Source: Escherichia phage Henu7. From it: 49,526 nucleotides of DNA. This document shows positions 1 to 49,526 of the stretch, one piece after another (within the stretch, counting starts at the first letter, position 1; each line of letters starts with the position of its first letter). The stretch lies in sequence record NC_054894.1. One strand, given 5' to 3'. Made by a program: the position numbers and the translations under genes. The notes under the pieces were generated by a model. That model had not been told where the DNA came from, searched no databases, and saw only the letters and a program-made list of their open reading frames with translations.

Positions 1-610
1 GCTGCACAAAGCACGCAGCCAGTTTGTTAAGGTGAAGAAAGATCGCCAAAACACACACCTAAAAAACAAATACGCAACTCTTGACAGCGTTCTTGATGCA
101 ATCACGCCAGCATTGACAGAAAACAAACTTATGATCATGCAGGACGGCGAGCGTATCGAAAGCACAATGCGCGTTGAAACGACCGTGATCCACATTTCCG
201 GTCAATGGGCTAAATTTTACTTTGATATCCCAATAGTCAAAAACGACCCGCAAGGCGTAGGATCTGCTTTCACATACGGGCGACGTTATGCGCTTGCTGC
301 TGCTTTCGGATTGAGTCAGGCTGACGACGACGCGCAAATTGCCGTTAAGTCTGCGCAGGATTGGAAACGAGATCTCGACAAGTGCGAGACTGTAGACGAC
401 TTGCAAGGCGTGTTGCGTGATGCGTGGAAGTCAAGCGACAAAGCGAACCAGGTGATCATTAAAGAGCACTACGAGAAGCGAAAAGCAGAGATTGAGATAG
501 GAAGCGCTCGCGGTTTTAGCGCCGCAGCTCCAAAGCAAAACCTTGCCGCTAAGGTTGACGAGCCGCAAAAGCAAGCTGTAGAATCACAGCCAATCACCAG
601 CTTTGAATAA
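1..610 (+). CDS. ERF-family single-strand annealing recombinase, 5'-truncated by window edge
   Basis: Frame is open from nt 2; the track ORF starts at GTG 32 with no good RBS. N-terminal pattern [12 protein letters not shown] and GRRYAL motif resemble ERF. In a circular join an in-frame stop lies 11 codons upstream with no ATG, so the gene most likely continues beyond the window. Confidence 0.55.
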
Positions 611-652
611 TCACACGGGGCGCTAGCTGCCCCAATTTTACAGGAGAAAGCA

Positions 653-1075
653 ATGCACATTATCACCGGAGAAATTCGAAAAGAGCCTCGAATCAAACAG
701 ACCCAAAACGGCACACTATACGTAGTTGAATTATCCGAGCGATATAAGGATCGAGAAGGTAACGCTCAATACACGAACTACACATTTTTCTTTAACGCTC
801 GCGCCGGATCTGAGGGAATGAAAAACTGGTATGATGAAGCATTCCAGGTTGGCAAGGTGATCTCAGTTTCTTGCGAAGTGCTCAAAGCTGAATTGCGAGA
901 GTACGAGGGTAAAACGTATGTCACCATGCAAGCGGCAGACTTCCCGAAACTGCTGTTTAGCCAGCGCGGAGGCGCAGCGCCACAACAGCAAAGCCAGCCG
1001 CGACAGCAAGCGCAGAGCCAGCCACGGAAGAGCCAAGAGCCTCCGATTGACTTTGACGACGATATCCCATTCTAA
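653..1075 (+). CDS. ssb: single-stranded DNA-binding protein
   Basis: RBS CAGGAGA upstream of the ATG; Gln/Pro-rich linker; acidic C-terminal tail DFDDDIPF typical of SSB. Confidence 0.75.
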   Translation: MHIITGEIRKEPRIKQTQNGTLYVVELSERYKDREGNAQYTNYTFFFNARAGSEGMKNWYDEAFQVGKVISVSCEVLKAELREYEGKTYVTMQAADFPKLLFSQRGGAAPQQQSQPRQQAQSQPRKSQEPPIDFDDDIPF

Positions 1076-1077
1076 AA

Positions 1078-1108
1078 ATAAAGGAGCCTTTCGGCTCCTT
1101 TTTTTATT
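1078..1108. terminator. bidirectional intrinsic terminator between convergent ssb and tail fibre genes
   Basis: Hairpin AAGGAGCC-TTTCG-GGCTCCTT flanked by an A-run and a T-run. Confidence 0.7.
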
Positions 1109-2939
1109 TGGCAATCAATGCCGCAACCATAGCTTTCAACTCCTCAACCTCGCCCTCAAGTTTTGCGATCCTCTCCTTGTTCTCATCATCACGCGCACGC
1201 AATGCCTTAATGGCGGCCAGAGCATCCATCATCAGTGGGTTAAGGTCAAGCGTCACTTTCCCTACGCCCTCAGCAGAGTGAACATATTCCTTGTCGATTT
1301 GTTCGATCTGCTGAGCAATTACGCCACGGCGCTCTGTCTGTTCATCATCATCAAGATAGTAGAATCGCTTAAACTCCATTTGACAGATGTTTTCAAGAGA
1401 ATCAGCAACATCGAGATCGCCTTTGACGTGTTTAAAATTAATATCTGATGTTCCAACAGGCTGCATCTGTGTCCATGGAATGGTGGACGAAGGAGTATTC
1501 ATAGCAGCACTAGCCAGGTTCCGGACGAAAAGATTGCCGGATACTCCTGTAAATATTTGCTGTCGGCGCGCAGGGTCATACCCGCATACGATCCCTGATC
1601 CTGCTTGCGGAGCCCAGGCAGTACCAGAGTCGTCAACACCATAAAATCCTGATTCGGTACTTGCTAAAATATTAGTGCCTGGAGTTCCGAAACCAAAGTA
1701 TCCAACTCCTAAGACATTACCAATATTTGCGCCAACATCTTTGGTGGCGGCACTTCCCAAACCGAGGTTTGTGCGAGCGTCAGCAGCATTCTTTGCACCT
1801 GTACCGCCCTGATCAACGCCGAGAGGAATCCAACCAGACCCAAATCTATACAATCCCCAAGTGCTACCATTTGGAGTAATGAGAGCTTGCGCCCCGTCGG
1901 CTGACAATACCTTAGTTTCAGTTGTCGAATCTTGATTAAGTCTATCAACCTGTAGATTTGCTCTTGCGGTTGCCTTGTTCGCAACGTCTGACAGGTTATT
2001 AGCTTTCTTCAACTGGTTGTCAGGGTTAGCGCTAGCAGCTCTATCCGCCTCCGTTTTTGCCCGATCCGCTTGCTGAGTTGCCGTGGTAGCCGATGCCTCC
2101 GCAGCGGTTTTGCTTGATGCCGCATTAGTCTCTGACGTTTTGGCGTTAGTCTCTGACGTTTTTGCGTTAGTCTCTGACGTTTTGGCAGCAGTTGCAGATC
2201 CAGAAGCGGCGCTTGCAGAGTTAGCCGCCGCGCTTGCTGATGATGCCGCCGCCGTCTTGCTTGCATTTGCGTTTGTCTCGCTTGTTTTCGCAGCGCTGGC
2301 GCTAGCAGCCGCAGCATCCTTATGCTGGCTTGCGGTTGTCGCTGAGCTTGCCGCAGAACTAGCGGAGTTAGCCGCCGCCGTTTTGCTCGATGCCGCATTG
2401 TTCTCGCTGGTTTTTGCTGCACTTGCTGATGATGCCGCTGAGCTTGCTTGCTGGCTTGCGGTTGTTGCTGATGCAGCCGCCGCATTCTTGCTTGCGTTTG
2501 CGTTGCTTTCGCTTTGCGCCGCAGCTTTTGCGCTTGCGCCTGCTGCCAATTCGCTTGCCTTAGTATTTCGCTCAATTTCTTCAAGCTTTTGCCAATCAAA
2601 GCTTTTCAGGAAGTCAACAAACTCCTGATACATTGTTTCCTGACCCTGGTAATAACGCAGAGTTTCGGCAACATCTTGCGCCAGGCCGTCAACAGTGATT
2701 GAGTCATGAAGCAGGATCACGTAGTCTCCACGAGGAACTACCGCGCCGCCAGTAGACGTGGCACGCAGTGAGGTATCATTCACGATCTCGCTAATTGTTG
2801 CGTATGCAACCGGATTGGATGCAAACACGATTGTTGCACCTGGACGAATCAGCGTTAATGCTGTTTTCCACTTTGTTCCGTAACCAGTGATATAGCCGTT
2901 AGCGTCCATTGACGCTTGACCAGTGCGATAAATAGCCAT
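1104..2939 (-). CDS. tail fibre protein with C-terminal intramolecular chaperone (peptidase S74-like) domain
   Basis: Start chosen at ATG 2939 (MAIYRTGQ...) with GGGAG RBS; track start is an upstream GTG. Ala/Ser-rich repeat region (3x KTSETNA). C-terminal region FKHVKGDLDVADSLENICQMEFKRFYYLDDDEQ followed by a coiled coil resembles the endosialidase chaperone domain. Confidence 0.7.
   Translation of the reverse strand: MAIYRTGQASMDANGYITGYGTKWKTALTLIRPGATIVFASNPVAYATISEIVNDTSLRATSTGGAVVPRGDYVILLHDSITVDGLAQDVAETLRYYQGQETMYQEFVDFLKSFDWQKLEEIERNTKASELAAGASAKAAAQSESNANASKNAAAASATTASQQASSAASSASAAKTSENNAASSKTAAANSASSAASSATTASQHKDAAAASASAAKTSETNANASKTAAASSASAAANSASAASGSATAAKTSETNAKTSETNAKTSETNAASSKTAAEASATTATQQADRAKTEADRAASANPDNQLKKANNLSDVANKATARANLQVDRLNQDSTTETKVLSADGAQALITPNGSTWGLYRFGSGWIPLGVDQGGTGAKNAADARTNLGLGSAATKDVGANIGNVLGVGYFGFGTPGTNILASTESGFYGVDDSGTAWAPQAGSGIVCGYDPARRQQIFTGVSGNLFVRNLASAAMNTPSSTIPWTQMQPVGTSDINFKHVKGDLDVADSLENICQMEFKRFYYLDDDEQTERRGVIAQQIEQIDKEYVHSAEGVGKVTLDLNPLMMDALAAIKALRARDDENKERIAKLEGEVEELKAMVAALIAK
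2124..2188. repeat. 3 x 21-bp tandem repeat inside tail fibre gene (encodes KTSETNA repeats)
   Basis: CGTTAGTCTCTGACGTTTTG repeated three times head to tail; embedded in a wider low-complexity Ala/Ser-coding region about 2060..2530. Confidence 0.8.
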
Positions 2940-2956
2940 ATGTAAAATCTCCCAAA

Positions 2957-2973
2957 ATAGCACGTTTTGTTAA
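2957..2973 (+). promoter_or_regulatory. TAGCA-N5-TGTTA palindromic element upstream of tail fibre start
   Basis: ATAGCACGTTTTGTTAA, 18 nt from the tail fibre ATG on the opposite strand; member of the dispersed palindrome family. Confidence 0.4.
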
Positions 2974-3004
2974 TGACAAGTCGGATTATAGCATTGCGCA
3001 AGGC

Positions 3005-3031
3005 ATAAAAAAACCCCGCCGAAGCGGGGCA
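3005..3031 (-). terminator. intrinsic terminator after primase (minus strand)
   Basis: Minus strand reads GCCCCGCTTCGGCGGGG followed by TTTTTTT. Confidence 0.7.
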
Positions 3032-3044
3032 AGAAAGCAATGGT

Positions 3045-4001
3045 TTACCGTGTCGGGAGTAAAGTTTCCGGCTTGTAAAGCTTTCGCTCTATCCCTTGCC
3101 GGAAATTATCGTTAATAGGAAGCATCACGTCAAGTCCTCTCTCCTCAGCGGCAATTATTACATCCTGATCAGTTGACCTGCACACTACGCGCATCTTTCG
3201 ATCTCCTTTGTATCTGTGCGCAACAATCTCAACGTTATAACTTGAGAAGCAAGCCCACACCTCCTGGCCTGTAGAGAGGTGAATGTGTTGAGCGTCAACC
3301 CAATCAACGCACAGATAGATCGTGTTGTCAGTTTTACCAGTCACCGCAACGGAGCCGCGCGTATAGTCCTTTGCATAGAAACTTTTCTCGCCTAGCTCGT
3401 CAATCATGAGGATGTTACACATTTCATCATCTAAGCCATCGCCATGCACAAGGTAGCAAGGGATTGCATGAATAAGCGATTCTCCGCCGTTATCCAGCGA
3501 TTTTACGCCTACAGAGTACATTTCATCATCTGGCGTAGCGATGCCCTCAAAAACGCTTAGAGGCGTTTTTAGCACTCCTTTGGTTCTCTCCATTACTGCA
3601 ACGCAGTTTTCATGTGGAGCCTGGGATCCGAAAGAGTAACCTGATGCGCTGGAGGCTCGCTTGTTCGCCTTAACTATATACTCCTGAGGAACCTTTCCGA
3701 GAAAGCGCCCTAAGATGTTGATGCACTCGCTATATGATTCGCCAGTGAGCTTCATTAGCCAGCCAATACCGCTGTCGTTCCCACAACCGTTGCACACTGC
3801 GCCGCCGTCTCCGTCAGTGCTAAGTTTGTCAGTCCAGCGGAATCTGTCTTTACCTCCGCAGTGGGGGCAAGGTTGGTGTTTCTTGTTGAAAACGTCATTG
3901 CTCAATCCGCAAAGGCTTTGTAGCGCATCGCGCCACATCCCTTTCATGTACGGCAAAACGTCCTCTTTCTGAAACATCATGTTTGGGTGTACTTCTTGCA
4001 T
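3045..4001 (-). CDS. DNA primase (zinc-ribbon plus Toprim-like)
   Basis: Start at ATG 4001 (MQEVHP) with GGAG RBS; CPHCGG...CNGCG zinc-binding motif as in phage primases. Confidence 0.65.
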   Translation of the reverse strand: MQEVHPNMMFQKEDVLPYMKGMWRDALQSLCGLSNDVFNKKHQPCPHCGGKDRFRWTDKLSTDGDGGAVCNGCGNDSGIGWLMKLTGESYSECINILGRFLGKVPQEYIVKANKRASSASGYSFGSQAPHENCVAVMERTKGVLKTPLSVFEGIATPDDEMYSVGVKSLDNGGESLIHAIPCYLVHGDGLDDEMCNILMIDELGEKSFYAKDYTRGSVAVTGKTDNTIYLCVDWVDAQHIHLSTGQEVWACFSSYNVEIVAHRYKGDRKMRVVCRSTDQDVIIAAEERGLDVMLPINDNFRQGIERKLYKPETLLPTR

Positions 4002-4059
4002 GACTCGCTCCAATAAAAAAATCGCGTAGCCGGATGATACCAGATACGCGATCTTTGAT

Positions 4060-4500
4060 TTAGCTATTTGTGCTGTTTATGAAGTCCGACTCTTTCACTA
4101 CGCGCAGCATTTCGTATCGGTCACATTTCGTCGTTAGCGCTTTGCCGTTTGAGTCAAATCTCAGATCTGGACGGCAGAATGAAGCGCGATAGCCCTTGCA
4201 GCCGTTTCGCTTATAGTCGGCGTGAACCTTTTCGGCTCCAGAAACGGAAATCATTCCGCGCTTGCGCCACTGCTGGATAACCTGGTGAGTAACCTTTAAG
4301 CGCCTTGTCATTTCTGCCTGAGATCCGTAATATTCGCAAACGGCATCCAGACGAGCACGCAATCCGGCTTTGACTTCATCCTTTAGAACGTAGTAGCCTG
4401 TTTTTCGCTTGCGCTTTTTCTTGTCCTTACCGCGCTTTACACCGTTGTTGCCATTGATTGTGCGCTTGTCAATTTCGCCAGTTGATGCAGCAATTTTCAT
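4060..4500 (-). CDS. helix-turn-helix DNA-binding protein (candidate early regulator)
   Basis: Start at ATG 4500 with GGAGG RBS; basic region KDKKKRKRK; HTH-like segment SQAEMTRRLKVTHQVIQQWRKRG. Confidence 0.55.
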   Translation of the reverse strand: MKIAASTGEIDKRTINGNNGVKRGKDKKKRKRKTGYYVLKDEVKAGLRARLDAVCEYYGSQAEMTRRLKVTHQVIQQWRKRGMISVSGAEKVHADYKRNGCKGYRASFCRPDLRFDSNGKALTTKCDRYEMLRVVKESDFINSTNS

Positions 4501-4513
4501 ATTAAAACCTCCG

Positions 4514-4532
4514 ATAGCACTTTTTGCTAAAA
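4514..4532 (+). promoter_or_regulatory. palindromic element TAGCA-N5-TGCTA in divergent region between HTH gene and helicase
   Basis: ATAGCACTTTTTGCTAAAA; TATTAT hexamer 22 nt downstream at 4552..4557. Confidence 0.45.
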
Positions 4533-4589
4533 ACATTCAAAACGTATGCGCTATTATACATTCAATCGGTTAACGAATAAAGGTTAAAA

Positions 4590-6590
4590 ATGGCAATTCC
4601 AAACATTGATAAACAGCTTTCCGCCTTGGGTGAGGCGGTAATCAAGGCAATTCAAAATCGCTTTACGTTTGGCGAAATCACCCCATACCCTTACCAGTGC
4701 GTTGCTTACACTGAGATCGCAAAACGCATGAAAAATTACGAGCATCCTTTCTTTGTGAAAGCGTCCGTATCTGCTGGCAAAACCATGATTTTTGCAATGG
4801 TAGCGGCTCAGTGCCAGAGAATGGGGCTTAAAATGATGGTTCTTGCTCGCCAGGGTGAGATCGTAGATCAGGATTCAGAGGAGATCAGTAATTTCGGCGT
4901 GCCTAACTCCGTTTACTGCGCGGCGCTGAAACTCAAGGGAGTACACTTCCCCATCGTTGTTGGTTCCGAGGGAACCGTTTCAAATGGACTCTTTAAGGCG
5001 CTTGGTGACTACGTGCCACACGTTATCGGGATTGACGAATGCCACCAAGTAGATTGGGAGGATTTAGCGGAGGCAATCGAAAACGAGGAGCCGTGGGAGC
5101 AAATGACCACGAAAAAAGGCGAGATTGTCCTGAATGGTGACGGATCCCGCGCTCTAAACAATGACGGCGAACCAATGGAGGGAACCGGACGCACGCAGTA
5201 CACGCTTATCATTCGTGAAATGCAGCGCCGATGCAAAGAGACATACGGGCATGAGTTGCGCATTTTTGGAATGACCGGATCTGAGTTTCGCGGCGTGGTT
5301 CCAATCCTGGTGGAAGATAAGCGCCAGCGCGGATTCTGGCGCGAGCAGGTAACGAACATTGATACCAACTACCTGATCAAGTTCGGCTCCGTTGTGCCTA
5401 CAAACTTTGGCTGCGTAGATGGGTTGGGTTATGACCTTTCAGAGTTCACGGCATCCAGCGAGGACGGCGTAGCAGACTTTGACCAGAAAACCCTCAGGAA
5501 GATGGAGGAGAAGATCCATAAAGATGCAACCATGACGCAAAAAATCATGGCACGCGTTCATGAGATCTGCAAAGACCGCAACGGCGTGCTGGTAACTTGC
5601 GCGGGTGAGCGTCACTGTAAAGAGGCCGCCGCCGCACTTCCGCCAGGGGCAACATACAGGATCATCACTGGCAAGACCGGAGAGAAACAACGTAAGGAAT
5701 GGTTAAAAGAGGCATTCGAGGGAAAAGTAAAATACATTTTCCAGGTTCAAGCACTAACAACTGGCGTAAACGTTCCATATTGGGATACTTCCGTTATCCT
5801 GCGCAAAATAGGATCGCTTACACTGCTGATCCAGCTTTTGGGGCGCGGTATGCGACTGTTAAAGAAATGGCACATTGAGCAAGGATTTAAAAAAGACGAT
5901 CACCTTGTTCTCGACTTTGCCGGATGTATGGACGAGTTGGGGCAACTTTACTTTGATCCTATTCTGGAACAAGCGCAGTATCAGCGCCGTGGCGACAACG
6001 GAAAAGATCCTAAATTCTGCCCTGACTGCGGCACGGAAAACTCATTCTATGCACGCCGTTGCGTTCACGTTGACGAAAACGGAAATCGCTGTGAGTATTT
6101 CTGGAAGTATCGAGAGTGCGAGGATCAGGTAGACCCGCGAACGAAAAAGGTTGTCGTTAAAGGTTGCGGCACTAAAAACGACATATCAGCTAGAATTTGC
6201 CGTTGCTGTGACGTGTCGCTTATTGACCCTAACGAAAAGTTATCCGGCAAGCACTACACTAAAAACGATTGGTGTAATGTAAAATCATTCAGAGTTGACA
6301 TGACCAAAAACCAGCGCGGGATCGTGTTCTGTTATGAGCTTGAGTCTCACGGCGAAACGTTCAAAGCTTATGAGCGATTCTTCCCTGAGTCTGACAACCA
6401 GATCTGCAAGACGCTATGGAGGCAAACGGCGCTCAAGCATATTGCAGATCGCAGGATTGCAGGTGTTACTGCGAGCTATCGCAACGCTCGCAAGATTATG
6501 CAAAACGCGCATCACATTATGGCTCCGAAACGCGTTACGCATCGCAAAAACGCGAAAGGAGAGGACATTATTTATCATCGGGAGTTTTGA
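4590..6590 (+). CDS. SF2 DNA helicase (DExH-box) with C-terminal zinc ribbons
   Basis: Walker A SVSAGKT; DECH box (GIDECHQ); Cys-rich C-terminal clusters CPDCG...C..C. Confidence 0.75.
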   Translation: MAIPNIDKQLSALGEAVIKAIQNRFTFGEITPYPYQCVAYTEIAKRMKNYEHPFFVKASVSAGKTMIFAMVAAQCQRMGLKMMVLARQGEIVDQDSEEISNFGVPNSVYCAALKLKGVHFPIVVGSEGTVSNGLFKALGDYVPHVIGIDECHQVDWEDLAEAIENEEPWEQMTTKKGEIVLNGDGSRALNNDGEPMEGTGRTQYTLIIREMQRRCKETYGHELRIFGMTGSEFRGVVPILVEDKRQRGFWREQVTNIDTNYLIKFGSVVPTNFGCVDGLGYDLSEFTASSEDGVADFDQKTLRKMEEKIHKDATMTQKIMARVHEICKDRNGVLVTCAGERHCKEAAAALPPGATYRIITGKTGEKQRKEWLKEAFEGKVKYIFQVQALTTGVNVPYWDTSVILRKIGSLTLLIQLLGRGMRLLKKWHIEQGFKKDDHLVLDFAGCMDELGQLYFDPILEQAQYQRRGDNGKDPKFCPDCGTENSFYARRCVHVDENGNRCEYFWKYRECEDQVDPRTKKVVVKGCGTKNDISARICRCCDVSLIDPNEKLSGKHYTKNDWCNVKSFRVDMTKNQRGIVFCYELESHGETFKAYERFFPESDNQICKTLWRQTALKHIADRRIAGVTASYRNARKIMQNAHHIMAPKRVTHRKNAKGEDIIYHREF

Positions 6591-6592
6591 AT

Positions 6593-7009
6593 ATGGTTAC
6601 TGACAAAGGCGATTATCTGGAATATTACGAACGGGATCCGAGCGACACACGCAAGGAGGATTCACACCAGGTTGATTGTGTGGCGTGGTTGCGCCACCAT
6701 TACCCACACTTGCTCTTTTGGCACACTGTTAATGAGGGGAGCAAGACGATCACCACCGCGCTGCGTGACGAACAGGCCGGATTGCTAAAAGGAGTATCCG
6801 ACTTTGTTATCCTGATTGGTTCTGGTAAATACCCGTTTGCAGCAATAGAGCTAAAGCAAGCCAACAAATCAGGGAAGCGCAAAGCCTCACCAGTCAGCGA
6901 TAACCAGAAAGCTTTCTTGAGCAAGGTCAGAGCGCTTGGTGGATTTGCCGCTGTGTGTTATGGCGTTAAGCAATTCAAGATTGCGATCTCAGATCTTTTA
7001 TGTGAATAG
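6593..7009 (+). CDS. VRR-NUC domain nuclease
   Basis: Start ATG 6593 with GGAG RBS right after helicase stop; motifs GVSDFVIL and AAIELK are PD-(D/E)xK-like. Confidence 0.65.
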   Translation: MVTDKGDYLEYYERDPSDTRKEDSHQVDCVAWLRHHYPHLLFWHTVNEGSKTITTALRDEQAGLLKGVSDFVILIGSGKYPFAAIELKQANKSGKRKASPVSDNQKAFLSKVRALGGFAAVCYGVKQFKIAISDLLCE

Positions 7010-7024
7010 CACTTTTTGCTAAAA
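7006..7024 (+). promoter_or_regulatory. palindromic element plus hairpin upstream of lipoprotein gene
   Basis: ATAGCACTTTTTGCTAAAA, hairpin GGCGCAAAGGAATGCGCC, CATAAT at 7044..7049, leader CAACGAAACAAAC. Confidence 0.45.
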
Positions 7025-7081
7025 CAGGCGCAAAGGAATGCGCCATAATGCACCCAACGAAACAAACACGGAGAATTAACC

Positions 7082-7360
7082 ATGAAAAAGATGTTATCAG
7101 TAGTTGCTTTATCGCTTTCCATTGTCGGTTGCATGGATAAACCAAAAGCATATATTTGCGGAAATGAAGTGTTTGAGGTTACAAGCGAATACATGAAAGT
7201 TGTAAAAGGTAAAAACACAGGCGTTGTAATGGATAATATCAGCAAAAATAAATACAAGCTGTTTACGCCAATTGGAACAGCTTTTTACACTGTTAACGAT
7301 AGCACAATTGATGTTAGAGTCGGAATCTTTCAGCACACTTTAACTTGCGAGGTGAAATAA
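7082..7360 (+). CDS. small lipoprotein (moron; candidate superinfection-exclusion protein)
   Basis: Signal peptide with lipobox LSIVGC; AT-rich codon usage relative to neighbours; own upstream regulatory unit. Confidence 0.6.
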   Translation: MKKMLSVVALSLSIVGCMDKPKAYICGNEVFEVTSEYMKVVKGKNTGVVMDNISKNKYKLFTPIGTAFYTVNDSTIDVRVGIFQHTLTCEVK

Positions 7361-7361
7361 A

Positions 7362-7498
7362 ATGGCTAAAGACATTCTGGACAACTCAACAATTGATGGT
7401 ATCGAGCAGGTTGATGAAATGGACTTTCACGAATTGCAGCACGGCAAGTATTCAGACATAGCCCTGCGCTCAGGCGGTCATTACCAGGCCGTGAAACC
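7362..7498 (+). CDS. ORF upstream of methyltransferase, probably its N-terminal part separated by an 8-bp tandem duplication
   Basis: Strong RBS GAGGTG before ATG 7362; reading frame runs to 7703; deleting one copy of ACAAGGTT (7510..7525) fuses it in frame to the methyltransferase. Confidence 0.4.
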
Positions 7499-8116
7499 AT
7501 GCCAGTATTACAAGGTTACAAGGTTACAGGCAACCGTTACGCCGGAAGCAACACTCCAGATGTTGTCCGTGACCTTTGGGCTACTCCGCGCGATGTTGTC
7601 GCGTATATGGAAAGCCGCTACGGTAAATATGATCTTGATGCTGCGGCTAGCGAGGACAATAAAGTCTGTGAAAAATTCTACAGCAAGGAAACAAACTGCT
7701 TAAAGCGTTGGTGGGGTAGCAAGAAGCACGTATGGCTGAATCCTCCATATTCGAATCCAGATCCGTTTGTGCTCAAGGCCATTGAGCAAATGGAGCACGA
7801 AAACCAGATCGACATATTGCTTCCAGCCGATAACTCAACGGCATGGTTTAGCGATGCGCAGAAACATGCTGCGGAAATCATCTGGATTACTGGCGAAACC
7901 TGGAAAGATGAAGAAGGGCGCGAATATTCCCGAACCGGACGATTAGCGTTTATTTCCGGCCTGACAGGTGAGCCAGTTAGCGGCAACAACAAAGGCAGTG
8001 TGATCTTTGTGATGCGCAAATTGAAAGAGGGAGAAACGCAACAAACTCACTACGTGAAAATCAGCGATATTTGCCCGTCTGTAAAAAACAAGCGAGCCAA
8101 AGCAAGGAGTTTTTAA
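7499..8116 (+). CDS. DNA N6-adenine methyltransferase (phage Dam-like)
   Basis: Motifs DLWATPRDV, DLDAAAS and NPPYS typical of phage Dam-family amino-methyltransferases; weak RBS at 7499. Confidence 0.7.
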   Translation: MPVLQGYKVTGNRYAGSNTPDVVRDLWATPRDVVAYMESRYGKYDLDAAASEDNKVCEKFYSKETNCLKRWWGSKKHVWLNPPYSNPDPFVLKAIEQMEHENQIDILLPADNSTAWFSDAQKHAAEIIWITGETWKDEEGREYSRTGRLAFISGLTGEPVSGNNKGSVIFVMRKLKEGETQQTHYVKISDICPSVKNKRAKARSF

Positions 8117-8226
8117 TGAAAGATGATATTTCAGCACTTGGAATGCTTTGTGCATTCATGATCGGCGGCGGTTTTTGTTCTTACGCGCTCATTGCGCTAA
8201 TCATCAAAATAGTGGAGTTGATTTAA
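8116..8226 (+). CDS. 36-aa hydrophobic membrane peptide
   Basis: AAGGAG RBS; ATG overlaps the methyltransferase stop (TAATG); sequence MKDDISALGMLCAFMIGGGFCSYALIALIIKIVELI; not in ORF track because of length. Confidence 0.45.
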   Translation: MKDDISALGMLCAFMIGGGFCSYALIALIIKIVELI

Positions 8227-8474
8227 TGGGCGAGAGAAATGTAACACTAAACGAGACTGGTTTATTTCTGCTGTATCGCGCAATGGTGTGCCAGGCTATT
8301 GACCTAAATCCACACATCAAGGATGTGATAGGGGTTGACCCGTGGGAGTTTTCCAGCGCTCTTGACATGAGCTTTGAGGAAACCGCAAATCTACCTCTTG
8401 AGAAGTGGCACATCAAGATTGCTGATGATCTAGGTGAAATGTGGCAAGATCTTAAAAAGCGAGCGTCTCACTAA
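8226..8474 (+). CDS. hypothetical protein
   Basis: ATG 8226 overlaps upstream stop (TAATG), GGAG RBS; track ORF 8148..8474 trimmed to this start. Confidence 0.5.
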   Translation: MGERNVTLNETGLFLLYRAMVCQAIDLNPHIKDVIGVDPWEFSSALDMSFEETANLPLEKWHIKIADDLGEMWQDLKKRASH

Positions 8475-8493
8475 ATAGCACTTTTGGTTAAAA
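8475..8493 (+). promoter_or_regulatory. palindromic element (degenerate right half) plus hairpin
   Basis: ATAGCACTTTTGGTTAAAA, hairpin ATGCCCGACTAAAGTCGGGCAT, ATAAT, leader CCAACGAAAACC. Confidence 0.4.
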
Positions 8494-8550
8494 ATGCCCG
8501 ACTAAAGTCGGGCATAATCATTTCCAACGAAAACCACTGAGGAAAACGAA

Positions 8551-8760
8551 ATGAAAATCTACAGCAAAGCAGCCATGGAAATTGCACAGCAAGCAGCACG
8601 CGAGGCCGTTGAGTTGGGCGTTGTCGGCGGTGGCGACCTTGATTGGGCTGCGGCTATGATTTGGCTGAAAATCGCAACCGGACACGCGCCAGTTTTCAAG
8701 TATGAGGAGCGCGGAATTCGTTCAATCGTCGCGTCGATGGAGGGCAAAGATGAAGGTTGA
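8551..8760 (+). CDS. hypothetical protein
   Basis: ORF with RBS GAGGAAAACGAA immediately upstream; follows regulatory unit. Confidence 0.5.
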   Translation: MKIYSKAAMEIAQQAAREAVELGVVGGGDLDWAAAMIWLKIATGHAPVFKYEERGIRSIVASMEGKDEG

Positions 8761-8998
8761 GCAAGGCCGCGAGGCCGTTTGGAATCACGCCAAAGAAACC
8801 GGAATGGCAGACGATATAGCACGAATTGCTAAAATCTTTGATCTGGCTGATGTTAGCATTATCAGCAACGGGAAAATGACTTACTTGCACGAGAGGCCGC
8901 GCAAAATGCATCGCGTTCCAGCAATCCCGACAAAAATCGACTTCAAAGAAGCAATGGAAAAAATTAGAGAGCCGAAAAAGTATTACAAAGGAGAATAG
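8750..8998 (+). CDS. hypothetical protein
   Basis: ATG 8750 with GGAGGG RBS, overlapping the end of the upstream ORF. Confidence 0.45.
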   Translation: MKVEQGREAVWNHAKETGMADDIARIAKIFDLADVSIISNGKMTYLHERPRKMHRVPAIPTKIDFKEAMEKIREPKKYYKGE

Positions 8999-9092
8999 TT
9001 ATCATGTGGCGCTTGCTTGTTCTTCCAATGCCCGTTATCATTGCCGCCGTTGTTATGTACGCACTTGTTATGTGATTTAAGAGGAAAAATTA

Positions 9093-10211
9093 ATGATTCA
9101 GAAAATGACAGACCAGCAGTTTAAAGACGCACGAGCGGAGGGTAAAACCTACAAGCAGATCGCGGAGGAATTTGGCTTGAATGTTCGCACAGTTGAGCGA
9201 CGAGCGGCAAACCTTGCTCGCAAGGGTGAGACTGACGCGAAAGGCGCTCCAGGTTTTGCGGTTGTTCGCGAGTCAGTCCTTACGCGTGCGAACGGCGAGG
9301 AAGTTATGCGCTGGACTATCACCAACAAGGATAAAGAGCAGTTGGAGGCATTAATGCAAGCCGCTATGGAAGCATTCGCAGAGGAAGTGCCACGCCTTGA
9401 TCCTCAGCCTGAAAGCCGCAAAGACTACAGCGAGAGCCTAGCGCTATACCCAATCTTTGATATGCACATTGGCGCAATGGCTCACAAGCATGAGTGTGGT
9501 GAGAATTGGGATACGGCAACAGCCGAAAATGTCATGAATGACTTCTTTGATTATGCGGTTGAGTGTGCGCCAAATAGCGAGAAAGCCGTGCTCCTGATTG
9601 GTGGAGATATGCTTCACAGTGACGGCCTTGAGGCTGTAACACCTGCCAGCGGTCACGTTCTGGATCAGGATAGCCGCTACGCCAAACTTGTTTATGTCGC
9701 AATCCGAGCAACGCGCCGCGCTATCTCCTTGATGTTGACCAAGCACAAAGAGGTTGAAATTCAGGTGATCGAGGGCAATCATGACCAATCAGGCATGATC
9801 TGGCTACGCGCAGCAATGGCTGCGGCATACGAAAACGAGCCACGAGTTACGGTTGATGTTTCTCCCCGCGTGGTGCATCACACGCAGTACGGAAAAACCT
9901 TCCTCGCGTATCATCACGGTCACACCGTGCGCAAGCCTGAAACGTTATTGATGATGTGTGCGGCAGATTGGCGCGAGGATTTTGGCAAATCAAAATCAAT
10001 GTATGCTCATGTAGGCCATTGGCATCACCAGACCGTAACAGAAACCAGCCTGGGGATTGTTGAAGTTCACAGCACTATGGCGGCTAAAGATGCGTATGCG
10101 GCACGCGGCGGCTGGCGCTCTCGTCGTCGCGCGGCGGTTATCATCTACGACAAAGAGCACGGCGAGATCGGGAGATTTATGTTCTACCCTGAAATGATGG
10201 AGTCAAAATAA
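9093..10211 (+). CDS. HTH domain fused to calcineurin-like metallophosphoesterase
   Basis: N-terminal HTH YKQIAEEFGLNVRTVERR; metallophosphoesterase motifs DMHIG, GGDMLHSDG, GNHD, HHGH, GHWHH; RBS AAGAGGA. Confidence 0.6.
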   Translation: MIQKMTDQQFKDARAEGKTYKQIAEEFGLNVRTVERRAANLARKGETDAKGAPGFAVVRESVLTRANGEEVMRWTITNKDKEQLEALMQAAMEAFAEEVPRLDPQPESRKDYSESLALYPIFDMHIGAMAHKHECGENWDTATAENVMNDFFDYAVECAPNSEKAVLLIGGDMLHSDGLEAVTPASGHVLDQDSRYAKLVYVAIRATRRAISLMLTKHKEVEIQVIEGNHDQSGMIWLRAAMAAAYENEPRVTVDVSPRVVHHTQYGKTFLAYHHGHTVRKPETLLMMCAADWREDFGKSKSMYAHVGHWHHQTVTETSLGIVEVHSTMAAKDAYAARGGWRSRRRAAVIIYDKEHGEIGRFMFYPEMMESK

Positions 10212-10381
10212 TGAAAGTTAAATGCGTTGAGAATTCATCTAAAACACTGCCTTACTACGAGGGCTTTGTGTACGAGGCGGATACTTTACCTGGCGGGATG
10301 TATAAGATTAAAGATGAATCAGGGCAGCACATTATTGCGCCGCTAAAGGGGCATTATCTGGAGTTTTTACGGGTTGATTAA
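10211..10381 (+). CDS. small hypothetical protein
   Basis: ATG overlaps upstream stop (TAATG); followed directly by an intrinsic terminator. Confidence 0.4.
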   Translation: MKVKCVENSSKTLPYYEGFVYEADTLPGGMYKIKDESGQHIIAPLKGHYLEFLRVD

Positions 10382-10403
10382 CATTTAACTTCATGAGCTT
10401 ACA

Positions 10404-10434
10404 AAGGGTTAGCATTTGCTAGCCCTTTTTTTAT
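10404..10434 (+). terminator. intrinsic terminator
   Basis: Hairpin GGGTTAGCATTTGCTAGCCC followed by TTTTTTT; the stem itself contains a TAGCA...TGCTA palindrome. Confidence 0.75.
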
Positions 10435-10508
10435 TGTTTTGTTTTTACTCGTTGCTGGTTAACATACACACACTTGACTATTGACATTTAAAACAAGGAG
10501 ATCAGATT

Positions 10509-10724
10509 ATGAGAGAATTTTTAAACGCAGCTACCACCAGCACCGGAGGCGCGTCACTGGCTGGAGCGGCAACAGGTCAAATTACAATTGCGGTTGCTGG
10601 CCTTGTACTTATGGCTGCCTTTGGATTTTGGGGCGCTTACTTGCGCTGGAAAGATAGCAAGGCGCTGCGAGAGGCTTTGGATCGTGAAGATATCAAAGAG
10701 GCAATTCGAATCAGGGGGAAATAA
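10509..10724 (+). CDS. holin (probable pinholin)
   Basis: 71 aa with one strongly hydrophobic segment [21 protein letters not shown] and charged C-terminus; immediately upstream of endolysin; RBS AAGGAG. Confidence 0.6.
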
Positions 10725-10726
10725 TC

Positions 10727-11221
10727 ATGAGTTTACAGAGAAGCGCGGCATACGCTTTATTTGGCGCTGCGCTCTCGTTAACTTCTCCACTCCTGGAGGA
10801 GATCGAGGGCATCCGGTACAAGCCTTATAAAGATATTGCAGGAATCTGGACAGTCTGCGCGGGTATTACCGGATCTGACGTTGTGCTTGGTAAGACGTAC
10901 ACGCAGAGAGAATGTGACGCACTTCTTGCCAAGCATATCGGGATTGCAAAGGCAGAAGTCGATAAGCGCGTAAAGGTTGAGATACCGGACACTATGCGTG
11001 CGGCAATGTACTCCTTTACGTACAACGCTGGTACTGGAGCGTTTCGCAAGTCAACCATGCTCAAGAAGATCAACAATGGCGATCTTTATGGGGCGTGCGA
11101 CGAGCTTTGGAAATGGACGTATTACTACAATCCAAAAACGGGCAAGCGCGAGAAGTCCAAAGGTTTAAAAAACCGTCGCGCGGTTGAGTATAAATATTGC
11201 ACTAAGGATCTGAAAAAATGA
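10727..11221 (+). CDS. SAR endolysin (T4-lysozyme-type glycoside hydrolase with N-terminal signal-anchor-release domain)
   Basis: Gly/Ala-rich N-terminal hydrophobic domain; catalytic E-x8-D-x5-T pattern [22 protein letters not shown] like phage 21 R and T4 lysozyme. Confidence 0.8.
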
Positions 11222-11613
11222 AACGATTAGCTTTGGCGGTACTGGTTGCCGCCTCTCTTTCTGGTTGTTCAGCGTCAAGCGCTCTGAGCGGTTTAATCGG
11301 CAGCAAGCCGGAAATCACAGCACAGGCCGGAGCCGAAAACGTAAAGCAAACAGTAGGCGTGACGGCAAAGAATGACGAGAGCAGCAAGCAGGAAAGCACG
11401 ATCAAGGATTCGCAGGTTGGAAAGGTTGACTCCTCCAACAAAAAGAAGGTGAGCACTTCAAGCATCCAGGCTGAGACAATCACAGCCGACAAGATCGAGA
11501 TCAGAAACAGCGAGAGCGATTTGTATGTGATGTTCTTTGCGCTGGCTTGCTTATTTGTTGCTGGCTTTGCCGCTGGCGTTTTTTGGAAGGGCAGAAAAAA
11601 TAAAGGGGCATAA
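11218..11613 (+). CDS. unimolecular spanin (lipoprotein with C-terminal transmembrane domain)
   Basis: Lipobox LSGC at the N-terminus and C-terminal [24 protein letters not shown]; position after endolysin; architecture of the T1-type u-spanin. Confidence 0.7.
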
Positions 11614-11626
11614 TGCCCCTTTTTTC
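11595..11626. terminator. bidirectional intrinsic terminator
   Basis: GGGGCATAATGCCCC hairpin flanked by an A-run and a T-run; ends the lysis cassette (+) and the leftward early operon (-). Confidence 0.7.
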
Positions 11627-11745
11627 ATTCCAGTAGTCTGGCGTTGACTAATACAACTCCGTCCTCGTCGTGCAGGTTGTGCTCCTTTGCCGGATTAGCT
11701 CGCATATCGCTGTACAGGATCAGGAGCAGCGCCGCAATCATTTCG

Positions 11746-12138
11746 TCATGCGATACCGAATTTTTTGCGCAGTGCATCATAATCGCATCTATTAGATTTT
11801 GTGTTGAATAATTCATCGTCGCTTAACTCGTCAAGGTGAAACAGATCGTAAATGTATTTATTGCTCTCACCCTCCAGGCTATACAGTTCAAACCCAAACG
11901 GCCTCTTGTGCGAGCCGTGGCACGTCACCACGCCTTTATCTATCCCAAGATAGCCCAATGTAGCCATTCGCGGTATAAACTCAAGAGAGACGCTTGAGGC
12001 GAATTTGCGAGGCGTCATATTGGCGGCTCTTGCGAGCCGCTCACATTCTTTGTGCTGAAAAACAAATCTGGCTAAGTGCTGACGGTTAAACCAATCGTAA
12101 CTTTCGCAAAACTTATACAGATCCAGCAGAAACATCAT
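11746..12138 (-). CDS. hypothetical protein
   Basis: ATG follows the upstream stop by 3 nt (TGA TAA ATGATG), suggesting translational coupling. Confidence 0.5.
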   Translation of the reverse strand: MMFLLDLYKFCESYDWFNRQHLARFVFQHKECERLARAANMTPRKFASSVSLEFIPRMATLGYLGIDKGVVTCHGSHKRPFGFELYSLEGESNKYIYDLFHLDELSDDELFNTKSNRCDYDALRKKFGIA

Positions 12139-12141
12139 TTA

Positions 12142-13719
12142 TCACCCCATTAAAGCAGGATTAACAAACACGCGCCCATTCGTGAGGCATACGTAATTCA
12201 GATCTTCAAGGATTGGCAGCAAGTGCTCCTCAATTCGCTTCATCACGCCAGCCTGACCTAAGAACGGACGAACCTTTCGCACAGATTCGTAAATCGCTCG
12301 CGCAGTGATAGCGCCCTTATTGGCTTTTCCGAGTCTGGTTATCGTGTCGATAATCTTGATCAACTCTGCATCCTGACCAGCATGACCGGAGGCGTTTGCC
12401 GCGCTAATGTAGGTCTTGCTTAACTCCTGGAACATCAAGAGCGCCTCTTGCATTGTCTCAACGTCAATCTCTCGTGACTTTGTGGCGGTTCCGTTAACGT
12501 CCTGCCAGTTTCGGATCGTATGGATAACGGAGGCCAGGCGAATAACCTGCTTATCCATTTTACCCAACGCGCCGCGTAGCATGGTGTGAGAATATTCTCC
12601 TCCGTCTGCAAGCTTTGGCTCCATTTCCTGGCGTGCCATGTTGAGCACTCGCATAGCGGAGCGGCTAACCTTCAACGAAACGTATTGCTCCGTCATGATA
12701 TTGTGGATCAGCTTGTAATAATCCGCCTTAAGACCCGCATCAACTGGCGTGTAGGTTGTGTCTCCTTTGTCGTCAACAAACTTACGGCGGCCTAAGAATG
12801 ATTCCTCGCGCACCAGCAAGAAGCGCTCAGAAACACCGATACCACGAGCACCAGCCTCCATAATGCCGCTGATTGTTTCGTCCTGCGCAATCACAGCCAT
12901 GCAACCAAGAGCCGTAAAGCTCATGTTGTTCTCTGCGTTTGCACGAGCAATTGAAACGTGACCACTATCCCAAGCCTTTAACACCAATTCGCTGTTAGTC
13001 TTGCGCTCGCTATTGGCGTATGTTAGGCCGAGCAGTGAGTTGATACTTGTTGCCTCGTCCGAGATAACAGCAAAGTTACCCTGGCGGAAGTTGATTTTAG
13101 CCAAACCCTCTGGAGTGGTATCTGAAACAGGAAATACAACGTCGCACAGTTTAGCCAGCTTCTCCTCGTACTCCTCTTTTTCCTCGTAAAGAGCAGCATA
13201 CTCAGTGCCGGAGCGCTCGCTCTTTAATTCCTTTGCGATCCCGTTGAGTTTTGCCTGAATCTTTTTGCGCTCTTTCTTTCGTTGCTCGTTGATGCGCTCA
13301 ACCTCTGCAACAATCGGAGCAATAGCCATTGAGTTGATCGCGGATTTACCAGTAGACGGCGGCTGGCTGGTAACAACGTATAGCGCCGTTGGCTGATCGG
13401 TTCCGTGGTACTCCACGGTGAATCGTCCGAGCATTGCGGCAGACACGCAGCCTACAAAGTGCATATAGGCAGATGAAACAGGGAATTGCACAGACTCAGC
13501 CAGGCTGCGAGACAACTTGCCTACAACGTCGCAATCGTTGCCGAGGGAAATAACAGGGTATTTGTCGTTTCCGCTGTTAATGTCCTTCACGTCACCCCAA
13601 AAACCAGACGAGCGAGAGTATCCGTTTGCCTGGATTGCAACCTTAACGGCGCTCAAGCCTTGAGCCTCAGCCGTTGAAATGATTTGTTGTGGTGTCAGCG
13701 TGGATTGTTCAAAAAACAT
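12142..13719 (-). CDS. P-loop NTPase of unknown function (possibly DUF3987/YfjI-like replication-associated ATPase)
   Basis: Walker A SQPPSTGKS and Walker B FAVISDE; 525 aa; preceded by full regulatory unit with TATAAT; family assignment is from memory and unverified. Confidence 0.5.
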   Translation of the reverse strand: MFFEQSTLTPQQIISTAEAQGLSAVKVAIQANGYSRSSGFWGDVKDINSGNDKYPVISLGNDCDVVGKLSRSLAESVQFPVSSAYMHFVGCVSAAMLGRFTVEYHGTDQPTALYVVTSQPPSTGKSAINSMAIAPIVAEVERINEQRKKERKKIQAKLNGIAKELKSERSGTEYAALYEEKEEYEEKLAKLCDVVFPVSDTTPEGLAKINFRQGNFAVISDEATSINSLLGLTYANSERKTNSELVLKAWDSGHVSIARANAENNMSFTALGCMAVIAQDETISGIMEAGARGIGVSERFLLVREESFLGRRKFVDDKGDTTYTPVDAGLKADYYKLIHNIMTEQYVSLKVSRSAMRVLNMARQEMEPKLADGGEYSHTMLRGALGKMDKQVIRLASVIHTIRNWQDVNGTATKSREIDVETMQEALLMFQELSKTYISAANASGHAGQDAELIKIIDTITRLGKANKGAITARAIYESVRKVRPFLGQAGVMKRIEEHLLPILEDLNYVCLTNGRVFVNPALMG

Positions 13720-13774
13720 CTTAAAGTCTCCTTGTTGGTTGACCCGTATTATAGGTCAACCATCTTACAGCCTT

Positions 13775-13795
13775 TTGGCAATTCGTGCTATTTTA
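13775..13795 (-). promoter_or_regulatory. palindromic element plus hairpin plus TATAAT upstream of P-loop gene
   Basis: Minus strand reads AAAATAGCACGAATTGCCAAAA, hairpin GGTTGACC-TATAAT-ACGGGTCAACC, RBS AAGGAG. Confidence 0.45.
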
Positions 13796-14033
13796 AACGT
13801 TCAACTTTTGCGAGAAGTTTCGATCCGTCATGGCTCCAGCATTCGAGCGTCTCAGGATCAAAGTCTAAAGACCTGTGGAATGTGTGACCAATCAGCAGAT
13901 ATCCGCCACGTTGACGAATCTGATAAACCGTTTCGCCAACCGTGAATATTGAAATGTCGCTGTATGTCACCTTAAATCTGTTAGCCAGCATACTCTTTGG
14001 TATGTGGCGCGTGTATTCTACACCTTTAATCAT
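13788..14033 (-). CDS. hypothetical protein
   Basis: ATG overlaps the stop of the upstream gene (ATGA). Confidence 0.45.
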   Translation of the reverse strand: MIKGVEYTRHIPKSMLANRFKVTYSDISIFTVGETVYQIRQRGGYLLIGHTFHRSLDFDPETLECWSHDGSKLLAKVERLK

Positions 14034-14416
14034 GAGTATTTCGCCTCGAATAAGTAAGCACCACCAGCAGAGAAACCAACCTCCTCCCGATACAGAGTGA
14101 AGCGGTCGCCGTCCTCGTCAAACACGTAGCCAGCAACGCCGCCCAACACGCGCCCTTGTTCGATCTGGTAGCGATTGCCAGCCTTAAACGTTTTCTTGTG
14201 CTTCATGCTATGATCAACCCAAGTACATTTTATTGTTTTGGTCTTGATCTCGCGGAAATCATTAATGTTAGCCTCAGTCCACTTGCTACCTTTCGTCAGT
14301 TCTCGAACCTGGAAAACCTCCATTTCAACGAATTCACCACTGTCATTGACAGGAACCATTGCCGCTTTAAAGCGAGCTTTCATTAATTTGTTGTCAGAGT
14401 TACGGATAACTTTCAT
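14030..14416 (-). CDS. hypothetical protein
   Basis: Start ATG 14416 (MKVIRNSD) with RBS AAAGGGGA; preceded by palindromic unit with TATTAT. Confidence 0.5.
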   Translation of the reverse strand: MKVIRNSDNKLMKARFKAAMVPVNDSGEFVEMEVFQVRELTKGSKWTEANINDFREIKTKTIKCTWVDHSMKHKKTFKAGNRYQIEQGRVLGGVAGYVFDEDGDRFTLYREEVGFSAGGAYLFEAKYS

Positions 14417-14470
14417 GATTTTCCCCTTTCGTTTGATGTGGTTGCATAATAGCGGATCTAATAGACCCGC

Positions 14471-14492
14471 TTTTAACAAAAAGTGCTATTTT
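14471..14492 (-). promoter_or_regulatory. palindromic element plus hairpin
   Basis: Minus strand reads AAAATAGCACTTTTTGTTAAAA then GCGGGTCTATTAGATCCGC, TATTAT, leader CAAACGAAAGG. Confidence 0.45.
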
Positions 14493-15199
14493 GAGTTGGC
14501 AAGCCATACAGCAATAGCCAGGCCGCGAGGAGTGAGCGAGTGAATCAGTTTTGTTCGCGCTGATTTACCGCCTAATTTCTTCCAGCCTGGATTATCATTC
14601 CCAACCGGATCAACTGGCAAAGCCTCAGGCATCACAAAGCCGTTACCAGTCCAAAGGCAAGTTTGCTTATTGTAAGCGTCGCTCGCTGGGATGATATCAG
14701 GGAAAGCAGGGTGAGCTTCATCCTTGATATGGATGTAGCCGCCATAGTCGCACGGATGGAATTTGTGATCCGGCTTGCGCCATAGCGTTGACAGCTTGCC
14801 TACAGGGTTTTCGATCATGTACGGAGCGCCGAAATGATCAGCAATCTCCGCCGCAATCTTGCAGGTCGCCGCCGCCTTAACCTGGAAATCTGGATCAATC
14901 TCAGCTTTACGCTTCCAGTGGCGAGATCCGGAGTTTGCAAGGTCAGTACATGGAGGAAACGCCATAATGAAATCAGGCTTACCCCAAAGCAGGTTGCACG
15001 CGCTCGCCTTGAAATCCTCGTCAATCCAGGCGTTAACGTAGCGAATATTGGGATGCGTTACGCGCACTGACTGGTATGAGCCGTGATCACCTTCATCGGC
15101 ATTAAAACAGACAACTTCATAACCAGCTTTCGCCCACGGCATAGCCGCATAGCCGGAGCCGTCGAACATTGAGAAAACCAGGCCTTTACGTTCAAACAT
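14486..15199 (-). CDS. cytosine-C5 DNA methyltransferase-like protein
   Basis: Start ATG 15199 with GAGGTG RBS; motifs FDGSG (motif I-like), FPPCTD (PC catalytic motif IV-like) and IENPVG (ENV motif VI-like); short at 237 aa, so target-recognition domain is minimal. Confidence 0.5.
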   Translation of the reverse strand: MFERKGLVFSMFDGSGYAAMPWAKAGYEVVCFNADEGDHGSYQSVRVTHPNIRYVNAWIDEDFKASACNLLWGKPDFIMAFPPCTDLANSGSRHWKRKAEIDPDFQVKAAATCKIAAEIADHFGAPYMIENPVGKLSTLWRKPDHKFHPCDYGGYIHIKDEAHPAFPDIIPASDAYNKQTCLWTGNGFVMPEALPVDPVGNDNPGWKKLGGKSARTKLIHSLTPRGLAIAVWLANSK

Positions 15200-15209
15200 A
15201 TCTATCACC

Positions 15210-15494
15210 TCAGAACGGGAAGCAACGTTTGCAAGCCGGATCAAAATCACAGCCGCAGTCATTTACAATCATGGTTGGATCGGCAAACATCGCTCCGCTT
15301 TCCATATCCATATCCATATCGCCAAGCGCATCATCCAGCGTGCGCAGTTTATAAGCAACCTCAAGCGCAGCCTCTTTATTCAGTCCAGCCGCCTCCGCCT
15401 CTTGCAGACGGGCAAAGAAACCATCTTGTACCACAATTTTCTCCTCTAAACTGGCGGCGAAATTGCCGCCTTTAAACCAATCAGGACTTACCAA
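15210..15494 (-). CDS. hypothetical acidic protein
   Basis: ORF overlapping the upstream stop; no clear RBS; DMDMDMESG acidic repeat. Confidence 0.35.
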   Translation of the reverse strand: MVSPDWFKGGNFAASLEEKIVVQDGFFARLQEAEAAGLNKEAALEVAYKLRTLDDALGDMDMDMESGAMFADPTMIVNDCGCDFDPACKRCFPF

Positions 15495-15718
15495 GCTTTC
15501 CAGGTTTCGATATACATCGAATTTTTATCCAGGAAGTCGATCACATCTTGCTTGCTGTACTGGCGCAGAGTGCAGCGCGGCGACGTTCCAACGGTGTAGC
15601 AGCCTTTACCCTCGGTGATGGTCACTTGCTTGATTTTCTCGCCTGGAATGTCGCACTTGATGATTACGCGGTGATTGCTGTCCAGGGTTTTCATGATGTT
15701 TTGGGTTTTGAGCTTCAT
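15488..15718 (-). CDS. hypothetical protein
   Basis: Preceded by a full regulatory unit; RBS AAGGAG. Confidence 0.5.
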   Translation of the reverse strand: MKLKTQNIMKTLDSNHRVIIKCDIPGEKIKQVTITEGKGCYTVGTSPRCTLRQYSKQDVIDFLDKNSMYIETWKAW

Positions 15719-15774
15719 TCGTTTCTCCTTGTTCTTTGTTGATGGCGCTACTATACCAGGCCGCAGCGCCGGAG

Positions 15775-15795
15775 TTTTAACAAAAGGTGCTATCA
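15775..15795 (-). promoter_or_regulatory. palindromic element plus hairpin plus TATAGT
   Basis: Minus strand reads GATAGCACCTTTTGTTAAAA, hairpin GGCGCTGCGGCCTGGTATAGTAGCGCC, leader, RBS. Confidence 0.45.
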
Positions 15796-15871
15796 GTTCC
15801 AGAATGAGTGGCGGGGCGCACGTTTACCATCACCGCCGTAGTGGTCATTGGCAACTGCAATCATCCAGGCG

Positions 15872-16153
15872 TTAGCGAATATCAGCAGCCGCATAAATCA
15901 CTCCTTTAATCTTCTTGATCTCGTCAACTAGCTCTTGCTCGTCGTGAATCATGGCTGGCGAGCACTCCCAACAAGCGGAGGGAAGTTTCTTGTTCTTGCC
16001 CTTGATCAGAAATCCGCCCATCAACTCCCAATTGCAGATAAGGCGATCATCACGCATATCGTACAGGTTGAACAAGTTGCGGCGCTCGCCGCTAACATAA
16101 ATCTTCATGCCATTGTTGCGGCAGAATACGCGTAATTCTTTTGTCACTCGCAT
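15872..16153 (-). CDS. hypothetical protein
   Basis: GGAGAG RBS; ATG overlaps upstream stop. Confidence 0.45.
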   Translation of the reverse strand: MRVTKELRVFCRNNGMKIYVSGERRNLFNLYDMRDDRLICNWELMGGFLIKGKNKKLPSACWECSPAMIHDEQELVDEIKKIKGVIYAAADIR

Positions 16154-16347
16154 TATTCACTCTCCAGTACGGTTACAGGATCCAGACGCTCCAGCACAAC
16201 TTTGAAGTCGGCAAAGAATGTCGGCCTACGTTCGGTTAACTCTGTATAGGTGTCAGTCGCCAGCGTTGCGCATTCACCTTCATAGCACACCACACGCTTT
16301 CCGTTCTCGCGACTGATTGCCACCACGCGATAGGTATTCTTGACCAT
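16153..16347 (-). CDS. hypothetical protein
   Basis: GGAGG RBS; ATG overlaps upstream stop. Confidence 0.45.
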   Translation of the reverse strand: MVKNTYRVVAISRENGKRVVCYEGECATLATDTYTELTERRPTFFADFKVVLERLDPVTVLESE

Positions 16348-16547
16348 TAAATAACCTCCATCACAGTATGCTCGTCACCAGCAAGTGACCAGAGAGTGTT
16401 AGTAAGTTGCTTCACTTTCCAGGTTAGGCCGGAGTGATAGCAGACCATTTCCTCAAGGTCTATTGTGATCTCAACGCCTTTCTTGAAGATCCCACGCGTC
16501 AGCTCTGGATTGCGGCGAATAACTTTAACGTCGATCTGGTCTTGCAT
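16347..16547 (-). CDS. hypothetical protein
   Basis: Start ATG 16547 with RBS CTGAGGAA and leader AACGAAAC; the longer track ORF starts at a TTG inside the palindrome. Confidence 0.45.
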   Translation of the reverse strand: MQDQIDVKVIRRNPELTRGIFKKGVEITIDLEEMVCYHSGLTWKVKQLTNTLWSLAGDEHTVMEVI

Positions 16548-16604
16548 TTTTGATTCCTCAGTTTCGTTTTGTTGAGGCAATGATAGCGCATCGCCTCTGA
16601 TTGG

Positions 16605-16625
16605 TTTTAGCAAATCGTGCTATTC
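16605..16625 (-). promoter_or_regulatory. palindromic element
   Basis: Minus strand reads GAATAGCACGATTTGCTAAAA then TATCAT hexamer and CAACAAAACGAAAC leader. Confidence 0.45.
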
Positions 16626-16887
16626 AGTTCTTAACCTGGCTCATGCGATCCATTTCACGATACCAGATAACCAAATCTTCCAGCGCCAGGAACAAGTCAG
16701 CTTTCTTTGTCTCCCTGATGGTGTCACATACCAGGTTGATATCACATTCCAGCACGCCCAGGTACTCGCCATACTGACGGCAACCTTCAATGTTGTCTGC
16801 CTTGCTGGTGCGGCGATTGTTACGCTGCGCACGGCAAATCAGGCTGATGATGTTGCTGGTTTCTTTGCTGGTGATGTGATAGGTCAT
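16624..16887 (-). CDS. hypothetical protein (first gene of leftward early operon)
   Basis: Leader CGAAACGAACTGAGGAAAACGAAA-ATG, the same pattern as rightward early genes. Confidence 0.5.
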   Translation of the reverse strand: MTYHITSKETSNIISLICRAQRNNRRTSKADNIEGCRQYGEYLGVLECDINLVCDTIRETKKADLFLALEDLVIWYREMDRMSQVKN

Positions 16888-16944
16888 TTTCGTTTTCCTC
16901 AGTTCGTTTCGATGAATGCATTATGCCAAATCCAGATCACGGAG

Positions 16945-16965
16945 TTTTAGCAAAAAGTGCTATTC
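16945..16965 (-). promoter_or_regulatory. palindromic element plus CATAAT upstream of leftward early operon
   Basis: Minus strand reads GAATAGCACTTTTTGCTAAAA, then CATAAT, then leader. Confidence 0.45.
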
Positions 16966-17253
16966 AATCGGTAGTTAGATGATTTGGTGATTTTCTGACC
17001 TGCATTTTGATGGTTAGTTTGATGTGCGTCAGCTTTTGACGAGATTTGATGATTGTTGATTAGATTTGATTGAATTTGATTGTGGGAATCATCATGGTCT
17101 GACGATGCCGTTTTTGCGCTCTCGAAAACTCCGTTCTGTTATCTTCTGTTTACACTCGTTTCCTCTTGTTACCGAAAGTACGGTGGCGTAGTTTGTTCGC
17201 GTTTTTCGCGTGGCAGAAACAAAAAAAACTTTTAATCTCCCTATAAACAACTA

Positions 17254-17296
17254 ATAAAATCAATAGTTTATTTTATATATATTATATTTGTTTTCA
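17254..17296. repeat. AT-rich conserved element, copy 1 (second copy at 47770..47815)
   Basis: 17-bp identical core ATAAAATCAATAGTTTA followed by a TTTATAT(A/G)TAT-type tract. Confidence 0.7.
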
Positions 17297-17549
17297 CTAC
17301 GTTATACTTGTTCCATATGGTATGGGGTGGTTATGGGATTTTATTATTGGTGGTATTGGTTAATTTATAGGCATGTTCCGCTCAGGATGTGTGCGATTCA
17401 TCATTTCGTTGTGGTTGCTTTGGGTGACATATACATATCTATTATGGCCTCCGAAAAAACTGTAACACCGGTAACATGGAAAAAACACGTTTTGTGGTTA
17501 AGCAAATCAGCAACTTACGACAAATTTTGTTTTTCGGCTCAAAAAAAAC

Positions 17550-17578
17550 TTGTGGAAACCGATTGTAACATGCATAAT
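17550..17578 (+). promoter_or_regulatory. candidate sigma70-type promoter for rightward early operon
   Basis: TTGTGG, 17-nt spacer, CATAAT, preceded by an A8 tract; followed by CGAAACGAACAAATGGAGG leader and ATG 17611. Confidence 0.4.
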
Positions 17579-17610
17579 GCACCCCGAAACGAACAAATGG
17601 AGGTAAAACG

Positions 17611-18036
17611 ATGTCAGATCAATCATTTGGCGATCAGTTGCGTGCAGCAGCGCGAATGTTGGCGAGTGGTGAGCGTGATGAAATCATCATGACCGACTAC
17701 CAGTTACAGCAAGCGTCCGGCAGGGAGAAAATCAACCCAAGCCATATCCGTACAACTATGGCGCGAGAGGTTCGCACCCTGGGAGCTATCAGCGTGAAGC
17801 GAATCACGGATCCGATGGGGTACGTTTGCACATTCAACCCTGACCCGAAAAAGCGAGCGATTGCCAGCGACGAGCTACCAGCAATCAAGGCGCGTGCGGC
17901 TAACAAGGCACTGAAAGCAATTGCAGACGTGATGCCAAATCTCACAGACCTGGAGGGCGAGCAGTTGCAGGGCGCTATCATTGCAGTGCAGCGCTACCAG
18001 GATTTAATCAAGAAGCAAATCAAAGAGGAGGCTTAA
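17611..18036 (+). CDS. hypothetical early protein
   Basis: RBS AAATGGAGG; first ORF of the rightward early array. Confidence 0.55.
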   Translation: MSDQSFGDQLRAAARMLASGERDEIIMTDYQLQQASGREKINPSHIRTTMAREVRTLGAISVKRITDPMGYVCTFNPDPKKRAIASDELPAIKARAANKALKAIADVMPNLTDLEGEQLQGAIIAVQRYQDLIKKQIKEEA

Positions 18037-18038
18037 TT

Positions 18039-18299
18039 ATGAGCAACGAGAAAATCGATCAGCTTGTGGACGAAATCATTGAGACGCACGACTACGCCGG
18101 ATTCAACTCTATCTTTATGATATACCCTGACGAGTGCGGTGTGACAGAAAGCGAGCTTAAAGAAGCAGTTGAGCAGGTTGAGTCCGTACTCAGAACCGAT
18201 AACCCTGACGACGAAATCTTTTCATCCTTGACCGCTTGCGATGGTGGCGGAGTGTTTGCCCTGTCATTCATCAATGCGAATACGATCTTGACCGTCTGA
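18039..18299 (+). CDS. hypothetical acidic protein
   Basis: Starts 3 nt after upstream stop; acidic composition. Confidence 0.5.
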   Translation: MSNEKIDQLVDEIIETHDYAGFNSIFMIYPDECGVTESELKEAVEQVESVLRTDNPDDEIFSSLTACDGGGVFALSFINANTILTV

Positions 18300-18306
18300 T
18301 AGGTAA

Positions 18307-18325
18307 ATAGCACTTTTTGTTAAAA
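18307..18325 (+). promoter_or_regulatory. palindromic element plus hairpin plus ATAAT
   Basis: ATAGCACTTTTTGTTAAAA, hairpin TGCCCCGCGCGAGTGGGGCA, ATAAT, leader CTCAACGAAACGAA. Confidence 0.45.
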
Positions 18326-18383
18326 CTGCCCCGCGCGAGTGGGGCATAATAGCCTCAACGAAACGAATTGAGGAGATTGCAAA

Positions 18384-18539
18384 ATGGTTACACTGATTAC
18401 CTGGGAGCACGAGAGCAGCTACGCGGTAGTACGCGAGTTTGATTCAGTAGCAGCGTGCTACAGCCTGGCCGCTAACGGCGGTTTCTACAAAGCGCAGATT
18501 GTAAACGAGTTTGGGGTTGTTGATTATGAGTTTCATTAA
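18384..18539 (+). CDS. small hypothetical protein (51 aa)
   Basis: RBS GAGGAG; not in ORF track because of length. Confidence 0.4.
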   Translation: MVTLITWEHESSYAVVREFDSVAACYSLAANGGFYKAQIVNEFGVVDYEFH

Positions 18540-18735
18540 TGCAAGCGATGTTAAGACTGGCGCAGTGTACCGCTCAAAGTACACAGATCGGCTGTGGCGC
18601 TGGGATGGTGAAACCATGTGGACTAAAGGCGCTGGCGATGTGATTTGGCATCAAAGCGGCTGGCCTCACCCAACAATGACGCGCAAGGATATTGCTTATT
18701 ATCTGGCAGTTGGAGAATTCGAGGAGGTTAAATAA
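18526..18735 (+). CDS. hypothetical Trp-rich protein
   Basis: ATG 18526 overlapping the end of the preceding small ORF. Confidence 0.45.
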   Translation: MSFINASDVKTGAVYRSKYTDRLWRWDGETMWTKGAGDVIWHQSGWPHPTMTRKDIAYYLAVGEFEEVK

Positions 18736-18923
18736 TGGTCAAGACAGTACACCCTGACGCGTGCGGCGACGAAATGAGAATCTATGAGAGCCATAACAAG
18801 ATCTATATTGATGGATGCTTTGGCGGCGACAGAATCTCGTGGCGTGGCAGCTATACGCCAAAACAAGCGCGGGAGATTGCAAAGCGACTTAATGACCTGG
18901 CAGACATTATGGATGGCAAATAA
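18735..18923 (+). CDS. hypothetical protein
   Basis: RBS GAGGAGG; ATG overlaps upstream stop. Confidence 0.5.
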   Translation: MVKTVHPDACGDEMRIYESHNKIYIDGCFGGDRISWRGSYTPKQAREIAKRLNDLADIMDGK

Positions 18924-19273
18924 TGCAAATCACCGCACAAGCACGCAACTATGCACTCAAGCACGGCGTGCATATCTACGGCCTGACCAATGAGCAGAGC
19001 CGCGCCCTGGTTTTCTACGATATCGACAGCGGCACAAAGCTATGCACATACAAGAGCTACAGCGATGATAACCCATTGCAGAAGTCGCTCAACTACAAGA
19101 TGAAGCCGGAAACCTGGCAAGCGATGCCGGATTATATCCGCACGGCTCAGGGTGTGCAAAAGGCAATCGAGGCGATGGTTGCAACTGGCACGGCGCGACT
19201 GCTGGACGAGGACGAGCTAGCGGAAGCACGCAACAAGATCCTGGCGCGGTCAACGGGAGTTGAGATCCTATGA
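18923..19273 (+). CDS. hypothetical protein
   Basis: ATG overlaps upstream stop (TAATG). Confidence 0.5.
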   Translation: MQITAQARNYALKHGVHIYGLTNEQSRALVFYDIDSGTKLCTYKSYSDDNPLQKSLNYKMKPETWQAMPDYIRTAQGVQKAIEAMVATGTARLLDEDELAEARNKILARSTGVEIL

Positions 19274-19333
19274 GCAGTTGGCACAATGAGCACGTAATGC
19301 AATTCTACCGCCAAAGGATAAAGAAAATCCTCA

Positions 19334-19352
19334 ATAGCACGAATTGCTAAAA
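19334..19352 (+). promoter_or_regulatory. palindromic element plus hairpin containing TATAGT
   Basis: ATAGCACGAATTGCTAAAA, hairpin GGGGTTGCGC-TATAGT-AACCCC, leader ATCGAAACGAAAC. Confidence 0.45.
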
Positions 19353-19413
19353 CACCAGATCGGGGTTGCGCTATAGTAACCCCATCGAAACGAAACACGC
19401 TGAGGAGCACAAA

Positions 19414-19581
19414 ATGAAATCTCGCAAATACCGCAATATCTTCAACGGCCTGACCTACTGGCTGGAGAACGGAAAAGTTATGGTGCAGAAGAACTACGTG
19501 ATCAGGGAGTCGCTCCTCTCTGGAAGCGAGTTCTTTGTGGCGGTTGCCCGTGACATTCTGGTACTGATTGAGGAGGAATAA
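19414..19581 (+). CDS. hypothetical protein (55 aa)
   Basis: RBS GAGGAG after conserved leader. Confidence 0.45.
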   Translation: MKSRKYRNIFNGLTYWLENGKVMVQKNYVIRESLLSGSEFFVAVARDILVLIEEE

Positions 19582-19584
19582 TAA

Positions 19585-19827
19585 ATGCTGTCAATTCGAA
19601 ATTGGTTTATGCGCCTCATTGGGAAAGAGGTTGGGGCTTTCGGTTATAACATCCCTGCAAACTTCAAGCGTGCTTGCCCTGGCAACTCCAGCGGGGTTTA
19701 TTGGGAAATGCCAGACGGCACATTCTGGTTCACTGTAATTTCTGGAACGTCAATCCAGGTTAGTGAGCGCGGCTATGAGCGCGGAACGTGGCTTACAGCA
19801 ATGCTGGAAGTAGGGGAGGAATTTTAA
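19585..19827 (+). CDS. hypothetical protein
   Basis: RBS GAGGAGG. Confidence 0.5.
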   Translation: MLSIRNWFMRLIGKEVGAFGYNIPANFKRACPGNSSGVYWEMPDGTFWFTVISGTSIQVSERGYERGTWLTAMLEVGEEF

Positions 19828-20360
19828 TGATCAAGTTTGAGATTTGGGGTTATACATACTATCTGCGCGGCACTTACGGCGTTGCAATCGTTGACCTGGA
19901 CGGCACACTGAGCGACGGTTCGCACCGATTGCACCTGCTACCAACAAAGGACTTGCACCTCACCGAAAGCTGGAGCGAGTTTAACAAGGCGGCTATTGAC
20001 GACAAGCCGATCCAGAGCACGATTGATGTTGTGCGTAACCTTTGGCGTGCTGGGATGGGAGTAGTTATCCTGACTGGTCGCAGTGACGAGGTTGAAACAG
20101 ACACTATCCTTTGGCTAGACCGCCACAAGGTGAAATATGACTGGCTTATCATGCGCCGCGCGGAGGACAACCGCAAGGACACCGTTATCAAAGAGGAAGT
20201 GTTGCGTGCAATCGGCCTGCATCATATTACGTGCGCCTTTGATGATTCGCCAAATGTGATCAACCACTTCCGCAGCCTTGGAATCACAACCTATCAGGTG
20301 ACGGAATACGATAAGCCGCATTCTCATTTACAAAGTCACGGCGTGGAGGAGTTGAAATGA
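19827..20360 (+). CDS. HAD-superfamily phosphatase (nucleotidase or polynucleotide 3'-phosphatase-like)
   Basis: HAD motif I IVDLDGTLSDG; downstream ILTGR and FDDSPN resemble HAD motifs II to IV; start ATG 19827 overlaps upstream stop. Confidence 0.6.
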   Translation: MIKFEIWGYTYYLRGTYGVAIVDLDGTLSDGSHRLHLLPTKDLHLTESWSEFNKAAIDDKPIQSTIDVVRNLWRAGMGVVILTGRSDEVETDTILWLDRHKVKYDWLIMRRAEDNRKDTVIKEEVLRAIGLHHITCAFDDSPNVINHFRSLGITTYQVTEYDKPHSHLQSHGVEELK

Positions 20361-20512
20361 TTAGCGCATGGATTTTGGTATCGATCTCATATTACGGTGG
20401 GTTGCAGCCAATCGAATTTACCAGCCACAGTGCTTGCGTGGAGGCGCTAGAGGTTATCAAAAATAATACTCCTGGTAGCTGGTCTAACACTTATGTTTGC
20501 GTGAAGAAGTAA
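20357..20512 (+). CDS. small hypothetical protein with hydrophobic N-terminus (51 aa)
   Basis: ATG overlaps upstream stop (ATGA); N-terminus ISAWILVSISYYGGL. Confidence 0.4.
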   Translation: MISAWILVSISYYGGLQPIEFTSHSACVEALEVIKNNTPGSWSNTYVCVKK

Positions 20513-20524
20513 AGGGGCTGAGCA

Positions 20525-20740
20525 ATGATTATTTCACACAACGTTGAACCAAGCGCAAACACTGCGCGTGATATGATTGCCGGAATGCCGCCAAAATCTC
20601 ACAGAATTGTACGTGTACGCGGTTATAACTTCAACGTAAGCCAAACACTCAAGGAAATTTTAGCCTTGCCAGAGGTCGATACAGCGCTTGTGGGAGTGCA
20701 TACAAATGAGTATGTTTCTTTCCACATTGTGACGAAATAG
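20525..20740 (+). CDS. hypothetical protein
   Basis: RBS AAAGGGG; stop TAG lies inside the next palindromic element. Confidence 0.5.
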   Translation: MIISHNVEPSANTARDMIAGMPPKSHRIVRVRGYNFNVSQTLKEILALPEVDTALVGVHTNEYVSFHIVTK

Positions 20741-20755
20741 CACGAATTGCTAAAA
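20737..20755 (+). promoter_or_regulatory. palindromic element plus TATAAT
   Basis: ATAGCACGAATTGCTAAAA, GC-rich segment, TATAAT, leader CCAACCAACGAGGAG. Confidence 0.45.
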
Positions 20756-20812
20756 CGCGCTCCGACAGGGGCGCTATAATTCACCCATACCAACCAACGA
20801 GGAGCAATAAAA

Positions 20813-21058
20813 ATGGAACAAGTAAAAGTTAAGCTAATTTCCAACGGTGGCTATAATGGTTTGAAACACCTTTCATTCCCAATTGTAGTTGATGGATTTG
20901 TGCATCCGGTTCTTGGTTACGTTGATGTGACAATGCGCGAGCTTGAGCGAGTCGGTTATGACTTTGAAAAGGGGCAGATCGGAGAAATTGCAGACTGCGC
21001 GAAAGATAGTGACTCTCTTACATTCTTCCAGGGTGGCGAGTGCGAGGTGTTGAAATGA
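20813..21058 (+). CDS. hypothetical protein
   Basis: RBS GAGGAG. Confidence 0.5.
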   Translation: MEQVKVKLISNGGYNGLKHLSFPIVVDGFVHPVLGYVDVTMRELERVGYDFEKGQIGEIADCAKDSDSLTFFQGGECEVLK

Positions 21059-21285
21059 AATTCCAGATCTTCAAAGCTATTGACAAAATCGACGGCGAGC
21101 TTTCACTTTTCATGTTCGACGAGGAAAACAACTACACTGTTATTGACTACTCGCCGGAAATGATTGGGCGCATGATTCGTGATATCAAGGCTGGCGGGGG
21201 CTGCCACTGGAGCGATAGCGCAAACGAAACTCCGCGCCGTGACGACATGCTTGATGCAGTTTTAATGTGTGAGTTTGAAGCATGA
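21055..21285 (+). CDS. hypothetical protein
   Basis: ATG overlaps upstream stop (ATGA). Confidence 0.45.
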   Translation: MKFQIFKAIDKIDGELSLFMFDEENNYTVIDYSPEMIGRMIRDIKAGGGCHWSDSANETPRRDDMLDAVLMCEFEA

Positions 21286-21473
21286 AGTGCATCAGGTCAA
21301 CATACGATCTATTCAAGGCGGGTGAAAGTTACCCGCTAATTGAGAAAGGCCAGGCTGGGCGGTTCACGTTGTACGAATACACAGACGCGAAAGGCTGGGT
21401 TTACACGTTCGGCCTCGACGAGAACGGCGAGAACGAAACAGACGGCAATTTCATTAAATTTACAAAGGAGTAA
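21282..21473 (+). CDS. hypothetical protein
   Basis: ATG overlaps upstream stop (ATGA). Confidence 0.45.
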   Translation: MKCIRSTYDLFKAGESYPLIEKGQAGRFTLYEYTDAKGWVYTFGLDENGENETDGNFIKFTKE

Positions 21474-21477
21474 TAAG

Positions 21478-21708
21478 ATGATTGAGATCAAATTCGATGG
21501 CAACTCTAAGCCATTCAACGGCGTACAGATCCACAAAGATGCAACACACGCGGTAGCGGGTCGCAATTTCGGTACTTACTTTAAACTCAATGGCGAATGG
21601 TATTTCACAGTTTTCACTTGTCACGCGCTGAAAGTGGCGGTTATGTCTCATGACTTTGATATCAGCGATCACATCATGGACGGCGCAGAAATCACAGAGT
21701 TTAAATAG
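21478..21708 (+). CDS. hypothetical protein
   Basis: RBS AAAGGAG; stop TAG lies inside the next palindromic element. Confidence 0.5.
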   Translation: MIEIKFDGNSKPFNGVQIHKDATHAVAGRNFGTYFKLNGEWYFTVFTCHALKVAVMSHDFDISDHIMDGAEITEFK

Positions 21709-21723
21709 CACTTTTTGCTAAAG
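21705..21723 (+). promoter_or_regulatory. palindromic element plus hairpin containing TATAGT (module copy A)
   Basis: ATAGCACTTTTTGCTAAAG, hairpin GAGGCCATTGG-TATAGT-GGCCTC, leader TTGAAAGCAACCAA. Confidence 0.45.
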
Positions 21724-21786
21724 ACTTTCCGCGAGGCCATTGGTATAGTGGCCTCATTGAAAGCAACCAATCAAAAGGAAAACGAA

Positions 21787-22122
21787 ATGAAATTAGTTCG
21801 CAATGCGGTGTATGGCCTGGAAACAAGCGGCGGAATGATCCAGGTTTTTCATGTGGCAAACAACGGACACATTCAGATCGCGATGTATCGTGACGCTCGC
21901 GGCGCTTGCCAGCCTGGTTATAGTGGCGAAGTGCGAATGATGTTCAGCATGATTCAGCGGCAAGCTGATCACATCAATAACCACGATCACTGGATCGAAG
22001 ATCTCAAACGCAAAGGTGTGATGATAGCAAGTCACGTTATAGACCCGATGAAGCTCACCTCTCGCGACTATCGCGAAATGGCGAGAAAGGCAGCAAAGAA
22101 ACTGAATATCACGAATTGCTAA
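21787..22122 (+). CDS. hypothetical protein
   Basis: Start ATG 21787 with RBS AAAGGAAAACGAA; the longer track ORF reads through the regulatory unit. Confidence 0.5.
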   Translation: MKLVRNAVYGLETSGGMIQVFHVANNGHIQIAMYRDARGACQPGYSGEVRMMFSMIQRQADHINNHDHWIEDLKRKGVMIASHVIDPMKLTSRDYREMARKAAKKLNITNC

Positions 22123-22124
22123 AG
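22106..22124 (+). promoter_or_regulatory. palindromic element (degenerate left half) plus hairpin containing TATAGT (module copy B)
   Basis: ATATCACGAATTGCTAAAG followed by a near-identical copy of the 21724..21780 module. Confidence 0.4.
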
Positions 22125-22187
22125 ACTTTCCGCGAGGCCATTGCTATAGTGGCCTCATTGAAAGCAACCACGCAAACAGGAGATAAA

Positions 22188-22346
22188 ATGCGTAACTTTG
22201 AGAAAATCCGCACTAACAAAGACCGCCGCGCTGCTGGTGAGATTGTAGATTCACACCGTCGCCGCAAGAAAACACAAAAGCGCGGGAGTGCGGCAAAGCG
22301 CATGGATTTGGAACAGCTTCAAACTAACTACAAGGTAGGTCGATAA
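22188..22346 (+). CDS. small highly basic protein (52 aa)
   Basis: RBS CAGGAG; Arg/Lys-rich sequence KDRRAAGEIVDSHRRRKKTQKRGSAAKR. Confidence 0.45.
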   Translation: MRNFEKIRTNKDRRAAGEIVDSHRRRKKTQKRGSAAKRMDLEQLQTNYKVGR

Positions 22347-22915
22347 TGAAAAAGGTAATTATTCTCAACGCACCGCCAGGCGCTGGCAAGGACACAATCG
22401 GCAGCCTGATCTGCAAGCACGCTCCGCAATACGTTGTTAAGCGCTCATTCAAAGAGCCAATGTTTAAGATCGCAAAGGCTATGTTGGGCGATTATCGTTT
22501 CGGCCTGTTTATGCAAGCGTATGACGACAGGGGGCAGAAAGAAAGAGCGCAATCGTTCCTGAATGGTAAATCACCTCGCCAGTTTATGATCTGGATTAGC
22601 GAGGACGTGATAAAACCTCAGTTTGGGAATCAGTATTTTGGTTCGGTAATGGCTGAGGCGGTGAGAGATAGCCAAGTGCCAGTTGTCATTACTGACGGAG
22701 GTTTTCCAGATGAAGTTAAGCCACTGGTTAGTGCTGGCATTCAGGTAAACATTTGCCGATTGCACCGCACAGGATATGCGTTTGATGGTGACAGCCGCGA
22801 TTATCTAAACCTGGATGGCTACCATCACCGCATTGTTACGCGAGATTACATTCTTGTGCATGGTGATCCAATGCACACGGTAGACCAGATTTGCGAGGAT
22901 ATATTAAGTGATTAG
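22346..22915 (+). CDS. P-loop nucleotide kinase (dNMP-kinase-like)
   Basis: Walker A NAPPGAGKDT, resembling the GxGKDT P-loop of phage deoxynucleoside-monophosphate kinases (from memory; not confirmed by search); ATG overlaps upstream stop. Confidence 0.55.
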   Translation: MKKVIILNAPPGAGKDTIGSLICKHAPQYVVKRSFKEPMFKIAKAMLGDYRFGLFMQAYDDRGQKERAQSFLNGKSPRQFMIWISEDVIKPQFGNQYFGSVMAEAVRDSQVPVVITDGGFPDEVKPLVSAGIQVNICRLHRTGYAFDGDSRDYLNLDGYHHRIVTRDYILVHGDPMHTVDQICEDILSD

Positions 22916-23011
22916 CACACCGAACGATCCAAAAGAGCCGTTTGACTTCCACAAGGCAGCCGTTATCGGCCTTACAATCCTGACTGTCATTTACACTGCA
23001 AGAGGTATTTT

Positions 23012-23209
23012 ATGGCTTCTAACACACTAAAGCGAATCGGCGTTATCATGCTAATTATCGGAGGGTCATTGCTAACAGAGCCAGGTTTTGCAAACACGGC
23101 TGGAGGTATGGCGCTGTTAATAGGCGGTCTTATTGGTGGCTACATGGACGGCGTAAAGGCTGGTCGGCGCGAGGCGTTCGGAGGCGAAGATAAAAATCCG
23201 ATCAAATAG
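23012..23209 (+). CDS. small membrane protein (two predicted transmembrane segments)
   Basis: RBS AAGAGG; hydrophobic stretches IGVIMLIIGGSLL and GMALLIGGLIGGYM. Confidence 0.5.
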   Translation: MASNTLKRIGVIMLIIGGSLLTEPGFANTAGGMALLIGGLIGGYMDGVKAGRREAFGGEDKNPIK

Positions 23210-23224
23210 CACGAATTGCTAAAA
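23206..23224 (+). promoter_or_regulatory. palindromic element plus hairpin (module copy C)
   Basis: ATAGCACGAATTGCTAAAA followed by a sequence related to module copies A and B, with TAAAGT. Confidence 0.4.
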
Positions 23225-23290
23225 CTTCCGCGAGGGCATTTGGTAAAGTGTCCTCATTGAAGCAAAGCAACCAATCAAGGAGATAACGAA

Positions 23291-23569
23291 ATGGCTACTA
23301 TCCGCAAACACCTGGTAAACGCATTCGAGAACGTAGGCGAGCGCTACGGCTGGGATGATGGACTGAAAACACCGTACACGGCACGCCGTCAAGGTTTCAA
23401 CTCACTGCGCGAGTGGGCGCGTTGCATGGCAGCTAACTACATGCCGGAGAACTGGCAACTTATGCCTGACTCGCTGCGCGAAATGATCGAAGAAGCACAG
23501 GCGGCAGGTGTGCCACTCACTCAGCATGATTTTGACGACTACGCAGAGGAAGAAATTTTATGCTGGTGA
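23291..23569 (+). CDS. hypothetical protein
   Basis: RBS AAGGAG. Confidence 0.5.
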   Translation: MATIRKHLVNAFENVGERYGWDDGLKTPYTARRQGFNSLREWARCMAANYMPENWQLMPDSLREMIEEAQAAGVPLTQHDFDDYAEEEILCW

Positions 23570-23754
23570 AAATCCGCACGGATTATGACGACTCGCCGTG
23601 GATAGCGGCTGGTAAGATTTACGAGGCGGTATTGGTCAAAACAGGCCGCTACGCAGGAACGTATAAGTTTATTGGGGAGTTAGGCTCCCCGTGCTACACA
23701 AGACTTGAGCACTCTGTGCATATCAACGGAAAAGATTGGGAGATTGTAGAATGA
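23560..23754 (+). CDS. hypothetical protein
   Basis: Overlaps the upstream ORF by 10 nt. Confidence 0.45.
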   Translation: MLVKIRTDYDDSPWIAAGKIYEAVLVKTGRYAGTYKFIGELGSPCYTRLEHSVHINGKDWEIVE

Positions 23755-24206
23755 AATATTATGTACGCCCTACTGTGGACGGTGAAAACTTTACTGCTGG
23801 CAAGCTCTACGAGATCCAGCGTTGTTTCGGTGGCGGTCGCTTTGTCGTGCTAAACGATGCAAAGGAGGAAATCATTGTGCGGTGCGATGGTATCGCGTCG
23901 GCTCGCCTGAATTGGCGCGGGAGATTTGAGTGTGTGAGCATTCCAAGTGCGCAAGAAGCAGTTGGGTCGGCACAGCAAGCGGCGGCGCAAGCCTTTCGGG
24001 ATATGTGTAAGGGTAGCGGATGGCGCATTGAGAAAGGCGGGGTGTTTATCGCAAGCAGTAGTTTCAAGGCGGCAGATAAAGATCCAAATGTCGAAGTCCT
24101 GGAAAAGCTGCGTGAAATCCTGCGCGTACCGGATGGTGAGAACATCCTGACACATGCGAAAGTTGTGCGCGTGCTGGCTGACGGGTTAATCAACCTCCAA
24201 AAGTAA
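23751..24206 (+). CDS. hypothetical protein
   Basis: ATG 23751 overlaps upstream stop (ATGA). Confidence 0.5.
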   Translation: MKYYVRPTVDGENFTAGKLYEIQRCFGGGRFVVLNDAKEEIIVRCDGIASARLNWRGRFECVSIPSAQEAVGSAQQAAAQAFRDMCKGSGWRIEKGGVFIASSSFKAADKDPNVEVLEKLREILRVPDGENILTHAKVVRVLADGLINLQK

Positions 24207-24207
24207 A

Positions 24208-24226
24208 ATAGCACTTTTTGCTAAAA
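24208..24226 (+). promoter_or_regulatory. palindromic element plus hairpin containing TATAGT
   Basis: ATAGCACTTTTTGCTAAAA, hairpin GGGGTAGGCTGG-TATAGT-TACCCC, leader ATCGAAACGAAAC. Confidence 0.45.
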
Positions 24227-24282
24227 CTCCGATGGGGTAGGCTGGTATAGTTACCCCATCGAAACGAAACGGAGATATCAAA

Positions 24283-24501
24283 ATGTCAGTATTTACAGAA
24301 AGCTACTTTGAAGCCCGTCGCACTTACGGCGCAATCATGGCGGGTTGCCAGTATGAGCTTGTGGCAACCGATGATGGATATGGTCTCGTGATTGACGATT
24401 GCGGCACTTGCTACGAGGTGACTTTCGATAAGTATGATCCAGATGTGGCAATGCTGAAAAATGCACCACTGATTAAATTTGACCGTGTGGAGGAAGAATG
24501 A
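24283..24501 (+). CDS. hypothetical protein
   Basis: RBS ACGGAG after conserved leader. Confidence 0.5.
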   Translation: MSVFTESYFEARRTYGAIMAGCQYELVATDDGYGLVIDDCGTCYEVTFDKYDPDVAMLKNAPLIKFDRVEEE

Positions 24502-24758
24502 TCCAGATTAACCTTTCAGTAGAGCAAGCGCGAAAACTCCTTGAGTCCCTGGGGTGGCGCATCGACATTGGCAACATTTCCGCATGTCACATTGACGCTG
24601 ATGTTGCAAAGGAAATTTTTATGCAGCTTGAGCAAAAGATGATGCCAGCAGGAACCGAACAGGCAAATCTTGCGGCATGGCGTGCAGAAGCTGGTTACAC
24701 TGCAAAAGCTGTCGAGGATTGGAAGCGTAAAAATGAACTTATGGAGGGATTTGAATGA
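24498..24758 (+). CDS. hypothetical protein
   Basis: ATG overlaps upstream stop (ATGA). Confidence 0.5.
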   Translation: MIQINLSVEQARKLLESLGWRIDIGNISACHIDADVAKEIFMQLEQKMMPAGTEQANLAAWRAEAGYTAKAVEDWKRKNELMEGFE

Positions 24759-25075
24759 TTTTCGTACACACATACAAGATCGGAACCAACGAGAACAAGA
24801 AGGAGCGCCGCGCCATTTGGGATACCGAGGAGAAAGCGTTGGCGCAGCAGCGAGTTTTAGGTGGCGTTGTTCAGGCGTTCGAATCGGTGGAGAATCTCGC
24901 AGCAAACGAGTATTACAAAGACGTTATCATTGACGAGGTGGCAACAATAATCGACGAAATGAGCACAGACGCGCCAGGCTCGCCACGAGAGCTTGAGCCA
25001 GGTTCGGCGGCGTGGGATATCTACAAAGTTAAGACGCTGAATAACATTAGCGCTCTACTTGACGAAATTAATTAA
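24755..25075 (+). CDS. hypothetical acidic protein
   Basis: ATG overlaps upstream stop (ATGA). Confidence 0.5.
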   Translation: MIFVHTYKIGTNENKKERRAIWDTEEKALAQQRVLGGVVQAFESVENLAANEYYKDVIIDEVATIIDEMSTDAPGSPRELEPGSAAWDIYKVKTLNNISALLDEIN

Positions 25076-25141
25076 AATTAGATAGTGTTTAAAGCGCCTC
25101 AGAGCGATTATAAGAGGCGCAAAAATTGGAGGTGCGATTGC

Positions 25142-25270
25142 ATGGATAACTACGAAAAACCGTCTCAGTGGTGCGCACGCAAGCAGGAGGAGGCACTTGA
25201 GCGAGGAGACCAGAGAGCGTCTTTAAATTATTTTCAGATGTTCCAACTTTGGCAGAGCAGAGGACTATAA
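25142..25270 (+). CDS. small hypothetical protein (42 aa)
   Basis: RBS GGAGGTG before ATG 25142; track ORF 25085 has no RBS. Confidence 0.4.
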   Translation: MDNYEKPSQWCARKQEEALERGDQRASLNYFQMFQLWQSRGL

Positions 25271-25271
25271 A

Positions 25272-25502
25272 ATGTTCGGATTGAATGAGGCAGAATTCAA
25301 CATCGTCAAGCGTGCGGCAAAAGATTGCGTAAACGAGATCGCTGATCGCATTGAGCAGAAGGACGAGAAATATGATCGCATTGCTGCGGGTATTATCTGC
25401 AAACACTATCAGCCGATTAGCACTCTTCTGACGAAAACGCAGTTTATATGGCTCGCCGGATATCTGCGCGGAAGGTGGGGAAAGAATTTTGACCGCGAAT
25501 GA
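25272..25502 (+). CDS. hypothetical protein
   Basis: Starts 2 nt after the upstream stop. Confidence 0.45.
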   Translation: MFGLNEAEFNIVKRAAKDCVNEIADRIEQKDEKYDRIAAGIICKHYQPISTLLTKTQFIWLAGYLRGRWGKNFDRE

Positions 25503-25644
25503 TTGACGTCACGGCTCTGATTGGTTAACCTAAGCCCCGTAAACATAAGAGGCTAAAACGAGCAACGCGCCAGGCGATACTGGCAACTACAGCGCCGCGC
25601 TGGTTATTCAACCGTAAGACGCGGCGTTTTAACAGGAGAAAGCA

Positions 25645-25812
25645 ATGAAACGATATCCAGAAGAAACAGCCAAAGTGACCATCATCGTAGAGCGAAACGG
25701 CGTTAAGACTCGCTACAAGAAACGATTCAAGAAAGGCGAGGCGATGTTAGGCCGAATCTCTGACTTCATGATCAAGATCCAAGAGGATAAGCCAGATGAA
25801 GTGGAAAGTTAA
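25645..25812 (+). CDS. small basic hypothetical protein (55 aa)
   Basis: RBS CAGGAGA; not in ORF track. Confidence 0.4.
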   Translation: MKRYPEETAKVTIIVERNGVKTRYKKRFKKGEAMLGRISDFMIKIQEDKPDEVES

Positions 25813-25981
25813 GCTGACCATCCGGCGAATGGGGCGACAATGCCGCTCATGCAAGCAAGTTTTTGAATGCGAGGTTTCAGCCTCAAACGAGGTAGAGGCG
25901 GCGCAGTTTGCAAAGGAGCTTTCTGGCGCAGATCCAGAAACACATAAATTTTCAATCGAGTATTTAAGGAGCTTATCATGA
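25796..25981 (+). CDS. hypothetical Cys-containing protein
   Basis: ORF overlapping the previous small ORF; CRSC...FEC motif. Confidence 0.4.
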   Translation: MKWKVKLTIRRMGRQCRSCKQVFECEVSASNEVEAAQFAKELSGADPETHKFSIEYLRSLS

Positions 25982-26211
25982 TCTTAGGTTTTGTAATTGG
26001 ATTCATTGCCGCTATCGTTATGGTTATGGTTATCGGCGGAGCAGCGCAGAAATACGCAATCAAAAAAGGCTGGTTTGCCTCCGCTATCTGGATCGAGAAA
26101 GAGAAGCGCTGGAAGGTGCGCGGTCGATTCCTCAGCGTGGCATCAAAGATTCATACTGGCATCCTGGAAGAGTACCGCTCAGGACGTAAAACCGTCAAAT
26201 ACGTAGATTAA
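25978..26211 (+). CDS. small membrane protein
   Basis: N-terminal TMD ILGFVIGFIAAIVMVMVIGG; ATG overlaps upstream stop. Confidence 0.5.
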   Translation: MILGFVIGFIAAIVMVMVIGGAAQKYAIKKGWFASAIWIEKEKRWKVRGRFLSVASKIHTGILEEYRSGRKTVKYVD

Positions 26212-26215
26212 CCTA

Positions 26216-26241
26216 AGCCCCGCGTTTGCGGGGTTTTTTTG
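26216..26241 (+). terminator. intrinsic terminator ending rightward early operon
   Basis: Hairpin CCCCGCGTTTGCGGGG followed by TTTTTTT. Confidence 0.75.
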
Positions 26242-26245
26242 TGCC

Positions 26246-26254
26246 TGTTATAAT
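26246..26254 (+). promoter_or_regulatory. extended -10-like element TGTTATAAT upstream of terminase genes
   Basis: TGnTATAAT match 27 nt upstream of terS ATG; the downstream GCCTCC...GGAGGC inverted repeat could sequester the RBS. Confidence 0.35.
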
Positions 26255-26280
26255 TGGCCTCCAACAAGAGGAGGCTAACC

Positions 26281-26811
26281 ATGAGCAGAGAAGAAAAGCA
26301 AAAGCCATTCACGGCTTACAATTTCAAGAAGCTATATAACAAGCAATATGGCGACATTGCCACGTTAGGCAAGCAACACCGATACACGCCGGAGCAGGTT
26401 TTCAATCTTGCGGTCAAATACTTTGAATGGGCGGAATCCAATGCACTAAAGGCGGCTGAATCTTCATCGTTCCAGGGTCGCACGTACCAGGATGAAGTAA
26501 ACAAGCCACGCGTTTTCACGTTCAACGGTCTGCGCCTGTTTTGCGGCTGGTCGCGCTGTGCTATGGAGAAATGGAAGAAAGAGCCTGGCTTCTCTGAGGT
26601 CATGGAGTTTATCGAATCTGTGATCTATGAGCAGAAATTCCAGCTTGCGGCTAACGGCGTGATTAACGCTGCATTCATCGCCAAAGACTTGGGGGTTGAT
26701 CAGCCGACGCAAATCAACGTTAGCGCAAACTCCGAGTCAAGCGCTGCAATCGCAGAGGTTGGGGCTGATGAAGTGCGCGAGGCGGTTCGTGATATCCTGG
26801 CGGAGATCTGA
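26281..26811 (+). CDS. terminase small subunit
   Basis: Position directly before the large terminase; RBS GAGGAGG; ORF trimmed to ATG 26281; N-terminal DNA-binding-like region. Confidence 0.55.
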   Translation: MSREEKQKPFTAYNFKKLYNKQYGDIATLGKQHRYTPEQVFNLAVKYFEWAESNALKAAESSSFQGRTYQDEVNKPRVFTFNGLRLFCGWSRCAMEKWKKEPGFSEVMEFIESVIYEQKFQLAANGVINAAFIAKDLGVDQPTQINVSANSESSAAIAEVGADEVREAVRDILAEI

Positions 26812-26813
26812 TT

Positions 26814-28385
26814 ATGCTTATATGGGAAGATTTAACAGTGGCGCAGAAACGCGCCATTAAAGAAATGAGTGAATACTCTTTTGAGAAGATGATCCGAATC
26901 TGGTTCCAGTTGCTACAGGGTCAGAAATTCCTGGGTAACTGGCATTTCAGTTATTTGTGTCACGAGGTGGAGAAAATCATTTCCGGCGAGTCGCAAAACG
27001 TGATCTTTAACATCACGCCAGGCTCAGGCAAAACTGAGGTTTTCTCGATCCATATGTCGCCCTATGCGTCACTGAAAAGCAGGAAGGTGCGAAACCTCAA
27101 CCTGTCATTCTCTGATGGGCTTGTCCAGCAGAACAGCAACCGGATAAAAGAAATTATAGGCTCTCCAGAGTGGCAAGAGTTATGGCCTGGCAAGCTGGCA
27201 AAAGCAAGCGCAAAAGATCTGATTGTTCAGGACGGCAACGGCAAGGTTAAATTGCAGGTCAACTCTCGCTCCATCGGCGGCCAGGTAACGGGTTTGCGTG
27301 GCGGCTATATGGATGATGGATTTACCGGAATGTTGGTACTTGACGATCCAGATAAACCTGACGACATGTTTTCAAAGGTGCGGCGCGAAGCGATTCACAA
27401 CCGCCTAAAAAACACCGTCCGATCTCGTCGAATGAAGGACACAACGCCTATCGTGATGGTTCAGCAGCGGCTACACGTCAACGATTCGACGTGGTTTATG
27501 ACGAGCGGCGGCATGGGCGGCATTGAGTTTAAAGTTGTGAGCATTCCGGCGCTGGTCACGAAAGAGTATGGCGATTCGCTCCCTGATTGGTTAAAACCAG
27601 AGTTTGAGCGTGACGTGCTGAATAGCGATCCAGTTTACATTGACGGCGTGGCGCACTACTCATTCTGGCCTGCAAAGGAGAGTGCAAAGGACTTGCTCTC
27701 GCTACGCGAAGCTGATCCATATACTTTTGCGTCTCAGTACCAGCAGCAGCCAATAGCGCTGGGTGGCAACGTATTCAAGGTGGATTGGTTCCAGTTTTAC
27801 GGCGACGGCGAGAAATGCACGCTGCCTAAACCGGATCGCTTTGAATATACGTTTATCACTGGCGATACTGCGCAGAAAGCCGGAGAGCTTAACGACTACT
27901 CTGTTTTCTGTTATTGGGGCATGTTCAAGAATCGCGTTTACTTCATTGACGGCATCCGTGGAAAGTGGGAGGCTCCAGAACTTGAAACCAACTTCAAGGC
28001 GTTTGTCAATCAATGCTGGAAGCGTAATAAAGAGTGCGGAAGCTTGCGACGGATCCACATAGAGGACAAAGCGAGCGGTACGGGTCTGATTCAGGGGGCG
28101 CAAAAGAGCTTACCTATTGATATAAATCCCGTTCAGCGAAGCACGGACAAAGTTACCCGCGCAATGGATGCCGCGCCAGTTATGCGAGCAGGACGCGTTG
28201 CGCTGCCAGAGAGTCACCCGATGTTAAACGAGATTCTCGCAGAGGTAGCAGCTTTCACTTTCGACGACTCGCACCCGAACGACGATATCGTAGATAACAT
28301 CGTTGATGCTGTTAACGTTGAAATGAACCTGGCAGACGATCCAGTAGCGCGAATGAAAAAGCTTGCTGGGCTACGGAAGAAATAG
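26814..28385 (+). CDS. terminase large subunit
   Basis: 523 aa; P-loop-like ITPGSGKTE; acidic nuclease-type C-terminal half; followed by portal gene. Confidence 0.75.
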   Translation: MLIWEDLTVAQKRAIKEMSEYSFEKMIRIWFQLLQGQKFLGNWHFSYLCHEVEKIISGESQNVIFNITPGSGKTEVFSIHMSPYASLKSRKVRNLNLSFSDGLVQQNSNRIKEIIGSPEWQELWPGKLAKASAKDLIVQDGNGKVKLQVNSRSIGGQVTGLRGGYMDDGFTGMLVLDDPDKPDDMFSKVRREAIHNRLKNTVRSRRMKDTTPIVMVQQRLHVNDSTWFMTSGGMGGIEFKVVSIPALVTKEYGDSLPDWLKPEFERDVLNSDPVYIDGVAHYSFWPAKESAKDLLSLREADPYTFASQYQQQPIALGGNVFKVDWFQFYGDGEKCTLPKPDRFEYTFITGDTAQKAGELNDYSVFCYWGMFKNRVYFIDGIRGKWEAPELETNFKAFVNQCWKRNKECGSLRRIHIEDKASGTGLIQGAQKSLPIDINPVQRSTDKVTRAMDAAPVMRAGRVALPESHPMLNEILAEVAAFTFDDSHPNDDIVDNIVDAVNVEMNLADDPVARMKKLAGLRKK

Positions 28386-28400
28386 CACGAATTGCTAAAA
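28382..28400 (+). promoter_or_regulatory. palindromic element between terminase and portal genes
   Basis: ATAGCACGAATTGCTAAAA, then terminator-like hairpin GGCTGGACTTTTCCAGCC plus T-run at 28413..28440. Confidence 0.4.
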
Positions 28401-28456
28401 GCGTGTACAATGAAGGCTGGACTTTTCCAGCCTTTTTTATTATGGGAGATCAGATA

Positions 28457-29737
28457 ATGACCGAGAAAACAAAACTCGTTAAGGCTGACGGCTACAACGA
28501 GATCTTTAAGGGAGAGCAGCGAGTAGAAACGCCATTTTATATGCAGGGCGGCGTTGCAAAACAAAGTCTTGCAACATTCTACGAGCGTGACGGTATGGCA
28601 AAGAGAATCATCGACGTGATCCCTGAGGACATGGTTACGCCAGGCTTTAACGTTGACGGCGTGAAAGACGAGGCAGCATTCCGCTCTTTGTGGGATGAAA
28701 AGAAGCTAAACGCTAAAATCATTGACGCGCTTTGCTGGTCGCGCTTGTTTGGCGGCTCCGCTATTGTCGCAGTTATCAACGATGGGCGCATGTTGAAATC
28801 TCCAGTTAAAGAGGGAGCGCCACTTGAAGATATTCGCGTTTATGACCGATTCCAGATCCGAGTTGAGAAGCGAGAAACAAACGCGCGTAGCGTGCGCTAC
28901 GGCGAGCCTGTTTTGTACACCATCATGCCAGGCGGCGAGATTCCAGAGTATCAGGTGCATTACACGCGAATCTGCATTATTGACGGAGAGCGCTTGCCTA
29001 ACGAGCAGCGCCGGAAAAATGATGGTTGGGGTGCGTCAGTCCTCAACAAGAAGCTGATCGAAGCAATCCACGATTACAACTATTGTGAGGAGTTAGCAAC
29101 TCAGCTTTTACGACGCAAGCAGCAAGCAGTTTGGAAAGCCAAAGGACTCGCTGATTTGTGCGACGATGAAGAAGGTATGTCGGCGGCGCGGCTGCGATTG
29201 GCTCAAGTTGACGACGAGGGCGGCGTTGGTAAGGCAATCGGCATTGACGCAAATGACGAGGAATACGAGGTGCTTAACTCTGATATTTCCGGCGTAGACG
29301 CTTTCCTTGAGAAGAAAATGGATCGCATCGTTTCGCTTACTGGCATCCATGAAATCATCTTGAAGAACAAAAACACCGGAGGCGTTAGCGCAAGCCAAAA
29401 CACCGCGCTTGATACATACCACAAGCTAATTGAGCGCAAGCGCAAAGAGGACTACAAGCCGATCCTGGAGTTCCTCTTGCCATTCATGATCGCAGAGCAA
29501 GAATGGTCTATTTCGTTTGATCCGCTTTCGGTTCCAAGTAGCAAAGACCAGGCTGAGATCTTGAATAAAAACATTGAATCGATCAGTAAGGCGATTGAAG
29601 GTCAGTTTATGGATGTTGAGGAAGGACGCGACACATTGAGATCTATCGCTCCATCTCTTAAACTGAAAGACGGCAACAAAATCAAGCTACCGGAGCCGGA
29701 GCAGGAACCGGAGCCGGAGCCAGGAACGGAGGTCTAA
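28457..29737 (+). CDS. portal protein
   Basis: About 427 aa directly after terminase; RBS GGGAG before ATG 28457; acidic C-terminus with EPEPEP repeats. Confidence 0.65.
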   Translation: MTEKTKLVKADGYNEIFKGEQRVETPFYMQGGVAKQSLATFYERDGMAKRIIDVIPEDMVTPGFNVDGVKDEAAFRSLWDEKKLNAKIIDALCWSRLFGGSAIVAVINDGRMLKSPVKEGAPLEDIRVYDRFQIRVEKRETNARSVRYGEPVLYTIMPGGEIPEYQVHYTRICIIDGERLPNEQRRKNDGWGASVLNKKLIEAIHDYNYCEELATQLLRRKQQAVWKAKGLADLCDDEEGMSAARLRLAQVDDEGGVGKAIGIDANDEEYEVLNSDISGVDAFLEKKMDRIVSLTGIHEIILKNKNTGGVSASQNTALDTYHKLIERKRKEDYKPILEFLLPFMIAEQEWSISFDPLSVPSSKDQAEILNKNIESISKAIEGQFMDVEEGRDTLRSIAPSLKLKDGNKIKLPEPEQEPEPEPGTEV

Positions 29738-29740
29738 TCC

Positions 29741-30490
29741 ATGAAGGTAAAAGGAATCGTTAAACAGTGGCGATTCCCCGAAGCCAGCGAGCGGCAATTA
29801 AGCCGCTCCATTAAAGAGGCTGTAAGGGATCTTGTTGTGTTTATGCGCAGCAAAACAAAGGCGATGAAGTTTGATGCTACAGATCAGGAGATCAGCAGCG
29901 CAGAGGACGAGATCAAGGAGTTCGCAAAAGATCTTGCTCTCTCCCTGATTGGTCTGCTTCCCGCGCTCGCGTCGGCTGTTTACAAGTTCAACTCAAAGCA
30001 GTGGGTTAATGTTGCGAAGTCAACCGGAGGGGCTAACAATCCAGTTATCATCCTGCTAATCGCAGTCGGAGCCAATCAGGGCGAGGATTGGTATAAAACA
30101 CTTTACGGAGAGTGGTACAACATGAGCGCCGCCTCGTTTGACAAGCTTTTCACCAACATAATTAACGACTGGTCTGCTAACATACGCCAGGCCAATTTCA
30201 CCGGAAAGAAAGCGGATCAGGTGAACGAGATCGCGGAACGTCGTTTCATGGTCTACTCGTCTTGGGCTGGAAACCGCGCAACGGGAATCATTGGATCGTG
30301 GAATAGCCGACTCATGCGCCAGAGGTTGCTAGATGCTGGGGTGAATTCTTATTACTGGCATGGTATGCTAGACGAGCGCGAGCGACTCAAGCACTTACAA
30401 TGGGAGGGAAAGGAGATCGGGATTGACGAGATTCACCCGTTCCCTGGTGAGGAGTACGGTTGCAGATGTTGGGCGATTCCAAAATGGTAG
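29741..30490 (+). CDS. head morphogenesis / minor capsid protein
   Basis: Position after portal; size 249 aa; assignment by synteny only. Confidence 0.45.
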   Translation: MKVKGIVKQWRFPEASERQLSRSIKEAVRDLVVFMRSKTKAMKFDATDQEISSAEDEIKEFAKDLALSLIGLLPALASAVYKFNSKQWVNVAKSTGGANNPVIILLIAVGANQGEDWYKTLYGEWYNMSAASFDKLFTNIINDWSANIRQANFTGKKADQVNEIAERRFMVYSSWAGNRATGIIGSWNSRLMRQRLLDAGVNSYYWHGMLDERERLKHLQWEGKEIGIDEIHPFPGEEYGCRCWAIPKW

Positions 30491-30501
30491 AGGAGAATTG
30501 A

Positions 30502-31617
30502 ATGAAAAAGGTACAGCGTTTTGATAGCGTTCAGGTGAAAGCAAAGATTGACGAGCACGGTTTTCTTGTAGACCGTCCGATTGTTGCCCGTATCGGATTG
30601 CAGGTTTACAAGACTCCGTTTGGAGAGCGTCGAGAGTTTCGCCCAGCCTCCGAGGTTTTCAAGGCTGACTCATTGGCTACGTTCTCAGGGAAGCCGATCA
30701 CAATCGGTCACGTAACAGTTACGCCGGAGAATGCAAAAGAGGTTGTAGTTGGTGCGTGTGCTGGCGCTGGCGTGCCAAACGGGATCGGCGTTGAGGTTCC
30801 GTTGAGCATTTACGACAAGCGAGCCATTCAGAGCGCGAAGGAAAAACAGACGGCGGAGTTATCGGTTGGTTACACCTCCGTTGATATTGATAAACCAGGT
30901 TGGGGTAATAATGCCACTGGTGAGTATTTCTTTGATGAAGATATGCCTGAGGGCTGGAAAGCTGACTCGGATGATTGGGTGCGATTCGATGCGGTTCAAA
31001 CGAATATCAGCGTGAATCATATCGCTATGGTGTTCAAAGGCCGCGCAGGTATCGCAAAATTAAATCTTGATAGCGAGCAGGAATTCCCGTATCATGACGA
31101 GGAATTTTCAAACAAAGAGGATGAAGTTATGACCGTAAAAATCAAACTGGACGGCGCTGTAGAGTTTGACGTGCCAAAAGAGGTGGCAGCTCACATCAAC
31201 GAGATCACCGCAAAAGCAGATGAAGCAACCGCAAAAGCTGACGGACTGGAAGCGGAGCGTGATGCACTGCAAGCGAAAGTAGACGGCATTCCGGCACAAA
31301 TCGAGGCTGCGGTTGCTCAGGCAAAAGCTGACGCAGAGGCGCACGCCGAACTGGTTGCGGTTGCTGGTGAGGCAGGCGTTAAGTGCGACGGCCTGGACGC
31401 AAAAGCGATCAAAGTTGCCTACGTCAAAGAGGTTACTGGCGCTGACATTGCAGAGAAAACCGACGCTTATATTGATGCGGCGTTTGATCTGGCGAAAAAC
31501 TCTGATAAAATGGCAGCACAGCGCAAAGCCATTAAAGGCGATGCAGAGAAGCAAGAGAAGCAAGACGGCGAAGATAAACCGCTGAATCCTGCGGCTCGTT
31601 TGGCTAAAGTACAGTAA
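30502..31617 (+). CDS. capsid scaffolding protein (possible protease-scaffold)
   Basis: Ala/Lys/Glu-rich coiled-coil C-terminal half, position before capsid genes. Confidence 0.45.
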   Translation: MKKVQRFDSVQVKAKIDEHGFLVDRPIVARIGLQVYKTPFGERREFRPASEVFKADSLATFSGKPITIGHVTVTPENAKEVVVGACAGAGVPNGIGVEVPLSIYDKRAIQSAKEKQTAELSVGYTSVDIDKPGWGNNATGEYFFDEDMPEGWKADSDDWVRFDAVQTNISVNHIAMVFKGRAGIAKLNLDSEQEFPYHDEEFSNKEDEVMTVKIKLDGAVEFDVPKEVAAHINEITAKADEATAKADGLEAERDALQAKVDGIPAQIEAAVAQAKADAEAHAELVAVAGEAGVKCDGLDAKAIKVAYVKEVTGADIAEKTDAYIDAAFDLAKNSDKMAAQRKAIKGDAEKQEKQDGEDKPLNPAARLAKVQ

Positions 31618-31629
31618 GGAGAAATAAAC

Positions 31630-32109
31630 ATGGCAATTCCAGCAACTTATCAAGCTACAATGGCACGCGCACTGCCTGGCCAGGTATCCGACACCTCAGC
31701 TTATAACATCGACGGCGCTTGCGTTCTTGACGGCAGCGCGAATGTGTTCGTTGGCGTAGCGGTTCAGAATGGCGGCGTTGATTCTATGGGTAACAAGCTG
31801 ATCAAGCCTATGGCATCCGGCGGCGCAGCTTACGGCGTGGCGATTCGCTCCCACTTCCAGACAACTTCCGCTGATGGTCGAATGGTTTACGTGCCTGGCG
31901 GCGGGATCAACGTAATGAACGAGGGTCGCGTTTGGATGCTGGCTGTAGATGGTCAGACTCAACAGCCATATGGCACTGCGATCAAGGTTGACGAATCTAC
32001 TGGTAAAGTAGATACCACTTCCGGCACTGTAGAGCCGAACTGGATCGCAACTGGCGACTTCACTGAGTTTGACGGCCTCAAGCTGATCGAGGTACAGGTT
32101 AAACCGTAA
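31630..32109 (+). CDS. capsid-associated structural protein, paralog A
   Basis: Shares motifs GRVWM and ATGDF with the next ORF; RBS AAGGAGA. Confidence 0.4.
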   Translation: MAIPATYQATMARALPGQVSDTSAYNIDGACVLDGSANVFVGVAVQNGGVDSMGNKLIKPMASGGAAYGVAIRSHFQTTSADGRMVYVPGGGINVMNEGRVWMLAVDGQTQQPYGTAIKVDESTGKVDTTSGTVEPNWIATGDFTEFDGLKLIEVQVKP

Positions 32110-32113
32110 TAAA

Positions 32114-32141
32114 CAGGGCGCTCATTGAGCGCCTTTTTTTA
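32114..32141 (+). terminator. intrinsic terminator
   Basis: Hairpin GGCGCTCATTGAGCGCC followed by TTTTTTT. Confidence 0.7.
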
Positions 32142-32153
32142 TGGAGGTGTTAA

Positions 32154-32615
32154 ATGATTGATTACGGAGTCATTTCTGGATGCGCAAATCCTGGGTATCT
32201 CGTTGATTCTACGATAAGCGTTATAAACGGCGGCGGCGTTGTATATGGCGATGCTGTTTTCCCTGGGTTTGCCGTGTCTCACTACGGGATTATTGATAGC
32301 TGTCACACATACGGTCAATTTGATGGTGATCGAGCCGCTTGCGGTATTGTGATCGCAGGTAATGAAATTTGCGTTGAGGATGGAATACCTAACGGGGAAG
32401 CTTTGAGCGTTTTAGTTAAGGGCAGAGTTTGGGCTGTAATGCTTTCAGATGAAGGAGCGCCGAGAGAGGGCGATAGCGTCATGATCTCAGATGGTGGCGT
32501 GATAACTTCACTCGCTGAGCGGTTCATTCAAGCCCCTAGAGGCTGGGTATTTACCGGAGACTACGAGAAATTTTCTCATGATCTATCACTAGTTGGCGTG
32601 TGGATTACCCAATAA
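32154..32615 (+). CDS. capsid-associated structural protein, paralog B
   Basis: Motifs GRVWA and FTGDYE parallel the preceding ORF. Confidence 0.4.
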   Translation: MIDYGVISGCANPGYLVDSTISVINGGGVVYGDAVFPGFAVSHYGIIDSCHTYGQFDGDRAACGIVIAGNEICVEDGIPNGEALSVLVKGRVWAVMLSDEGAPREGDSVMISDGGVITSLAERFIQAPRGWVFTGDYEKFSHDLSLVGVWITQ

Positions 32616-32634
32616 CATAAAAACATATTGCACG

Positions 32635-32654
32635 TTTAGCAAAAAGTGCTATCA
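32635..32654 (-). promoter_or_regulatory. palindromic element (inverted orientation) plus hairpin upstream of major capsid gene
   Basis: Plus strand reads TTTAGCAAAAAGTGCTATCA, then hairpin GGCTGTTAATCGCTAACAGCC, RBS AAGGAGA. Confidence 0.4.
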
Positions 32655-32696
32655 TTGAGGCTGTTAATCGCTAACAGCCTTTAAGGAGAAAGAAAC

Positions 32697-33659
32697 ATGA
32701 CTAAAAAGTATGACGAATTTGACGCTAGCGTAGTTACCGCTCACCTGCAAATGCAGGGCGTTAAGGCTGACGCTTCCGACATGGGTATCTGGACTGCGCA
32801 GGAGCTTCACAAGATCCGCTCCTCTGCATACGAAAAAGAATACCCTGTAGGCTCCGCACTGCGTGTGTTCCCTGTCACCAACGAACTGAGCGACACGGAT
32901 AAGACTTTCGAATACCAGACTTTCGATAAAGTTGGCTACGCGAAAATCATCGCAGACTACACCGACGACCTGCCAACCGTTGACGCGCTTATGTCTACTG
33001 AGTTTGGTAAGGTGTTCCGCCTGGGTAACGCGTTCCTGATCTCCATTGACGAAATCAAAGCGGGTCAACGTACTGGTAAGAGCCTGAGCGCTCGCAAGGC
33101 AAACGCCGCGCAGAATGCTCACGATCAGCTTGTTAACTTCCTGGTGTTCAAGGGTTCCAATCCGCACAAAATTCTGAGCGTGTTTGATCACCCTAACCTC
33201 ACCAAGATTGTTGCGGCTAAACAGTGGTACGACTCAAGCACCAAGACGAAAGAGCCAGAGCAAGCTTTCGACGATCTGACTGCGGCAATCGAAGCGCTGG
33301 AAACTCAGACCAATGGGCAGCACCGCGCAACCCACATTCTGATCCCTCCAAGCGTGCGCAAAGTCCTGACGGTTCGCATGGAAAACACTACTGAGAGCTA
33401 CCTGGAATACTTCCAGAAGCAAAACGGCGGTATCACCATTGAAGCAATCGCAGAGCTTGAAGATATCGACGGCTCAGGCGGCAAGGGCGTACTGGTGTAC
33501 GAAAAAGATCCAATGAATATGTCCATTGAGATCCCTGAGGCATTCAATATGCTACCAGCGCAGCCTAAAGACCTGCATTTCAAAGTGCCTTGCACCTCTA
33601 AATGCACTGGCCTGACAATCTATCGCCCGTTAACTCTTGTGTTAATCACTGGCGTGTAA
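32697..33659 (+). CDS. major capsid protein
   Basis: 320 aa, strong RBS, dedicated upstream unit and strong downstream terminator; position in head module. Confidence 0.55.
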   Translation: MTKKYDEFDASVVTAHLQMQGVKADASDMGIWTAQELHKIRSSAYEKEYPVGSALRVFPVTNELSDTDKTFEYQTFDKVGYAKIIADYTDDLPTVDALMSTEFGKVFRLGNAFLISIDEIKAGQRTGKSLSARKANAAQNAHDQLVNFLVFKGSNPHKILSVFDHPNLTKIVAAKQWYDSSTKTKEPEQAFDDLTAAIEALETQTNGQHRATHILIPPSVRKVLTVRMENTTESYLEYFQKQNGGITIEAIAELEDIDGSGGKGVLVYEKDPMNMSIEIPEAFNMLPAQPKDLHFKVPCTSKCTGLTIYRPLTLVLITGV

Positions 33660-33664
33660 TATCA

Positions 33665-33700
33665 TGGGAGCCTCTTTGGAGGTTCCCTTTTTTTTTATTC
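33665..33700 (+). terminator. intrinsic terminator
   Basis: Hairpin GGGAGCCTCTTTGGAGGTTCCC followed by T10. Confidence 0.7.
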
Positions 33701-33713
33701 AGGAGATAAAGTA

Positions 33714-33986
33714 ATGGCTAAAGAAAAAAATGTAACACTTGTAAACTCTGGCGTTTGCTCAATTTTCATCAAAGGTGATCGCTATGTTCCAGGTGATGAA
33801 ATTGAAGTCCTTGAGTCGGATCTGGAAACTTCCGGCATTGAAATGTTGATCGCTCGCGGCGATCTGAAAGTTAAGAACGACGAAGAAAAGACCGAAGAAG
33901 TAAGGGAGCGCGTTACCAAGCGCAAGAAAGCAAGCCCAACCGAGGGCAAGACGAAAAACGAGCTTGAGGACGGCGGCGAGTTTTAA
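33714..33986 (+). CDS. hypothetical Lys/Glu-rich protein flanked by two terminators
   Basis: RBS AGGAGA; terminators on both sides. Confidence 0.5.
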   Translation: MAKEKNVTLVNSGVCSIFIKGDRYVPGDEIEVLESDLETSGIEMLIARGDLKVKNDEEKTEEVRERVTKRKKASPTEGKTKNELEDGGEF

Positions 33987-33991
33987 TAACA

Positions 33992-34018
33992 AGGGAGCCT
34001 ATGCTCCCTTTTCTTTTA
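33992..34018 (+). terminator. intrinsic terminator
   Basis: Hairpin GGGAGCCTATGCTCCC followed by TTTTCTTTT. Confidence 0.65.
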
Positions 34019-34028
34019 GGGGGAAATC

Positions 34029-34427
34029 ATGAATCAAGATGTTATTGACCAGATCGTAAAAATTGCGCCTCCTTTCGCTGGTGTTGATCCAGCTTTACTA
34101 CAGGCGTGGGTTGAGCTAGCAGAGGAGTTTGTTTGTAAGAAGCGTTTCAAGGACTCATACACCAAAGCGGTTGCGCTCTACACTTTGCACCTCATGACTC
34201 TTGACGGAGCCATGAAGCAAGAAGGGGAAAGCGTAGAATCATACTCTCAGCGCGTCGCGTCATTCTCCCTGACTGGTGAGTTTTCGCAGACGTTTGATCG
34301 CGTCTCCTCAGATTCCTCAGGCAAGGAGATCCGACAAACTCCGTGGGGGAAAATGTATGAGGCTTTAAACCGCAAGAGAGGCGGAGGGTTTGGGCTTGTA
34401 ACTGGATTGCGCCGGAGGTCTTGCTGA
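34029..34427 (+). CDS. head-tail connector / head completion protein
   Basis: Synteny after capsid genes; size 132 aa. Confidence 0.4.
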
Positions 34428-34798
34428 TGAATTACGCTAACATTGCACGAATGGCTAAATCTGGAATCGCGTTTTTCAGTGATCGTAATGGGGTGTTTAA
34501 GCTTATCACTAGCGGAGGCGGCGTTGAGATTGTCGGCGGAGTTGAGGTTGAAAAGCCGGAGCAATCCACAACAATTAAGGGGCTTATTCGAGCGCCAAAA
34601 GTCCGAGAGGTTGACGGAGAAACAATCCGTGTGACGGACAAGCTGGGAGTGTTTGACGCAGACATTGAGATCAAGAACGGAAACCAGATCGAGGTTGACG
34701 GCGAGCGGTATGTTGTCGTTGAGGCAAGACCAATCAGACCGACAGGGCTAACGGTTGCTTATCGCCCGATACTGCGGAGGGTTGCGGTTCATGGCTAA
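34421..34798 (+). CDS. head-tail adaptor-like protein
   Basis: Synteny; overlaps neighbouring genes. Confidence 0.35.
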
Positions 34799-35231
34799 CT
34801 ATTCGATCCGAGAGTTTCAGGGTAATATTGACAAGTGGATAAGCGCGGTTGAGAGCGGACTAACTGATTGCATTGATATTTTCGGCGGTAAAGTTCAGGA
34901 AGCGCTCGTTAATGGATCGCCAGTTGATACTGGAAGATTCCGAGGAAACTGGCAGGTAACAGCAAACGAGCCTCCGCTATACGCGCTCAACCAGTACGAC
35001 AAGGACGGAAGCAAAACAATCGCATACGGAGAGCGAGCCATTCGCGCCATAATGCGCGGCGGCGGTGCGGTTCGCGCTATCTACTTTTCAAATATGCTTA
35101 TCTACGCCAACGCGCTAGAATACGGACACTCAAAACAGGCTCCCGCTGGCGTTGTTGGTATCGTTGCAATTCGCTTACGCTCATTCATGGCGGAGGCTAT
35201 TAGAGAGTCGAGGGCTAAAAATGGATTATGA
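34791..35231 (+). CDS. neck / tail component protein
   Basis: ATG 34791 with GGAGGG RBS; synteny. Confidence 0.35.
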   Translation: MANYSIREFQGNIDKWISAVESGLTDCIDIFGGKVQEALVNGSPVDTGRFRGNWQVTANEPPLYALNQYDKDGSKTIAYGERAIRAIMRGGGAVRAIYFSNMLIYANALEYGHSKQAPAGVVGIVAIRLRSFMAEAIRESRAKNGL

Positions 35232-35622
35232 TCTCATGCTGGCGGCACGCAAGGCATTCGCCGCCGAATACGAAAACAGATACGCAATCGCCTATGAAAA
35301 CGTTGAGTTTACGCCTCCTGGCGATGGCTCTATGTGGTTGGCGTTTCACTACGTTGAATCTGAGCCGTTGAGGTTGTCGCTTGATCGCAAATGCGTTTCT
35401 TATATGGGGATGGTTCAGATCAATGTCACGTTTGCGCCTGGCACTGGAACAGAGAAGCCGCGCAAGCTGGCAAAAGAGATTGCTGATTTTTTCAAAGATG
35501 GTAAAATGCTTGACGTGGGCTACATCTACGAGGGCGCTAGCGTCCGGTCAGTCCAGAAATCAGAAACGGGCTGGATTGTTCCGATCCGGTTTGTTGTAAG
35601 AGTTGACACAAAAGGAGAATAA
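35221..35622 (+). CDS. tail completion / terminator protein
   Basis: ATG 35221 with GAGGG RBS; synteny. Confidence 0.35.
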   Translation: MDYDLMLAARKAFAAEYENRYAIAYENVEFTPPGDGSMWLAFHYVESEPLRLSLDRKCVSYMGMVQINVTFAPGTGTEKPRKLAKEIADFFKDGKMLDVGYIYEGASVRSVQKSETGWIVPIRFVVRVDTKGE

Positions 35623-35623
35623 C

Positions 35624-36283
35624 ATGCATCTTCCAAACGGTTCACAGATTTTTATCGAAGCGTCTCGCGGCTCAGAGCTTTCCGCTAGCGCAATCAGCAA
35701 CGCAGAAAAGCCAGTTTTCACAATGGCTGATACTGGCGATCTCGAAAAGGGTAATTACGTCATTGTAACTGAGTCCTCGTGGGGTAAACTGCTTGATCGC
35801 GTACTGCGCGTTAGCGAGGTTTCCAGCAACTCAAGCGCAACGCTTGAAGGTATCGACACCACTGATACCAACGTGTTCCCTGCCGGAGCAACAGCGAAGA
35901 TCGCAAAGATTAACGCGTGGTCTGAAATCCCTTGCGTTCAGGATCTTGCGCAGGACGGCGGCGAGCAGCAGTATTATACTTATCAGTGCTTGTCCGACGA
36001 TCAAGAGCAGCAGCTACCTACCTATAAGAGCGCTGTTTCCCTGACGTACACCTTTGCGCACGAGTACGACAACTTGATCTATCCTCTGCTGCGTAAAGCA
36101 GATGAAAGCGGCGAAGTCACAGCAATGCGTATGTACGTACCGAAAGCGAAGGAAATGCGTTGCTGGGCTGGCGTGCTGTCATTCAACGAGATCCCGCAAA
36201 CTGCGGTTAACGAAATGGAAACTGTTTCCCTTTCTTGCTCGCTGAAAGGCCGATACACATTCCTTCCTGTATCACAGGATTAA
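35624..36283 (+). CDS. major tail protein
   Basis: RBS AAGGAG before ATG 35624; followed by strong terminator and then chaperone and tape-measure genes. Confidence 0.5.
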   Translation: MHLPNGSQIFIEASRGSELSASAISNAEKPVFTMADTGDLEKGNYVIVTESSWGKLLDRVLRVSEVSSNSSATLEGIDTTDTNVFPAGATAKIAKINAWSEIPCVQDLAQDGGEQQYYTYQCLSDDQEQQLPTYKSAVSLTYTFAHEYDNLIYPLLRKADESGEVTAMRMYVPKAKEMRCWAGVLSFNEIPQTAVNEMETVSLSCSLKGRYTFLPVSQD

Positions 36284-36287
36284 TCAC

Positions 36288-36312
36288 AAGGGGCGTTGCG
36301 CCCCTTTTTTAT
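36288..36312 (+). terminator. intrinsic terminator
   Basis: Hairpin GGGGCGTTGCGCCCC followed by TTTTTT. Confidence 0.75.
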
Positions 36313-36358
36313 TTGATGTAATATTACCCCAACATTTAACCACTAAGGAGAAACACCA

Positions 36359-36673
36359 ATGGCTAAAATGAAATTGACTCTTGCCCCGCTTCCAGACTTC
36401 AAACTTCCAGTTAAATTTGTGTTGCCGGATGGTAACGAGCAAAAAATTGTGTTTACAGTTAAGCATAAAAAGGCAAGCGAGATTCAAGCACTTTACCAGA
36501 AAGAAGGCATTAAAGATCCAGAATTCATCATGAATGTTGCGTCAGGTTGGGATCTGGAAGAAGAATTCAACGAAGAAAACGCGCAACTGTTAGTTGATTA
36601 TTACCCTAGCGCGGCGCTGGCACTAATGGGATCTTATTTAAGCGCTCTGGCAGGGCAGCGAGTAAAAAACTAA
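36359..36673 (+). CDS. tail assembly chaperone (G-like)
   Basis: Position between major tail and tape-measure genes; ends just after slippery heptamer A_AAA_AAC. Confidence 0.65.
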   Translation: MAKMKLTLAPLPDFKLPVKFVLPDGNEQKIVFTVKHKKASEIQALYQKEGIKDPEFIMNVASGWDLEEEFNEENAQLLVDYYPSAALALMGSYLSALAGQRVKN

Positions 36674-36987
36674 AACGGGCGGTTTATCTGTACTACCAGA
36701 AGCCGCCCACAGATGCAGAGCTTGAGGCCGTAGGTTTAACCCGCGCAGACTATGAAGGCGAGGAGCCGCCGGAAGTTATATTTGATGAATCAATGATGCA
36801 GTCATGGGATGTATTCTGCGCAATGCAGACTCAATGGCGATCTGCTGGTGGCGGCGCTTATGGCCTTGATTACAATGTTTTGCCTATGTTGTTCAAAATC
36901 TATAAAATAGACGATGAAGAAATGGCATTGAACGACTTGCGGATCATGGAAAGTAAAGCGCTCGAAATGATGCACGCAGGAAAATAA
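36359..36987 (+). CDS. tail assembly chaperone GT-like fusion via programmed -1 frameshift
   Basis: Slippery heptamer A AAA AAC at 36664..36670; the -1 frame is open from 36610 to the stop at 36987; this matches the conserved G/GT arrangement upstream of the tape measure. Confidence 0.6.
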
Positions 36988-36988
36988 A

Positions 36989-37015
36989 CGAGCGCCTTTT
37001 GGCGCTCTTTTCTTA
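36989..37015 (+). terminator. intrinsic terminator
   Basis: Hairpin AGCGCCTTTTGGCGCT followed by a T-rich run. Confidence 0.6.
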
Positions 37016-37029
37016 TCTGGAGGTACTTA

Positions 37030-40000
37030 ATGGCGGAACAATACGCAGGCTTGACGTTAGGCGTTGACGTTCAGCAGGTAAACAACGCAGTTAAATCCCT
37101 GAGGGATTTTAAGACCGCTTCCGAGGGTGCGGCTGATGGTCTTGAGTCTTTCGTCAATGAGGAGCAGATTGCCAGACAGAGAGCCAAAGATTTGGCCTCA
37201 GAGCTTGCAAAGCAGAGAAAGGAATTTCAGAGCGTACAGGCCGCAATAGATCCGACTGCGGCAAAAATGGAGCGACTAAAGGTTGCTGCGGCTGACCTTG
37301 ATAAGCTTTGGAAAAATGGAGTGGTTCCAGACGAGACATTTTTCCAGCTTGGAGAAATGATTGAGGCTCAGACAAACAAGCTTGCAGCAAACAGAAAAGC
37401 GTTAACGGCTGAGGGCATGGCGGCAATCGAGGAGTCAAAGCAGAAAGCTAAAGCGGCGGCTGAGGCTCAGAAATTCATTGCGGCTCTTGAGGCGCAAGCT
37501 GCTGCTGCTGGCAAGACGCAATCCGAACTGATGGAAATGAAAGCGGCTCAACTTGGTGTTACAGCGCAAGCGGCTCCATTCATTGAGAGAATGCGCCAGC
37601 AAGAGCAAGCGACACAGAAACTTGGAATCTCAATGGGTCAGTATAACCAAGCTATGCGAATGCTTCCGGCTCAGATCACTGACGTTGTAACGTCGCTTGC
37701 TTCCGGTATGCCTGTTTGGATGGTTGCAATTCAGCAGGGCGGTCAGATTAAGGACTCTTTCGGCAGCATAGGGAATGCATTTCAGGGGCTGAAAGATTTA
37801 ATCCTTGGTGCGGGCGTAGATATTAATGAATCTCTGGATGAAACCAGCGAAAACGCCAACGATCTTGCTGAGGGTTTTAATAATATAGCCGATGCTGGCG
37901 GTAGGGTTGGCGGTCTCGCTAGGTTCATTAACCCAGTAACCATCGGTGCGGTTGCCCTTGTTGGTGCTATCGCAGCAATTGCAAAAGCTGGTTTCGATGC
38001 GTGGAAGTCACAAAGGGATCTGGCTAATGCTTTGGTAATTACTGGTGGATATGCTGCCACTACCACAGGGCAGATTGACGATCTGGCGAATGAATTGAGC
38101 GAGACTTCAAGCGCAACTTCCGGAAGAATCAAGGATATCGCGTCAACTTTGGCATCCTCTGGGAAATACACTGTTAGCCAGATTAAGACCATTACCAAGA
38201 CTACTGCGGAATGGGAAGCGCAAACAGGAGAGAGCAGCGATAAAATCAAAGGGTACTTTGACATGATTTTAAAAGATCCTGTCAAGGGTCTTGTCGAACT
38301 TAACGATAAATTCAACTTCCTGAATGAAGGGCAGCTAACCTATATTGATACACTGAGCAAAACCAAGGGCGAGGTAGCAGCAGCAGATGAAGCGACAAAA
38401 CTATTTGCTGAAACGATGGATAAGCGACTGAAAGATGTGGCTGACAGCGCAACACCTCTTGAAGATATGTGGATGGATATCAAGAAGTGGGCGTCAGATG
38501 CATGGGATTGGGTTGGGGATCACACGATGGCGGCGCTTAACCTGATCATTGACGTTGTAGCCGGAACGGTTGAGCAGGTTCGTTATTTGCTTAATCAGGG
38601 TGATATTCTCATTGGTGAATTTATTATATCTGCAACAAATGCTATGCAAAAAATACCTGGTCTTGATGGTGTTGGTGACTCAGTAATTGCAAAGCAACAG
38701 AATATTATAAATAACGCTAAGGAGAACAACAAGGAGCTATTAAAATCAATTGCCGAACGTAACGAGCGAGTCAAAAAAGGCGAGCAGGGTTACATTGACA
38801 TGATGAAAAATCGTGCAGCGGTTGAACAGCAATATGCGACAAAAACAAAAGAGAATATCAGGAAGGAAGCCGAGGAATTAGCTAAGCGCAACAAAAAGCA
38901 AAAGGCTGAAAAAGCTAAGGTATCGGCTGGCGATAAGCTGGAAGAACAATATCAGCGTGATATCCTTGCGCTAGAAACTCAATTAAGAGTTTTGAAAGAG
39001 CACAAGACGATCACAGATACAATAAGCCAGCAACGTAAATCTTTATGGGCTGAACAAGCTAAAATTCAGATTTTGCAAGAAGCCTCAACAAAACGGCAAC
39101 TTACTGATGAAGAAAAAAGCATTTTAGCAAACAAAGATAAGATCCTGGCGATGGCTGAACAAAAAGCTATTTTGGGCGATCAGATTGTTGCGCAAACGCG
39201 CCTTAATCAGTTGCAAGATAGCTCAATCAAGTTTATCCAGCAGCAGAAAGCAGCAACGGAAGCACTAGCCAAAACCAGAGGGTTAAGTGAACGTGAAGCA
39301 GCAAGAGCGGAGGAACGTGCAAAGGTTGAGGCTGATTATCTTGCCAAAGGAGGCAAGGAAGGAGATCCGCAACTCACCGCAATGATGGATGAATTAGACA
39401 ATCGCTATAAAGAGGAAGATGCTAAACGTGCTGATTGGTTGGCTGGCGCTAAAAATGCCTTTGCGGAGTACGGCGAGGAAGCAATGAACATGTATGATAA
39501 TATCGGCAACATTGCGAGCCAGGCGCTAAACGGCCTATCGCAACAAATGTCTGATTTTTTGACTACTGGACAAGCCAGCTTCAAAGACTTTGCAAAATCG
39601 ATCATTAGCATGATTGTTCAGATGATCACAAAGATGGTTATCTTCAATAGCATTTCCGGCATGATGGGCGGCTCAACCTGGACAATGGGATCGCTAATGA
39701 GCGGCTTCTCGTCTGGTGGGTACACTGGCGACGGCGGAAAGTATGATCCGGCTGGCATTGTTCACAAAGGCGAGTTTGTTTTCACTAAGGAAGCAACGCA
39801 GCGAATCGGCGCTCGTAACCTTTACCGCCTGATGCGTGGATATGCAAACGGCGGCAGCGTTGGCGGCTCAGGTTACAGCAGGGCTTCAACTGGCGGCGCT
39901 GGACTTGCTTACTCGTTCGGTGATATCAACGTTGATATCAACAACGGGAGCGATCCAAAAGGTCTTGAAACTGGTGTTAGAATGCTTGTTGCTGATATGC

Positions 40001-40059
40001 TCAAGCGTGAAATGGGTCAAGGCGGCAGCATTTATAATTTCGTTATGGAAAGGAGGTAA
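37030..40059 (+). CDS. tail tape measure protein
   Basis: 1009 aa, coiled-coil-rich, Gly-rich C-terminal region; canonical position. Confidence 0.85.
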
Positions 40060-40061
40060 TT

Positions 40062-40415
40062 TTGGCTAACCTGGAGATGTTTAAATGGTGTACCCAAACG
40101 CAGGGAGGCGGAGGGAGCATGACGACTGAGGACACCGTGAGGGAGGTTGTTTTTGGGAATGGATACACGCAAGTTGCGTCGTCTGGTTTAAACATGACGA
40201 AGCGCAGCTTTAGTGTTATCTACGCTGGTGCTGATTACATGGATGTGATCAGCTTCATGCAAAGGCATCTTGTTAAACCTTTCGCGTGGATTGCGCCTGA
40301 TGGAAAGGCTGGATTGTTCAGGGTTAAATCTGGAACTATCGCAGCCAAGCCAATCTCCCCAACCGCTCAGGAGGTAGCGGCGACTTTCGTTGAGCAATTT
40401 ACCAGCATGGAATAA
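40062..40415 (+). CDS. minor tail protein (lambda M-like)
   Basis: 117 aa immediately after the tape measure. Confidence 0.55.
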   Translation: MANLEMFKWCTQTQGGGGSMTTEDTVREVVFGNGYTQVASSGLNMTKRSFSVIYAGADYMDVISFMQRHLVKPFAWIAPDGKAGLFRVKSGTIAAKPISPTAQEVAATFVEQFTSME

Positions 40416-40418
40416 TCA

Positions 40419-40443
40419 AAGCCGCCTTTGTGCGGCTTTTTTA
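40419..40443 (+). terminator. intrinsic terminator
   Basis: Hairpin AGCCGCCTTTGTGCGGCT followed by TTTTTT. Confidence 0.7.
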
Positions 40444-40485
40444 TTGGTGCTACAATATGCAATTATCACAAAAGGAGGTCTATCA

Positions 40486-41238
40486 ATGGCTACAGGTAAA
40501 GAAGAATTTGAGAACTGCTTACAGAGCCTTTACCCTGGCGAGATCATGACACTGGTAGAGGTTGACGGTACAAAGTTTGGCGCTGGCGTTTACCGATTCC
40601 ATAATGAGAATGTGCAATACACGCCGGAGGAGATCATGAAAGCGGTTGAGAGCGGCACGCTACCGCCAAAGGAGATTATCTTCCAGGGTGAGGCATACGG
40701 AGCGCGTCCTTTCGGAATTACTGGTATCAGCTTTACAAGTGACGGCAAAGCCGGAAAGCCGGAACTAACACTGTCAAACATTGACAGCCAGGTATCGGCA
40801 TTGATTCGTGCTTACAACGGCATGATGCAAGCAAAGGTCACAATATGGGTCACGTCAAAAGAAATGATTCAGAGTGACGGCAGCGTAAAAGACGGCGCTT
40901 ATCGCAAGCTTGTCTACTACGTCGAGCGCCCTAGCTACTGCAATAAGAGCATAGCCAGATTCGAGCTAACCTCTCCATATGATATGGATGGAATAATGAT
41001 CCCGCCACGAATCACTCAAAGCGTTTGCTATTGGGCGCAACGTGGATGGTATCGAAGCGGAAAGGGTTGCAGCTACAACGGATCGCGAATGTTCGACAAG
41101 GACAATAACCCTGTAACAGATCCGAGCCTTGACCAATGCGCGGGAACAGTAACGGCCTGTAAGTTGCGTTTTGGCGCGGATCAAGAGTTAGATTTTGGCG
41201 GCTGCGCAGTCGCATCACTTTTAAGGAGCTACCAATGA
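40486..41238 (+). CDS. minor tail protein (lambda L-like)
   Basis: RBS AAGGAGG before ATG 40486; C-terminal Cys cluster (possible Fe-S site as in lambda L). Confidence 0.6.
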   Translation: MATGKEEFENCLQSLYPGEIMTLVEVDGTKFGAGVYRFHNENVQYTPEEIMKAVESGTLPPKEIIFQGEAYGARPFGITGISFTSDGKAGKPELTLSNIDSQVSALIRAYNGMMQAKVTIWVTSKEMIQSDGSVKDGAYRKLVYYVERPSYCNKSIARFELTSPYDMDGIMIPPRITQSVCYWAQRGWYRSGKGCSYNGSRMFDKDNNPVTDPSLDQCAGTVTACKLRFGADQELDFGGCAVASLLRSYQ

Positions 41239-41951
41239 TTAGCGCAAAAATTAAACTGGAAATAATGCGCCACGCGCAGGACGTATACCCCGCTGAGTGT
41301 TGCGGGGTTGTAACCCAAAAGTCACGCGTCCAGCGATATCACCGAATCAATAACGTGCATGATGATCCAGAAAATCATTTCTTGATGGATGCAGACGAGT
41401 ACGCAGAGATTGAGGGAGGGGATCATGAGATTATCGCAATCGTTCACAGTCACACCGGAGACGGCGCAACAACGCTACCGAGCGCACACGATACTTGCAT
41501 GTGTGACGAAATGGGCGTGACTTGGGTTATCGTATCGCTTCCAGAGGGTGATATGAGAATGATTGAACCTGCAACGCGTCCTCTGATTGGTCGCCCGTGG
41601 TCGCTAGGATCGTATGATTGCTGGGGCTTGATTATGGCGTGGCACAAAGAGCAGGGCGTGATCCTTAATGACTTCCGCAAGCCTTACGAGTGGTGGAAGC
41701 CTGAATATGGCGAAAATCTATATCAGGAGAACTATCTGAAAGAGGGTTTCATTCCAACAGGTAAGGAGCCGGAGCCTGGCGATATGATCATAATGCAGCT
41801 TCAAGCGCCAGTATGGAACCATGCCGGAATCTACTTAGGCAATAATCAAATCCTGCATCATGCTTTTGGCAAGCTGTCAAGATCTGATATCTATTCTGGA
41901 TGGTATCAGGAGCACACGGTAATGATTTGCAGACATAAGGAGCTAAAGTAA
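41235..41951 (+). CDS. tail assembly protein (lambda K-like; JAB/MPN plus NlpC/P60)
   Basis: JAMM-like motif HSHTGDGATTLPSAHD; Cys/His pair DCWGL...HAGIY of NlpC/P60 type. Confidence 0.7.
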   Translation: MISAKIKLEIMRHAQDVYPAECCGVVTQKSRVQRYHRINNVHDDPENHFLMDADEYAEIEGGDHEIIAIVHSHTGDGATTLPSAHDTCMCDEMGVTWVIVSLPEGDMRMIEPATRPLIGRPWSLGSYDCWGLIMAWHKEQGVILNDFRKPYEWWKPEYGENLYQENYLKEGFIPTGKEPEPGDMIIMQLQAPVWNHAGIYLGNNQILHHAFGKLSRSDIYSGWYQEHTVMICRHKELK

Positions 41952-42550
41952 TGCAGACACTAAAGAGAATTAAGCTTTCCGGCTCGCTGGGGCGGCGTTT
42001 CGGCGTTTTTCATGAATTAGCCGTTGAATCATACCCCGAAGCGATTCGTGCTCTCTCTGTGGCGCTGGATGGCTTTAAAGACTATATGCAAAGTGAAGTT
42101 GGTTCGCGTATGCACTACGCCGTTTTTGTTGACGGGAAAAATGTAGGGCAGTATGACGAAAAGGCGTGGAAGTGCGGAAAGGAAATTCGAATCATCCCGA
42201 TCCCGTCCGGCTCAAAATCTGGCGGATTGTTCCAGGTTGTTTTAGGAGCAGCAATCATGGCTACGGCGTTCTTTACTGGCGGCGCATCACTTGCCGCAAT
42301 GGGCGCTCTATCCTCCTCAGCGTTCATGATGGGTGGCGCTATGGTTTTGGGTGGTGTTATGCAGATGATATCACCACAGCGCGGCGGTATGCAGATGGAA
42401 GTGAAGAGTACGGAAAACAAGCCGTCATATGCGTTCGGCGGCGCTGTAAATACCACGGCGGCTGGTTATCCATTACCCCTTCCATATGGCTATCGAACCG
42501 TTGGAGGAGCCATCTGGAGTTCAGGAAGCTATGCAGAGGACAAAGTATAA
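41951..42550 (+). CDS. tail assembly protein (lambda I-like)
   Basis: Position between K-like and J-like genes; Gly/Ala-rich hydrophobic C-terminal half. Confidence 0.55.
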   Translation: MQTLKRIKLSGSLGRRFGVFHELAVESYPEAIRALSVALDGFKDYMQSEVGSRMHYAVFVDGKNVGQYDEKAWKCGKEIRIIPIPSGSKSGGLFQVVLGAAIMATAFFTGGASLAAMGALSSSAFMMGGAMVLGGVMQMISPQRGGMQMEVKSTENKPSYAFGGAVNTTAAGYPLPLPYGYRTVGGAIWSSGSYAEDKV

Positions 42551-42554
42551 AACA

Positions 42555-42579
42555 AACCCCGCATTGCGGGGTTTTTTAT
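42555..42579 (+). terminator. intrinsic terminator
   Basis: Hairpin CCCCGCATTGCGGGG followed by TTTTTT. Confidence 0.75.
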
Positions 42580-42603
42580 TGGTTGCTATAATGCAACCTC
42601 AAA

Positions 42604-42622
42604 ACAGCACAAATTGTTAAAA
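42604..42622 (+). promoter_or_regulatory. degenerate palindromic element upstream of J-like gene
   Basis: ACAGCACAAATTGTTAAAA, preceded by hairpin GGTTGC-TATAAT-GCAACC at 42581..42598. Confidence 0.35.
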
Positions 42623-42637
42623 CTGGAGGCCAAAACT

Positions 42638-45600
42638 ATGATAAGCGGCAATAAGGGCGGCTCCTCTAAGCCGTATACGCCAAAGGAGATGGAGGATAAC
42701 CTGATCTCCATCAACAAAATCAAGATCCTCCTGGCGGTTTCAGACGGAGAGGTAGACGGCGAGTTTTCGCTAAAAAATCTCTACCTTGACGACGTGCCAG
42801 TGCAAAACGCAGACGGCTCGCTTAACTATAGCGGTGTTAGTGCTGAGTTCCGGCCAGGCACTCAAACGCAGGACTACATCAAGGGATTTTCAGACACGTC
42901 AAGCGAAGTAACAATTCAGCGAGATCTGGCGCAGAATAACCCTTACAGCATTGCGGTAACAAACAAATCACTATCTGCTATCAGGATCAAAATCCTGATG
43001 CCTCAGGGATACAAGCAGGAGGATAACGGCGATCTGGTTGGTGTATCAGTGCAATACGCGGTTGATATGGCTGTAGACGGCGGCTCATTCAAGCGAGTTC
43101 TGACTGATACGATCACTGGCAAGACAAAAAGCGGCTACGACCGCAGCCAGCGAATCGACCTGCCAGCATTCAACGAGCAGGTGATTTTGCGCGTTAGCCG
43201 AATCACGCCGGACTCTAACACAGGACGAGTTGTTGACGCGATCAGATTGCAGAGCTATGCGGAGGTTGTTGATGCAAAATTCCGTTACCCTCTGACTGGT
43301 CTTGTTTATGTTGAGTTTGATAGCGAGCTTTTCCCGACTCAGCTACCGAACATTTCTATCAAGAAGAAATGGAAGCTGATCAAGGTTCCTGTTAACTACG
43401 ATCCAGATTCGCGCACCTATAGCGGATCATGGAATGGTTTATTCAAGACTGCGTGGAGCAATAACCCTGCCTGGGTTCTGTATGACCTGATCACCAATCA
43501 GCGCTACGGACTCGACCAAAGGGAGCTTGGGATTGAGATCGACAAGTGGAGCATCTACGAGGCTGCGCAATATTGCGATCAGATGGTTCCAGATGGCAAG
43601 GGAGGTTTAGAGCCTCGCTATCTTTGTGATGTGGTTATCCAGAGCCAGATTGAGGCGTTTAACCTTATCCGCGATATTTGCTCAATCTTCCGTGGTATGA
43701 GCTTTTGGAACGGCGAGAGCCTTTCTATCGTGGTGGATAAGCCGCGCGATCCGTCTTACATTTTCAGCAATGACAACGTGGTAAACGGCGATTTTCAGTA
43801 CACATTTGCTAGCGAGAAAAGCATGTATACGCAGTGCAACGTGACTTTCGACGACGAGCAAAACATGTACAGCCAGGATATTGAGGGCGTTTTCGACACT
43901 GAGGCCGCTTTGCGTTTTGGTCACAATCCGACAAGTATCACAGCAATCGGATGCACACGACGCAGCGAGGCGAACCGACGAGGGCGCTGGATTCTCAAGA
44001 CTAACCTGCGCAGCACTACGGTAAACTTTGCAACAGGTCTTGAGGGTATGATCCCGACAATCGGAGACGTGATCGCAATCGCGGATAACTTCTGGTCAAG
44101 TAACTTGACGCTGAATCTTTCGGGGCGCGTCATGGAGGTTTCAGGGCTGCAAGTTTTCCTCCCGTTCCGAGTTGATGCGCGGCCTGGTGATTTTATCCTG
44201 ATAAACAAGCCGGACGGAAAGCCAGTTAAGCGCACTATCTCACGAGTTAGCGCAGACGGGAAAACTATTGAGTTAAACGTTGGCTTTGGTTTCGACGTTA
44301 AGCCGGACACGGTTTTCGCAATCGACAGGACTGATCTTGCGTTGCAGCAGTACGTTGTTACCGGAATAACAAGGGGCGACGATACGGAGCAATTCACGTA
44401 CTCAATAACGGCGGTCGAATACGATCCAAACAAGTACGACGAGATTGATTACGGAGTGAACATTGACGACAGGCCAACAAGCATTGTAAACCCTGGAGTG
44501 ATGAGAGCGCCTGAAAATGTGCAGGTGTCCTCTTACTCTCGCATTGTTCAGGGGCAGAGCGTAGAAACGATGGTTGTTAGCTGGGATAAAGTCGAATACG
44601 CAAGCTTGTACGATGTGCAATGGAGAAAGGACAATAGCAACTGGCTAAACGTTCCTCAGACTGCAAACAAAGAGGTTAGCGTTGAGGGTATTTACTCAGG
44701 CAACTACTTTGTAAGGGTTCGATCAGTATCCGCTTCTGGAAGCACATCGCCTTGGTCTGGCGTTGTTTCCGCCGCATTAACTGGCAAGGTTGGAGAGCCT
44801 AAAATGCCTATTAACTTGACAGCCTCAGATAATGAGATATTTGGGATCCGCGTCAAGTGGGGTATGCCGGAGGGTGCTGGAGATACTGCTTACATAGAGC
44901 TACAGCAAGCGCCGGACGTAGACGGAATGGCTAGCGAAGAAAACGCAACACTGCTAACTCTCGTTCCGTATCCTCAAATGGAGTATTGGCACGCAACGTT
45001 ACCACCTGGATATATCAACTGGTATCGAGTGCGAAGTGTTGACAGGATCGGAAACGTTTCTGCATGGACTGACTTTGTGCGCGGTATGTCGTCAACTAAC
45101 GTTGATGATGTTTTAGGCGACATTCTTGATGATATTTTAAACTCTGCTGGGTTTGAGGAGTTCAAAGAGAATGCCGTAGATACTGCAAACAAGGTTAAAG
45201 ACCAGGCGCAAAGCGTGATCCAGAATGCGCTAGCTATTGATACTAATCTACGCTGGAACCGAGTAGAAAACGGGAAGCGTAAAGCGGAGCACGGACAGGC
45301 GCTGGAGCTTATCGCTAACGAGACTGAGGCGCGAATTCAGGCGGTTGATGTTCTGCGCACTGAGTTTGACGAGGGTATCTCCTCTAACATTACAGAGGTT
45401 AAAACCCTTATCTCTAACGAGGCGGAGACGCGAGCGAGCCAGGTTCAGCAGCTTGAATCTACGTTCACAACAGAGATCGGAAAGACAAACGCAAACGTGA
45501 GTAGCGCACAGCAAGCGATTGCAAAAGAGACTGAGGCAAGGACTCAAGCGGTTAGCTCTCTTGACTCCAAGTTTACAGGGCAGATCAATGGCGTTAAGCA

Positions 45601-46174
45601 GGATTTATCCTCAAACGTCACGAGGTTGGATCAGTCTATCGCGAGCGAGACTCAAGCGAGATCCAGTGCTGACACTGCGTTGTCAACTCGTGTTGGTAAA
45701 ACTGAATCGGCAATTACTCAGAAGCTTGACTCTTGGGTAGACAACGGATCTATAGGTGCTCAGTACGCTCTCAAGCTTGGGATTAAACGTGCTGGTGTTG
45801 AGTACACGGCTGGAGTTTCGCTATCGCTAATCCAGTCAGGTAGCGAGATAAAATCTCAATTCCTGGTTGATGCGGCGAGGTTCGGGGTAATGACTAGGCA
45901 GGGAGGAAGCTACACATTGCCGTTTGTAGTTGATAATGGAACGGTTATCATGAATACGGCGCTAATTAAAAACGGCTCTATAACCAACGCAATGATTGGT
46001 AACGTGATTCAGTCAAATAATTATGTTGCTGGCAAGTCCGGTTGGAGGCTGGACAAAAACGGAAACCTTGAGATCAATGGCAGCGCCGGAAATGGCAGAC
46101 TGACCATTAACAATAACATTATCGCGGTTTACGATGGTAATGGTGTCTTGAGGGTTCGAATGGGGTTGTTCTAA
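42638..46174 (+). CDS. tail tip / central tail fibre protein (lambda J-like host specificity protein)
   Basis: About 1178 aa after M/L/K/I; RBS GGAGG; C-terminal region with ETEAR-type repeats. Confidence 0.8.
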   Translation: MISGNKGGSSKPYTPKEMEDNLISINKIKILLAVSDGEVDGEFSLKNLYLDDVPVQNADGSLNYSGVSAEFRPGTQTQDYIKGFSDTSSEVTIQRDLAQNNPYSIAVTNKSLSAIRIKILMPQGYKQEDNGDLVGVSVQYAVDMAVDGGSFKRVLTDTITGKTKSGYDRSQRIDLPAFNEQVILRVSRITPDSNTGRVVDAIRLQSYAEVVDAKFRYPLTGLVYVEFDSELFPTQLPNISIKKKWKLIKVPVNYDPDSRTYSGSWNGLFKTAWSNNPAWVLYDLITNQRYGLDQRELGIEIDKWSIYEAAQYCDQMVPDGKGGLEPRYLCDVVIQSQIEAFNLIRDICSIFRGMSFWNGESLSIVVDKPRDPSYIFSNDNVVNGDFQYTFASEKSMYTQCNVTFDDEQNMYSQDIEGVFDTEAALRFGHNPTSITAIGCTRRSEANRRGRWILKTNLRSTTVNFATGLEGMIPTIGDVIAIADNFWSSNLTLNLSGRVMEVSGLQVFLPFRVDARPGDFILINKPDGKPVKRTISRVSADGKTIELNVGFGFDVKPDTVFAIDRTDLALQQYVVTGITRGDDTEQFTYSITAVEYDPNKYDEIDYGVNIDDRPTSIVNPGVMRAPENVQVSSYSRIVQGQSVETMVVSWDKVEYASLYDVQWRKDNSNWLNVPQTANKEVSVEGIYSGNYFVRVRSVSASGSTSPWSGVVSAALTGKVGEPKMPINLTASDNEIFGIRVKWGMPEGAGDTAYIELQQAPDVDGMASEENATLLTLVPYPQMEYWHATLPPGYINWYRVRSVDRIGNVSAWTDFVRGMSSTNVDDVLGDILDDILNSAGFEEFKENAVDTANKVKDQAQSVIQNALAIDTNLRWNRVENGKRKAEHGQALELIANETEARIQAVDVLRTEFDEGISSNITEVKTLISNEAETRASQVQQLESTFTTEIGKTNANVSSAQQAIAKETEARTQAVSSLDSKFTGQINGVKQDLSSNVTRLDQSIASETQARSSADTALSTRVGKTESAITQKLDSWVDNGSIGAQYALKLGIKRAGVEYTAGVSLSLIQSGSEIKSQFLVDAARFGVMTRQGGSYTLPFVVDNGTVIMNTALIKNGSITNAMIGNVIQSNNYVAGKSGWRLDKNGNLEINGSAGNGRLTINNNIIAVYDGNGVLRVRMGLF

Positions 46175-46179
46175 CAGAA

Positions 46180-46209
46180 AAGGGAGCCTTGCGGCTCCCT
46201 CTTTTTTTA
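46180..46209. terminator. intrinsic terminator between convergent J-like gene and leftward gene
   Basis: Hairpin GGGAGCCTTGCGGCTCCC followed by TCTTTTTTT. Confidence 0.7.
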
Positions 46210-46539
46210 CATCAATTTGTTGTGGTCAACAGGGATTCTGTTTGTTTGCTTGGTGATCATATCAAGCTTGTATTCATCGCCGCGCTTCCACTCGAATCGA
46301 AGGGTATACGTGTTAGCGTCACCGTAGCACATTACGTGCTTGAATTTTCGCAAGTGCTTATCAAAGATCGCGTTTGTGCTCTCCTCAATCTTCAACGTCC
46401 GATCTGAGCAGTTTACAACGGCGACGGTTGAGCCAGTAAGAGACATTCTGGAAGCTTCAACCGGATAGCCGATATTAACGTTCAAAGCCATAGCGTTTAA
46501 GGGAGCTACAAGAGCCATAGCGAGCATGATTTTTTTCAT
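46207..46539 (-). CDS. secreted/periplasmic small protein (candidate superinfection-exclusion or receptor-masking factor)
   Basis: Start ATG 46539 (MKKIMLAMALVAPLNAMA...) with signal peptide; own regulatory unit upstream on minus strand. Confidence 0.55.
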   Translation of the reverse strand: MKKIMLAMALVAPLNAMALNVNIGYPVEASRMSLTGSTVAVVNCSDRTLKIEESTNAIFDKHLRKFKHVMCYGDANTYTLRFEWKRGDEYKLDMITKQTNRIPVDHNKLM

Positions 46540-46596
46540 TTGCATTTCCTCGTTTCGTTAAGTTGAAATGAGTATAGCCCCATTTGCGTGGCTTGT

Positions 46597-46614
46597 TTTA
46601 GCAATTTGTGCGGT
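46597..46614 (-). promoter_or_regulatory. palindromic element plus TATACT
   Basis: Minus strand reads CCGCACAAATTGCTAAAA, then TATACT and leader AACGAAACGAGGA. Confidence 0.4.
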
Positions 46615-47267
46615 TAGTTGTAACCCTGGAATTTTGCGTATGGTATTTTGAGGTTTCCGCGCCCGTTAAATATTTCAGAGAAAGATCGCTGGTTTCTTCT
46701 GATCCAGTATGTCTGCAACTGCGAACCAGTCCAGCGCATGAGGTTTCCTGAATAACCCTGCGTTTCTCCGTCGTCGCTCCATTCGCCGTAGCAGGCATCC
46801 CAGAGAAAGAATGGGTTAAAACCTGGAGTCACTGAGGCAACGTTAGCCTCAAGGTTGAATGAAGCCGGAACGTCAAGGAATCCCATTATTCGAGGCATTG
46901 TTGCGGCGCTAGCGGCAGTCCAAACAAGATTACCGGAAGCGTCGAATACGTCGAGATAGCCTGACGTAAGCGCCTTGTTTCTCGAAGTCCTGATTATCCT
47001 GATTGCGTTAGTGCTGAACATATCCGCGCCAGGGTAGCCCCACTGGTTATTACCTGTAAACTGAATCCAGGTTAGAAAGCCATCCTTGCGCTTATCACCA
47101 TCGCGAAGATTGCCAAGGGCTTTAACGTTGCCAAATGGCGTGCTTAGGCTGTAAGCCCCAACGTCAATTAGCGGTTGCGGAGTGTAGATAGAATCAAAGA
47201 TCGTATGCTTTTGATCTGAGTTGATCAGGACAACACCCGCGTTATTACGTACCTCAAAGCCTGACAT
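46614..47267 (-). CDS. hypothetical protein, paralog of next gene (possible tail-fibre-associated)
   Basis: Shares DASGNLV motif with 47276..47581. Confidence 0.45.
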   Translation of the reverse strand: MSGFEVRNNAGVVLINSDQKHTIFDSIYTPQPLIDVGAYSLSTPFGNVKALGNLRDGDKRKDGFLTWIQFTGNNQWGYPGADMFSTNAIRIIRTSRNKALTSGYLDVFDASGNLVWTAASAATMPRIMGFLDVPASFNLEANVASVTPGFNPFFLWDACYGEWSDDGETQGYSGNLMRWTGSQLQTYWIRRNQRSFSEIFNGRGNLKIPYAKFQGYN

Positions 47268-47275
47268 AAAGCCTC

Positions 47276-47581
47276 CTAGTTAAACATGTAAACTTCAATG
47301 GTAAGAGTCTGATCAACAAGCGGATTGCTTGTTGGCAGGTAAAGAACATCAACGCCGCCGTTTCTCGTCACGGCTGCATAGCTTGGTTTATACACAGCGC
47401 CAGCAGATGCCGCCATGACAACCGCGAACGAGTTGGAACCAGTCAGCCCAGCTACGTTGAAAGAAACCGCGCGAGTAGTTCGCGGGAATGAAATGTTTTG
47501 CCGGACAACAAAGCGCGTACTGAAATCGCCAAGATCGACAACCAGGTTTCCGCTTGCATCCCAGGCTTGAAGACCAGGCAT
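47276..47581 (-). CDS. hypothetical protein (DASGNLV motif)
   Basis: Motif WDASGNLVVD; first gene of a leftward unit transcribed out of the AT-rich control region. Confidence 0.45.
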   Translation of the reverse strand: MPGLQAWDASGNLVVDLGDFSTRFVVRQNISFPRTTRAVSFNVAGLTGSNSFAVVMAASAGAVYKPSYAAVTRNGGVDVLYLPTSNPLVDQTLTIEVYMFN

Positions 47582-47769
47582 AATGCCACCTCTCTAGTTT
47601 GCTTATTAAGTGCATTTAATATACAGGCGCGGCGTAATCATTTCAATGGCAAATGCAAAACCTTACCTTGATTGTTCTTTTTGTTTCTCGATGTTCTCTA
47701 TTGCGCCCACCGCAGAATCGCACAACGTTTCAGAACAGAAAAAACAAAATAAATCATCTATAATATATA

Positions 47770-47815
47770 ATAAAATCAATAGTTTAGTTTATATGTATTT
47801 GTATATTGTTATTTA
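47770..47815. repeat. AT-rich conserved element, copy 2
   Basis: ATAAAATCAATAGTTTA identical to 17254..17270, followed by a similar TTTATATGTATTTGTATATTGTT tract. Confidence 0.7.
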
Positions 47816-48030
47816 TTGTTTCCAGTGTTTCAGTGTTAATTGATGTACTGGCTTTCTTTAGTCTTGATATCTCTATTATCCATTTGATGTGTGTATTTAT
47901 ATAAACCCCACCGCAAATCCGTGAACAATGAAACAAAAAATAACGACGTTTAAAATCATTCACTTAAGAGCTGATTTTGTTATCGAGGTTGAAAGATGTG
48001 TTTCGAGAACAGAAAAAACAATTGAAGGTA

Positions 48031-48058
48031 TTGACTAAACGCCACAAATGGCTACAAT
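48031..48058 (+). promoter_or_regulatory. candidate sigma70 promoter for recombination operon
   Basis: TTGACT, 16-nt spacer, TACAAT, about 30 nt upstream of RBS CAGGAG and ATG 48089. Confidence 0.5.
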
Positions 48059-48088
48059 GCACGTATACCAACACACAGGAGCGAAAGA

Positions 48089-49147
48089 ATGAGTGAGTTT
48101 AAAGTTTTCACTAGCGCAGAAATGCCGAACGAGGTTTATCACGATCCGAATAGCTGGACGGCTGAGTACACAAGCGGATCGAATCTGGCTGAGGTTTTCC
48201 AGTCCTCCCCCGCATCCTGGAAATTTAAGGAGCGAGACGAAAACGCAAAGCCGCTAATTTTCGGCACTCAGTCGCATACAAACTTTGAGAGCAAGGCACT
48301 GTTTGAGGCTCAATATCGCAGAGCGCCAGCGCCGGAGGACTTCAAAGATCTTATTACCAGCCAAACGGCTCTCGCTGCGAAATTGAAATCTTTCGGCCTG
48401 AAAGGTACAAGCGGGAAGCAGTATCCAGATCTGATTAAGATGATGGTTGATTGTGGTGAGGATTTGCAGGTTCAATGGCTGATTGAAATGATCGCAGAAT
48501 CCGAAGCGCGTGCGGCTGGGGTTGAGCTTGTAAACGCAAAAGATTATGACGCTTGCGTAGCCATGCGCCAGGTTCTTGAGTCGATACCAGAGCACAATGC
48601 GTGCATGAATAGCCCAACAGCACAGCGCGAGCTTTCGATTTTCGGTGTTATCAATGGCGTTAAGGTTAAAGTACGACTTGATCACATTGACGAATGCGAA
48701 AACGTAGAGTTTACGCTAATCACTGGATATGACGACAAAGGACAGCCGATTTGCGAGGACGTTATTTATCCTGAGGCTATTGTGATCACGGACTATAAAA
48801 CCACAATGAGCGCCAATCCTCTTGAATTTGAGCGCCTGGCATTCAATCACGGCTACTATTTAAAAATGGCCTTGCAGCATGATTTATTCCGCAAGGCTTA
48901 CCCGAACGAAACGCGCCCCGTAGTGGTTCGACTTCTGGCGCAGGAGAAGAAAAAGCCTTACTTGCCGCTGGCGTACCGAATGAACAGCGAGCAACTCAAG
49001 ATCGGGCGCATTCAGTACATGAGCGTAATCAATCAGTTTGCAATGTGCCAGGCGCATAACATCTGGCCTTCATACGCAAACGGAGCGCCGGAGGTTTCGC
49101 TTACTACTCCTGATTGGGTTCGCCGCCAATACAAAGAATTTCTGTAA
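48089..49147 (+). CDS. PD-(D/E)xK family exonuclease (recombination exonuclease partner of ERF)
   Basis: Motif ITDYKT followed by YY..Q, typical of RecB/Cas4-like nuclease motif III; located upstream of ERF and SSB. Confidence 0.55.
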   Translation: MSEFKVFTSAEMPNEVYHDPNSWTAEYTSGSNLAEVFQSSPASWKFKERDENAKPLIFGTQSHTNFESKALFEAQYRRAPAPEDFKDLITSQTALAAKLKSFGLKGTSGKQYPDLIKMMVDCGEDLQVQWLIEMIAESEARAAGVELVNAKDYDACVAMRQVLESIPEHNACMNSPTAQRELSIFGVINGVKVKVRLDHIDECENVEFTLITGYDDKGQPICEDVIYPEAIVITDYKTTMSANPLEFERLAFNHGYYLKMALQHDLFRKAYPNETRPVVVRLLAQEKKKPYLPLAYRMNSEQLKIGRIQYMSVINQFAMCQAHNIWPSYANGAPEVSLTTPDWVRRQYKEFL

Positions 49148-49188
49148 ACAGCACAAATAGCTAAACAAGTGAAAATGGAGGTGTTATA

Positions 49189-49518
49189 ATGCCTCCATCA
49201 AGTCAACAAAGAGAGGATATCAAAATGGAAAACATCACCAATGAAGAAATGATTAGCGCGGCATGCGAAGCTCATATGAGTATTTTTGTACACCGCATCA
49301 CTTTCGCCATGAAGGACTTTGTTAAGCCGCTCAATCCGGCAGACGGCGAAGAAGAAATGAAATACATCCGTGATGTGATGGAGGCGGTTTACAACGTTGT
49401 GGCGACTGCGCTGATGGTCAAAGAGGATCCCGAAGCAATCAAGATGATGAAGGAATCCACCGACAAGCTTATCAATCAGCTTATCGAGATCCATAACGGC
49501 GGCGAAGTTAAGCACTAA
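49189..49518 (+). CDS. hypothetical acidic protein
   Basis: RBS GGAGGTG before ATG 49189; an alternative start at 49225 is possible. Confidence 0.45.
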   Translation: MPPSSQQREDIKMENITNEEMISAACEAHMSIFVHRITFAMKDFVKPLNPADGEEEMKYIRDVMEAVYNVVATALMVKEDPEAIKMMKESTDKLINQLIEIHNGGEVKH

Positions 49519-49526
49519 TCAATAAC

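Follow-up and report, generated by a model that had tools for sequence, protein, structure and literature searches.

A lateral tail fiber of modular plan, with a heptad-repeat shaft and a predicted self-removing chaperone, in Escherichia phage Henu7

The gene at positions 1104..2939 (minus strand) of phage Henu7 very probably encodes a lateral (side) tail fiber built of a virion anchor, a trimeric coiled-coil shaft with a heptad repeat, a beta module, a distal tip and a self-removing S74 chaperone, and very probably forms a transcription unit of its own. The window analyzed is the complete 49,526-nt genome of this T1-like siphovirus of the Drexlerviridae. The gene is an unremarkable member of a familiar class, and both an annotation and a precomputed Peptidase_S74 match already existed for it. 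The fiber follows the standard modular plan, and the finding carries little weight beyond its correct annotation.

Gene identity and genomic position

The open reading frame comprises 611 codons plus a stop. It starts with the ATG at 2939, and a ribosome-binding site, GGGAGA (2948..2953, minus), is located 8 nt upstream. A GTG at 2963 represents only an in-frame upstream extension; relatives with the same N-terminal domain begin with MAIYR. The assignment to a tail fiber, made originally from the sequence alone, was confirmed. The protein is 100% identical to the database entry “putative tail fiber [Escherichia phage Henu7]” and matches PHROG tail-fiber families with E-values down to 1e-94; phrog_5481 (1e-94) and further tail-fiber PHROGs span aa 1-128 to 1-236. 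Long open reading frames in other frames within the shaft region (2009..2599, minus; 2083..2628, plus) were judged to be by-products of the periodic GCN-rich codons and not genes, and a Pfam TrkA_C match below the cut-off (E = 0.14) was disregarded.

The fiber gene is preceded in the window by an ERF-like gene (32..610, plus) and an ssb-like gene (653..1075, plus), with which it is convergent, and is followed by a primase gene (3045..4013, minus), its upstream neighbor in the sense of transcription, and a helicase gene (4590..6590, plus). The same order was found in AS5, IsaakIselin, SH6 and two metagenomic contigs. In Drexlerviridae, the lateral fiber locus lies between the recombination genes and the primase/helicase genes, the far N-terminus is the only conserved part of these fibers, and the O-antigen is their likely primary receptor (PMC8594841). 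Both the conserved N-terminal anchor and the conserved genomic position are present in Henu7. Its gene occupies the position of the annotated lateral tail fiber of IsaakIselin (Bas10_0031), between ssb and primase, and gp28 of the Cronobacter phages CRES7/CRES9 is found at a like locus, which runs from the ssb/recombination genes to the primase, with the fiber on the strand opposite to ssb. The plan of gp28, with coiled coil, beta structure and an ICA/S74 domain, also resembles that of Henu7 (PMC12090712). The conserved anchor is accompanied by high identity over the matched N-terminal part (~90% at the amino-acid level to IsaakIselin, ~91% at the nucleotide level to AS5), whereas the distal half of the Drexlerviridae lateral fibers is a different allele from that of Henu7, and both the heptad content of the shaft and the number of beta modules differ. 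None of the phage records searched spans as much as 80% of the Henu7 protein.

Domain organization of the fiber protein

The N-terminal domain (aa 1-115; 2595..2939, minus) is a small beta domain with short helices, delimited by homology and by the model, in which the strands are predicted at residues 8-76 with a pLDDT of 75-88 (monomer). This domain of ~115 aa would hold the fiber on the tail. Residues 1-147, comprising the anchor and the beginning of the helical bundle, align with the capsule depolymerases DpK2 (7lzj) and Depo32 (7vyv) of Klebsiella Drexlerviridae of the genus Webervirus (E = 2e-45). Unlike Henu7, both of these have, besides a carbohydrate-binding module, a large enzyme domain of the beta-helix type, and their domain descriptions, on which this comparison is based, mention no S74 chaperone. 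A more distant likeness (33-44% identity) was found to the N-terminal beta domain of the Enterobacter prophage side fibers discussed below.

The helical shaft (aa 116-304; 2028..2594, minus) was delimited from heptad statistics, the predicted helix and the homologous spikes. The original prediction of an Ala/Ser-rich shaft holds, in a sharper form than described. Residues 130-304 consist of 25 unbroken heptads of the form xxxAxxS, with Ala at position 4 in all 25 and Ser at position 7 in 20 of them, a regularity that none of 20,000 shuffled sequences matched. The spacing of the core positions is 3 then 4, and Ala and Ser make up 36% and 20% of the region, respectively. Coiled coils do not usually have a core of Ala and Ser. 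One continuous helix of 186 residues is predicted at 116-301 (pLDDT about 80-86 in the monomer model). Three chains would join into one fiber, in which the aa 116-304 segments make up a parallel alpha-helical coiled coil of three strands, presumably about 26-28 nm long, whose core positions are occupied by Ala and Ser. Such an assembly is consistent with the low-resolution structures of the homologous Klebsiella-phage spikes, which reveal an extended triple-helical bundle in the equivalent segment (PMC8552709; PMC10581125), among them the map of DpK2, and with the AlphaFold2 trimer of a Drexlerviridae fiber (gp28), which includes a coiled coil and an ICA domain (PMC12090712). The equivalent segment is left unmodelled in 7lzj and 7vyv, and none of the homologues has it at high resolution.

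The heptad register is also conserved in evolution. Shaft lengths of 83 of the 85 homologues fall in two classes modulo 7 (105, 140, 147, 175, 203, 210 and 224 residues, or 108, 115, 213 and 220), which, by reading of the sequences, match two linker variants that differ by 4 aa. Similar Ala/Ser heptads occur in LtfA of phage DT57C (8hqz chain d), where residues 53-244 align with aa 128-321 of Henu7.

The shaft would be connected to a small distal tip by a short linker (NPDNQLKKANNLSDV...ARANL) followed by a single ~63-aa beta module with GGTGAKNAADARTNL at its end (together aa 305-392; 1764..2027, minus). The module was recognized from its counts in relatives, as an identical type of tip follows zero (P0004), one (Henu7 and P0002) or three (P0003) copies, and from a PDB search in which the module motif region resembles the tail fiber 7z47_D. 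The tip (aa 393-497; 1449..1763, minus) is presumed to be the receptor-binding domain. Its model is of low confidence (pLDDT 33-60, monomer); aa 397-497, just upstream of the chaperone, appear beta-rich in this model. Low confidence applies to aa 397-451 within the tip and, elsewhere, to portions of 79-109 and 303-316. The tip was recognized by its identity to side tail fibers of lambda-like prophages in the Enterobacter cloacae complex. These proteins of 366-375 aa (“tail fiber domain-containing protein”, e.g., P0092) share 75-86% identity with aa 373-602 of Henu7, a stretch that includes the GGTGA motif, the tip and the chaperone. In contrast to Henu7, they have neither the 25-heptad shaft nor the beta module, and their genes belong to a temperate lambdoid tail operon, downstream of gpJ.

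If the fibers of T5-like phages and of other Drexlerviridae are a guide, the tip probably serves for reversible attachment to a surface glycan, which would be a first receptor and a non-essential one. The L-shaped fibers of the T5 family (T5 pb1, DT57C LtfA) have the same expected role of a reversible, non-essential O-antigen binder, although they are much longer (1076-1396 aa), are attached by way of another collar system and carry other tips; the fiber of DT57C is, moreover, a branched one made of two proteins. The occurrence of this tip in Enterobacter prophages is a hint that E. coli and Enterobacter hosts may have a glycan receptor in common.

The extreme C-terminus is formed by an intramolecular chaperone of the Peptidase_S74 type (aa 498-611; 1107..1448, minus). 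The original prediction had placed such a self-cleaving domain in the last ~130 residues; its nature is supported in silico, and its size is corrected to 114 aa counted from S498. The HMM search for Peptidase_S74 proposed with that prediction returned a match instead of none: the Pfam family PF13884 aligns to aa 498-553 (E = 3.9e-9), and its score of 37.1 bits exceeds the curated cut-off of 22. The segment S498-D-I-N-F-K503 has the Ser-x4-Lys spacing of the known catalytic dyad, and Ser498 (1446..1448, minus) and Lys503 (1431..1433, minus) are the predicted catalytic residues. In both endoNF (S911/K916) and MyRF (S587/K592), the Lys is likewise located at +5 from the Ser (PMC8326128). Among 64 aligned homologues, D499 occurs in 100% and S498 and K503 in at least 90%, while the remainder of the domain is mosaic.

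The predicted fold is in agreement with this assignment. Residues 500-611 are modelled with a pLDDT of 76-87 and include a long terminal helix (566-610). The best Foldseek match is the MyRF ICA domain 7dc3 (target TM-score 0.64, rmsd 2.2 Å over 115 columns), and the K1F chaperone 3gw6 is among the top matches (probability 0.99). The family-profile search matched the MyRF ICA 7dc3 (1.9e-13), the GA-1 chaperone 3gud (0.0039) and 8hqz_d. The last of these, DT57C LtfA, was the sole PDB match when the C-terminal 132 aa were searched as a single sequence, profile and fold searches being needed to find MyRF, GA-1 and K1F; its residues 956-1074 align with aa 495-596 of Henu7, the GTS-x4-K site included. 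The K1F endosialidase, the GA-1 neck appendage and the MyRF ICA resemble Henu7 in the Peptidase_S74 fold or profile, in the Ser-x4-Lys pair and in a trimerizing end helix, whereas their upstream domains are unrelated. The long beta “tentacle” of endoNF appears to be absent from the Henu7 chaperone, because the domain aligns well to MyRF but poorly, taken as a whole, to 3gw6 (rmsd about 18 Å).

The terminal helix of the chaperone would trimerize and the domain would template the folding of the distal beta structure. Autoproteolysis by Ser498/Lys503 in front of Ser498 would then split the uncleaved chain of 63.1 kDa into a mature part of 497 aa (about 50.2 kDa) and a released fragment of ~12.9 kDa made up of the last 114 aa. 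For engineering, the predicted cleavage site in front of S498 offers one boundary, the ARxNL/GGTGA module junctions, which are sites of natural swaps, offer others, and the heptads are units that could be added or removed without loss of helical register.

The homology of the anchor to Klebsiella depolymerases could indicate that the protein is an enzymatic tailspike, degrading capsule or O-antigen, instead of a binding fiber. This is extremely improbable, as the homology stops at about residue 170, Pfam finds no enzyme or beta-helix domain, and the region between the shaft and the chaperone comprises <200 aa, against the roughly 370 residues that make up Depo32's beta-helix domain. It is also very unlikely that the Ala/Ser-rich region of this binding fiber is a flexible, disordered low-complexity linker and not a rigid coiled coil. 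The small core residues (36% Ala and 20% Ser) and the resistance of the homologous segment to high-resolution modelling would fit with disorder, but the heptad phase runs unbroken across 175 residues, the helix is confidently predicted and the extended triple-helical bundle is visible in the low-resolution map of DpK2. Moreover, indels keep the heptad register in 83 of 85 homologues, which a disordered linker would not need. Regarding the C-terminus, cleavage is a prediction from sequence and model, and the S74-like domain might instead stay in the mature fiber, uncleaved, as a structural or receptor-contacting knob. Against this very unlikely outcome stands the retention of the Ser/Lys pair (+5) and of the adjacent Asp in at least 90% of the 64 homologues, despite the mosaic rest of the domain, together with fold and profile matches that agree with auto-cleaving domains. 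Removal of the chaperone from a coiled-coil fiber remains the preferred reading.

The 21-bp repeat and shaft length

Within the shaft, three tandem 21-bp units (2121..2183, minus) encode KTSETNA three times in succession (aa 253-273), and each unit corresponds to exactly one shaft heptad. Tandem Repeats Finder (TRF) reports them at 2125..2186, with a period of 21, 3.0 copies, 95% matches and a score of 117. Read in frame, the units at 2183..2163, 2162..2142 and 2141..2121 are AAAACGTCAGAGACTAACGCA, ...AACGCC and ...AATGCG. Three differences exist among them, all synonymous; therefore, the repeat is perfect in the peptide and not in the DNA, which corrects an earlier description of perfect copies at 2124..2188. 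Adjacent units have 17-20 bp of exact identity in common. A fourth, non-tandem KTSETNA at aa 218-224 uses different codons (e.g., AGC vs. TCA for Ser).

The comparison of copy numbers proposed with the original prediction revealed a difference. Three copies are present at the same site in Henu7 and in two metagenomic relatives, each with different point substitutions, while three Vilniusvirus phages (KLB19, HazelMika and NBD2) have two, separated from the former by a clean 21-bp indel with closely similar flanks (KLB19 is 94.6% identical over nt 778-963 of the gene). This difference was found only between genera, the three genomes with a Henu7-type shaft all having three copies. No further copy-number variants were matched in scans of metagenome DNA with the tandem junction and with a single 21-bp unit. 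A scan of viral contigs gave only three loci, with no close relative among them, and a protein search with the shaft alone (aa 207-329) gave just two weak matches, presumably as a result of the HMMER compositional correction.

The repeat would thus be one heptad copied three times, with units gained or lost during evolution; each gain or loss would leave reading frame and coiled-coil register intact while shifting the shaft length by about 1 nm. Judged from the sequences, it is expandable over evolutionary time and gives no sign of rapid switching. Of the earlier proposal that slippage-prone repeats vary the fiber length, the variation is retained on this slower scale, by the two and three copies and the 7-residue steps of the shaft, and the frequent slippage is not. 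A true contingency locus would imply high-frequency replication slippage, a mixture of fiber lengths in each lysate and programmed variation. The exact identity of 17-20 bp between adjacent units, the two vs. three copies between lineages and the preservation of frame and register by unit changes would all be compatible with it. However, there are just three imperfect units, with three mismatches and no long perfect run of a short repeat, and tandem ETNAK(T/A/S)S heptads recur family-wide as ordinary shaft sequence. Copy number does not differ among the three genomes with a Henu7-type shaft, all three Vilniusvirus phages have two copies, and the fact that Henu7 and two independent metagenomic lineages keep three copies at the same position with different point substitutions implies long-term stability and speaks against high-frequency slippage. 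A contingency locus is consequently very unlikely. A bolder view, itself unlikely, is that the Ala/Ser shaft serves as an evolvable length ruler, in which heptads (21 bp and ~1 nm each, as in tandem ETNAKTS) and modules of ~63 aa are gained and lost at a measurable rate, with selection adjusting how far the tip reaches to how thick the O-antigen or capsule layer of the host is; the triplet of Henu7 would then be a recent one-unit expansion from a two-unit ancestor.

Signals around the gene

Separate regulation of the fiber gene had been proposed from a palindromic element at 2957..2973 abutting the start codon. This basis was abandoned. The bases at this position (ATAGCACGTTTTGTTAA) are not self-complementary, the ribosome-binding site stands between them and the start codon, and an inverted-repeat search of 2930..3050 found nothing at 2957..2973. 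The closest candidate, at 2953..2969, consists of two AT-rich arms of 5 bp (CAAAA/TTTTG), an arrangement found at a frequency of about one per 117 bp across the window, and four relatives are without one T of the TTTT run that makes the TTTTG arm. Folding of the 5' leader RNA showed no advantage over shuffled sequence (z = 0.40). Given the inverted-repeat search, the folding, the chance frequency and the relatives, the palindrome was rejected as a chance feature.

Separate regulation itself is retained on the basis of other signals. After the primase gene, an intrinsic terminator (3006..3030, minus), GCCCCGC-TTCG-GCGGGG followed by seven T, was identified by the terminator scan and by its sequence and is kept in four relatives. 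Located 13 nt past its T run and ~45 nt upstream of the ATG is a candidate extended -10 promoter, TGCTATAAT (2985..2993, minus), which is also kept in relatives. It was found by direct pattern search, has a poor -35 region, and a two-hexamer sigma-70 scan upstream of the fiber gene found no promoter. The sequence TGNTATAAT occurs four times in the window, a count above the expected 1.1 and not attained in any of 100 shuffles. All three CCCGC..GCGGGG-T terminators of the genome are followed by one extended -10 sequence, and a terminator followed by a promoter-like sequence is also found upstream of the fiber gene in three other genera. The candidate promoter would probably drive the fiber gene; sequences of its type also precede the packaging and structural genes as well as the central tail fiber gene. 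On the other side, 3 nt after the fiber stop codon, the terminator scan identified a bidirectional intrinsic terminator (1080..1101, both strands) common to the fiber gene and the convergent ssb-like gene. The sequence signals thus support a separate transcription unit, with terminators on both sides.

Gene identity and domain organization of the fibre

The product of the minus-strand gene at 1104..2939 shows 100% identity to "putative tail fiber [Escherichia phage Henu7]". Within the phage collection, the nearest genomes belong to Enterobacter phage vB_EclS_AS5 and Escherichia phage IsaakIselin, which match 87-89% of the window's first 25 kb at ~94% identity; both are classified as Drexlerviridae, Tempevirinae, Henuseptimavirus. 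The gene is thus already part of the annotation of a known T1-like phage. The original prediction reads this ordinary, previously annotated gene correctly: in silico evidence supports its identity as a fibre gene, its S74 chaperone, length variation encoded by the repeat, and transcription as a unit of its own. The open reading frame (611 aa) runs from the ATG at 2939, with GGGAGA located 8 nt upstream, to the stop codon at 1104..1106. The GTG start at 2963 proposed by the ORF tool was rejected as a mere in-frame extension, relatives with the same N-terminal domain beginning with MAIYR.

The N-terminal anchor domain (aa 1-115) matches PHROG tail-fibre families down to 1e-94, which, together with the identical annotated gene, bears out the assignment as a tail fibre. 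Residues 1-147 match the N-termini of the Klebsiella Drexlerviridae depolymerases 7vyv and 7lzj (E = 2e-45). According to the BASEL paper, conservation among the lateral fibres of Drexlerviridae is confined to this far N-terminus, the probable site of virion attachment (PMC8594841). Beyond the shaft lie a linker (NPDNQLKKANNLSDV...ARANL) and a single beta module of ~63 aa that ends with GGTGAKNAADARTNL (1764..2027, aa 305-392). This module is bounded by ARxNL motifs and contains GGTGA. Ahead of the same tip, close relatives carry no such module (P0004), one (Henu7 and P0002) or three (P0003), and compared with the heptad repeat, such differences in module number have a much larger effect on fibre length. 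Confidence in the structure prediction is low for the distal tip (aa 393-497).

A heptad shaft with a 21-bp tandem repeat

The shaft, described in the original prediction as an Ala/Ser-rich low-complexity tract, is indeed rich in both residues, yet it is highly ordered. Residues 130-304 consist of 25 heptads of the form xxxAxxS without interruption, with Ala at position 4 in all 25 and Ser at position 7 in 20 of them. None of 20,000 shuffles reached 25 Ala (best shuffle, 20). The alternating spacing of three and four is that of coiled-coil core positions, and AlphaFold2, run on a 64-sequence alignment, predicts a single helix over aa 116-301 (pLDDT ~80-86). No high-resolution structure exists for this segment; the homologous spike DpK2 was seen by low-resolution cryo-EM as "an extended triple helical bundle" (PMC8552709), and the published AlphaFold2 trimer of the Drexlerviridae fibre gp28 contains a coiled coil (PMC12090712). 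Two other-frame ORFs within the shaft-coding region, 2009..2599 (minus strand, 196 aa) and 2083..2628 (plus strand, 181 aa), were not considered genes and are most likely by-products of the periodic GCN-rich codons.

Shaft length was measured in 85 homologues as the distance between the conserved RYYQ and NLSD motifs. In 83 of them, it falls into two classes modulo 7, one with distances of 105, 140, 147, 175, 203, 210 and 224, the other with 108, 115, 213 and 220, all steps within a class being multiples of seven. On our reading of the sequences, the classes would correspond to two alternative linkers, 4 aa apart. Many members of the family contain tandem ETNAK(T/A/S)S heptads. A distance of 224 aa is found in 51 of the 85 homologues and one of 220 aa in 11, so that the length is mostly kept while the internal heptad sequences differ; this hints at a preferred shaft length, the sequences counted not being independent.

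The repeat itself was located by TRF at 2125..2186 (period 21, 3.0 copies, 95% matches, score 117). Its in-frame units on the minus strand, 2183..2163, 2162..2142 and 2141..2121, read AAAACGTCAGAGACTAACGCA, ...AACGCC and ...AATGCG, respectively, and encode KTSETNA three times (aa 253-273). The three predicted copies are therefore real, although "perfect" holds for the peptide and not for the DNA, which has three differences, all synonymous. A fourth KTSETNA (aa 218-224) is written in other codons, for example with AGC in place of TCA for Ser. This indicates that the tandem copies arose by duplication, the peptide itself being a recurrent shaft motif. As each unit spans a single complete heptad (ETNAKTS in heptad phase), its gain or loss leaves reading frame and coiled-coil register intact, and changes the helix length by ~1.04 nm.

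Copy number was compared among relatives. In the independent metagenomic relatives P0002 (92% identical over the full length) and P0012, three units are likewise present at this position but have acquired different point substitutions, which places the triplication before their divergence, with stability since. The Vilniusvirus phages KLB19, HazelMika and NBD2 have the same terminal shaft segment, with a closely similar sequence but a clean 21-bp gap, leaving two units (KLB19 and Henu7 share 94.6% identity over gene nt 778-963). Shafts of the AS5 type read KTSETNA-KSSETNA, and IsaakIselin has a single KSSETNA. Given the two- and three-unit relatives and the heptad-step lengths, the repeat can be called expandable on an evolutionary time scale; for rapid programmed slippage, the comparison gave no evidence. 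That the shaft varies in length by whole heptads, including a documented polymorphism of one heptad, is a modest addition.

The AS5 record (OR753409.1) has a 77-bp tandem duplication in the shaft (fibre gene nt 441-594, positions 2941-3094 of the locus), and the resulting frameshift leaves the fibre gene annotated as three separate ORFs. The duplication may reflect an error of assembly, or else a real mutation that inactivates the fibre, the region being rich in repeats. An intact equivalent of this fibre is P0011.

Chaperone domain and mosaicism

The expected C-terminal Peptidase_S74 domain was recovered by HMM search at aa 498-553 (E = 3.9e-9, 37.1 bits against a curated Pfam cut-off of 22). 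It occupies the last 114 residues rather than approximately 130. The domain starts with S498-D-I-N-F-K503, whose five-residue Ser-to-Lys spacing is the same as in the catalytic dyads of endoNF (S911/K916) and MyRF (S587/K592) (PMC8326128). D499 is invariant among 64 aligned homologues, and S498 and K503 are present in at least 90% of them, the remaining domain being mosaic. The model of aa 500-611 (pLDDT 76-87) includes a C-terminal helix of 45 residues. For the whole model, the best Foldseek matches are 7dc3, the MyRF ICA domain (E ~1e-4, target TM-score 0.64, rmsd 2.2 Å), and 3gw6, the chaperone of K1F endosialidase (probability 0.99). The family profile matches 7dc3 (1.9e-13), DT57C LtfA 8hqz_d (8e-36) and the GA-1 neck-appendage chaperone 3gud (0.0039). 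Sequence and predicted fold thus agree with S74 membership in every testable respect, except for the fold of the upstream tip. Cleavage would yield products of 50.2 kDa (aa 1-497) and 12.9 kDa from a chain of 63.1 kDa.

No phage record covers at least 80% of the fibre protein. Anchor and shaft are of the Henuseptimavirus type, with a shaft end common to Vilniusvirus. Residues 373-602 (1134..1823), comprising the GGTGA motif, the tip and the chaperone, are 75-86% identical to side tail fibres of Enterobacter cloacae complex prophages. These lambda-like prophage fibres are 366-375 aa long and encoded downstream of gpJ (8001-9128 in the prophage loci L008 and L009). The similarity points to an exchange of modules, with a virulent coliphage on one side and temperate phages of Enterobacter on the other. 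Henu7 and P0002 differ sharply only at aa 511-540 (1320..1409), where 47% identity between flanks of 80-100% points to a recombination patch inside the chaperone. The start of the Henu7 domain (aa 498-525) is the Enterobacter prophage version.

Transcription of the fibre gene

Regulation apart from the main structural operon had been proposed from a palindrome at 2957..2973. The proposal is reasonable, owing to terminators and a candidate promoter and not to the palindrome, which is absent: the bases are ATAGCACGTTTTGTTAA, and an inverted-repeat search finds nothing in that stretch. The nearest feature is a 5-bp AT-rich arm pair (2953..2969). The Henu7 genome has roughly one comparable pair every 117 bp, and the TTTT run forming one arm lacks one T in four relatives. 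The fold of the fibre leader is no more stable than that of shuffled sequence (z = 0.40).

The fibre gene converges on the ssb-like gene, with which it shares a bidirectional terminator (1080..1101). Upstream of it, a strong intrinsic terminator (3030..3013, minus strand, plus a seven-T run) follows the end of the primase gene at 3045. Located 13 nt past this T run, the extended -10 motif TGCTATAAT (2993..2985, minus strand) is a candidate promoter, whose activity we infer from the sequence. A two-hexamer scan did not find this site, and its -35 region is poor. TGNTATAAT has four occurrences in the genome where 1.1 would be expected, a count reached in none of 100 shuffles, and each of the four points towards the start of a downstream gene. 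The extended -10 motif TGnTATAAT comes within 5-13 nt after each of the genome's three CCCGC-loop-GCGGGG-T terminators. These cassettes lie ahead of the fibre gene (3028..2985, minus strand), the packaging and structural operon (26219..26254, plus strand) and the gpJ-like central fibre gene (42558..42592, plus strand). Their recurrence before three virion-gene units is again a modest addition; neither it nor the heptad-step shaft would surprise a specialist. A fourth TGTTATAAT (49182..49190, plus strand) has no hairpin and precedes a small ORF close to the end of the window. The fibre genes of three phages from other genera, grams, DanielBernoulli and SH6, likewise have a terminator and then a promoter-like sequence upstream.

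Follow-up and report, generated by a model that had tools for sequence, protein, structure and literature searches.

Direct repeats of 21 nt have been described in phage TLS (German, ... Kropinski, Misra 2024, PHAGE 5:173; PMC11447400). In the accessible text of that paper their consensus is aaATAGCACnnnTTGnTAAAA, with T, G and A subtypes, and they lie ~76 nt ahead of start codons, mostly along the direction of transcription. A repeat of this type is also stated there for T1, Rtp and Rogue1, and its function is left open, with stoperators, enhancer sites and UP elements floated (PMC11447400). The marbox, the site bound by the host stress regulators MarA/SoxS/Rob, has a published consensus, gcannwwntgnnaaa (PMC12052159), and a stricter one, GCAHWWWWTGYYAAA (PMC6900184). 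The marbox of micF, with its centre at -41/-41.5, overlaps the -35 (PMC8811837, PMC9638938, PMC9178005), whilst that of pbpG lies in the promoter spacer and mediates repression by MarA/SoxS/Rob (PMC12052159). The PeSLs of T4-type phages are a precedent for cassettes at gene boundaries (Arbiol 2010; Comeau 2014; PMC2839356, PMC4122927).

Here a 49,526-nt stretch of Escherichia phage Henu7 (NC_054894.1; the window) was analysed. Henu7 is a T1-like phage of the Drexlerviridae with ~94% identity to IsaakIselin. A sequence-only reading had reported a dispersed palindrome, TAGCA-N5-TGCTA, at its gene boundaries. The palindrome turns out to be the 21-base repeat that has already been published for T1-like phages; going by the accessible TLS text, the TLS repeat and the Henu7 20-mer ATAGCAC-N3-TTGYTAAAAC are the same element. 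What is new is that it forms the upstream half of ~19 promoter cassettes. That text says nothing of a -10 at a fixed 18 bp, of a start site or hairpins, of a match to the marbox, of placements of the repressor type or of breakpoints.

Copy number and anatomy of the cassettes

The 20-mer occurs 24 times in the window, far more than expected by chance. Exact TAGCA-N5-TGCTA was found 12 times (0.08 expected), and 19 times when up to one mismatch was allowed (1.9 expected). The repeat family is thus real, with a copy at every position given by the sequence-only reading save 10404. The sequence there, TAGCA-TT-TGCTA, has the wrong spacing and belongs to a plain intrinsic terminator (10403..10428, +) outside the 20-mer family. 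Copies 8475, 42604 and 46597 are poor palindromes but good 20-mers, and three further copies had been overlooked, at 4076(-), 8816(+) and 49148(+). A match at 30356 was rejected as due to chance. The same cassettes were found across Drexlerviridae subfamilies.

In 18-19 copies the 20-mer is followed by a TATAAT-like hexamer 18 bp from its end (range 17-19; two copies have 19 and two have 17). The TTGCTA-to-hexamer distance, earlier put at about 22 nt, is 22 nt in almost all complete copies. Of the 24 copies, 19 are followed at spacing 17-19 by a hexamer that has A2 and T6 and matches at 4/6 positions or more, against ~1.2 expected by chance. A2 and T6 are each present in 83% of hexamers, G at -14 in 77% of cassettes and a full TGn in about half. 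A CA, the putative start, lies 7 nt 3' of the hexamer and precedes a conserved A-rich leader, A(A/T)CGAAACGAA, then an RBS and an ATG. Counted from base 1 of the 20-mer, the start codon comes after 72-85 nt, in most cases 75-76. The hexamer, hairpin, leader, RBS and ATG that had been noted downstream are all present, with more regularity than first described. As had also been noted, the stop codon of the preceding gene often sits within the element: it is the element's TAG in 7 copies and lies at -7..+1 in 7 more. All complete cassettes are aligned with the gene they precede. A canonical promoter scan of the window returned 23 sites against 23.5 expected, with no excess and no cassette among them, bearing out the earlier judgement that these boundary modules are not canonical sigma70 -35/-10 promoters.

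On the plus strand, the cassette before the helicase gene (4514..4589) comprises the 20-mer ATAGCACTTTTTGCTAAAAA, 18 bp, TATTAT, a CA start at ~4564 and an ATG at 4590. The same 18-bp spacing is found at 7006..7081 (CATAAT, start ~7056, ATG 7082; the preceding gene's stop is the 20-mer TAG), 8475..8550 (ATAGCACTTTTGGTTAAAAA, CATAAT, ATG 8551), 18307..18383 (CATAAT, start ~18357, ATG 18384), 19334..19413 (TATAGT, start ~19384, ATG 19414; a hairpin GGGGTT..AACCCC brackets the -10), 20737..20812 (TATAAT, ATG 20813), 23206..23290 (TGgTAAAGT, ATG 23291) and 24208..24282 (TGgTATAGT, ATG 24283). Spacing is 19 bp at 21705..21786 (TGgTATAGT, ATG 21787) and 22106..22187 (an ATATCAC variant; TGcTATAGT, ATG 22188). 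An 'A-type' cassette 3' of the exonuclease VIII gene (49148..49223) has ACAGCACAAATAGCTAAACA, 17 bp and TGtTATAAT; its end is approximate, the start codon being inferred from IsaakIselin. One copy (8816..8865; ATAGCACGAATTGCTAAAAT, 18 bp, TAGCAT) is intragenic, inside the ORF 8750-8995; it is conserved in T1 and is a possible internal promoter for 9093-10211.

On the minus strand, a second 'A-type' cassette precedes the primase gene (4002..4076; ACAGCACAAATAGCTAAATC, 17 bp, TGgTATCAT, ATG 4001). Spacing is 18 bp in the cassettes before the second helicase/ATPase gene (13720..13791, TATAAT), at 14417..14489 (TATTAT), 15719..15793 (TGgTATAGT) and 16548..16623 (TATCAT), before the first leftward early gene (16888..16963, TGgCATAAT) and at 46540..46614 (ACCGCACAAATTGCTAAAAC, TATACT).

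The palindrome had been taken as the recognition unit, and this did not hold. Over 403 distinct cassettes, positions 1, 7, 11, 17 and 18 of the 20-mer are 96-100% conserved, although these are not paired with one another in the dyad. No variation is seen in the left arm, while the symmetric position 14 in the right arm is C in 57% and T in 35%. Because conservation is asymmetric and orientation to the -10 is fixed, a monomeric two-HTH site such as the marbox fits better than a dimer operator. A DNA-binding protein is very probably involved.

The 20-mer as a marbox

The published marbox consensus gcannwwntgnnaaa has 19 exact matches in the window (1.17 expected), and AYnGCACnnWnnRYYAAAY with up to one mismatch has 23 (0.83 expected). 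The stricter GCAHWWWWTGYYAAA matches exactly 10 times in the window against 0.025 expected, 11 times in T1, 12 in IsaakIselin and 8 in Webervirus Alina. Among the 403 cassettes, positions 9-10 hold only A/T and position 14 holds C or T, so that unselected positions also obey the marbox consensus.

E. coli micF (NC_000913.3, annotated 5' end) reads ACAGCACTGAATGTCAAAAC, 18 bp and TAGAAT, and the phage cassette reads ATAGCACnnnTTGCTAAAAC, 18 bp and a TATAAT-like hexamer in the same orientation. The GCAC (A site) and YAAA (B site) are equally spaced in the two. The mar marbox ATGCCACGTTTTGCTAAAT has CACGTTTTGCTAAA in common with the phage copies. Class II marbox promoters of the E. coli mar/sox/rob regulon (micF; lpxC, lpxL, rfaY) resemble the cassettes in having a 20-bp asymmetric site with equally spaced GCAC and YAAA, placed forward over a poor -35 (AAAACn), 18 bp from the -10 and centred at ~-41. 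By sequence and position, the 20-mer is thus a consensus marbox in the class II forward arrangement seen at micF.

Three features count against this assignment. At position 19, 73% of copies carry A against Y in the Martin consensus; the G-type copies (GAAT) have one mismatch to GCAHWWWWTGYYAAA; and 4 or 5/5 positions of the TAGCA/TGCTA dyad are present, which might also suit a dimeric protein. A native E. coli promoter has a single, degenerate marbox, whereas the phage carries ~20 near-consensus copies in a virulent genome, each tied to a hairpin and a conserved leader, and binding by MarA/SoxS/Rob is putative.

Several copies lie outside complete cassettes. The sigma70-type promoter of the major capsid gene (32628..32655, +; TTGCAC, 16 bp, TATCAT) has its spacer filled by a reversed 20-mer (32633..32652, -), a repressor position. 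The arrangement is shared with T1, IsaakIselin and Webervirus Alina, and the T1 counterpart, TTGACG-16-TATTAT, is an annotated promoter in AY216660. As at pbpG, a marbox-type site occupies the -35/-10 spacer, although in the phage repression is suggested by position alone. The lateral tail fibre gene (- strand) has an extended -10 promoter (TGcTATAAT, 2985..2993, -) and, at ~+3..+22 of its 5' leader, a backward 20-mer (2957..2976, +), as in T1 and TLS (P57/DR11). The J-like tail tip gene has the same extended -10 (TGcTATAAT, 42584..42592, +), right after a terminator, with a 20-mer at ~+6..+25 immediately 5' of the RBS (42604..42623, +), again as in T1. The helicase cassette 20-mer (4514) doubles as a 5'-leader element of a divergent regulator gene, whose TATAAT (4553..4558, -) overlaps the helicase -10 (4552-4557) on the opposite strand. 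The repressor-type placements are shared, as conserved features, with T1, IsaakIselin and Alina. We infer that the copies in the capsid spacer, the two tail gene leaders and the regulator leader are positions where a bound protein would repress. A further copy between the terminase and portal genes (28382..28441, +) has no -10; it is followed by a true intrinsic terminator (28415-28441), and the portal ATG lies at +75 relative to it.

Host and phage candidates for the reader

The cassettes may be class II activator-dependent promoters for host sigma70 polymerase, probably read by host MarA/SoxS/Rob, a reading that we favour with about even confidence. Each unit would be a self-contained promoter in which a 20-bp protein site, spanning ~-50 to -31, substitutes for the -35 element. 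The monomeric two-HTH activators MarA/SoxS/Rob (RamA in Klebsiella) would bind the 20-mer. Already in the cell when DNA enters, such an activator would replace sigma region 4 at the -35 and bring polymerase to ~19 early/middle cassettes. Rob, being constitutively abundant, would be the likeliest activator, with MarA/SoxS acting under stress. Expression of Rob is constitutive and high, but without inducers most Rob is sequestered, and MarA and SoxS are unstable and present at low levels (PMC9178005).

Supply counts against host readers, since ~24 sites on hundreds of genome copies would outstrip MarA/SoxS/Rob. T1 resistance in the classical E. coli mutants maps to fhuA/tonB and is not known to map to rob, making strict dependence on one host factor unlikely; redundancy of the three regulators or basal extended -10 activity would need to be invoked. 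The phage's own conserved HTH proteins, and a regulator-leader copy resembling autoregulation, also count against the host reading. A search of the accessible literature on T1-like phages turned up neither transcript 5' ends nor binding data.

The main rival, possible but unlikely in our view, keeps the same activator-dependent promoters and has the 20-mer read by a phage HTH protein. Such a protein would act on the TAGCA-N5-TGCTA dyad near -42 like lambda CI, which activates PRM from an operator centred at -42, and would act as a repressor wherever a promoter or leader overlaps the site. Candidates are a Cro/C2-like HTH protein (4060..4500, -), whose T1 homologue is annotated P22 C2-like, an SbcD-like phosphoesterase with an N-terminal sigma70-region-4-like HTH (9093..10211, +), which might instead be a hairpin nuclease, and, weakly, the DUF7174 protein (17611..18036, +) encoded by the first gene after a canonical promoter. 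Of these, the two HTH proteins are conserved across the family; DUF7174 and a 130-aa protein give winged-helix-like predicted models. As with lambda CI/P22 C2 at PRM, the dyad is centred at ~-42 and a site lies in the protein's own leader, between TATAAT and RBS. Unlike that system, conservation in the phage is asymmetric and extends to non-dyad positions that give the exact marbox consensus, the site keeps a strict orientation to the -10, and the phage, which is virulent, has no lysogeny module.

The proteins at 4060..4500 and 9093..10211 had been named earlier as binders and gained no specific support: the recognition helix of the Cro/C2-like protein diverges strongly in phage Motto, while the Motto sites are identical. 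A factor made by the phage would also leave the capsid and tail promoters free at infection and shut them later, the wrong order for a lytic programme, and it would take coincidence for an unrelated protein to match 13/14 marbox positions together with the micF spacing. Searches for an AraC-type protein of the phage gave none, whether by phmmer/tblastn with MarA or by Pfam on 69 ORFs, and neither of two fold models was AraC-like. T4 middle promoters combine a MotA box, TGCTTtA, with a sigma70 -10, the box lying 11-13 bp from the -10 and centred at ~-30. They resemble Henu7 in having a phage-specific upstream box with TGCT in place of the -35. In Henu7 the distance from TTGCTA to the -10 is instead 22 bp, and Pfam gave no MotA/AsiA-like family among the 69 ORFs.

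Hairpins, mosaic junctions and other explanations

The G+C-rich hairpins show compensatory changes and are thus under structural selection; they bracket the -10 and lie outside the cassette's own transcript. Homology with IsaakIselin breaks at the cassettes: of 26 block edges, 5 lie no more than 5 bp from the 5' end of a cassette (~0.13 expected). Homology ends at 20736 and restarts at 22105, the edges of cassettes 20737..20812 and 22106..22187. An indel breakpoint (14434/14446) lies inside cassette 14417..14489, a block ends at 15798 beside 15719..15793, block edges at 16624/16625 adjoin 16548..16623, and other edges fall at the start codon downstream of a cassette. On this alignment, the cassettes are junctions for gene-module exchange between related phages.

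PeSLs are likewise small repeated units of a promoter and a GGGG..CCCC stem-loop ahead of small early genes, and coincide with indel and replacement junctions. They have near-canonical -35/-10 elements and stem-loops reported as terminators, whereas Henu7 has no -35, a stem-loop around the -10 and no U-tract. The precedent (PMC2839356, PMC4122927) and the block edges would fit a primarily recombinational role, in which 20-mer and hairpin promote module exchange and the promoter is secondary. SbcCD-type nucleases cut hairpins, and the HTH-SbcD-like nuclease may cut extruded ones. We consider this improbable. Phasing of 20-mer, -10, start site, RBS and ATG is fixed across hundreds of distinct cassettes, pointing to selection on expression, and breakpoints at repeats arise by ordinary homologous recombination without a dedicated function.

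It is very improbable that no dedicated protein is involved and that the 20-mer is a UP-like/extended element, touched by polymerase alpha C-terminal domains and boosting extended -10 promoters. The A/T-rich centre of the element lies at ~-44 to -39, close to the proximal UP subsite, TGn is present in about half of cassettes, and such a role is proposed in the accessible text of German et al. (PMC11447400). The invariant G/C-containing ATAGCAC and TTG-TAAA blocks are, however, not the type of sequence preferred by alpha-CTD, the A-run at -36..-32 is off the UP positions, and conserved copies in the spacer and leaders, in either orientation, are left unexplained.

Least credible is action at the RNA level, with the unit serving as a processing site, a terminator or an L5-type 'stoperator' on transcripts begun elsewhere: the selected hairpins would form in read-through RNA and stoperators are raised in the accessible TLS text (PMC11447400), but the hairpins have no U-tract except at 28382 and no Rfam match, and the distance from 20-mer to -10/start-site signature is fixed. 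Of the earlier proposal of a promoter/operator or RNA-processing module, the promoter part stands. RNA processing does not explain the conserved 20-mer because orphan copies run both ways relative to transcription; processing of read-through transcripts is a possibility for the hairpin only. The hairpin is separately selected and most likely acts in the upstream gene's read-through RNA.

Under the favoured host MarA/SoxS/Rob reading, the protein that activates the cassettes would, at the capsid spacer and in the tail-fibre, tail-tip and regulator leaders, keep those promoters down. Repression would lift once replicated genomes had titrated the protein away or host shut-off had led to its loss. 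If true, the marbox reading offers a testable idea of how T1-like phages time their genes.

The repeat and its promoter-like cassettes

A sequence-only reading had described a dispersed palindrome family, TAGCA-N5-TGCTA, and this observation is confirmed. The palindrome occurs 12 times exactly in the window against 0.08 expected, and 19 times with one mismatch against 1.9 expected. Each place where a copy had been put carries one, and the estimate of about 20 overlooked three more, at 4076 (minus strand), 8816 and 49148. A supposed copy at 10404 was rejected, its spacing being wrong and the feature an ordinary terminator. Counted as the longer 20-mer ATAGCAC-N3-TTGYTAAAAC, the repeat is present 24 times in the window. 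The suggested motif search across related phages was also productive: a scan of IMG/VR for ATAGCACNNNTTGNTAAAA gave many matches per contig in contigs of about 46-52 kb, including T1, TLS and Rtp, and only singletons outside them.

Copies were aligned on the 20-mer, with positions numbered from its base 1, and 403 distinct cassettes were extracted from the matching IMG/VR loci. In the window the 20-mer ends 18 bp before a -10-like hexamer (19 in two copies, 17 in two others), and the distance from TTGCTA to the hexamer is 22 nt in almost all complete copies, as had been noted. Among the 403 cassettes, positions 9 and 10, on which the search pattern places no constraint, are A or T only, and position 14 is C in 57% and T in 35%. 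In the hexamer at 39-44, A2 and T6 each reach 83%; G occupies position 37 in 77%, preceded by T in 46%, giving the extended -10 TGn. C50-A51 is a classic CA start 7 nt past the hexamer, where transcription would begin, and is followed by an A-rich leader, an RBS and an ATG. AAAACn stands at the -35 position. Measured from base 1 of the 20-mer, the ATG of the window cassettes is 72-85 nt away, mostly 75-76. The upstream stop codon had been said to sit often inside the element; the TAG of the 20-mer ends the preceding gene in 7 cassettes, and the stop falls at -7..+1 in 7 more.

An A-type subfamily, ACrGCAyAAATAGCTAAAyA, has AG replacing TG at positions 12-13 and a spacing of 17 bp. It is found at 4057-4076 (minus strand) and 49148-49167 (plus strand) in the window, at 31443 in T1 and at 23055 in the Webervirus Alina. 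It is conserved ahead of the primase gene and of the gene following exonuclease VIII, and may be a class under separate regulation. At 8816-8865, a copy with TAGCAT at +18 lies inside the small ORF 8750-8995 and is conserved in T1 (40308). The same DNA also codes an HTH-like peptide (..DDIARIAKIF..), and either coding constraint or an internal promoter could explain its conservation. The region 28382-28441, which separates the terminase and portal genes, keeps the cassette frame, with the portal ATG at +75, and has a true intrinsic terminator in place of the -10 and hairpin. A recurrent second leader, ACCAATCAGGAG, alternates with (C)AACGAAACGAA, for example at 21756-21786 in the window and many times in Alina, where few 10-mers of the genome are more frequent.

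By megablast the window belongs to a T1-like siphovirus of the Drexlerviridae, with 91-97% identity over most of its length to IsaakIselin, JohannLBurckhardt (Escherichia) and Enterobacter phage vB_EclS_AS5; IsaakIselin is classified as Tempevirinae, Henuseptimavirus. Gene order runs from recombination genes, lateral tail fibre, primase, regulator, helicase, Dam, SbcD-like nuclease and lysis through a leftward early block and rightward small early genes to terminase, head and tail genes. Two AT-rich non-coding regions, 16960-17610 (GC 0.37) and 47582-48088 (GC 0.34), share a 32-nt stretch identical at 30 of 32 positions (17252-17283 and 47768-47799; TAATAAAATCAATAGTTTAtTTTATATaTATT). Canonical sigma70-type promoters lie in both, TTGTGG-17-CATAAT at about 17549 before the DUF7174 gene and TTGACT-17-TACAAT at 48030 before exonuclease VIII. 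These regions may be immediate-early control or origin regions.

Marbox match and candidate readers of the 20-mer

The 20-mer resembles the marbox, the binding site of host MarA, SoxS and Rob. The marbox consensus of Martin et al. 1999 is said to be AYnGCACnnWnnRYYAAAY. It agrees with the 20-mer at 13 of its 14 specified positions and, with up to 1 mismatch, occurs 23 times in the window against 0.83 expected. The marbox consensus permits the variation that the phage copies show, W at 9-10 and Y at 14. The published MarA/SoxS/Rob site gcannwwntgnnaaa (PMC12052159) has 19 exact matches in the window (1.17 expected), and a stricter version, GCAHWWWWTGYYAAA (PMC6900184), has 10 (0.025 expected). 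T- and A-type copies of the 20-mer agree with the latter at 15 of 15 positions, and G-type copies differ from it at one.

In all 18-19 complete cassettes YAAA is the part nearer the -10 and GCAC the part farther from it, the forward orientation. We read the E. coli K-12 sites directly: the mar site is ATGCCACGTTTTGCTAAAT, and in micF ACAGCACTGAATGTCAAAAC is followed by 18 bp, TAGAAT and, 7 nt beyond the hexamer, the 5' end annotated for the RNA. The phage cassettes share with micF the orientation, the 18-bp distance (17-19 in the phage) and AAAACn as the -35 (AAAACA in micF). The predicted centre of the 20-mer is -40.5, and the class II requirement, for a site overlapping the -35, is about -41.5. 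In structural papers the micF site bound by RamA, SoxS and Rob is at about -41/-41.5, overlapping the -35, with the activator displacing sigma region 4 (PMC8811837, PMC9638938, PMC9178005). This likeness suggests that the 20-mer is a marbox in class II position, a putative site for MarA, SoxS or Rob.

Orphan copies, those outside complete cassettes, occupy positions from which a bound protein would act as a repressor. In the promoter of the major capsid gene at 32628-32655 (TTGCAC, 16 bp, TATCAT) the reversed 20-mer forms the spacer, an arrangement common to T1, IsaakIselin and Alina; the T1 counterpart, TTGACG-16-TATTAT, is annotated there as a promoter. TGcTATAAT precedes the 20-mer at two tail genes: in the lateral tail fibre gene the 20-mer runs backward at about +3..+22, with the same build in T1 and TLS, and in the J-like tail tip gene it runs forward at about +6..+25, an arrangement shared with T1. 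In the leader of the regulator gene (4500 to 4060), the 20-mer stands directly before the RBS. Repression through a marbox in a promoter spacer is described for pbpG (PMC12052159). Because one site is used in two orientations at the DNA level, a protein site is favoured and an RNA signal or UP element disfavoured. Near the regulator gene, the helicase -10 TATTAT (4552-4557, plus strand) overlaps the regulator -10 TATAAT (4553-4558, minus strand), and the overlap is kept in T1 and Alina. Since these hexamers overlap on opposite strands, polymerase could occupy only one at a time, and they would act as a built-in switch.

We put the chance that host MarA, SoxS or Rob reads the 20-mer at about even. 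A wider proposal is more doubtful: virulent Drexlerviridae would have wired about 20 early and middle promoters per genome to these proteins as a ready-made 'co-sigma', with the same sites keeping capsid and tail promoters silent. Late genes would come on once the fixed pool of host protein was titrated by replicated phage genomes or had decayed after host shut-off. Rob is constitutively abundant and largely held inactive without inducers (PMC9178005).

It is rather unlikely that a phage-encoded protein reads the 20-mer. The phage has HTH proteins of its own, a Cro/C2-like protein and an SbcD-like nuclease whose N-terminal HTH resembles sigma region 4, both conserved in T1, Alina and Motto, but the recognition helix of the C2-like protein is markedly different in Motto, where the sites are identical. 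Moreover, a phage-made factor would leave the capsid and tail promoters free first and repress them later, which favours a factor present at infection. With E. coli MarA as query, no AraC-type protein was detected in the phage (phmmer --max and tblastn, best E 0.46-2.4), Pfam gave no AraC/HTH_18 match on 69 non-structural ORFs, PHROGs proved uninformative, and sequence comparison to the PDB for a MarA homologue was empty. AlphaFold models of DUF7174 (17611-18036, the first gene after a canonical promoter; pLDDT 80) and of a conserved 130-aa protein (11746-12138; pLDDT 73) bear a weak winged-helix resemblance; compared with the PDB, neither gave a significant match or anything AraC-like. A phage MarA homologue was rejected on these searches and two models together.

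The product of 9093-10211 joins an SbcD/Mre11-like phosphoesterase to an N-terminal sigma70-region-4-like HTH (Pfam Sigma70_r4_2, E 1.2e-5), an unusual fusion whose HTH core, IAExxGxxxRxVExR, does not vary among T1, Alina and Motto. 'Pseudomonas phage Motto' (ON843697) has a GC of 44.5% and a full set of enterobacterial-type cassettes, so its stated host, P. aeruginosa, looks doubtful.

The earlier view of the cassettes as promoter modules with a protein site held, but the palindrome is not the recognition unit, as conservation is asymmetric and orientation fixed. The dimer-operator reading is thus weakened: positions 1, 7, 11, 17 and 18 are conserved without dyad partners, and the pair 4/14 is G in 99% against C in 57% or T in 35%. 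Sigma54 (TGGCAC-N5-TTGC, GG/GC 10 bp apart) was rejected because the element, TAGCAC-N3-TTGC, is two bases short in spacing and has AG for GG; the pattern occurs twice in the window (2.8 expected), never at a cassette. A canonical sigma70 promoter was ruled out, as had been argued, since TTGCTA as -35 leaves a 22-nt spacer, the sequence 17 nt downstream of it is variable and G+C-rich, and a scan gave no promoter excess and detected no cassette.

Hairpins and mosaic junctions

The hairpins reported beside the element are real. Cassette segments 21-56 fold natively at a mean of -10.7 kcal/mol, against -6.9 and -5.6 for chimeras with one arm swapped. Where both sides of a pair had changed, pairing was kept 208 times and lost 24 times, counted pairwise among related cassettes and so not as independent events. 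The arms span roughly -30 to +5, which makes the hairpin impossible in the transcript of its own cassette; it may instead be a structure of read-through RNA, an antisense terminator or a DNA cruciform. The 9093-10211 protein could target the hairpin-bearing cassettes. An intrinsic terminator was rejected, as the hairpins are followed by CA(A/T)CGAAAC with no U-tract; only 28382 and the unrelated 10403-10428 qualify. Rfam at the gathering score gave 0 matches in the window, and a tRNA scan of it was empty.

Compared with IsaakIselin, homology-block edges at 15798, 16624/16625, 20736 and 22105 lie at most 5 bp from cassette 5' ends, and those at 21779 and 24285 coincide with the start codon that follows; about 0.13 coincidences of edge and cassette are expected by chance among 26 edges. 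PeSL cassettes of T4-type phages likewise lie at indel or replacement junctions (PMC2839356, PMC4122927). PeSLs have a near-canonical sigma70 -35/-10, whereas the window cassettes have no -35 and a TTGCTA 22 nt from the -10. The PeSL stem-loop is reported to act as a terminator; the stem-loops of the window, real but with a U-tract only at 28382, may or may not do so.

Published record and meaning for T1-like phages

The element itself is already published. In TLS, German et al. (2024) described a direct repeat of 21 nt, aaATAGCACnnnTTGnTAAAA, with 21 occurrences, of which 18 are intergenic, some 76 nt ahead of start codons, and stated that T1, Rtp and Rogue1 carry it too; they suggested stoperators, enhancer sites or UP elements and listed its function among open questions (PMC11447400). 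The window element agrees with the TLS repeat in sequence (aaATAGCACnnnTTGnTAAAA), in following the direction of transcription and in its start codons at +72..+85. We found no other account of the repeat in the searchable literature, and the AHP24 and Rogue1 papers do not mention it. Nor did we find published binding or activation of the repeat by MarA, SoxS or Rob, any tie of marbox, Rob or SoxS to T1-like phages, or transcript mapping for these phages. No searchable paper was found to describe the marbox and class II reading, the repressor-type copies, the hairpin covariation or the breakpoint link.

Few coliphages or Klebsiella phages are as common as the T1-like ones, which are known as laboratory and fermenter contaminants, therapy candidates and BASEL members. 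Only 3-10 canonical promoters have been found per T1-like genome. The class II marbox reading, in which binding, start sites and timing are all predicted, makes the open question of the TLS repeat directly and cheaply testable. If a phage protein is the reader, its regulon is now defined, with about 19 activated and 4-5 repressed promoters. If the host proteins are, the cassettes would be a set of compact, portable, activator-dependent promoters and a clear example of how a lytic phage can borrow a stress regulon of its host to drive and time gene expression. Phage development would then respond to bile salts, salicylate, oxidative stress and antibiotics, linking antibiotic or bile exposure to phage productivity.

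Follow-up and report, generated by a model that had tools for sequence, protein, structure and literature searches.

A conserved accessory gene between VRR-NUC and dam in Escherichia phage Henu7 and other T1-like phages, with a predicted lipid anchor and small beta-barrel

Introduction

Between the genes for a VRR-NUC nuclease and a Dam methyltransferase, Escherichia phage Henu7 carries an AT-rich reading frame of 92 codons whose product begins like a lipoprotein. A reading made from the sequence alone proposed that the gene was a horizontally acquired moron with its own regulatory unit, and that its product might mediate superinfection exclusion by inactivating a phage receptor, as Cor and Llp do. 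Here we ask what kind of gene this is, whether the upstream unit belongs to it, and which role its product may have in the infected cell. The analysis covered the whole stretch of sequence record NC_054894.1 (49,526 nucleotides, hereafter the window), and the features discussed are collected in Table 1.

Table 1. Features of the lipoprotein locus and of related sites in the window
Feature	Position	Strand	Basis or remark
Regulator gene	4060-4536	-	
Helicase gene	4590-6590		
VRR-NUC nuclease gene, 138 aa	6593-7009	+	Pfam PF08774, E 1.5e-13
Direct repeat ATAGCACTTTTTGCTAAAA, with palindrome TAGCA-N5-TGCTA	7006-7024	+	0 mismatches to aaATAGCACnnnTTGnTAAAA
GC-rich hairpin GGCGCA-AAGGAA-TGCGCC	7027-7044	+	MFE structure
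-10-like hexamer CATAAT, 19 nt after the repeat	7044-7049	+	offset recurs in 15/18 copies
A/C-rich leader GCACCCAACGAAACAAACAC, containing GGAG	7050-7081	+	CAaCGAAAC-type leader, as after most units
Lipoprotein gene	7082-7360	+	ATG start, 92 codons
Predicted lipoprotein signal peptide, residues 1-16, MKKMLSVVALSLSIVG	7082-7129	+	lipobox reading, 26-sequence alignment
Predicted mature lipoprotein, Cys17-Lys92, 76 residues	7130-7357	+	AlphaFold2; phrog_7420, E 5e-50
Junction TAA-A-ATG (lipoprotein stop 7358-7360, dam ATG 7362)	7358-7364	+	direct reading
dam (N6-adenine methyltransferase) gene	7362-8116	+	Pfam PF05869, E 1e-62 on ORF 7499-8116
J gene	42614-46174		
Receptor-binding locus	46207-47581		
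Repeat copies, examples	4514, 8475, 18307, 19334, 20737, 24208	+	
Repeat copies, examples	16963, 16623, 15793, 14489, 13791	-	

Results

A conserved reading frame of low GC content

The 92-aa frame with a lipobox was found where the sequence-only reading had placed it, with the lipobox cysteine at residue 17 and a Shine-Dalgarno motif (GGAG, 7070-7073) located 8 nt 5' of the ATG. A full-length homologue was detected by tblastn in 271 of 50,697 phage records, and comparison with the orthologues from LL5 and GH-K3 gave dN/dS values of 0.15-0.21; together these results exclude a chance ORF and, judged by the substitution pattern, the frame is a real gene under purifying selection. Two antisense ORFs (6958-7257 and 7109-7336) were discarded as by-products of the AT-rich sequence.

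The low GC content claimed for the gene was borne out by the GC and codon check. Its GC and GC3 were 0.351 and 0.355, as compared with 0.476 for the VRR-NUC and dam flanks, 0.52 for the GC3 of VRR-NUC and 0.482 for the GC of the whole window, and the stretch ranked second-lowest in GC among 83 ORF-sized units (mean 0.479, sd 0.036). The lowest-GC segment of the window (about 0.31) lies at 47600-48080; it is apparently non-coding and separates the receptor-binding locus from a recE-like exonuclease gene (48089-49147).

Distribution of the lipoprotein family

Over positions 6400-8200 the window was 95.8% identical to Escherichia phage IsaakIselin (Bas10) and 94.5% identical to Enterobacter phage vB_EclS_AS5, both of them members of Henuseptimavirus (Drexlerviridae, Tempevirinae). 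The lipoprotein family corresponds to PHROG 7420 (phrog_7420), which has no assigned function, and no member was seen outside phage records and phage-like contigs; it formed 26 clusters at 90% identity, and a profile search of 1.84 billion proteins yielded 11 representatives at 50% identity. Most carrier records (209/271) were Klebsiella phages, those inspected being Weberviruses; other carriers were found in Tlsvirus (TLS, LL5), in Salmonella and Citrobacter relatives, in Henuseptimavirus, in the Nouzillyvirus ESCO41, and in an unclassified Tempevirinae lineage with a homologue at 26% identity. By its distribution the gene is a conserved accessory gene of T1-like phages. A search of the literature on the repeat, on Drexlerviridae lipoproteins and on accessory regions found no study of it. 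Nearly all T1-like phages carry it, among them the many Klebsiella Weberviruses considered for therapy, and if the lipoprotein alters the envelope of the infected cell, the compatibility of phages within a cocktail could be affected via cross-exclusion; a mode of exclusion independent of the phage's own receptor could also come to light.

One family member of 90 aa (P0030) was located in a ~60-kb coliphage resembling PTXU04 and HelliStehle (Bas95), assembled as a Logan contig (SRR30884457; L012, 4001-4273), where its neighbours are small early genes, with PhoH and polynucleotide-kinase genes close by, and a canonical TTGACG-17-TATATT promoter precedes it. Its presence outside Drexlerviridae indicates that the cassette has moved between phage families.

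A polymorphic slot between VRR-NUC and dam

The start of the VRR-NUC gene was set by analogy with bas10_0035, and its TAG stop (7007-7009) falls within the upstream repeat unit of the lipoprotein gene. At the other end, the 1-nt junction with dam was also observed in IsaakIselin, GH-K3, LL5 and ESCO41. The dam gene is broken in the window by an 8-bp tandem duplication (ACAAGGTT twice) at 7510-7525; IsaakIselin, JohannLBurckhardt and AS5 have a single ACAAGGTT copy and an intact Dam of 248 aa. ORFs 7362-7703 and 7499-8116 both matched phrog_111, and the second frame holds the entire Pfam Dam domain behind an internal ATG. The split could reflect either a genuine frameshift mutation or a fault in the assembly.

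In all of the Drexlerviridae loci inspected (12/12) the lipoprotein gene was directly upstream of dam, and VRR-NUC was upstream of it wherever the contig reached that far, usually directly. This slot is shared by the carriers from Henuseptimavirus, Tlsvirus, Webervirus, Nouzillyvirus and the unclassified Tempevirinae. VRR-NUC is followed directly by dam, without the lipoprotein gene, in T1, JohannLBurckhardt (Bas11) and NBD2, and Samwise gave a two-piece DNA match with a similar gap of ~270 bp over the lipoprotein gene. Two other genes occupy the slot in N5822 (L002, 2180-2955) and BubbaBully (L016), one encoding 149 aa with a signal anchor at the N-terminus and one encoding 84 aa with two hydrophobic segments; a unit of its own lies upstream of each gene. 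In Bas11 only the final ~45 nt of the 84-aa gene remain (L003, 2150-2200), indicating that its arrangement arose by deletion. In one metagenomic relative, the lipoprotein gene is preceded by an additional 76-aa gene and an additional unit. A metagenomic contig (L011) has, upstream of its lipoprotein gene, the same hairpin as the second N5822 unit (GCCGGAT..ATCCGGC), so the units appear to travel with the cassettes.

The alleles of the lipoprotein gene did not follow those of its neighbours. Between K50PH164C1 and Bas10, VRR-NUC and Dam were 80% and 79% identical, whereas the lipoproteins shared 29% identity; between LL5 and Bas10, the values were 61% for VRR-NUC and 86% for the lipoprotein. 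On these identities the lipoprotein alleles are mosaic between phages and, taken together with the polymorphism of the slot, they point to an accessory cassette in a recombination-prone slot rather than to a recent foreign acquisition.

The upstream repeat, hairpin and hexamer unit

The palindrome, the hairpin and the ATAAT motif noted upstream of the gene are all present (7007-7021, with arms TAGCA at 7007-7011 and TGCTA at 7017-7021; 7027-7044; and 7045-7049, respectively). A direct repeat of 21 nt with the consensus aaATAGCACnnnTTGnTAAAA has been reported in phage TLS, in 21 copies about 76 nt upstream of start codons (PMC11447400), and that report mentions similar repeats in T1, Rtp and Rogue1 and suggests a stoperator, an enhancer site or an UP element as possible roles (German, Kropinski and Misra 2024, PMC11447400). 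The unit in the window has the exact consensus, in the same orientation and at the same distance, with 76 nt from the repeat at 7006 to the ATG at 7082 in the direction of transcription. The palindromy, the structurally conserved hairpin and the hexamer at 19 nt go beyond the TLS description as given in the available part of the report, where terminators are listed separately (PMC11447400).

In the window, 18 repeat copies with at most one mismatch were counted, as compared with 0 in 20 shuffles, and a TATAAT-like hexamer lies exactly 19 nt after the repeat in 15 of these 18 copies. When the hairpin was compared at the orthologous site of eight phages, compensatory double changes were found in four of its six pairs and 97.9% of the cells were paired, and none of the slid registers came near this pairing score. 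By this covariation the hairpin is conserved as a structure, not as a sequence; the presence of several G-U pairs speaks for a role at the RNA level, on the sense strand. The equivalent hairpin of T1 is annotated as a rho-independent terminator in the T1 record. A scan for the sigma-70 consensus did not report the unit as a promoter, since TTGCTA and CATAAT are 22 nt apart. A transcription start ~7 nt past the hexamer would centre the palindrome near -42, the geometry of a class II activator site.

Two hairpin types were observed among the units. In one, the stem lies between the repeat and the hexamer (7006, 8475, 14489 and 18307); in the other, it encloses the hexamer, as in GGGGTT..TATAGT..AACCCC (19334) and GTTGACC TATAAT ACG GGTCAAC (13791). 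About half of the units have a TGn before the hexamer (extended -10), and most of the repeat units overlap the TAG stop of the gene upstream.

The unit could not be assigned to the lipoprotein gene as its own, as had been proposed. It is one of 18 copies of a family-wide repeat of 19-21 nt, and in phages that lack the lipoprotein gene (T1, JohannLBurckhardt) the unit at the VRR-NUC end precedes dam directly; moreover, neither a unit nor a terminator was found between the lipoprotein stop and the dam ATG, so that the lipoprotein gene shares the unit with dam. What had been taken for a private regulatory unit is a family-wide element made of a palindrome, a covarying hairpin and a -10-like hexamer at a fixed distance. 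Phage T4 is said to carry comparable mobile regulatory cassettes, the PeSL (promoter-early stem-loop) elements, reportedly described by Arbiol and colleagues in 2010. As with these, a repeated unit of promoter (a role only predicted here) and stem-loop flanks small variable genes, and cassettes are gained, lost or swapped between units; unlike them, the Henu7 unit has another sequence and belongs to another phage family, and a role in recombination is suggested here by the cassette boundaries.

Moron or accessory cassette

A moron, in the sense attributed to Juhala and colleagues (2000), is reportedly an extra gene between neighbours that adjoin each other in related phages, with its own promoter and terminator and a deviant base composition. 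A classical one would be a recent foreign gene of this kind that brings a host-fitness trait of the Bor/Iss type. The lipoprotein gene resembles this picture in its insertion between VRR-NUC and dam, adjacent conserved genes between which it is present or absent, in its low GC content relative to these flanks, and in having a homologue in the unrelated PTXU04-like coliphage behind the promoter described above. An autonomous transcription unit, with a promoter and terminator of its own, was not found at the locus: the unit upstream is the generic repeat of the phage and also occurs without the gene, and no terminator follows, with 1 nt between the stop and dam. The gene occupies the identical slot in at least four genera and gave no Pfam Bor match. 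To our knowledge, the T1-like family has no temperate members, and therefore no prophage state in which a moron could be expressed.

The low GC content argues in the same direction. GC3 stays at 0.33-0.36 in three lineages with saturation at synonymous sites (dS 1.1-1.25), and a GC3 that is low despite dS above 1 indicates a maintained property rather than an un-ameliorated import. Recent horizontal acquisition was consequently not upheld, given the same slot across genera and the persistence of low GC3 at saturation. What stands of the moron proposal is an AT-rich extra gene in a polymorphic slot; the autonomous unit and the recent acquisition do not, and the classical moron is considered very unlikely.

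Lipoprotein signal and predicted fold

Class II lipoprotein signals have a basic n-region, an uncharged h-region and a lipobox of the form [LVI][ASTVI][GAS]C with the cysteine at 15-35. The N-terminus MKKMLSVVALSLSIVGC has lysines at positions 2 and 3, an uncharged core of 12 residues, and I-V-G-C at -3 to +1, with C17 as the candidate lipidated residue; parsed directly as MKK-MLSVVALSLS-IVG-C17, it satisfies the PROSITE PS51257-type rule. In an alignment of 26 sequences, M1, K2, K3, G16, C17 and C26 were invariant and C89 nearly so, and nine more distant homologues also keep the lipobox and both cysteines (C26 and C89). From its residues this is a textbook class II lipoprotein signal peptide, and lipidation is predicted. 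By the Asp+2 rule, a residue other than Asp at +2 predicts sorting to the outer membrane, and the Met, Ser or Gly found at this position in the main clade predicts that destination; in two distant homologues +2 is occupied by Asp (CDNK), and sorting to the outer membrane is therefore not shared by the whole family.

The AlphaFold2 model obtained from the 26-sequence alignment (mean pLDDT 85, pTM 0.71; pLDDT 93-96 over residues 21-92) predicts eight consecutive antiparallel strands over residues 22-88, within a barrel domain of residues 22-92; the mature domain is about 8.4 kDa. Strand 1 of the model ends at C26 and C89 comes after strand 8, and a C26-C89 disulfide that closes the barrel is likely, which would fit a periplasmic location. 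Only about four residues separate C17 from the first strand, a very short tether which, if the model is right, may hamper Lol sorting. The ESCO41 protein, about 34-35% identical, keeps the barrel fold (TM 0.73).

Neither sequence nor fold searches placed the protein in a family of known function. Scans with Pfam, NCBIfam and PADLOC, run on the protein and on three distant homologues, returned nothing beyond signal-peptide noise, the weak NCBIfam and PHROG matches being confined to lipoprotein signal peptides, and a profile search of PDB sequences returned OspA matches alone, none of them significant. With Foldseek, no PDB structure matched at E <= 0.001 and, below PhiA, the matches listed were sliding-clamp noise; the BFVD fold search returned the protein's own family alone. 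The family profile also matched 13 repeats of P0034, a LapA/RTX adhesin of 3231 aa (E 2.6e-8); this match was set aside as repeat-driven and uninformative, and is probably repeat-amplified beta-strand similarity rather than homology.

The main rival with some structural support is a peptidoglycan-hydrolase inhibitor of the MliC/PliC kind, acting as an analogue of T4 Spackle against the muralytic activity of incoming tails or restraining the phage's own endolysin (ORF 10727-11221). The eight-stranded antiparallel barrel of that fold is present in the AlphaFold model, and the barrel weakly resembles generic calycin and PliC/MliC barrels. Identity was 6-10%, no Pfam MliC match was obtained even at E 0.1 (0 families), and avidins, lipocalins and designed barrels scored equally well, so the similarity to the periplasmic or lipid-anchored lysozyme inhibitors MliC, PliC and PhiA lies at the level of topology and is no better than that to avidins or lipocalins. 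We know of no inhibitor of T4-type (GH24) lysozymes with the MliC/PliC fold. With a resemblance this generic, such an inhibitor seems unlikely. An o-spanin was rejected as well, the lysis cassette being at about 10.5-11.6 kb and the predicted fold a barrel.

Relation to Cor, Llp and Rtp45

The receptor-directed exclusion proposed for the gene would require that the lipoprotein, like Cor, Llp or Rtp45, block the phage's own receptor, here YncD, from the periplasmic face. An early small lipoprotein of a T1-like phage, whose pair of cysteines is conserved, fits this model; Cor, Llp and Rtp45 are likewise small phage lipoproteins, and Rtp45 has an internal disulfide (PMC13164509; bioRxiv 10.1101/2025.07.07.663478). 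The replacement of alleles between otherwise similar phages is what a specificity determinant would show. A weak match to PHROG Cor (phrog_1119, E 0.016) was also obtained; however, it spans residues 1-43 only, the hhalign alignment with T1 Cor covers 33 columns made up of the signal peptide and its immediate continuation, and Cor and Llp are absent among the fold matches listed for BFVD and PDB (50 listed for PDB).

The genomic context also speaks against this model. The exclusion lipoproteins characterised in small siphophages are considered to have their genes next to those for receptor binding and to be matched to the receptor (PMC8594841; PMC13164509; bioRxiv 10.1101/2025.07.07.663478). 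T1 cor lies about 1 kb downstream of a J-like tail gene on the T1 map, whereas the Henu7 lipoprotein gene is 39 kb from the receptor-binding locus. The receptor is YncD for IsaakIselin and TolC for TLS, LL5 and DanielBernoulli (PMC8594841); the lipoprotein gene is present in all four phages, with 84-86% identity between the protein of the window or IsaakIselin and those of TLS and LL5, so that closely similar alleles occur in both YncD and TolC phages. NBD2 has the receptor-binding genes (two, 95% identity) without the lipoprotein, and AS5, with a 98%-identical lipoprotein, is not among the 20 records matching the receptor-binding locus. In these comparisons (YncD and TolC carriers, NBD2 and AS5), no co-variation of the lipoprotein gene with receptor specificity was found. 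Given this uncoupling from both locus and receptor type, and the Cor alignment limited essentially to the signal peptide, receptor-specific exclusion of the Cor/Llp type was not supported, and a receptor-matched blocker is distinctly unlikely.

The protein shares with Cor (T1, phi80, N15) and Llp (T5), which block FhuA, the small size of a phage lipoprotein, the class II signal and conserved cysteines, and would like them be produced by the infected cell and exposed to the periplasm, as predicted from its sequence. It differs from them in the lack of sequence similarity beyond the signal peptide, in the size and shape of the mature domain (a predicted eight-stranded barrel, as compared with about 6-7 kDa for Cor and Llp), and in the position of its gene within a DNA-metabolism block instead of beside tail-tip or receptor-binding genes. 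Rtp45, the LptD blocker of phage Rtp, comes from the same family (Drexlerviridae) and is also a small lipoprotein, with a disulfide that in the Henu7 protein is suggested by the model. Rtp45 is about 6 kDa, enters the LptD lumen with a long beta-hairpin and is paired with the receptor-binding protein Rtp44 (bioRxiv 10.1101/2025.07.07.663478), whereas the Henu7 protein has a predicted closed barrel and is encoded elsewhere in the genome.

Directly downstream of J, at 46207-46545 on the minus strand and beside the two genes of the receptor-binding locus, lies a gene for a 112-aa protein (phrog_25729) with a cleavable-looking, non-lipoprotein signal peptide (MQMKKIMLAMALVAPLNAMA); a repeat unit with two mismatches precedes it. 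For the role of cognate YncD exclusion factor, its position makes this protein a better candidate than the lipoprotein. BLASTP detected no similarity between the two.

Proposed role of the lipoprotein

The best explanation, held tentatively and with less than even confidence, is a conserved accessory lipoprotein, co-transcribed with dam, that confers receptor-independent protection or exclusion in the periplasm. The gene and dam would share one transcript, started from the family's standard intergenic unit where the VRR-NUC gene ends, with early-to-middle expression. Its product would then be exported through the Sec route, with lipid attachment at Cys17 and cleavage by signal peptidase II, as the signal peptide suggests, and would be sorted by Lol, most likely to the inner leaflet of the outer membrane. 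There, the mature part would form a compact eight-stranded barrel, its first and last strands probably locked by the C26-C89 disulfide, and the ~4-residue tether would keep it against the membrane. In the weakest step of this scheme, the barrel might serve as a protein-binding or inhibitor module in the periplasm, directed at an envelope component common to Enterobacteriaceae, with receptor-independent protection or exclusion as the effect and no block of the phage's own receptor. The signal peptide and the model argue strongly for the predicted export, lipidation and fold; the proposed target and phenotype are weakly supported suggestions.

A different reading would make the protein a new receptor-independent envelope effector, that is, a lipid-anchored periplasmic inhibitor of a step common to incoming phages or toxins. 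Its candidate target would be a muralytic or channel-forming activity, so that a structural newcomer would be doing the job of T4 Spackle, and the gene would be an exchangeable cassette between the palindrome/hairpin units of the family. This reading is regarded as doubtful. The gene itself is of modest interest, in that its predicted fold and its locus differ from those of the known phage exclusion lipoproteins and the cassette slot is bounded by a family-wide repeat; otherwise, it counts as one of the ordinary hypothetical genes that are widespread in T1-like phages.

Two observations on the slot bear on this role. The other proteins encoded there in N5822 and BubbaBully are also envelope-directed, which was counted in favour of an envelope role for the lipoprotein. 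The divergence of the lipoprotein between K50PH164C1 and Bas10, as compared with the much closer VRR-NUC and Dam, would also fit a fast-evolving specific target.

Follow-up and report, generated by a model that had tools for sequence, protein, structure and literature searches.

The dam locus of Escherichia phage Henu7 raises the question of whether an 8-bp tandem duplication has divided a gene for a Dam-like methyltransferase and, if it has, whether the break is an ordinary mutation, a reversible switch or an error in the deposited record. Henu7 is a T1-like phage of the Drexlerviridae (Tempevirinae, Henuseptimavirus), and the window, that is the whole stretch of DNA analysed, comprises 49,526 nucleotides of sequence record NC_054894.1. 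The features on which the argument turns are as follows.

7349..7354, + strand: Shine-Dalgarno GAGGTG of the original dam start, preceding ATG 7362
7362..7703, + strand: ORF1, 113 aa; native Dam residues 1-52, then 61 out-of-frame residues, with a premature stop at 7701-7703
7499..8116, + strand: ORF2, 205 aa, deposited as methylase; PF05869 Dam core
7508..7528, + strand: period-8 run, with one 8-bp unit extra compared to all relatives examined
7739..7750, + strand: NPPY codons AAT CCT CCA TAT, motif IV of N6-adenine methyltransferases, in the ORF2 frame only
8116..8226, + strand: small 36-codon gene downstream of dam, whose ATG overlaps the dam stop (TAATG)

Repeat and reading frames at the dam locus

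Positions 7508-7528 form a perfect period-8 run, TTACAAGG TTACAAGG TTACA, which Tandem Repeats Finder reported with period 8, 2.6 copies and 100% matches. The unit ACAAGGTT is found at 7510-7517 and again at 7518-7525. The perfect duplication at 7510..7525 described in the initial annotation was therefore confirmed, the run itself extending over 7508-7528, and within that run the placement of the extra unit is ambiguous (for example 7510-7517 or 7518-7525). ORF1 and ORF2 are read in different frames and share the 205 nt of 7499-7703; the Dam frame is open from 7418. When one 8-bp copy was deleted, the two frames fused, as had been claimed, into a single 747-nt ORF of 248 codons with exactly the sequence quoted for the fusion. 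In the whole genome, 4 perfect 8+8 tandem repeats were observed, compared to 0.67 expected from dinucleotide shuffles, and such a repeat is by itself statistically unremarkable; a 13-match run at lag 8 was seen in 0 of 200 dinucleotide shuffles. The deciding evidence for an 8-bp insertion is comparative rather than statistical.

ORF1 uses the original strong dam start, ATG 7362, and the GAGGTG Shine-Dalgarno sequence in front of it is kept in IsaakIselin, AS5 and Tls. Its N-terminal 52 residues match the Dam of relatives, and a Pfam search of ORF1 gave no match. ORF2, in comparison, was assigned by Pfam to PF05869 (Dam, phage N6-adenine methyltransferase) with E = 1.1e-62 over residues 16-201, covering profile positions 1-162 of 169; its score was 211 bits, that of the repaired protein 210 bits, and the gathering cut-off is 28.1. 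The DLWATP, DLDAAAS and NPPY blocks are all found in the ORF2 frame only, and residues D68, W70, D88, D90, A91-A93, N124, P125, P126 and Y127 were invariant in both alignments. Native residues 1-50, to which the conserved GG(H/Y)YQ segment belongs, are missing from ORF2. Its protein has been deposited for Henu7 as QEA09662.1 / YP_010064747.1 ("methylase"; in RefSeq "DNA methyltransferase", 205 aa).

The translation starts of the two ORFs differ in strength as the initial annotation had stated, with anti-SD duplexes of -7.2 kcal/mol at ATG 7362 and -2.5 kcal/mol at ATG 7499. The latter start has no Shine-Dalgarno sequence, and its score ranks at the 47th percentile among all the genome's ATGs, compared to a median of -8.5 kcal/mol at long-ORF starts. 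In the intact gene this ATG is out of frame (CCA TGC), and AS5 has TTG and Samwise CTG in its place. Because of these observations, together with the average SD score, we regard ATG 7499 as a fortuitous start.

Comparison with relatives and origin of the insertion

Among the genomes of the phage collection, those nearest to Henu7 are Enterobacter phage AS5 and Escherichia phage IsaakIselin (both Henuseptimavirus), with ~94% identity over 87-89% of the first 25 kb of Henu7. These two phages, and likewise Samwise and Tls, each have dam as one CDS of 741-747 nt with a start equivalent to 7362, and the only structural difference in the DNA alignment of the four genes with that of Henu7 was the 8 extra bases in the Henu7 repeat. 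The repeat region was read as single-copy in IsaakIselin, AS5 and Samwise, and a search with 101 nt centred on the repeat found that in 60 of the 60 listed phage records the matched stretch was 8 nt shorter than that of the query, the extra 8 bp being absent from every one of them. After removal of the 8 bp, the repaired gene aligned over 747/747 nt with 0 gaps to IsaakIselin (96.9%), Samwise (96.1%) and AS5 (93.0%), and two ENA metagenome contigs gave gapless 747-nt alignments to it at 89.6%. In protein sequence, the repaired gene shares 98% identity with the Dam of IsaakIselin, AS5 and Samwise, 85% with that of Tls and 69% with that of T1.

The single-gene state extends beyond these close relatives. 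Single Dam ORFs with a homologous N-terminus occur in T1 (237 aa), a Webervirus (242 aa) and SECphi27 (241 aa), so that IsaakIselin, AS5, Samwise, Tls, T1, this Webervirus and SECphi27 each have one annotated Dam of 237-248 aa, and the best 120 homologues in a search of 5.8 billion proteins were all 233-250 aa long. The dam of Henu7 is thus not intact or colinear with its Drexlerviridae orthologues, consisting of a 113-aa and a 205-aa ORF separated by a +8 frameshift. A two-ORF arrangement of ancestral origin, in which homologues would begin at a site corresponding to 7499, after an unrelated gene, had been named in the initial annotation as the finding that would speak against a split gene; relatives carry instead a single Dam of 233-250 aa from the equivalent of 7362. 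Its central claim, that an 8-bp tandem duplication splits a Dam-like gene, is borne out in that the 8 bp are an insertion with respect to every relative examined.

The duplication was present in one record only, that of Henu7. Exact-pattern scans of viral, metagenome and genome contigs gave no match to the duplicated sequence and are uninformative, the lineage not being represented there; since the single-copy Henu7 sequence was likewise absent from the viral and metagenome contigs, these null scans carry no weight. Compared to IsaakIselin, the repaired dam has 23 nucleotide changes and ~4 amino-acid changes, which points to purifying selection on dam until very recently and to no decay since.

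Henu7 resembles the phages with a T1-type Dam (M.EcoT1Dam; T1, Tls, IsaakIselin, AS5) in its NPPY and DLDAAAS motifs and in its gene order (helicase, VRR-NUC nuclease, small gene, dam, small genes). Unlike theirs, its ORF is interrupted after codon 52, leaving a truncated ORF of 205 aa without a ribosome-binding site. Virion DNA of T1 and TLS has been reported to be GATC-methylated (PMC11447400).

The single-copy sequence suggests how the insertion arose. It reads TTACAAGGTTACA in IsaakIselin and Samwise, compared to TTACAAGGTTACAAGGTTACA in Henu7, and TTACAAGGTTACA contains two copies of the pentamer TTACA at a spacing of 8 bp (TTACA-N3-TTACA), which is a typical slippage substrate. The length of the duplicated unit equals the spacing of this pre-existing 5-bp direct repeat, as is characteristic of slippage, and the Henu7 insertion does not differ in kind from slipped-strand duplications at short direct repeats, which are likewise perfect, head-to-tail and of a unit length equal to the spacing of the direct repeat. 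Among the explanations that the initial annotation had listed, a frameshift by slippage is favoured.

We believe that a recent, isolate-specific 8-bp tandem duplication frameshifts dam in Henu7 and that the resulting allele is null or strongly hypomorphic, a reading to which we assign a probability of about 0.6. The intact dam encodes a T1-Dam-type N6-adenine DNA methyltransferase in 248 codons from 7362. Slipped-strand mispairing between the two TTACA copies during replication would have added one 8-bp unit and shifted the reading frame after codon 52. Ribosomes entering at the strong original start would then make a 113-aa product that carries no methyltransferase motif and ends at the stop at 7703, and full-length Dam would no longer be made. 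The catalytic core persists as a 205-codon ORF behind the chance ATG 7499, and residual Dam synthesis would probably be low because no Shine-Dalgarno sequence precedes this ATG and the region around it is translated in another frame. The phage is viable, presumably as it can do without GATC methylation on dam+ laboratory hosts that have no restriction enzyme cutting unmethylated GATC. Reversion could occur through precise loss of one 8-bp copy.

Sequence error, residual activity and switching

The real Henu7 genome could also carry an intact single-copy dam, with the extra 8 bp existing only in the deposited record as a sequencing, assembly or consensus artefact. The confinement of the duplication to one record is consistent with this, and the lack of further decay in dam would be expected if the mutation were very recent or if there were none. 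A split gene is also present in a second record of the family: in Klebsiella phage Snyder (PQ337357.1, 30713-31445), the annotation gives Dam as two CDS (133 and 108 aa), one extra A in the GGGGAAAAAAAC homopolymer, an A7 run that directly precedes NPPY, having destroyed this motif. Like Henu7, Snyder is thus a Drexlerviridae record with a Dam frameshifted into two frames, and broken dam genes therefore do occur elsewhere in deposited genomes of this family. However, the two breaks are of different types: that of Snyder is a +1 change in a homopolymer, of a kind typical of sequencing errors, and removes a catalytic motif, while that of Henu7 lies upstream of the catalytic core and is a perfect 8-bp non-homopolymer duplication, which is atypical of Illumina or nanopore base-calling error. 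The 21-nt repeat is also shorter than the usual assembly k-mers and reads, making expansion during assembly unlikely.

The rest of the record also argues against an artefact. When the ORFs of at least 60 aa of AS5 and IsaakIselin, both 94% identical to Henu7, were compared with the Henu7 genome by tblastn, dam was the only conserved annotated gene split between frames. The sole other multi-frame matches with a real gene fell in the mosaic lateral-tail-fibre region. A candidate second frame change near 2957 was rejected, as this 1-nt indel (~2957) belongs to the untranslated 5′ leader of the lateral tail fibre gene; an indel at ~4507 lies upstream of the annotated start of a regulator gene, and these two and a third at ~15448 are all intergenic or 5′ untranslated. 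The remaining indels were compensating pairs in divergent patches or were in-frame. Since no other conserved gene is frame-broken, the Henu7 assembly is not error-prone in general. The artefact that the initial annotation had allowed for is not favoured, given the atypical error type and the intact frames elsewhere, and we consider it unlikely.

The mutation could instead be real and phenotypically silent, initiation at ATG 7499 yielding enough of the 205-aa Dam for the phage genome. ORF2 does contain a complete PF05869 domain with its three sequence blocks, and it keeps everything common to the wider family, including the whole catalytic core. That wider family, searched with HMMER among 1.84 billion representatives, consists mostly of short proteins (median 176 aa for the best 150). 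In 109 of these 150 the sequence starts at a position corresponding to residue 51 or later, and the fold therefore does not generally require the N-terminal extension. A homologue from a prophage, with 35% identity to M.EcoT1Dam, has been shown to methylate GATC (PMC4996451). With the core of ORF2 whole, some active enzyme could arise even if internal initiation were weak.

The lost segment, on the other side, is a Drexlerviridae-specific extension of ~50 residues containing GG(H/Y)YQ, a motif present in all Drexlerviridae Dams including that of T1, and also in a few distant homologues. Its residues G38, Y41 and Q42 were invariant in both alignments and G39 was found in at least 90%, and this conservation suggests that the N-terminal segment matters in the Drexlerviridae subfamily. 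An AlphaFold2 model of an intact orthologue, built from 24 sequences, had a confident core, with most of residues 1-60 at pLDDT <50 (segments 1-16 and 33-60). A sequence search of the PDB found no relative, and a Foldseek search against the PDB returned only non-significant Rossmann-type methyltransferases (KsgA, MTA1, CcrM), all with E >0.01.

Translation of ORF2 is the further difficulty for a silent mutation. The score of -2.5 kcal/mol at its ATG stands against the -8.5 kcal/mol typical of long ORFs, and since the ATG lies inside the strongly started ORF1, elongating ribosomes would be expected to compete with initiation there. The ORF1 stop is situated 200 nt downstream of ATG 7499, therefore termination-reinitiation cannot reach this codon and re-initiation is unlikely; de novo initiation would have to take place on an mRNA translated in another frame and with no Shine-Dalgarno sequence to guide it. 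The earlier suggestion that re-initiation could still produce an active enzyme is thus weak as to the route; that the catalytic domain of ORF2 is whole was confirmed. We infer that the full-length enzyme is lost and that some activity from ORF2 is possible, probably at a low level. A mutation with no phenotypic effect is on this evidence improbable.

The duplication might also act as a phase-variable switch, in which 8-bp copies are gained and lost at high frequency and Dam-ON and Dam-OFF genomes coexist in the population. A change in 8-bp copy number does toggle the frame, two-copy tandem repeats revert by slippage more readily than point mutations, and phase-variable methyltransferases are known in bacteria. 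In such a scheme TTACA-N3-TTACA would be a low-copy slippage switch providing a reversible, bet-hedging ON/OFF state in populations of T1-like phages; genomes with Dam OFF would evade defences that depend on methylation, and those with Dam ON would be safe from enzymes cutting unmethylated GATC. The likeness is to phasevarions, mod genes with simple-sequence repeats, where the copy number of a repeat in a methyltransferase ORF sets the frame as it does in Henu7. Known contingency loci, however, have long tracts of 1-7-nt units whose copy number differs among strains. Henu7 has only 2.6 copies of an 8-nt unit and no long tract. Comparison of repeat copy number in related phages, proposed earlier as a check, revealed the single-copy state throughout, with none of the relatives examined having 2 or 3 copies. 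The unit itself is not conserved, reading TCACA in AS5 and a different sequence in Tls, which argues against selection for repeat maintenance. The on/off switch considered in the initial annotation is accordingly not upheld; the locus does not qualify as a contingency locus, and we consider switching of this kind very improbable.

Programmed -1 ribosomal frameshifting, by which a shift before ~7525 within the 205-nt overlap would restore a near-native full-length Dam, was rejected as having almost no likelihood, since no X XXY YYZ heptamer, full or partial, is present in the ORF1 frame of the region and the two-frame arrangement is absent from every relative examined. Taken together, the split dam of Henu7 is explained by a single ordinary slippage event or, with lower probability, by an error in the sequence, and not by a programmed switch.

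Genome context and significance

The Henu7 genome contains 320 GATC sites, compared to 191 expected from mononucleotide composition and 299 from a Markov model; GATC is not avoided in Henu7, notwithstanding that its own dam is broken. A Dcm-like C5 cytosine methyltransferase gene, so annotated in IsaakIselin, is intact at 14486-15262 on the minus strand (258 codons). It holds a perfect 8-bp tandem repeat of its own at 15139-15155, GCATAGCC x2.1, which is common to the relatives and involves no insertion.

Several features were observed in the surroundings of dam. The small gene downstream (8116-8226, + strand) encodes a hydrophobic product, is preceded by an AAGGAG Shine-Dalgarno sequence (-8.0 kcal/mol) and is an annotated 111-nt CDS in IsaakIselin, AS5 and Samwise. 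Immediately upstream, a 92-aa ORF (7082-7360, + strand) has a lipoprotein-like signal, MKKMLSVVALSLSIVGC, and the match of the genome to Samwise sets in only past this ORF. A Pfam search gave no match for either of these two ORFs. A VRR-NUC-type nuclease gene (6594-7009, + strand) is the second gene upstream of dam. Its products, 138-aa VRR-NUC-type nucleases, are present in large number in the protein cluster at 90% identity that contains the Henuseptimavirus Dam, to which they are unrelated in sequence; this mixed cluster looks artefactual and may result from a fused or mis-called ORF that joins the two groups.

Other repeats and length differences were noted in structural genes. A CCGGAG hexamer array of 5.3 copies (29690-29731, + strand) at the 3′ end of the portal-region ORF 28403-29737 includes a 6-nt in-frame insertion compared to AS5 and IsaakIselin, a case of in-frame variation in repeat copy number. 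Compared to the same two phages, the ORF of the J-like tail-tip (host specificity) protein at 42614-46174 has a 42-nt in-frame deletion at ~45470 (+ strand). The lateral tail fibre gene (1104-2963, - strand) is one ORF of 619 codons, mosaic with respect to IsaakIselin and to AS5, where it corresponds to three shorter CDS, and contains repeats at 2125-2186 and 2209-2252 and a 21-bp x3 tandem repeat.

The main value of the present result is a correction of annotation, YP_010064747.1 being the downstream fragment of a frameshifted 248-codon gene in the phage after which the genus Henuseptimavirus is named. It is otherwise an ordinary spontaneous frameshift of a well-known phage gene, of low general interest. 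In the BASEL study, no simple link was seen between methyltransferase genes and restriction sensitivity in Drexlerviridae, and the contribution of Dam to restriction evasion was left open (PMC8594841). If the mutation is real, Henu7 would be a natural Dam-deficient or Dam-truncated T1-like phage, and its comparison with IsaakIselin, with which it shares 97% identity in dam and ~94% across the half of the genome compared, would bear on the role of Dam in evading restriction and on whether the 50-residue N-terminal extension is needed for activity.

Follow-up and report, generated by a model that had tools for sequence, protein, structure and literature searches.

Two predicted single-helix membrane micropeptide genes in a T1-like siphophage

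The small inner-membrane regulators of bacteria, among them KdpF (29 aa), MgtS (31 aa), CydX (37 aa), MgrB (47 aa), and AcrZ (49 aa), are 20 to 50 residues long, consist of one helix without a soluble domain, and bind a larger membrane protein. The type I toxin peptides IbsC (19 aa), ShoB (26 aa), TisB (29 aa), and LdrD (35 aa) are very short, very hydrophobic peptides of the inner membrane, and phages encode membrane proteins that alter the behavior of the envelope during infection, including T1/N15 Cor, T4 Imm and Sp, HK97 gp15, holins, and antiholins. Phage small-gene families, consisting of conserved small open reading frames (sORFs) of <50 codons, many of them predicted to be transmembrane, were reportedly described by Fremin et al. 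in 2022 (Cell Rep). We describe here two sORFs, ORF A and ORF B, in a T1-like siphophage (Drexlerviridae, Henuseptimavirus-like); the whole 49.5-kb stretch of DNA analyzed is referred to as the window. Both resemble the bacterial regulators in size, in their one predicted helix, and in being sORFs of the kind that annotation pipelines tend to miss, but they are phage encoded, they share no detectable sequence relationship with those proteins, and binding to a partner is something we infer for them. They are as short and hydrophobic as the type I toxins, whereas they lack an antisense RNA, a toxin-family match, and a repressive 5' leader and are instead embedded in an operon with strong Shine-Dalgarno (SD) sequences and coupled translation. 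The known phage envelope proteins are larger (~60 to 200 aa), carry extramembrane parts or lipoprotein signals, and have no family match to either ORF; ORF B, moreover, is core to its family rather than moron-like. The two ORFs also resemble the conserved, predicted transmembrane sORFs of the phage small-gene families, and neither is represented in PHROGs or Pfam.

The genes around ORF A and ORF B, which the original prediction took to be early genes, belong to DNA metabolism (helicase, VRR-NUC, Dam, and an HTH-metallophosphoesterase, called the exonuclease below), and a lysis cassette lies downstream of them (Table 1). In the window, an 8-bp tandem duplication puts dam out of frame. A 92-aa ORF nearby (7082..7360) contains a lipobox and has only a weak match to the N terminus of Cor. 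Both sORFs of the original prediction lie where it had placed them, and each has the AAGGAG SD sequence, as read from the DNA.

Table 1. Coordinates of ORF A, ORF B, and neighboring features in the window
Feature	Position	Strand	Remarks
Dam methyltransferase gene	7362..8116	+	Adjoins ORF A on its upstream side
SD of ORF A, AAGGAG	8104-8109	+	6 nt before ATG; read from sequence
ORF A, predicted single-pass membrane micropeptide gene (36 aa)	8116..8226	+	Reading frame, SD, selection, annotation in relatives
82-aa gene, phrog_2676 (function not assigned)	8226..8474	+	Its ATG overlaps the ORF A stop
82-aa gene, phrog_2817 (function not assigned), counterpart of T1 gene 17	8750..8998	+	Directly upstream of ORF B
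SD of ORF B, AAGGAG	8988-8993	+	Within last codons of upstream gene; 10 nt before ATG
ORF B, predicted single-pass membrane micropeptide gene (23 aa)	9004..9075	+	Reading frame, SD, selection, family HMM
HTH + metallophosphoesterase gene ("DNA repair exonuclease," phrog_704), counterpart of T1 gene 16	9093..10211	+	Directly downstream of ORF B
Holin gene	10509..10724	+	Endolysin and spanin genes also downstream of both ORFs

The two peptides had been described as hydrophobic, which was confirmed by best 18-residue Kyte-Doolittle means of 2.09 for ORF A and 2.56 for ORF B; on this simple scale, both appear hydrophobic enough to form a single transmembrane helix each. We then asked how many ATG ORFs in the whole window, on both strands, combine a length of 18 to 45 aa, a Kyte-Doolittle mean of 2.0 or more over 18 residues, and an SD of 4 nt or longer at a spacing of 4 to 12 nt. 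Only three passed this filter, two of which are ORF A and ORF B, each with an SD of 6 nt, compared to 0.2 ± 0.4 ORFs in Markov-random sequences of equal composition. The occurrence of ORF A and ORF B is beyond chance.

ORF A starts with the ATG at 8116-8118, ends with the TAA at 8224-8226, and specifies the product MKDDISALGMLCAFMIGGGFCSYALIALIIKIVELI. It is joined to its neighbors by a TAATG overlap at both ends: the dam stop codon TAA (8114-8116) and the ORF A ATG have one A in common, and the last A of the ORF A stop (8226) is the first base of the next gene's start codon. The SD is kept as AAGGAG or GAGGAG in all aligned relatives. The pN/pS ratio was 0.31 in the ORF A frame versus 1.17 and 1.79 in the two shifted frames, and variable sites were in excess at third codon positions (19/11/27 for positions one, two, and three). 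The core of the peptide, G-F-C-S-[Y/A/F]-A, is conserved and its tail reads K..E, and the middle of its predicted helix contains the conserved small-residue motif G-[G/S]-G-F-C-S.

ORF B runs from the ATG at 9004-9006 to the TGA at 9073-9075 and has the product MWRLLVLPMPVIIAAVVMYALVM. Its start codon lies 5 nt beyond the TAG of the upstream gene (8996-8998), and the exonuclease SD (AAGAGGA, 9079-9085) begins 3 nt past its stop. In other lineages (T1, Stevie, and the 29-aa variants), the ORF B start is coupled to the stop of the upstream gene through an ATGA overlap. Selection again followed the reading frame, with a pN/pS ratio of 0.38 in the frame of ORF B versus 0.67 and 2.1 in the other two and an excess of variable sites at third codon positions (11/8/18). 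Tyr19 is invariant, and Pro10, a small residue at position 14, Met18, and Met23 are conserved. The ORF stays open and recognizable even where the DNA can no longer be aligned, as in T1 (MKLYFAVVLTPLISFSVMYFIIM), Stevie (MRYISVILLPPVIAWVIMYAVVMN), and the ESCO41 type (MRCLIAVLLPPITGFIIIYLITR). We also observed a helical periodicity in its conservation, with a peak at ~85 degrees per residue (permutation p ~0.03, 20 positions) and positions 10, 11, 14, 18, and 22 sharing one arc of the helix; this signal is weak, with its peak at 85 rather than 100 degrees.

We considered that the two ORFs might be chance or nonfunctional, their conservation being due to the DNA itself or to a signal at the DNA or RNA level. 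Both are very short, and the DNA of ORF B is 97 to 98% identical among the closest relatives, so those sequences alone say little about coding. ORF B is also broken in two sequenced relatives, CF1 DK-2017 having a nonsense codon and L047 a frameshift; unless these are sequencing errors, it would thus be dispensable, at least under laboratory conditions. This explanation is nevertheless barely credible in view of the frame-specific selection on both ORFs, the retention of ORF B in lineages with unalignable DNA, and the three ORFs observed where 0.2 were expected per window. In addition, neither ORF was found to carry a promoter, a terminator, an Rfam family, or a consensus RNA structure. The frame-specific purifying selection, the conserved initiation signals, and the conserved synteny bear out the view that these are genuine small genes, and we conclude from the comparative sequence data that both are very probably real, translated membrane-peptide genes.

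The two genes differ in how widely they occur. A family HMM gave a single significant ORF B match, at the syntenic position, in 56 of 57 T1-like sequences, T1 among them, with no second match in the window or in the T1 genome. Searches by tblastn with three ORF B sequence types retrieved 140, 70, and 54 phage records. The conservation of ORF B across the Drexlerviridae is about equal to that of the surrounding replication genes. ORF A is confined to some lineages, and an exhaustive representative search among 1.84 billion representatives found its homologues in only one other 50%-identity cluster. By its distribution, ORF B belongs to the core gene set of the T1 family, and ORF A is a lineage-restricted accessory gene.

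This distribution also bears on whether the peptides themselves matter. The ORFs could be cis-acting translated spacers or leader peptides, of which only the translation counts, with ORF B tuning the exonuclease and ORF A coupling dam to the next gene. Such a role would fit the close packing of stop and SD and of stop and start at both ORFs, as well as the observation that the exonuclease SD (TAAGGAG) includes the ORF B stop TAA in most lineages. We consider this improbable, however, because purifying selection acts on the peptide sequence, in which Tyr is invariant and positions with Pro and Met are conserved, and because ORF B is not always found beside the exonuclease. Tls has kept ORF B intact although an HNH gene sits between it and the exonuclease, LL5 and CF1 have the HNH gene upstream of ORF B instead, and the mEp021-like loci have the exonuclease in common but gave no match to the ORF B family HMM in any of 38 cases, which together argues for a trans-acting rather than a cis-acting product. 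ORF A is likewise missing from many lineages, in which dam is joined directly to the next gene. At the RNA level, the mRNA over ORF B was less structured than 200 of 200 shuffled sequences (z = +2.58), which also speaks for its translation, ORF A mRNA had no stable fold (z = +0.88), and no alternative structure, nor any consensus structure across nine lineages, was found. No match near the Rfam gathering score was detected on the ORFs or next to them, such weak matches as occurred all falling on terminator hairpins, and no promoter or terminator was found inside either one. An explanation of the region as an RNA element was rejected for the lack of a stable fold, a consensus structure, and an Rfam family.

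We hypothesize that each peptide forms essentially one transmembrane helix, which during infection would insert into the inner membrane of the host; the N terminus of the ORF B peptide is likely in, given Arg3. Both peptides lack a soluble domain, and any activity would therefore have to take place inside the bilayer. In the mechanism we prefer, such a helix would bind to a helix of a larger membrane protein, of the host or the phage, and thereby alter the activity or stability of that protein, as KdpF, AcrZ, MgtS, and CydX do in bacteria. A packing interface of this kind is supported by the conservation along one arc of ORF B and by the G-[G/S]-G-F-C-S motif of ORF A. ORF B, being core to the T1 family, would most likely act at a general stage of infection, whereas a conditional role, such as keeping out rival phages or counteracting a host defense based in the membrane, is more likely for ORF A as a lineage-restricted accessory gene. 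We hold partner binding tentatively, at somewhat less than an even chance, and very hydrophobic peptides can also affect membranes nonspecifically, which counts against it. The combined explanation, real micro-genes whose products bind a partner, we rate as evenly balanced, a compromise between our confidence in the genes and our reserve about the binding.

Homology searches placed neither peptide in a described family. ORF A and ORF B had no match in Pfam, PHROGs, NCBIfam, or PADLOC, and a PDB sequence search with both peptides returned chance-level matches only. The best of these (E = 0.38, 14 bits) was to PsbY, an accessory subunit of a membrane complex that is likewise a one-helix peptide and has a superficially similar N-terminal M-x-W-R-hydrophobic-L-P pattern; the match is not significant and is no evidence of kinship. 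Superinfection-exclusion families in PHROGs and Pfam matched neither ORF, and neither carries a lipobox.

A different mode of action would be that of membrane-perturbing, toxin-like peptides, which oligomerize in or disorder the inner membrane, collapse the proton-motive force, and aid host shutoff in the manner of Ibs, ShoB, and TisB. The length and extreme hydrophobicity of the two peptides, like those of Ibs and ShoB, agree with this, as does the conservation of ORF B across the whole family. Keweloh and Bakker are also said to have found, in 1984, that the permeability of the Escherichia coli inner membrane changes early after T1 infection, which we counted in favor of such an activity. 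That early change, however, is usually put down to DNA entry (PMC13407855). No curated toxin family in NCBIfam or Pfam matched either ORF, and neither an antisense or overlapping small RNA family nor a minus-strand promoter-like site was found near them. Type I toxins are typically under tight repression, whereas these ORFs are parts of ordinary operons in which SDs are strong and translation is coupled, and the one-sided conservation and invariant Tyr19 of ORF B suggest specific packing. We therefore regard toxin-like action as rather unlikely. Of the roles raised in the original prediction, namely modulation of host membrane proteins, exclusion, and toxin-like action, none was decisively favored by our analyses.

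The location of the ORFs could also point to lysis timing, with the peptides serving as antiholin-like or holin-modulating regulators of a pinholin/SAR-endolysin system ~1.4 kb downstream. Both are predicted membrane peptides encoded upstream of the holin, endolysin, and spanin genes on the same strand, and membrane-based control by a pinholin and an SAR endolysin occurs in T1-type phages, according to PMC11447400 and the Stevie annotation. Against this, a terminator-like hairpin (10403-10428), which is strong, and a promoter-like site (10481-10510) lie between the exonuclease operon and the lysis cassette, PHROGs and Pfam yielded no match of either ORF to a holin or antiholin family, and the charged C-terminal tail typical of holins is absent from both peptides, ORF B ending in hydrophobic residues. 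A role in lysis timing is accordingly quite doubtful, and we return to partner binding as the preferred, though tentative, mechanism.

A more far-reaching reading would make ORF B a 21- to 29-residue effector, conserved family-wide and needed for normal infection, that acts on a conserved enterobacterial inner-membrane machine or on membrane energetics. We consider this a long shot; if true, it would place one of the smallest conserved phage effectors, without annotation, within the classical T1 genome. In our search of the literature, we found no published expression, essentiality, or functional data on small genes of T1-like phages, nor any ribosome-profiling, tagging, or fractionation data for such phages; two genome-wide essentiality preprints cover phages other than Drexlerviridae, and the passages retrieved from the 2024 TLS re-annotation paper contain no discussion of ORF B. 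ORF B is a short candidate, easy to synthesize and mutate, for studies of what T1-like phages do to the inner membrane of their host, and either peptide, if it binds a host membrane protein, could become a compact tool or inhibitor. With the two ORFs, the catalogue of small proteins gains two families, whose function is at the level of prediction.

The original prediction had both peptides missed by the ORF track. With regard to public annotation, this held for ORF B only, given that ORF A is already a CDS ("hypothetical protein") in every annotated close relative, for example, bas10_0038 of IsaakIselin. ORF B has no annotation in this genus, T1 (where it lies between genes 17 and 16), Tls, or Stevie, because its 23 codons fall below the usual 90-nt limit of gene callers. 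Variants of <90 nt are missing from public protein collections, and the 29-aa variants carry the label "hypothetical." Small membrane peptides are systematically underannotated, and ORF B is an example of this. In some records, the ORF B match falls under a "phosphoesterase" CDS, and we considered a fusion of ORF B to the exonuclease, which was rejected as an overextended start call. The start of the long CDS lies 2 nt downstream of the ORF B ATG, which puts it in the exonuclease frame, not in that of ORF B. Across ORF B, the exonuclease frame had the pN/pS ratio of 2.1 and is closed by a stop codon in the window; recognizing ORF B would mend such overextended exonuclease starts in several RefSeq records.

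The two small hydrophobic ORFs lie in a region of Henu7 (7400-9400) that shares 90 to 93.5% identity with Henuseptimavirus members of the Drexlerviridae, which are T1-like siphophages (Enterobacter phage AS5, Escherichia phages IsaakIselin/Bas10 and JohannLBurckhardt/Bas11, and Klebsiella phage Samwise). Both ORFs were found exactly where originally predicted. ORF A is preceded by AAGGAG 6 nt 5' of its start and shares TAATG overlaps on both sides, its ATG with the dam stop and its own stop with the ATG of the next gene. ORF B has AAGGAG 10 nt 5' of its start, begins 5 nt past the stop of the preceding gene, and ends 3 nt before the Shine-Dalgarno (SD) sequence of the downstream exonuclease gene. 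The hydropathy of each is sufficient for one membrane-spanning helix, with no soluble part. When both strands of the window were filtered for ATG-initiated ORFs of 18 to 45 aa whose highest 18-residue hydropathy was 2.0 or above and whose SD was 4 nt or longer, three passed, compared to 0.2 +/- 0.4 expected in random sequence of the same composition; ORF A and ORF B, each with a 6-nt SD, were two of the three. The third, a 29-aa ORF lying out of frame within a longer one, is probably spurious.

Features of the ORF A/ORF B region in plus-strand gene order, followed by other sites in the window and in related phages
Feature	Coordinates	Strand	Details
Helicase		+	
VRR-NUC nuclease		+	
Lipoprotein	7082..7360	+	92 aa
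dam (Dam methylase)	7362..8116	+	pieces 7362..7703 and 7499..8116
dam tandem duplication	7508..7528		
ORF A	8116..8226	+	36 aa
ORF A codon 33	8212..8214		
phrog_2676 gene		+	82 aa
Hairpin			
phrog_2180 gene		+	69 aa
phrog_2817 gene		+	82 aa
ORF B	9004..9075	+	23 aa
HTH-metallophosphoesterase (exonuclease)	9093..10211	+	phrog_704; annotated 'DNA repair exonuclease'
DUF7244 gene		+	56 aa
Terminator-like hairpin	10403..10428		11-bp stem, then T-run
Promoter-like site	10481..10510		TTGACA / 18 nt / GATTAT
Holin	10509..10724	+	directly 3' of promoter-like site
Endolysin		+	
Spanin		+	
Third filtered ORF	21851..21940	+	within 21715..22122 ORF
T1 ORF B	40740-40811		
tonnikala over-long CDS	1603..2799		locus L009
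Tls HNH gene	1935..2488		locus L040
CF1 DK-2017 broken ORF B	about 2407..2481		locus L046
Second broken ORF B	about 2399..2470		locus L047

Of the 80 loci recovered via the downstream exonuclease, almost all that are T1-like carry a hydrophobic ORF of 21 to 29 aa in the gap upstream of that gene. The ORF B peptide is still recognizable beyond the limit of DNA alignability, with the consensus M-x-x-x-F-x-x-x-L-P-P-x-I-A-x-x-x-M-Y-x-x-V-M, in which Tyr19 is invariant; position 2-3 is basic in most variants, and one or two prolines lie near position 10. The unannotated T1 copy reads MKLYFAVVLTPLISFSVMYFIIM, and its ATG overlaps the stop of gene 17. Within the MWRL type (17 unique sequences), variable sites at codon positions 1, 2, and 3 numbered 11, 8, and 18, and pN/pS was 0.38 in frame, rising to 0.67 and 2.1 when the frame was shifted, a comparison that somewhat favors the true frame since the sequences were chosen by a lenient peptide pattern. 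An unbiased check, in which a family HMM was run against 24,725 stop-to-stop segments from all fetched sequences, gave a single significant match per sequence for 56 of 57 T1-like sequences, always at the syntenic position; 38 mEp021-like loci gave none, and neither the window nor the complete T1 genome had a second site. By tblastn with three sequence types as queries, ORF B was found in 140, 70, and 54 phage records. On comparative grounds, ORF B is a real gene; this conserved micro-gene belongs to the core of the Drexlerviridae and is mostly unannotated.

Two relatives carry a disrupted ORF B: CF1 DK-2017 carries TAA in place of TAT at codon 3, and at locus L047 a frameshift puts the conserved C-terminal ...IMYAVIMS in another frame. 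Based on these broken copies, ORF B may be dispensable in culture, or the copies may be sequencing errors. Seventeen MG0656xx records in the phage collection ('Campylobacter phage ...'), labelled as Campylobacter jejuni phages, hold T1-like sequence including ORF B, and either the host assignments or the cultures themselves may be in error.

The original prediction held that both peptides had been missed by ORF annotation, which is true of ORF B, mostly unannotated, but not of ORF A, already annotated in relatives. ORF B variants of 23 to 26 aa (72 to 81 nt) have no entry in a 15-billion-protein collection, whereas 29-aa variants (90 nt), which have an additional in-frame ATG five codons upstream, appear there as 'hypothetical protein' (e.g., CAK6597150, URY10757, and QZI81357). 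Gene callers commonly apply a 90-nt minimum, and the absence or presence of ORF B by length fits this threshold. In Stevie, ORF B is present and unannotated although the record was annotated carefully to the RBS level. In tonnikala (NC_049817) and many Warwickvirus records, ORF B is covered by an over-long CDS ('DNA repair exonuclease / phosphoesterase') with its start placed 2 nt past the peptide ATG, about 81 nt too far upstream, and in a different frame. We rejected an ORF B-exonuclease fusion: this CDS is an annotation artefact, given that pN/pS in its frame is 2.1 and that a stop codon interrupts the frame in the window.

The RNA across ORF B has less structure than 200 of 200 shuffles (z = +2.58), and that of the ORF A region is ordinary (z = +0.88). 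No consensus RNA structure was common to nine diverged lineages, no promoter-like or terminator-like sites were found inside either ORF, and Rfam returned weak matches alone, on terminator hairpins elsewhere and in neither ORF. That ORF B is purely a leader peptide is unlikely, given that ORF B is intact in Tls despite an HNH homing-endonuclease gene between it and the exonuclease, that the HNH gene lies upstream instead in LL5 (L041) and CF1 DK-2017, and that mEp021-like temperate phages have a 65%-identical exonuclease without ORF B. These flanking HNH insertions are never inside ORF B, which is thus treated as a discrete gene unit. A role for the peptides in lysis is not favored either, because the strong hairpin with its T-run and the promoter-like site part their operon from the holin; the position of both elements ahead of the holin gene suggests that the lysis cassette is transcribed separately.

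ORF A is a 111-nt hypothetical CDS in all annotated close relatives, with a near-identical protein in IsaakIselin (bas10_0038). For 10 ungapped unique sequences out of 11 collected, variable sites at codon positions 1, 2, and 3 numbered 19, 11, and 27, and pN/pS was 0.31 in frame, rising to 1.17 and 1.79 when the frame was shifted. Diverged versions (e.g., in Salmonella phage PMBT35 and relatives' loci L017, L019, L027, and L042) are 36 to 37 aa, keep the hydrophobic character, and have the core G-[G/S/A]-G-F-C-S-[Y/A/F]-A, then K..E; all retain the stop/start overlaps with dam and the phrog_2676 gene. By sequence comparison ORF A, too, is real. This micro-gene is accessory and narrow in distribution, given that it is absent from Hanrivervirus, Warwickvirus, Tlsvirus, and T1, where dam directly adjoins the next gene, and that one other cluster only was returned when 1.84 billion representatives were scanned exhaustively with HMMER. 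Codon 33 encodes Val (GTG) in the window versus Gly in the closest relatives, and Gly33 occurs in all relatives of the ...K-[IV]-G-E-[LF]-I type.

Neither ORF matched Pfam, PHROGs, NCBIfam, or PADLOC, the best PDB match was PsbY (E = 0.38, not significant), and expression or essentiality data were not found in a literature search on T1-like phages. Conserved positions of ORF B recur with helical periodicity (permutation p about 0.03; peak near 85 degrees per residue), with positions 10, 11, 14, 18, and 22 on one arc, a weak signal that would fit a packing face; in ORF A, the middle of the putative helix holds a conserved motif of small residues and Cys-Ser. The single hydrophobic helix with no soluble part, the ORF B arc, and the ORF A motif lead us to favor the hypothesis that both peptides bind a larger protein within the membrane. 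KdpF, AcrZ, MgtS, and CydX act by such binding, and the likeness to them would lie in this putative partnership. On this hypothesis, the role of ORF B in infection would be general and that of ORF A conditional. The main rival is that the peptides act as non-specific depolarizing, toxin-like agents. The original interpretation is thus partly supported: the reading as real small membrane-peptide genes is upheld, and the suggested functions and 'early' timing are putative.

The 92-aa ORF upstream of dam, which begins with a lipoprotein signal (MKKMLSVVALSLSIVGC...), is a member of phrog_7420 and weakly matches the Cor superinfection-exclusion protein (N-terminal only, E = 0.016); it looks like an accessory moron, given its patchy presence (AS5 and IsaakIselin have it, and Samwise and JohannLBurckhardt do not). 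The 8-bp tandem duplication in dam (unit TTACAAGG; 2.6 copies versus 1.6 in AS5, IsaakIselin, and Samwise) shifts the reading frame and breaks the gene into two pieces; either the phage is truly dam-null or the sequence was misassembled. In the exonuclease, a helix-turn-helix at the N terminus (Sigma70_r4_2, E = 1.2e-5, residues 14-38) precedes a weak metallophosphoesterase match, an unusual pairing of DNA-binding and phosphoesterase domains.
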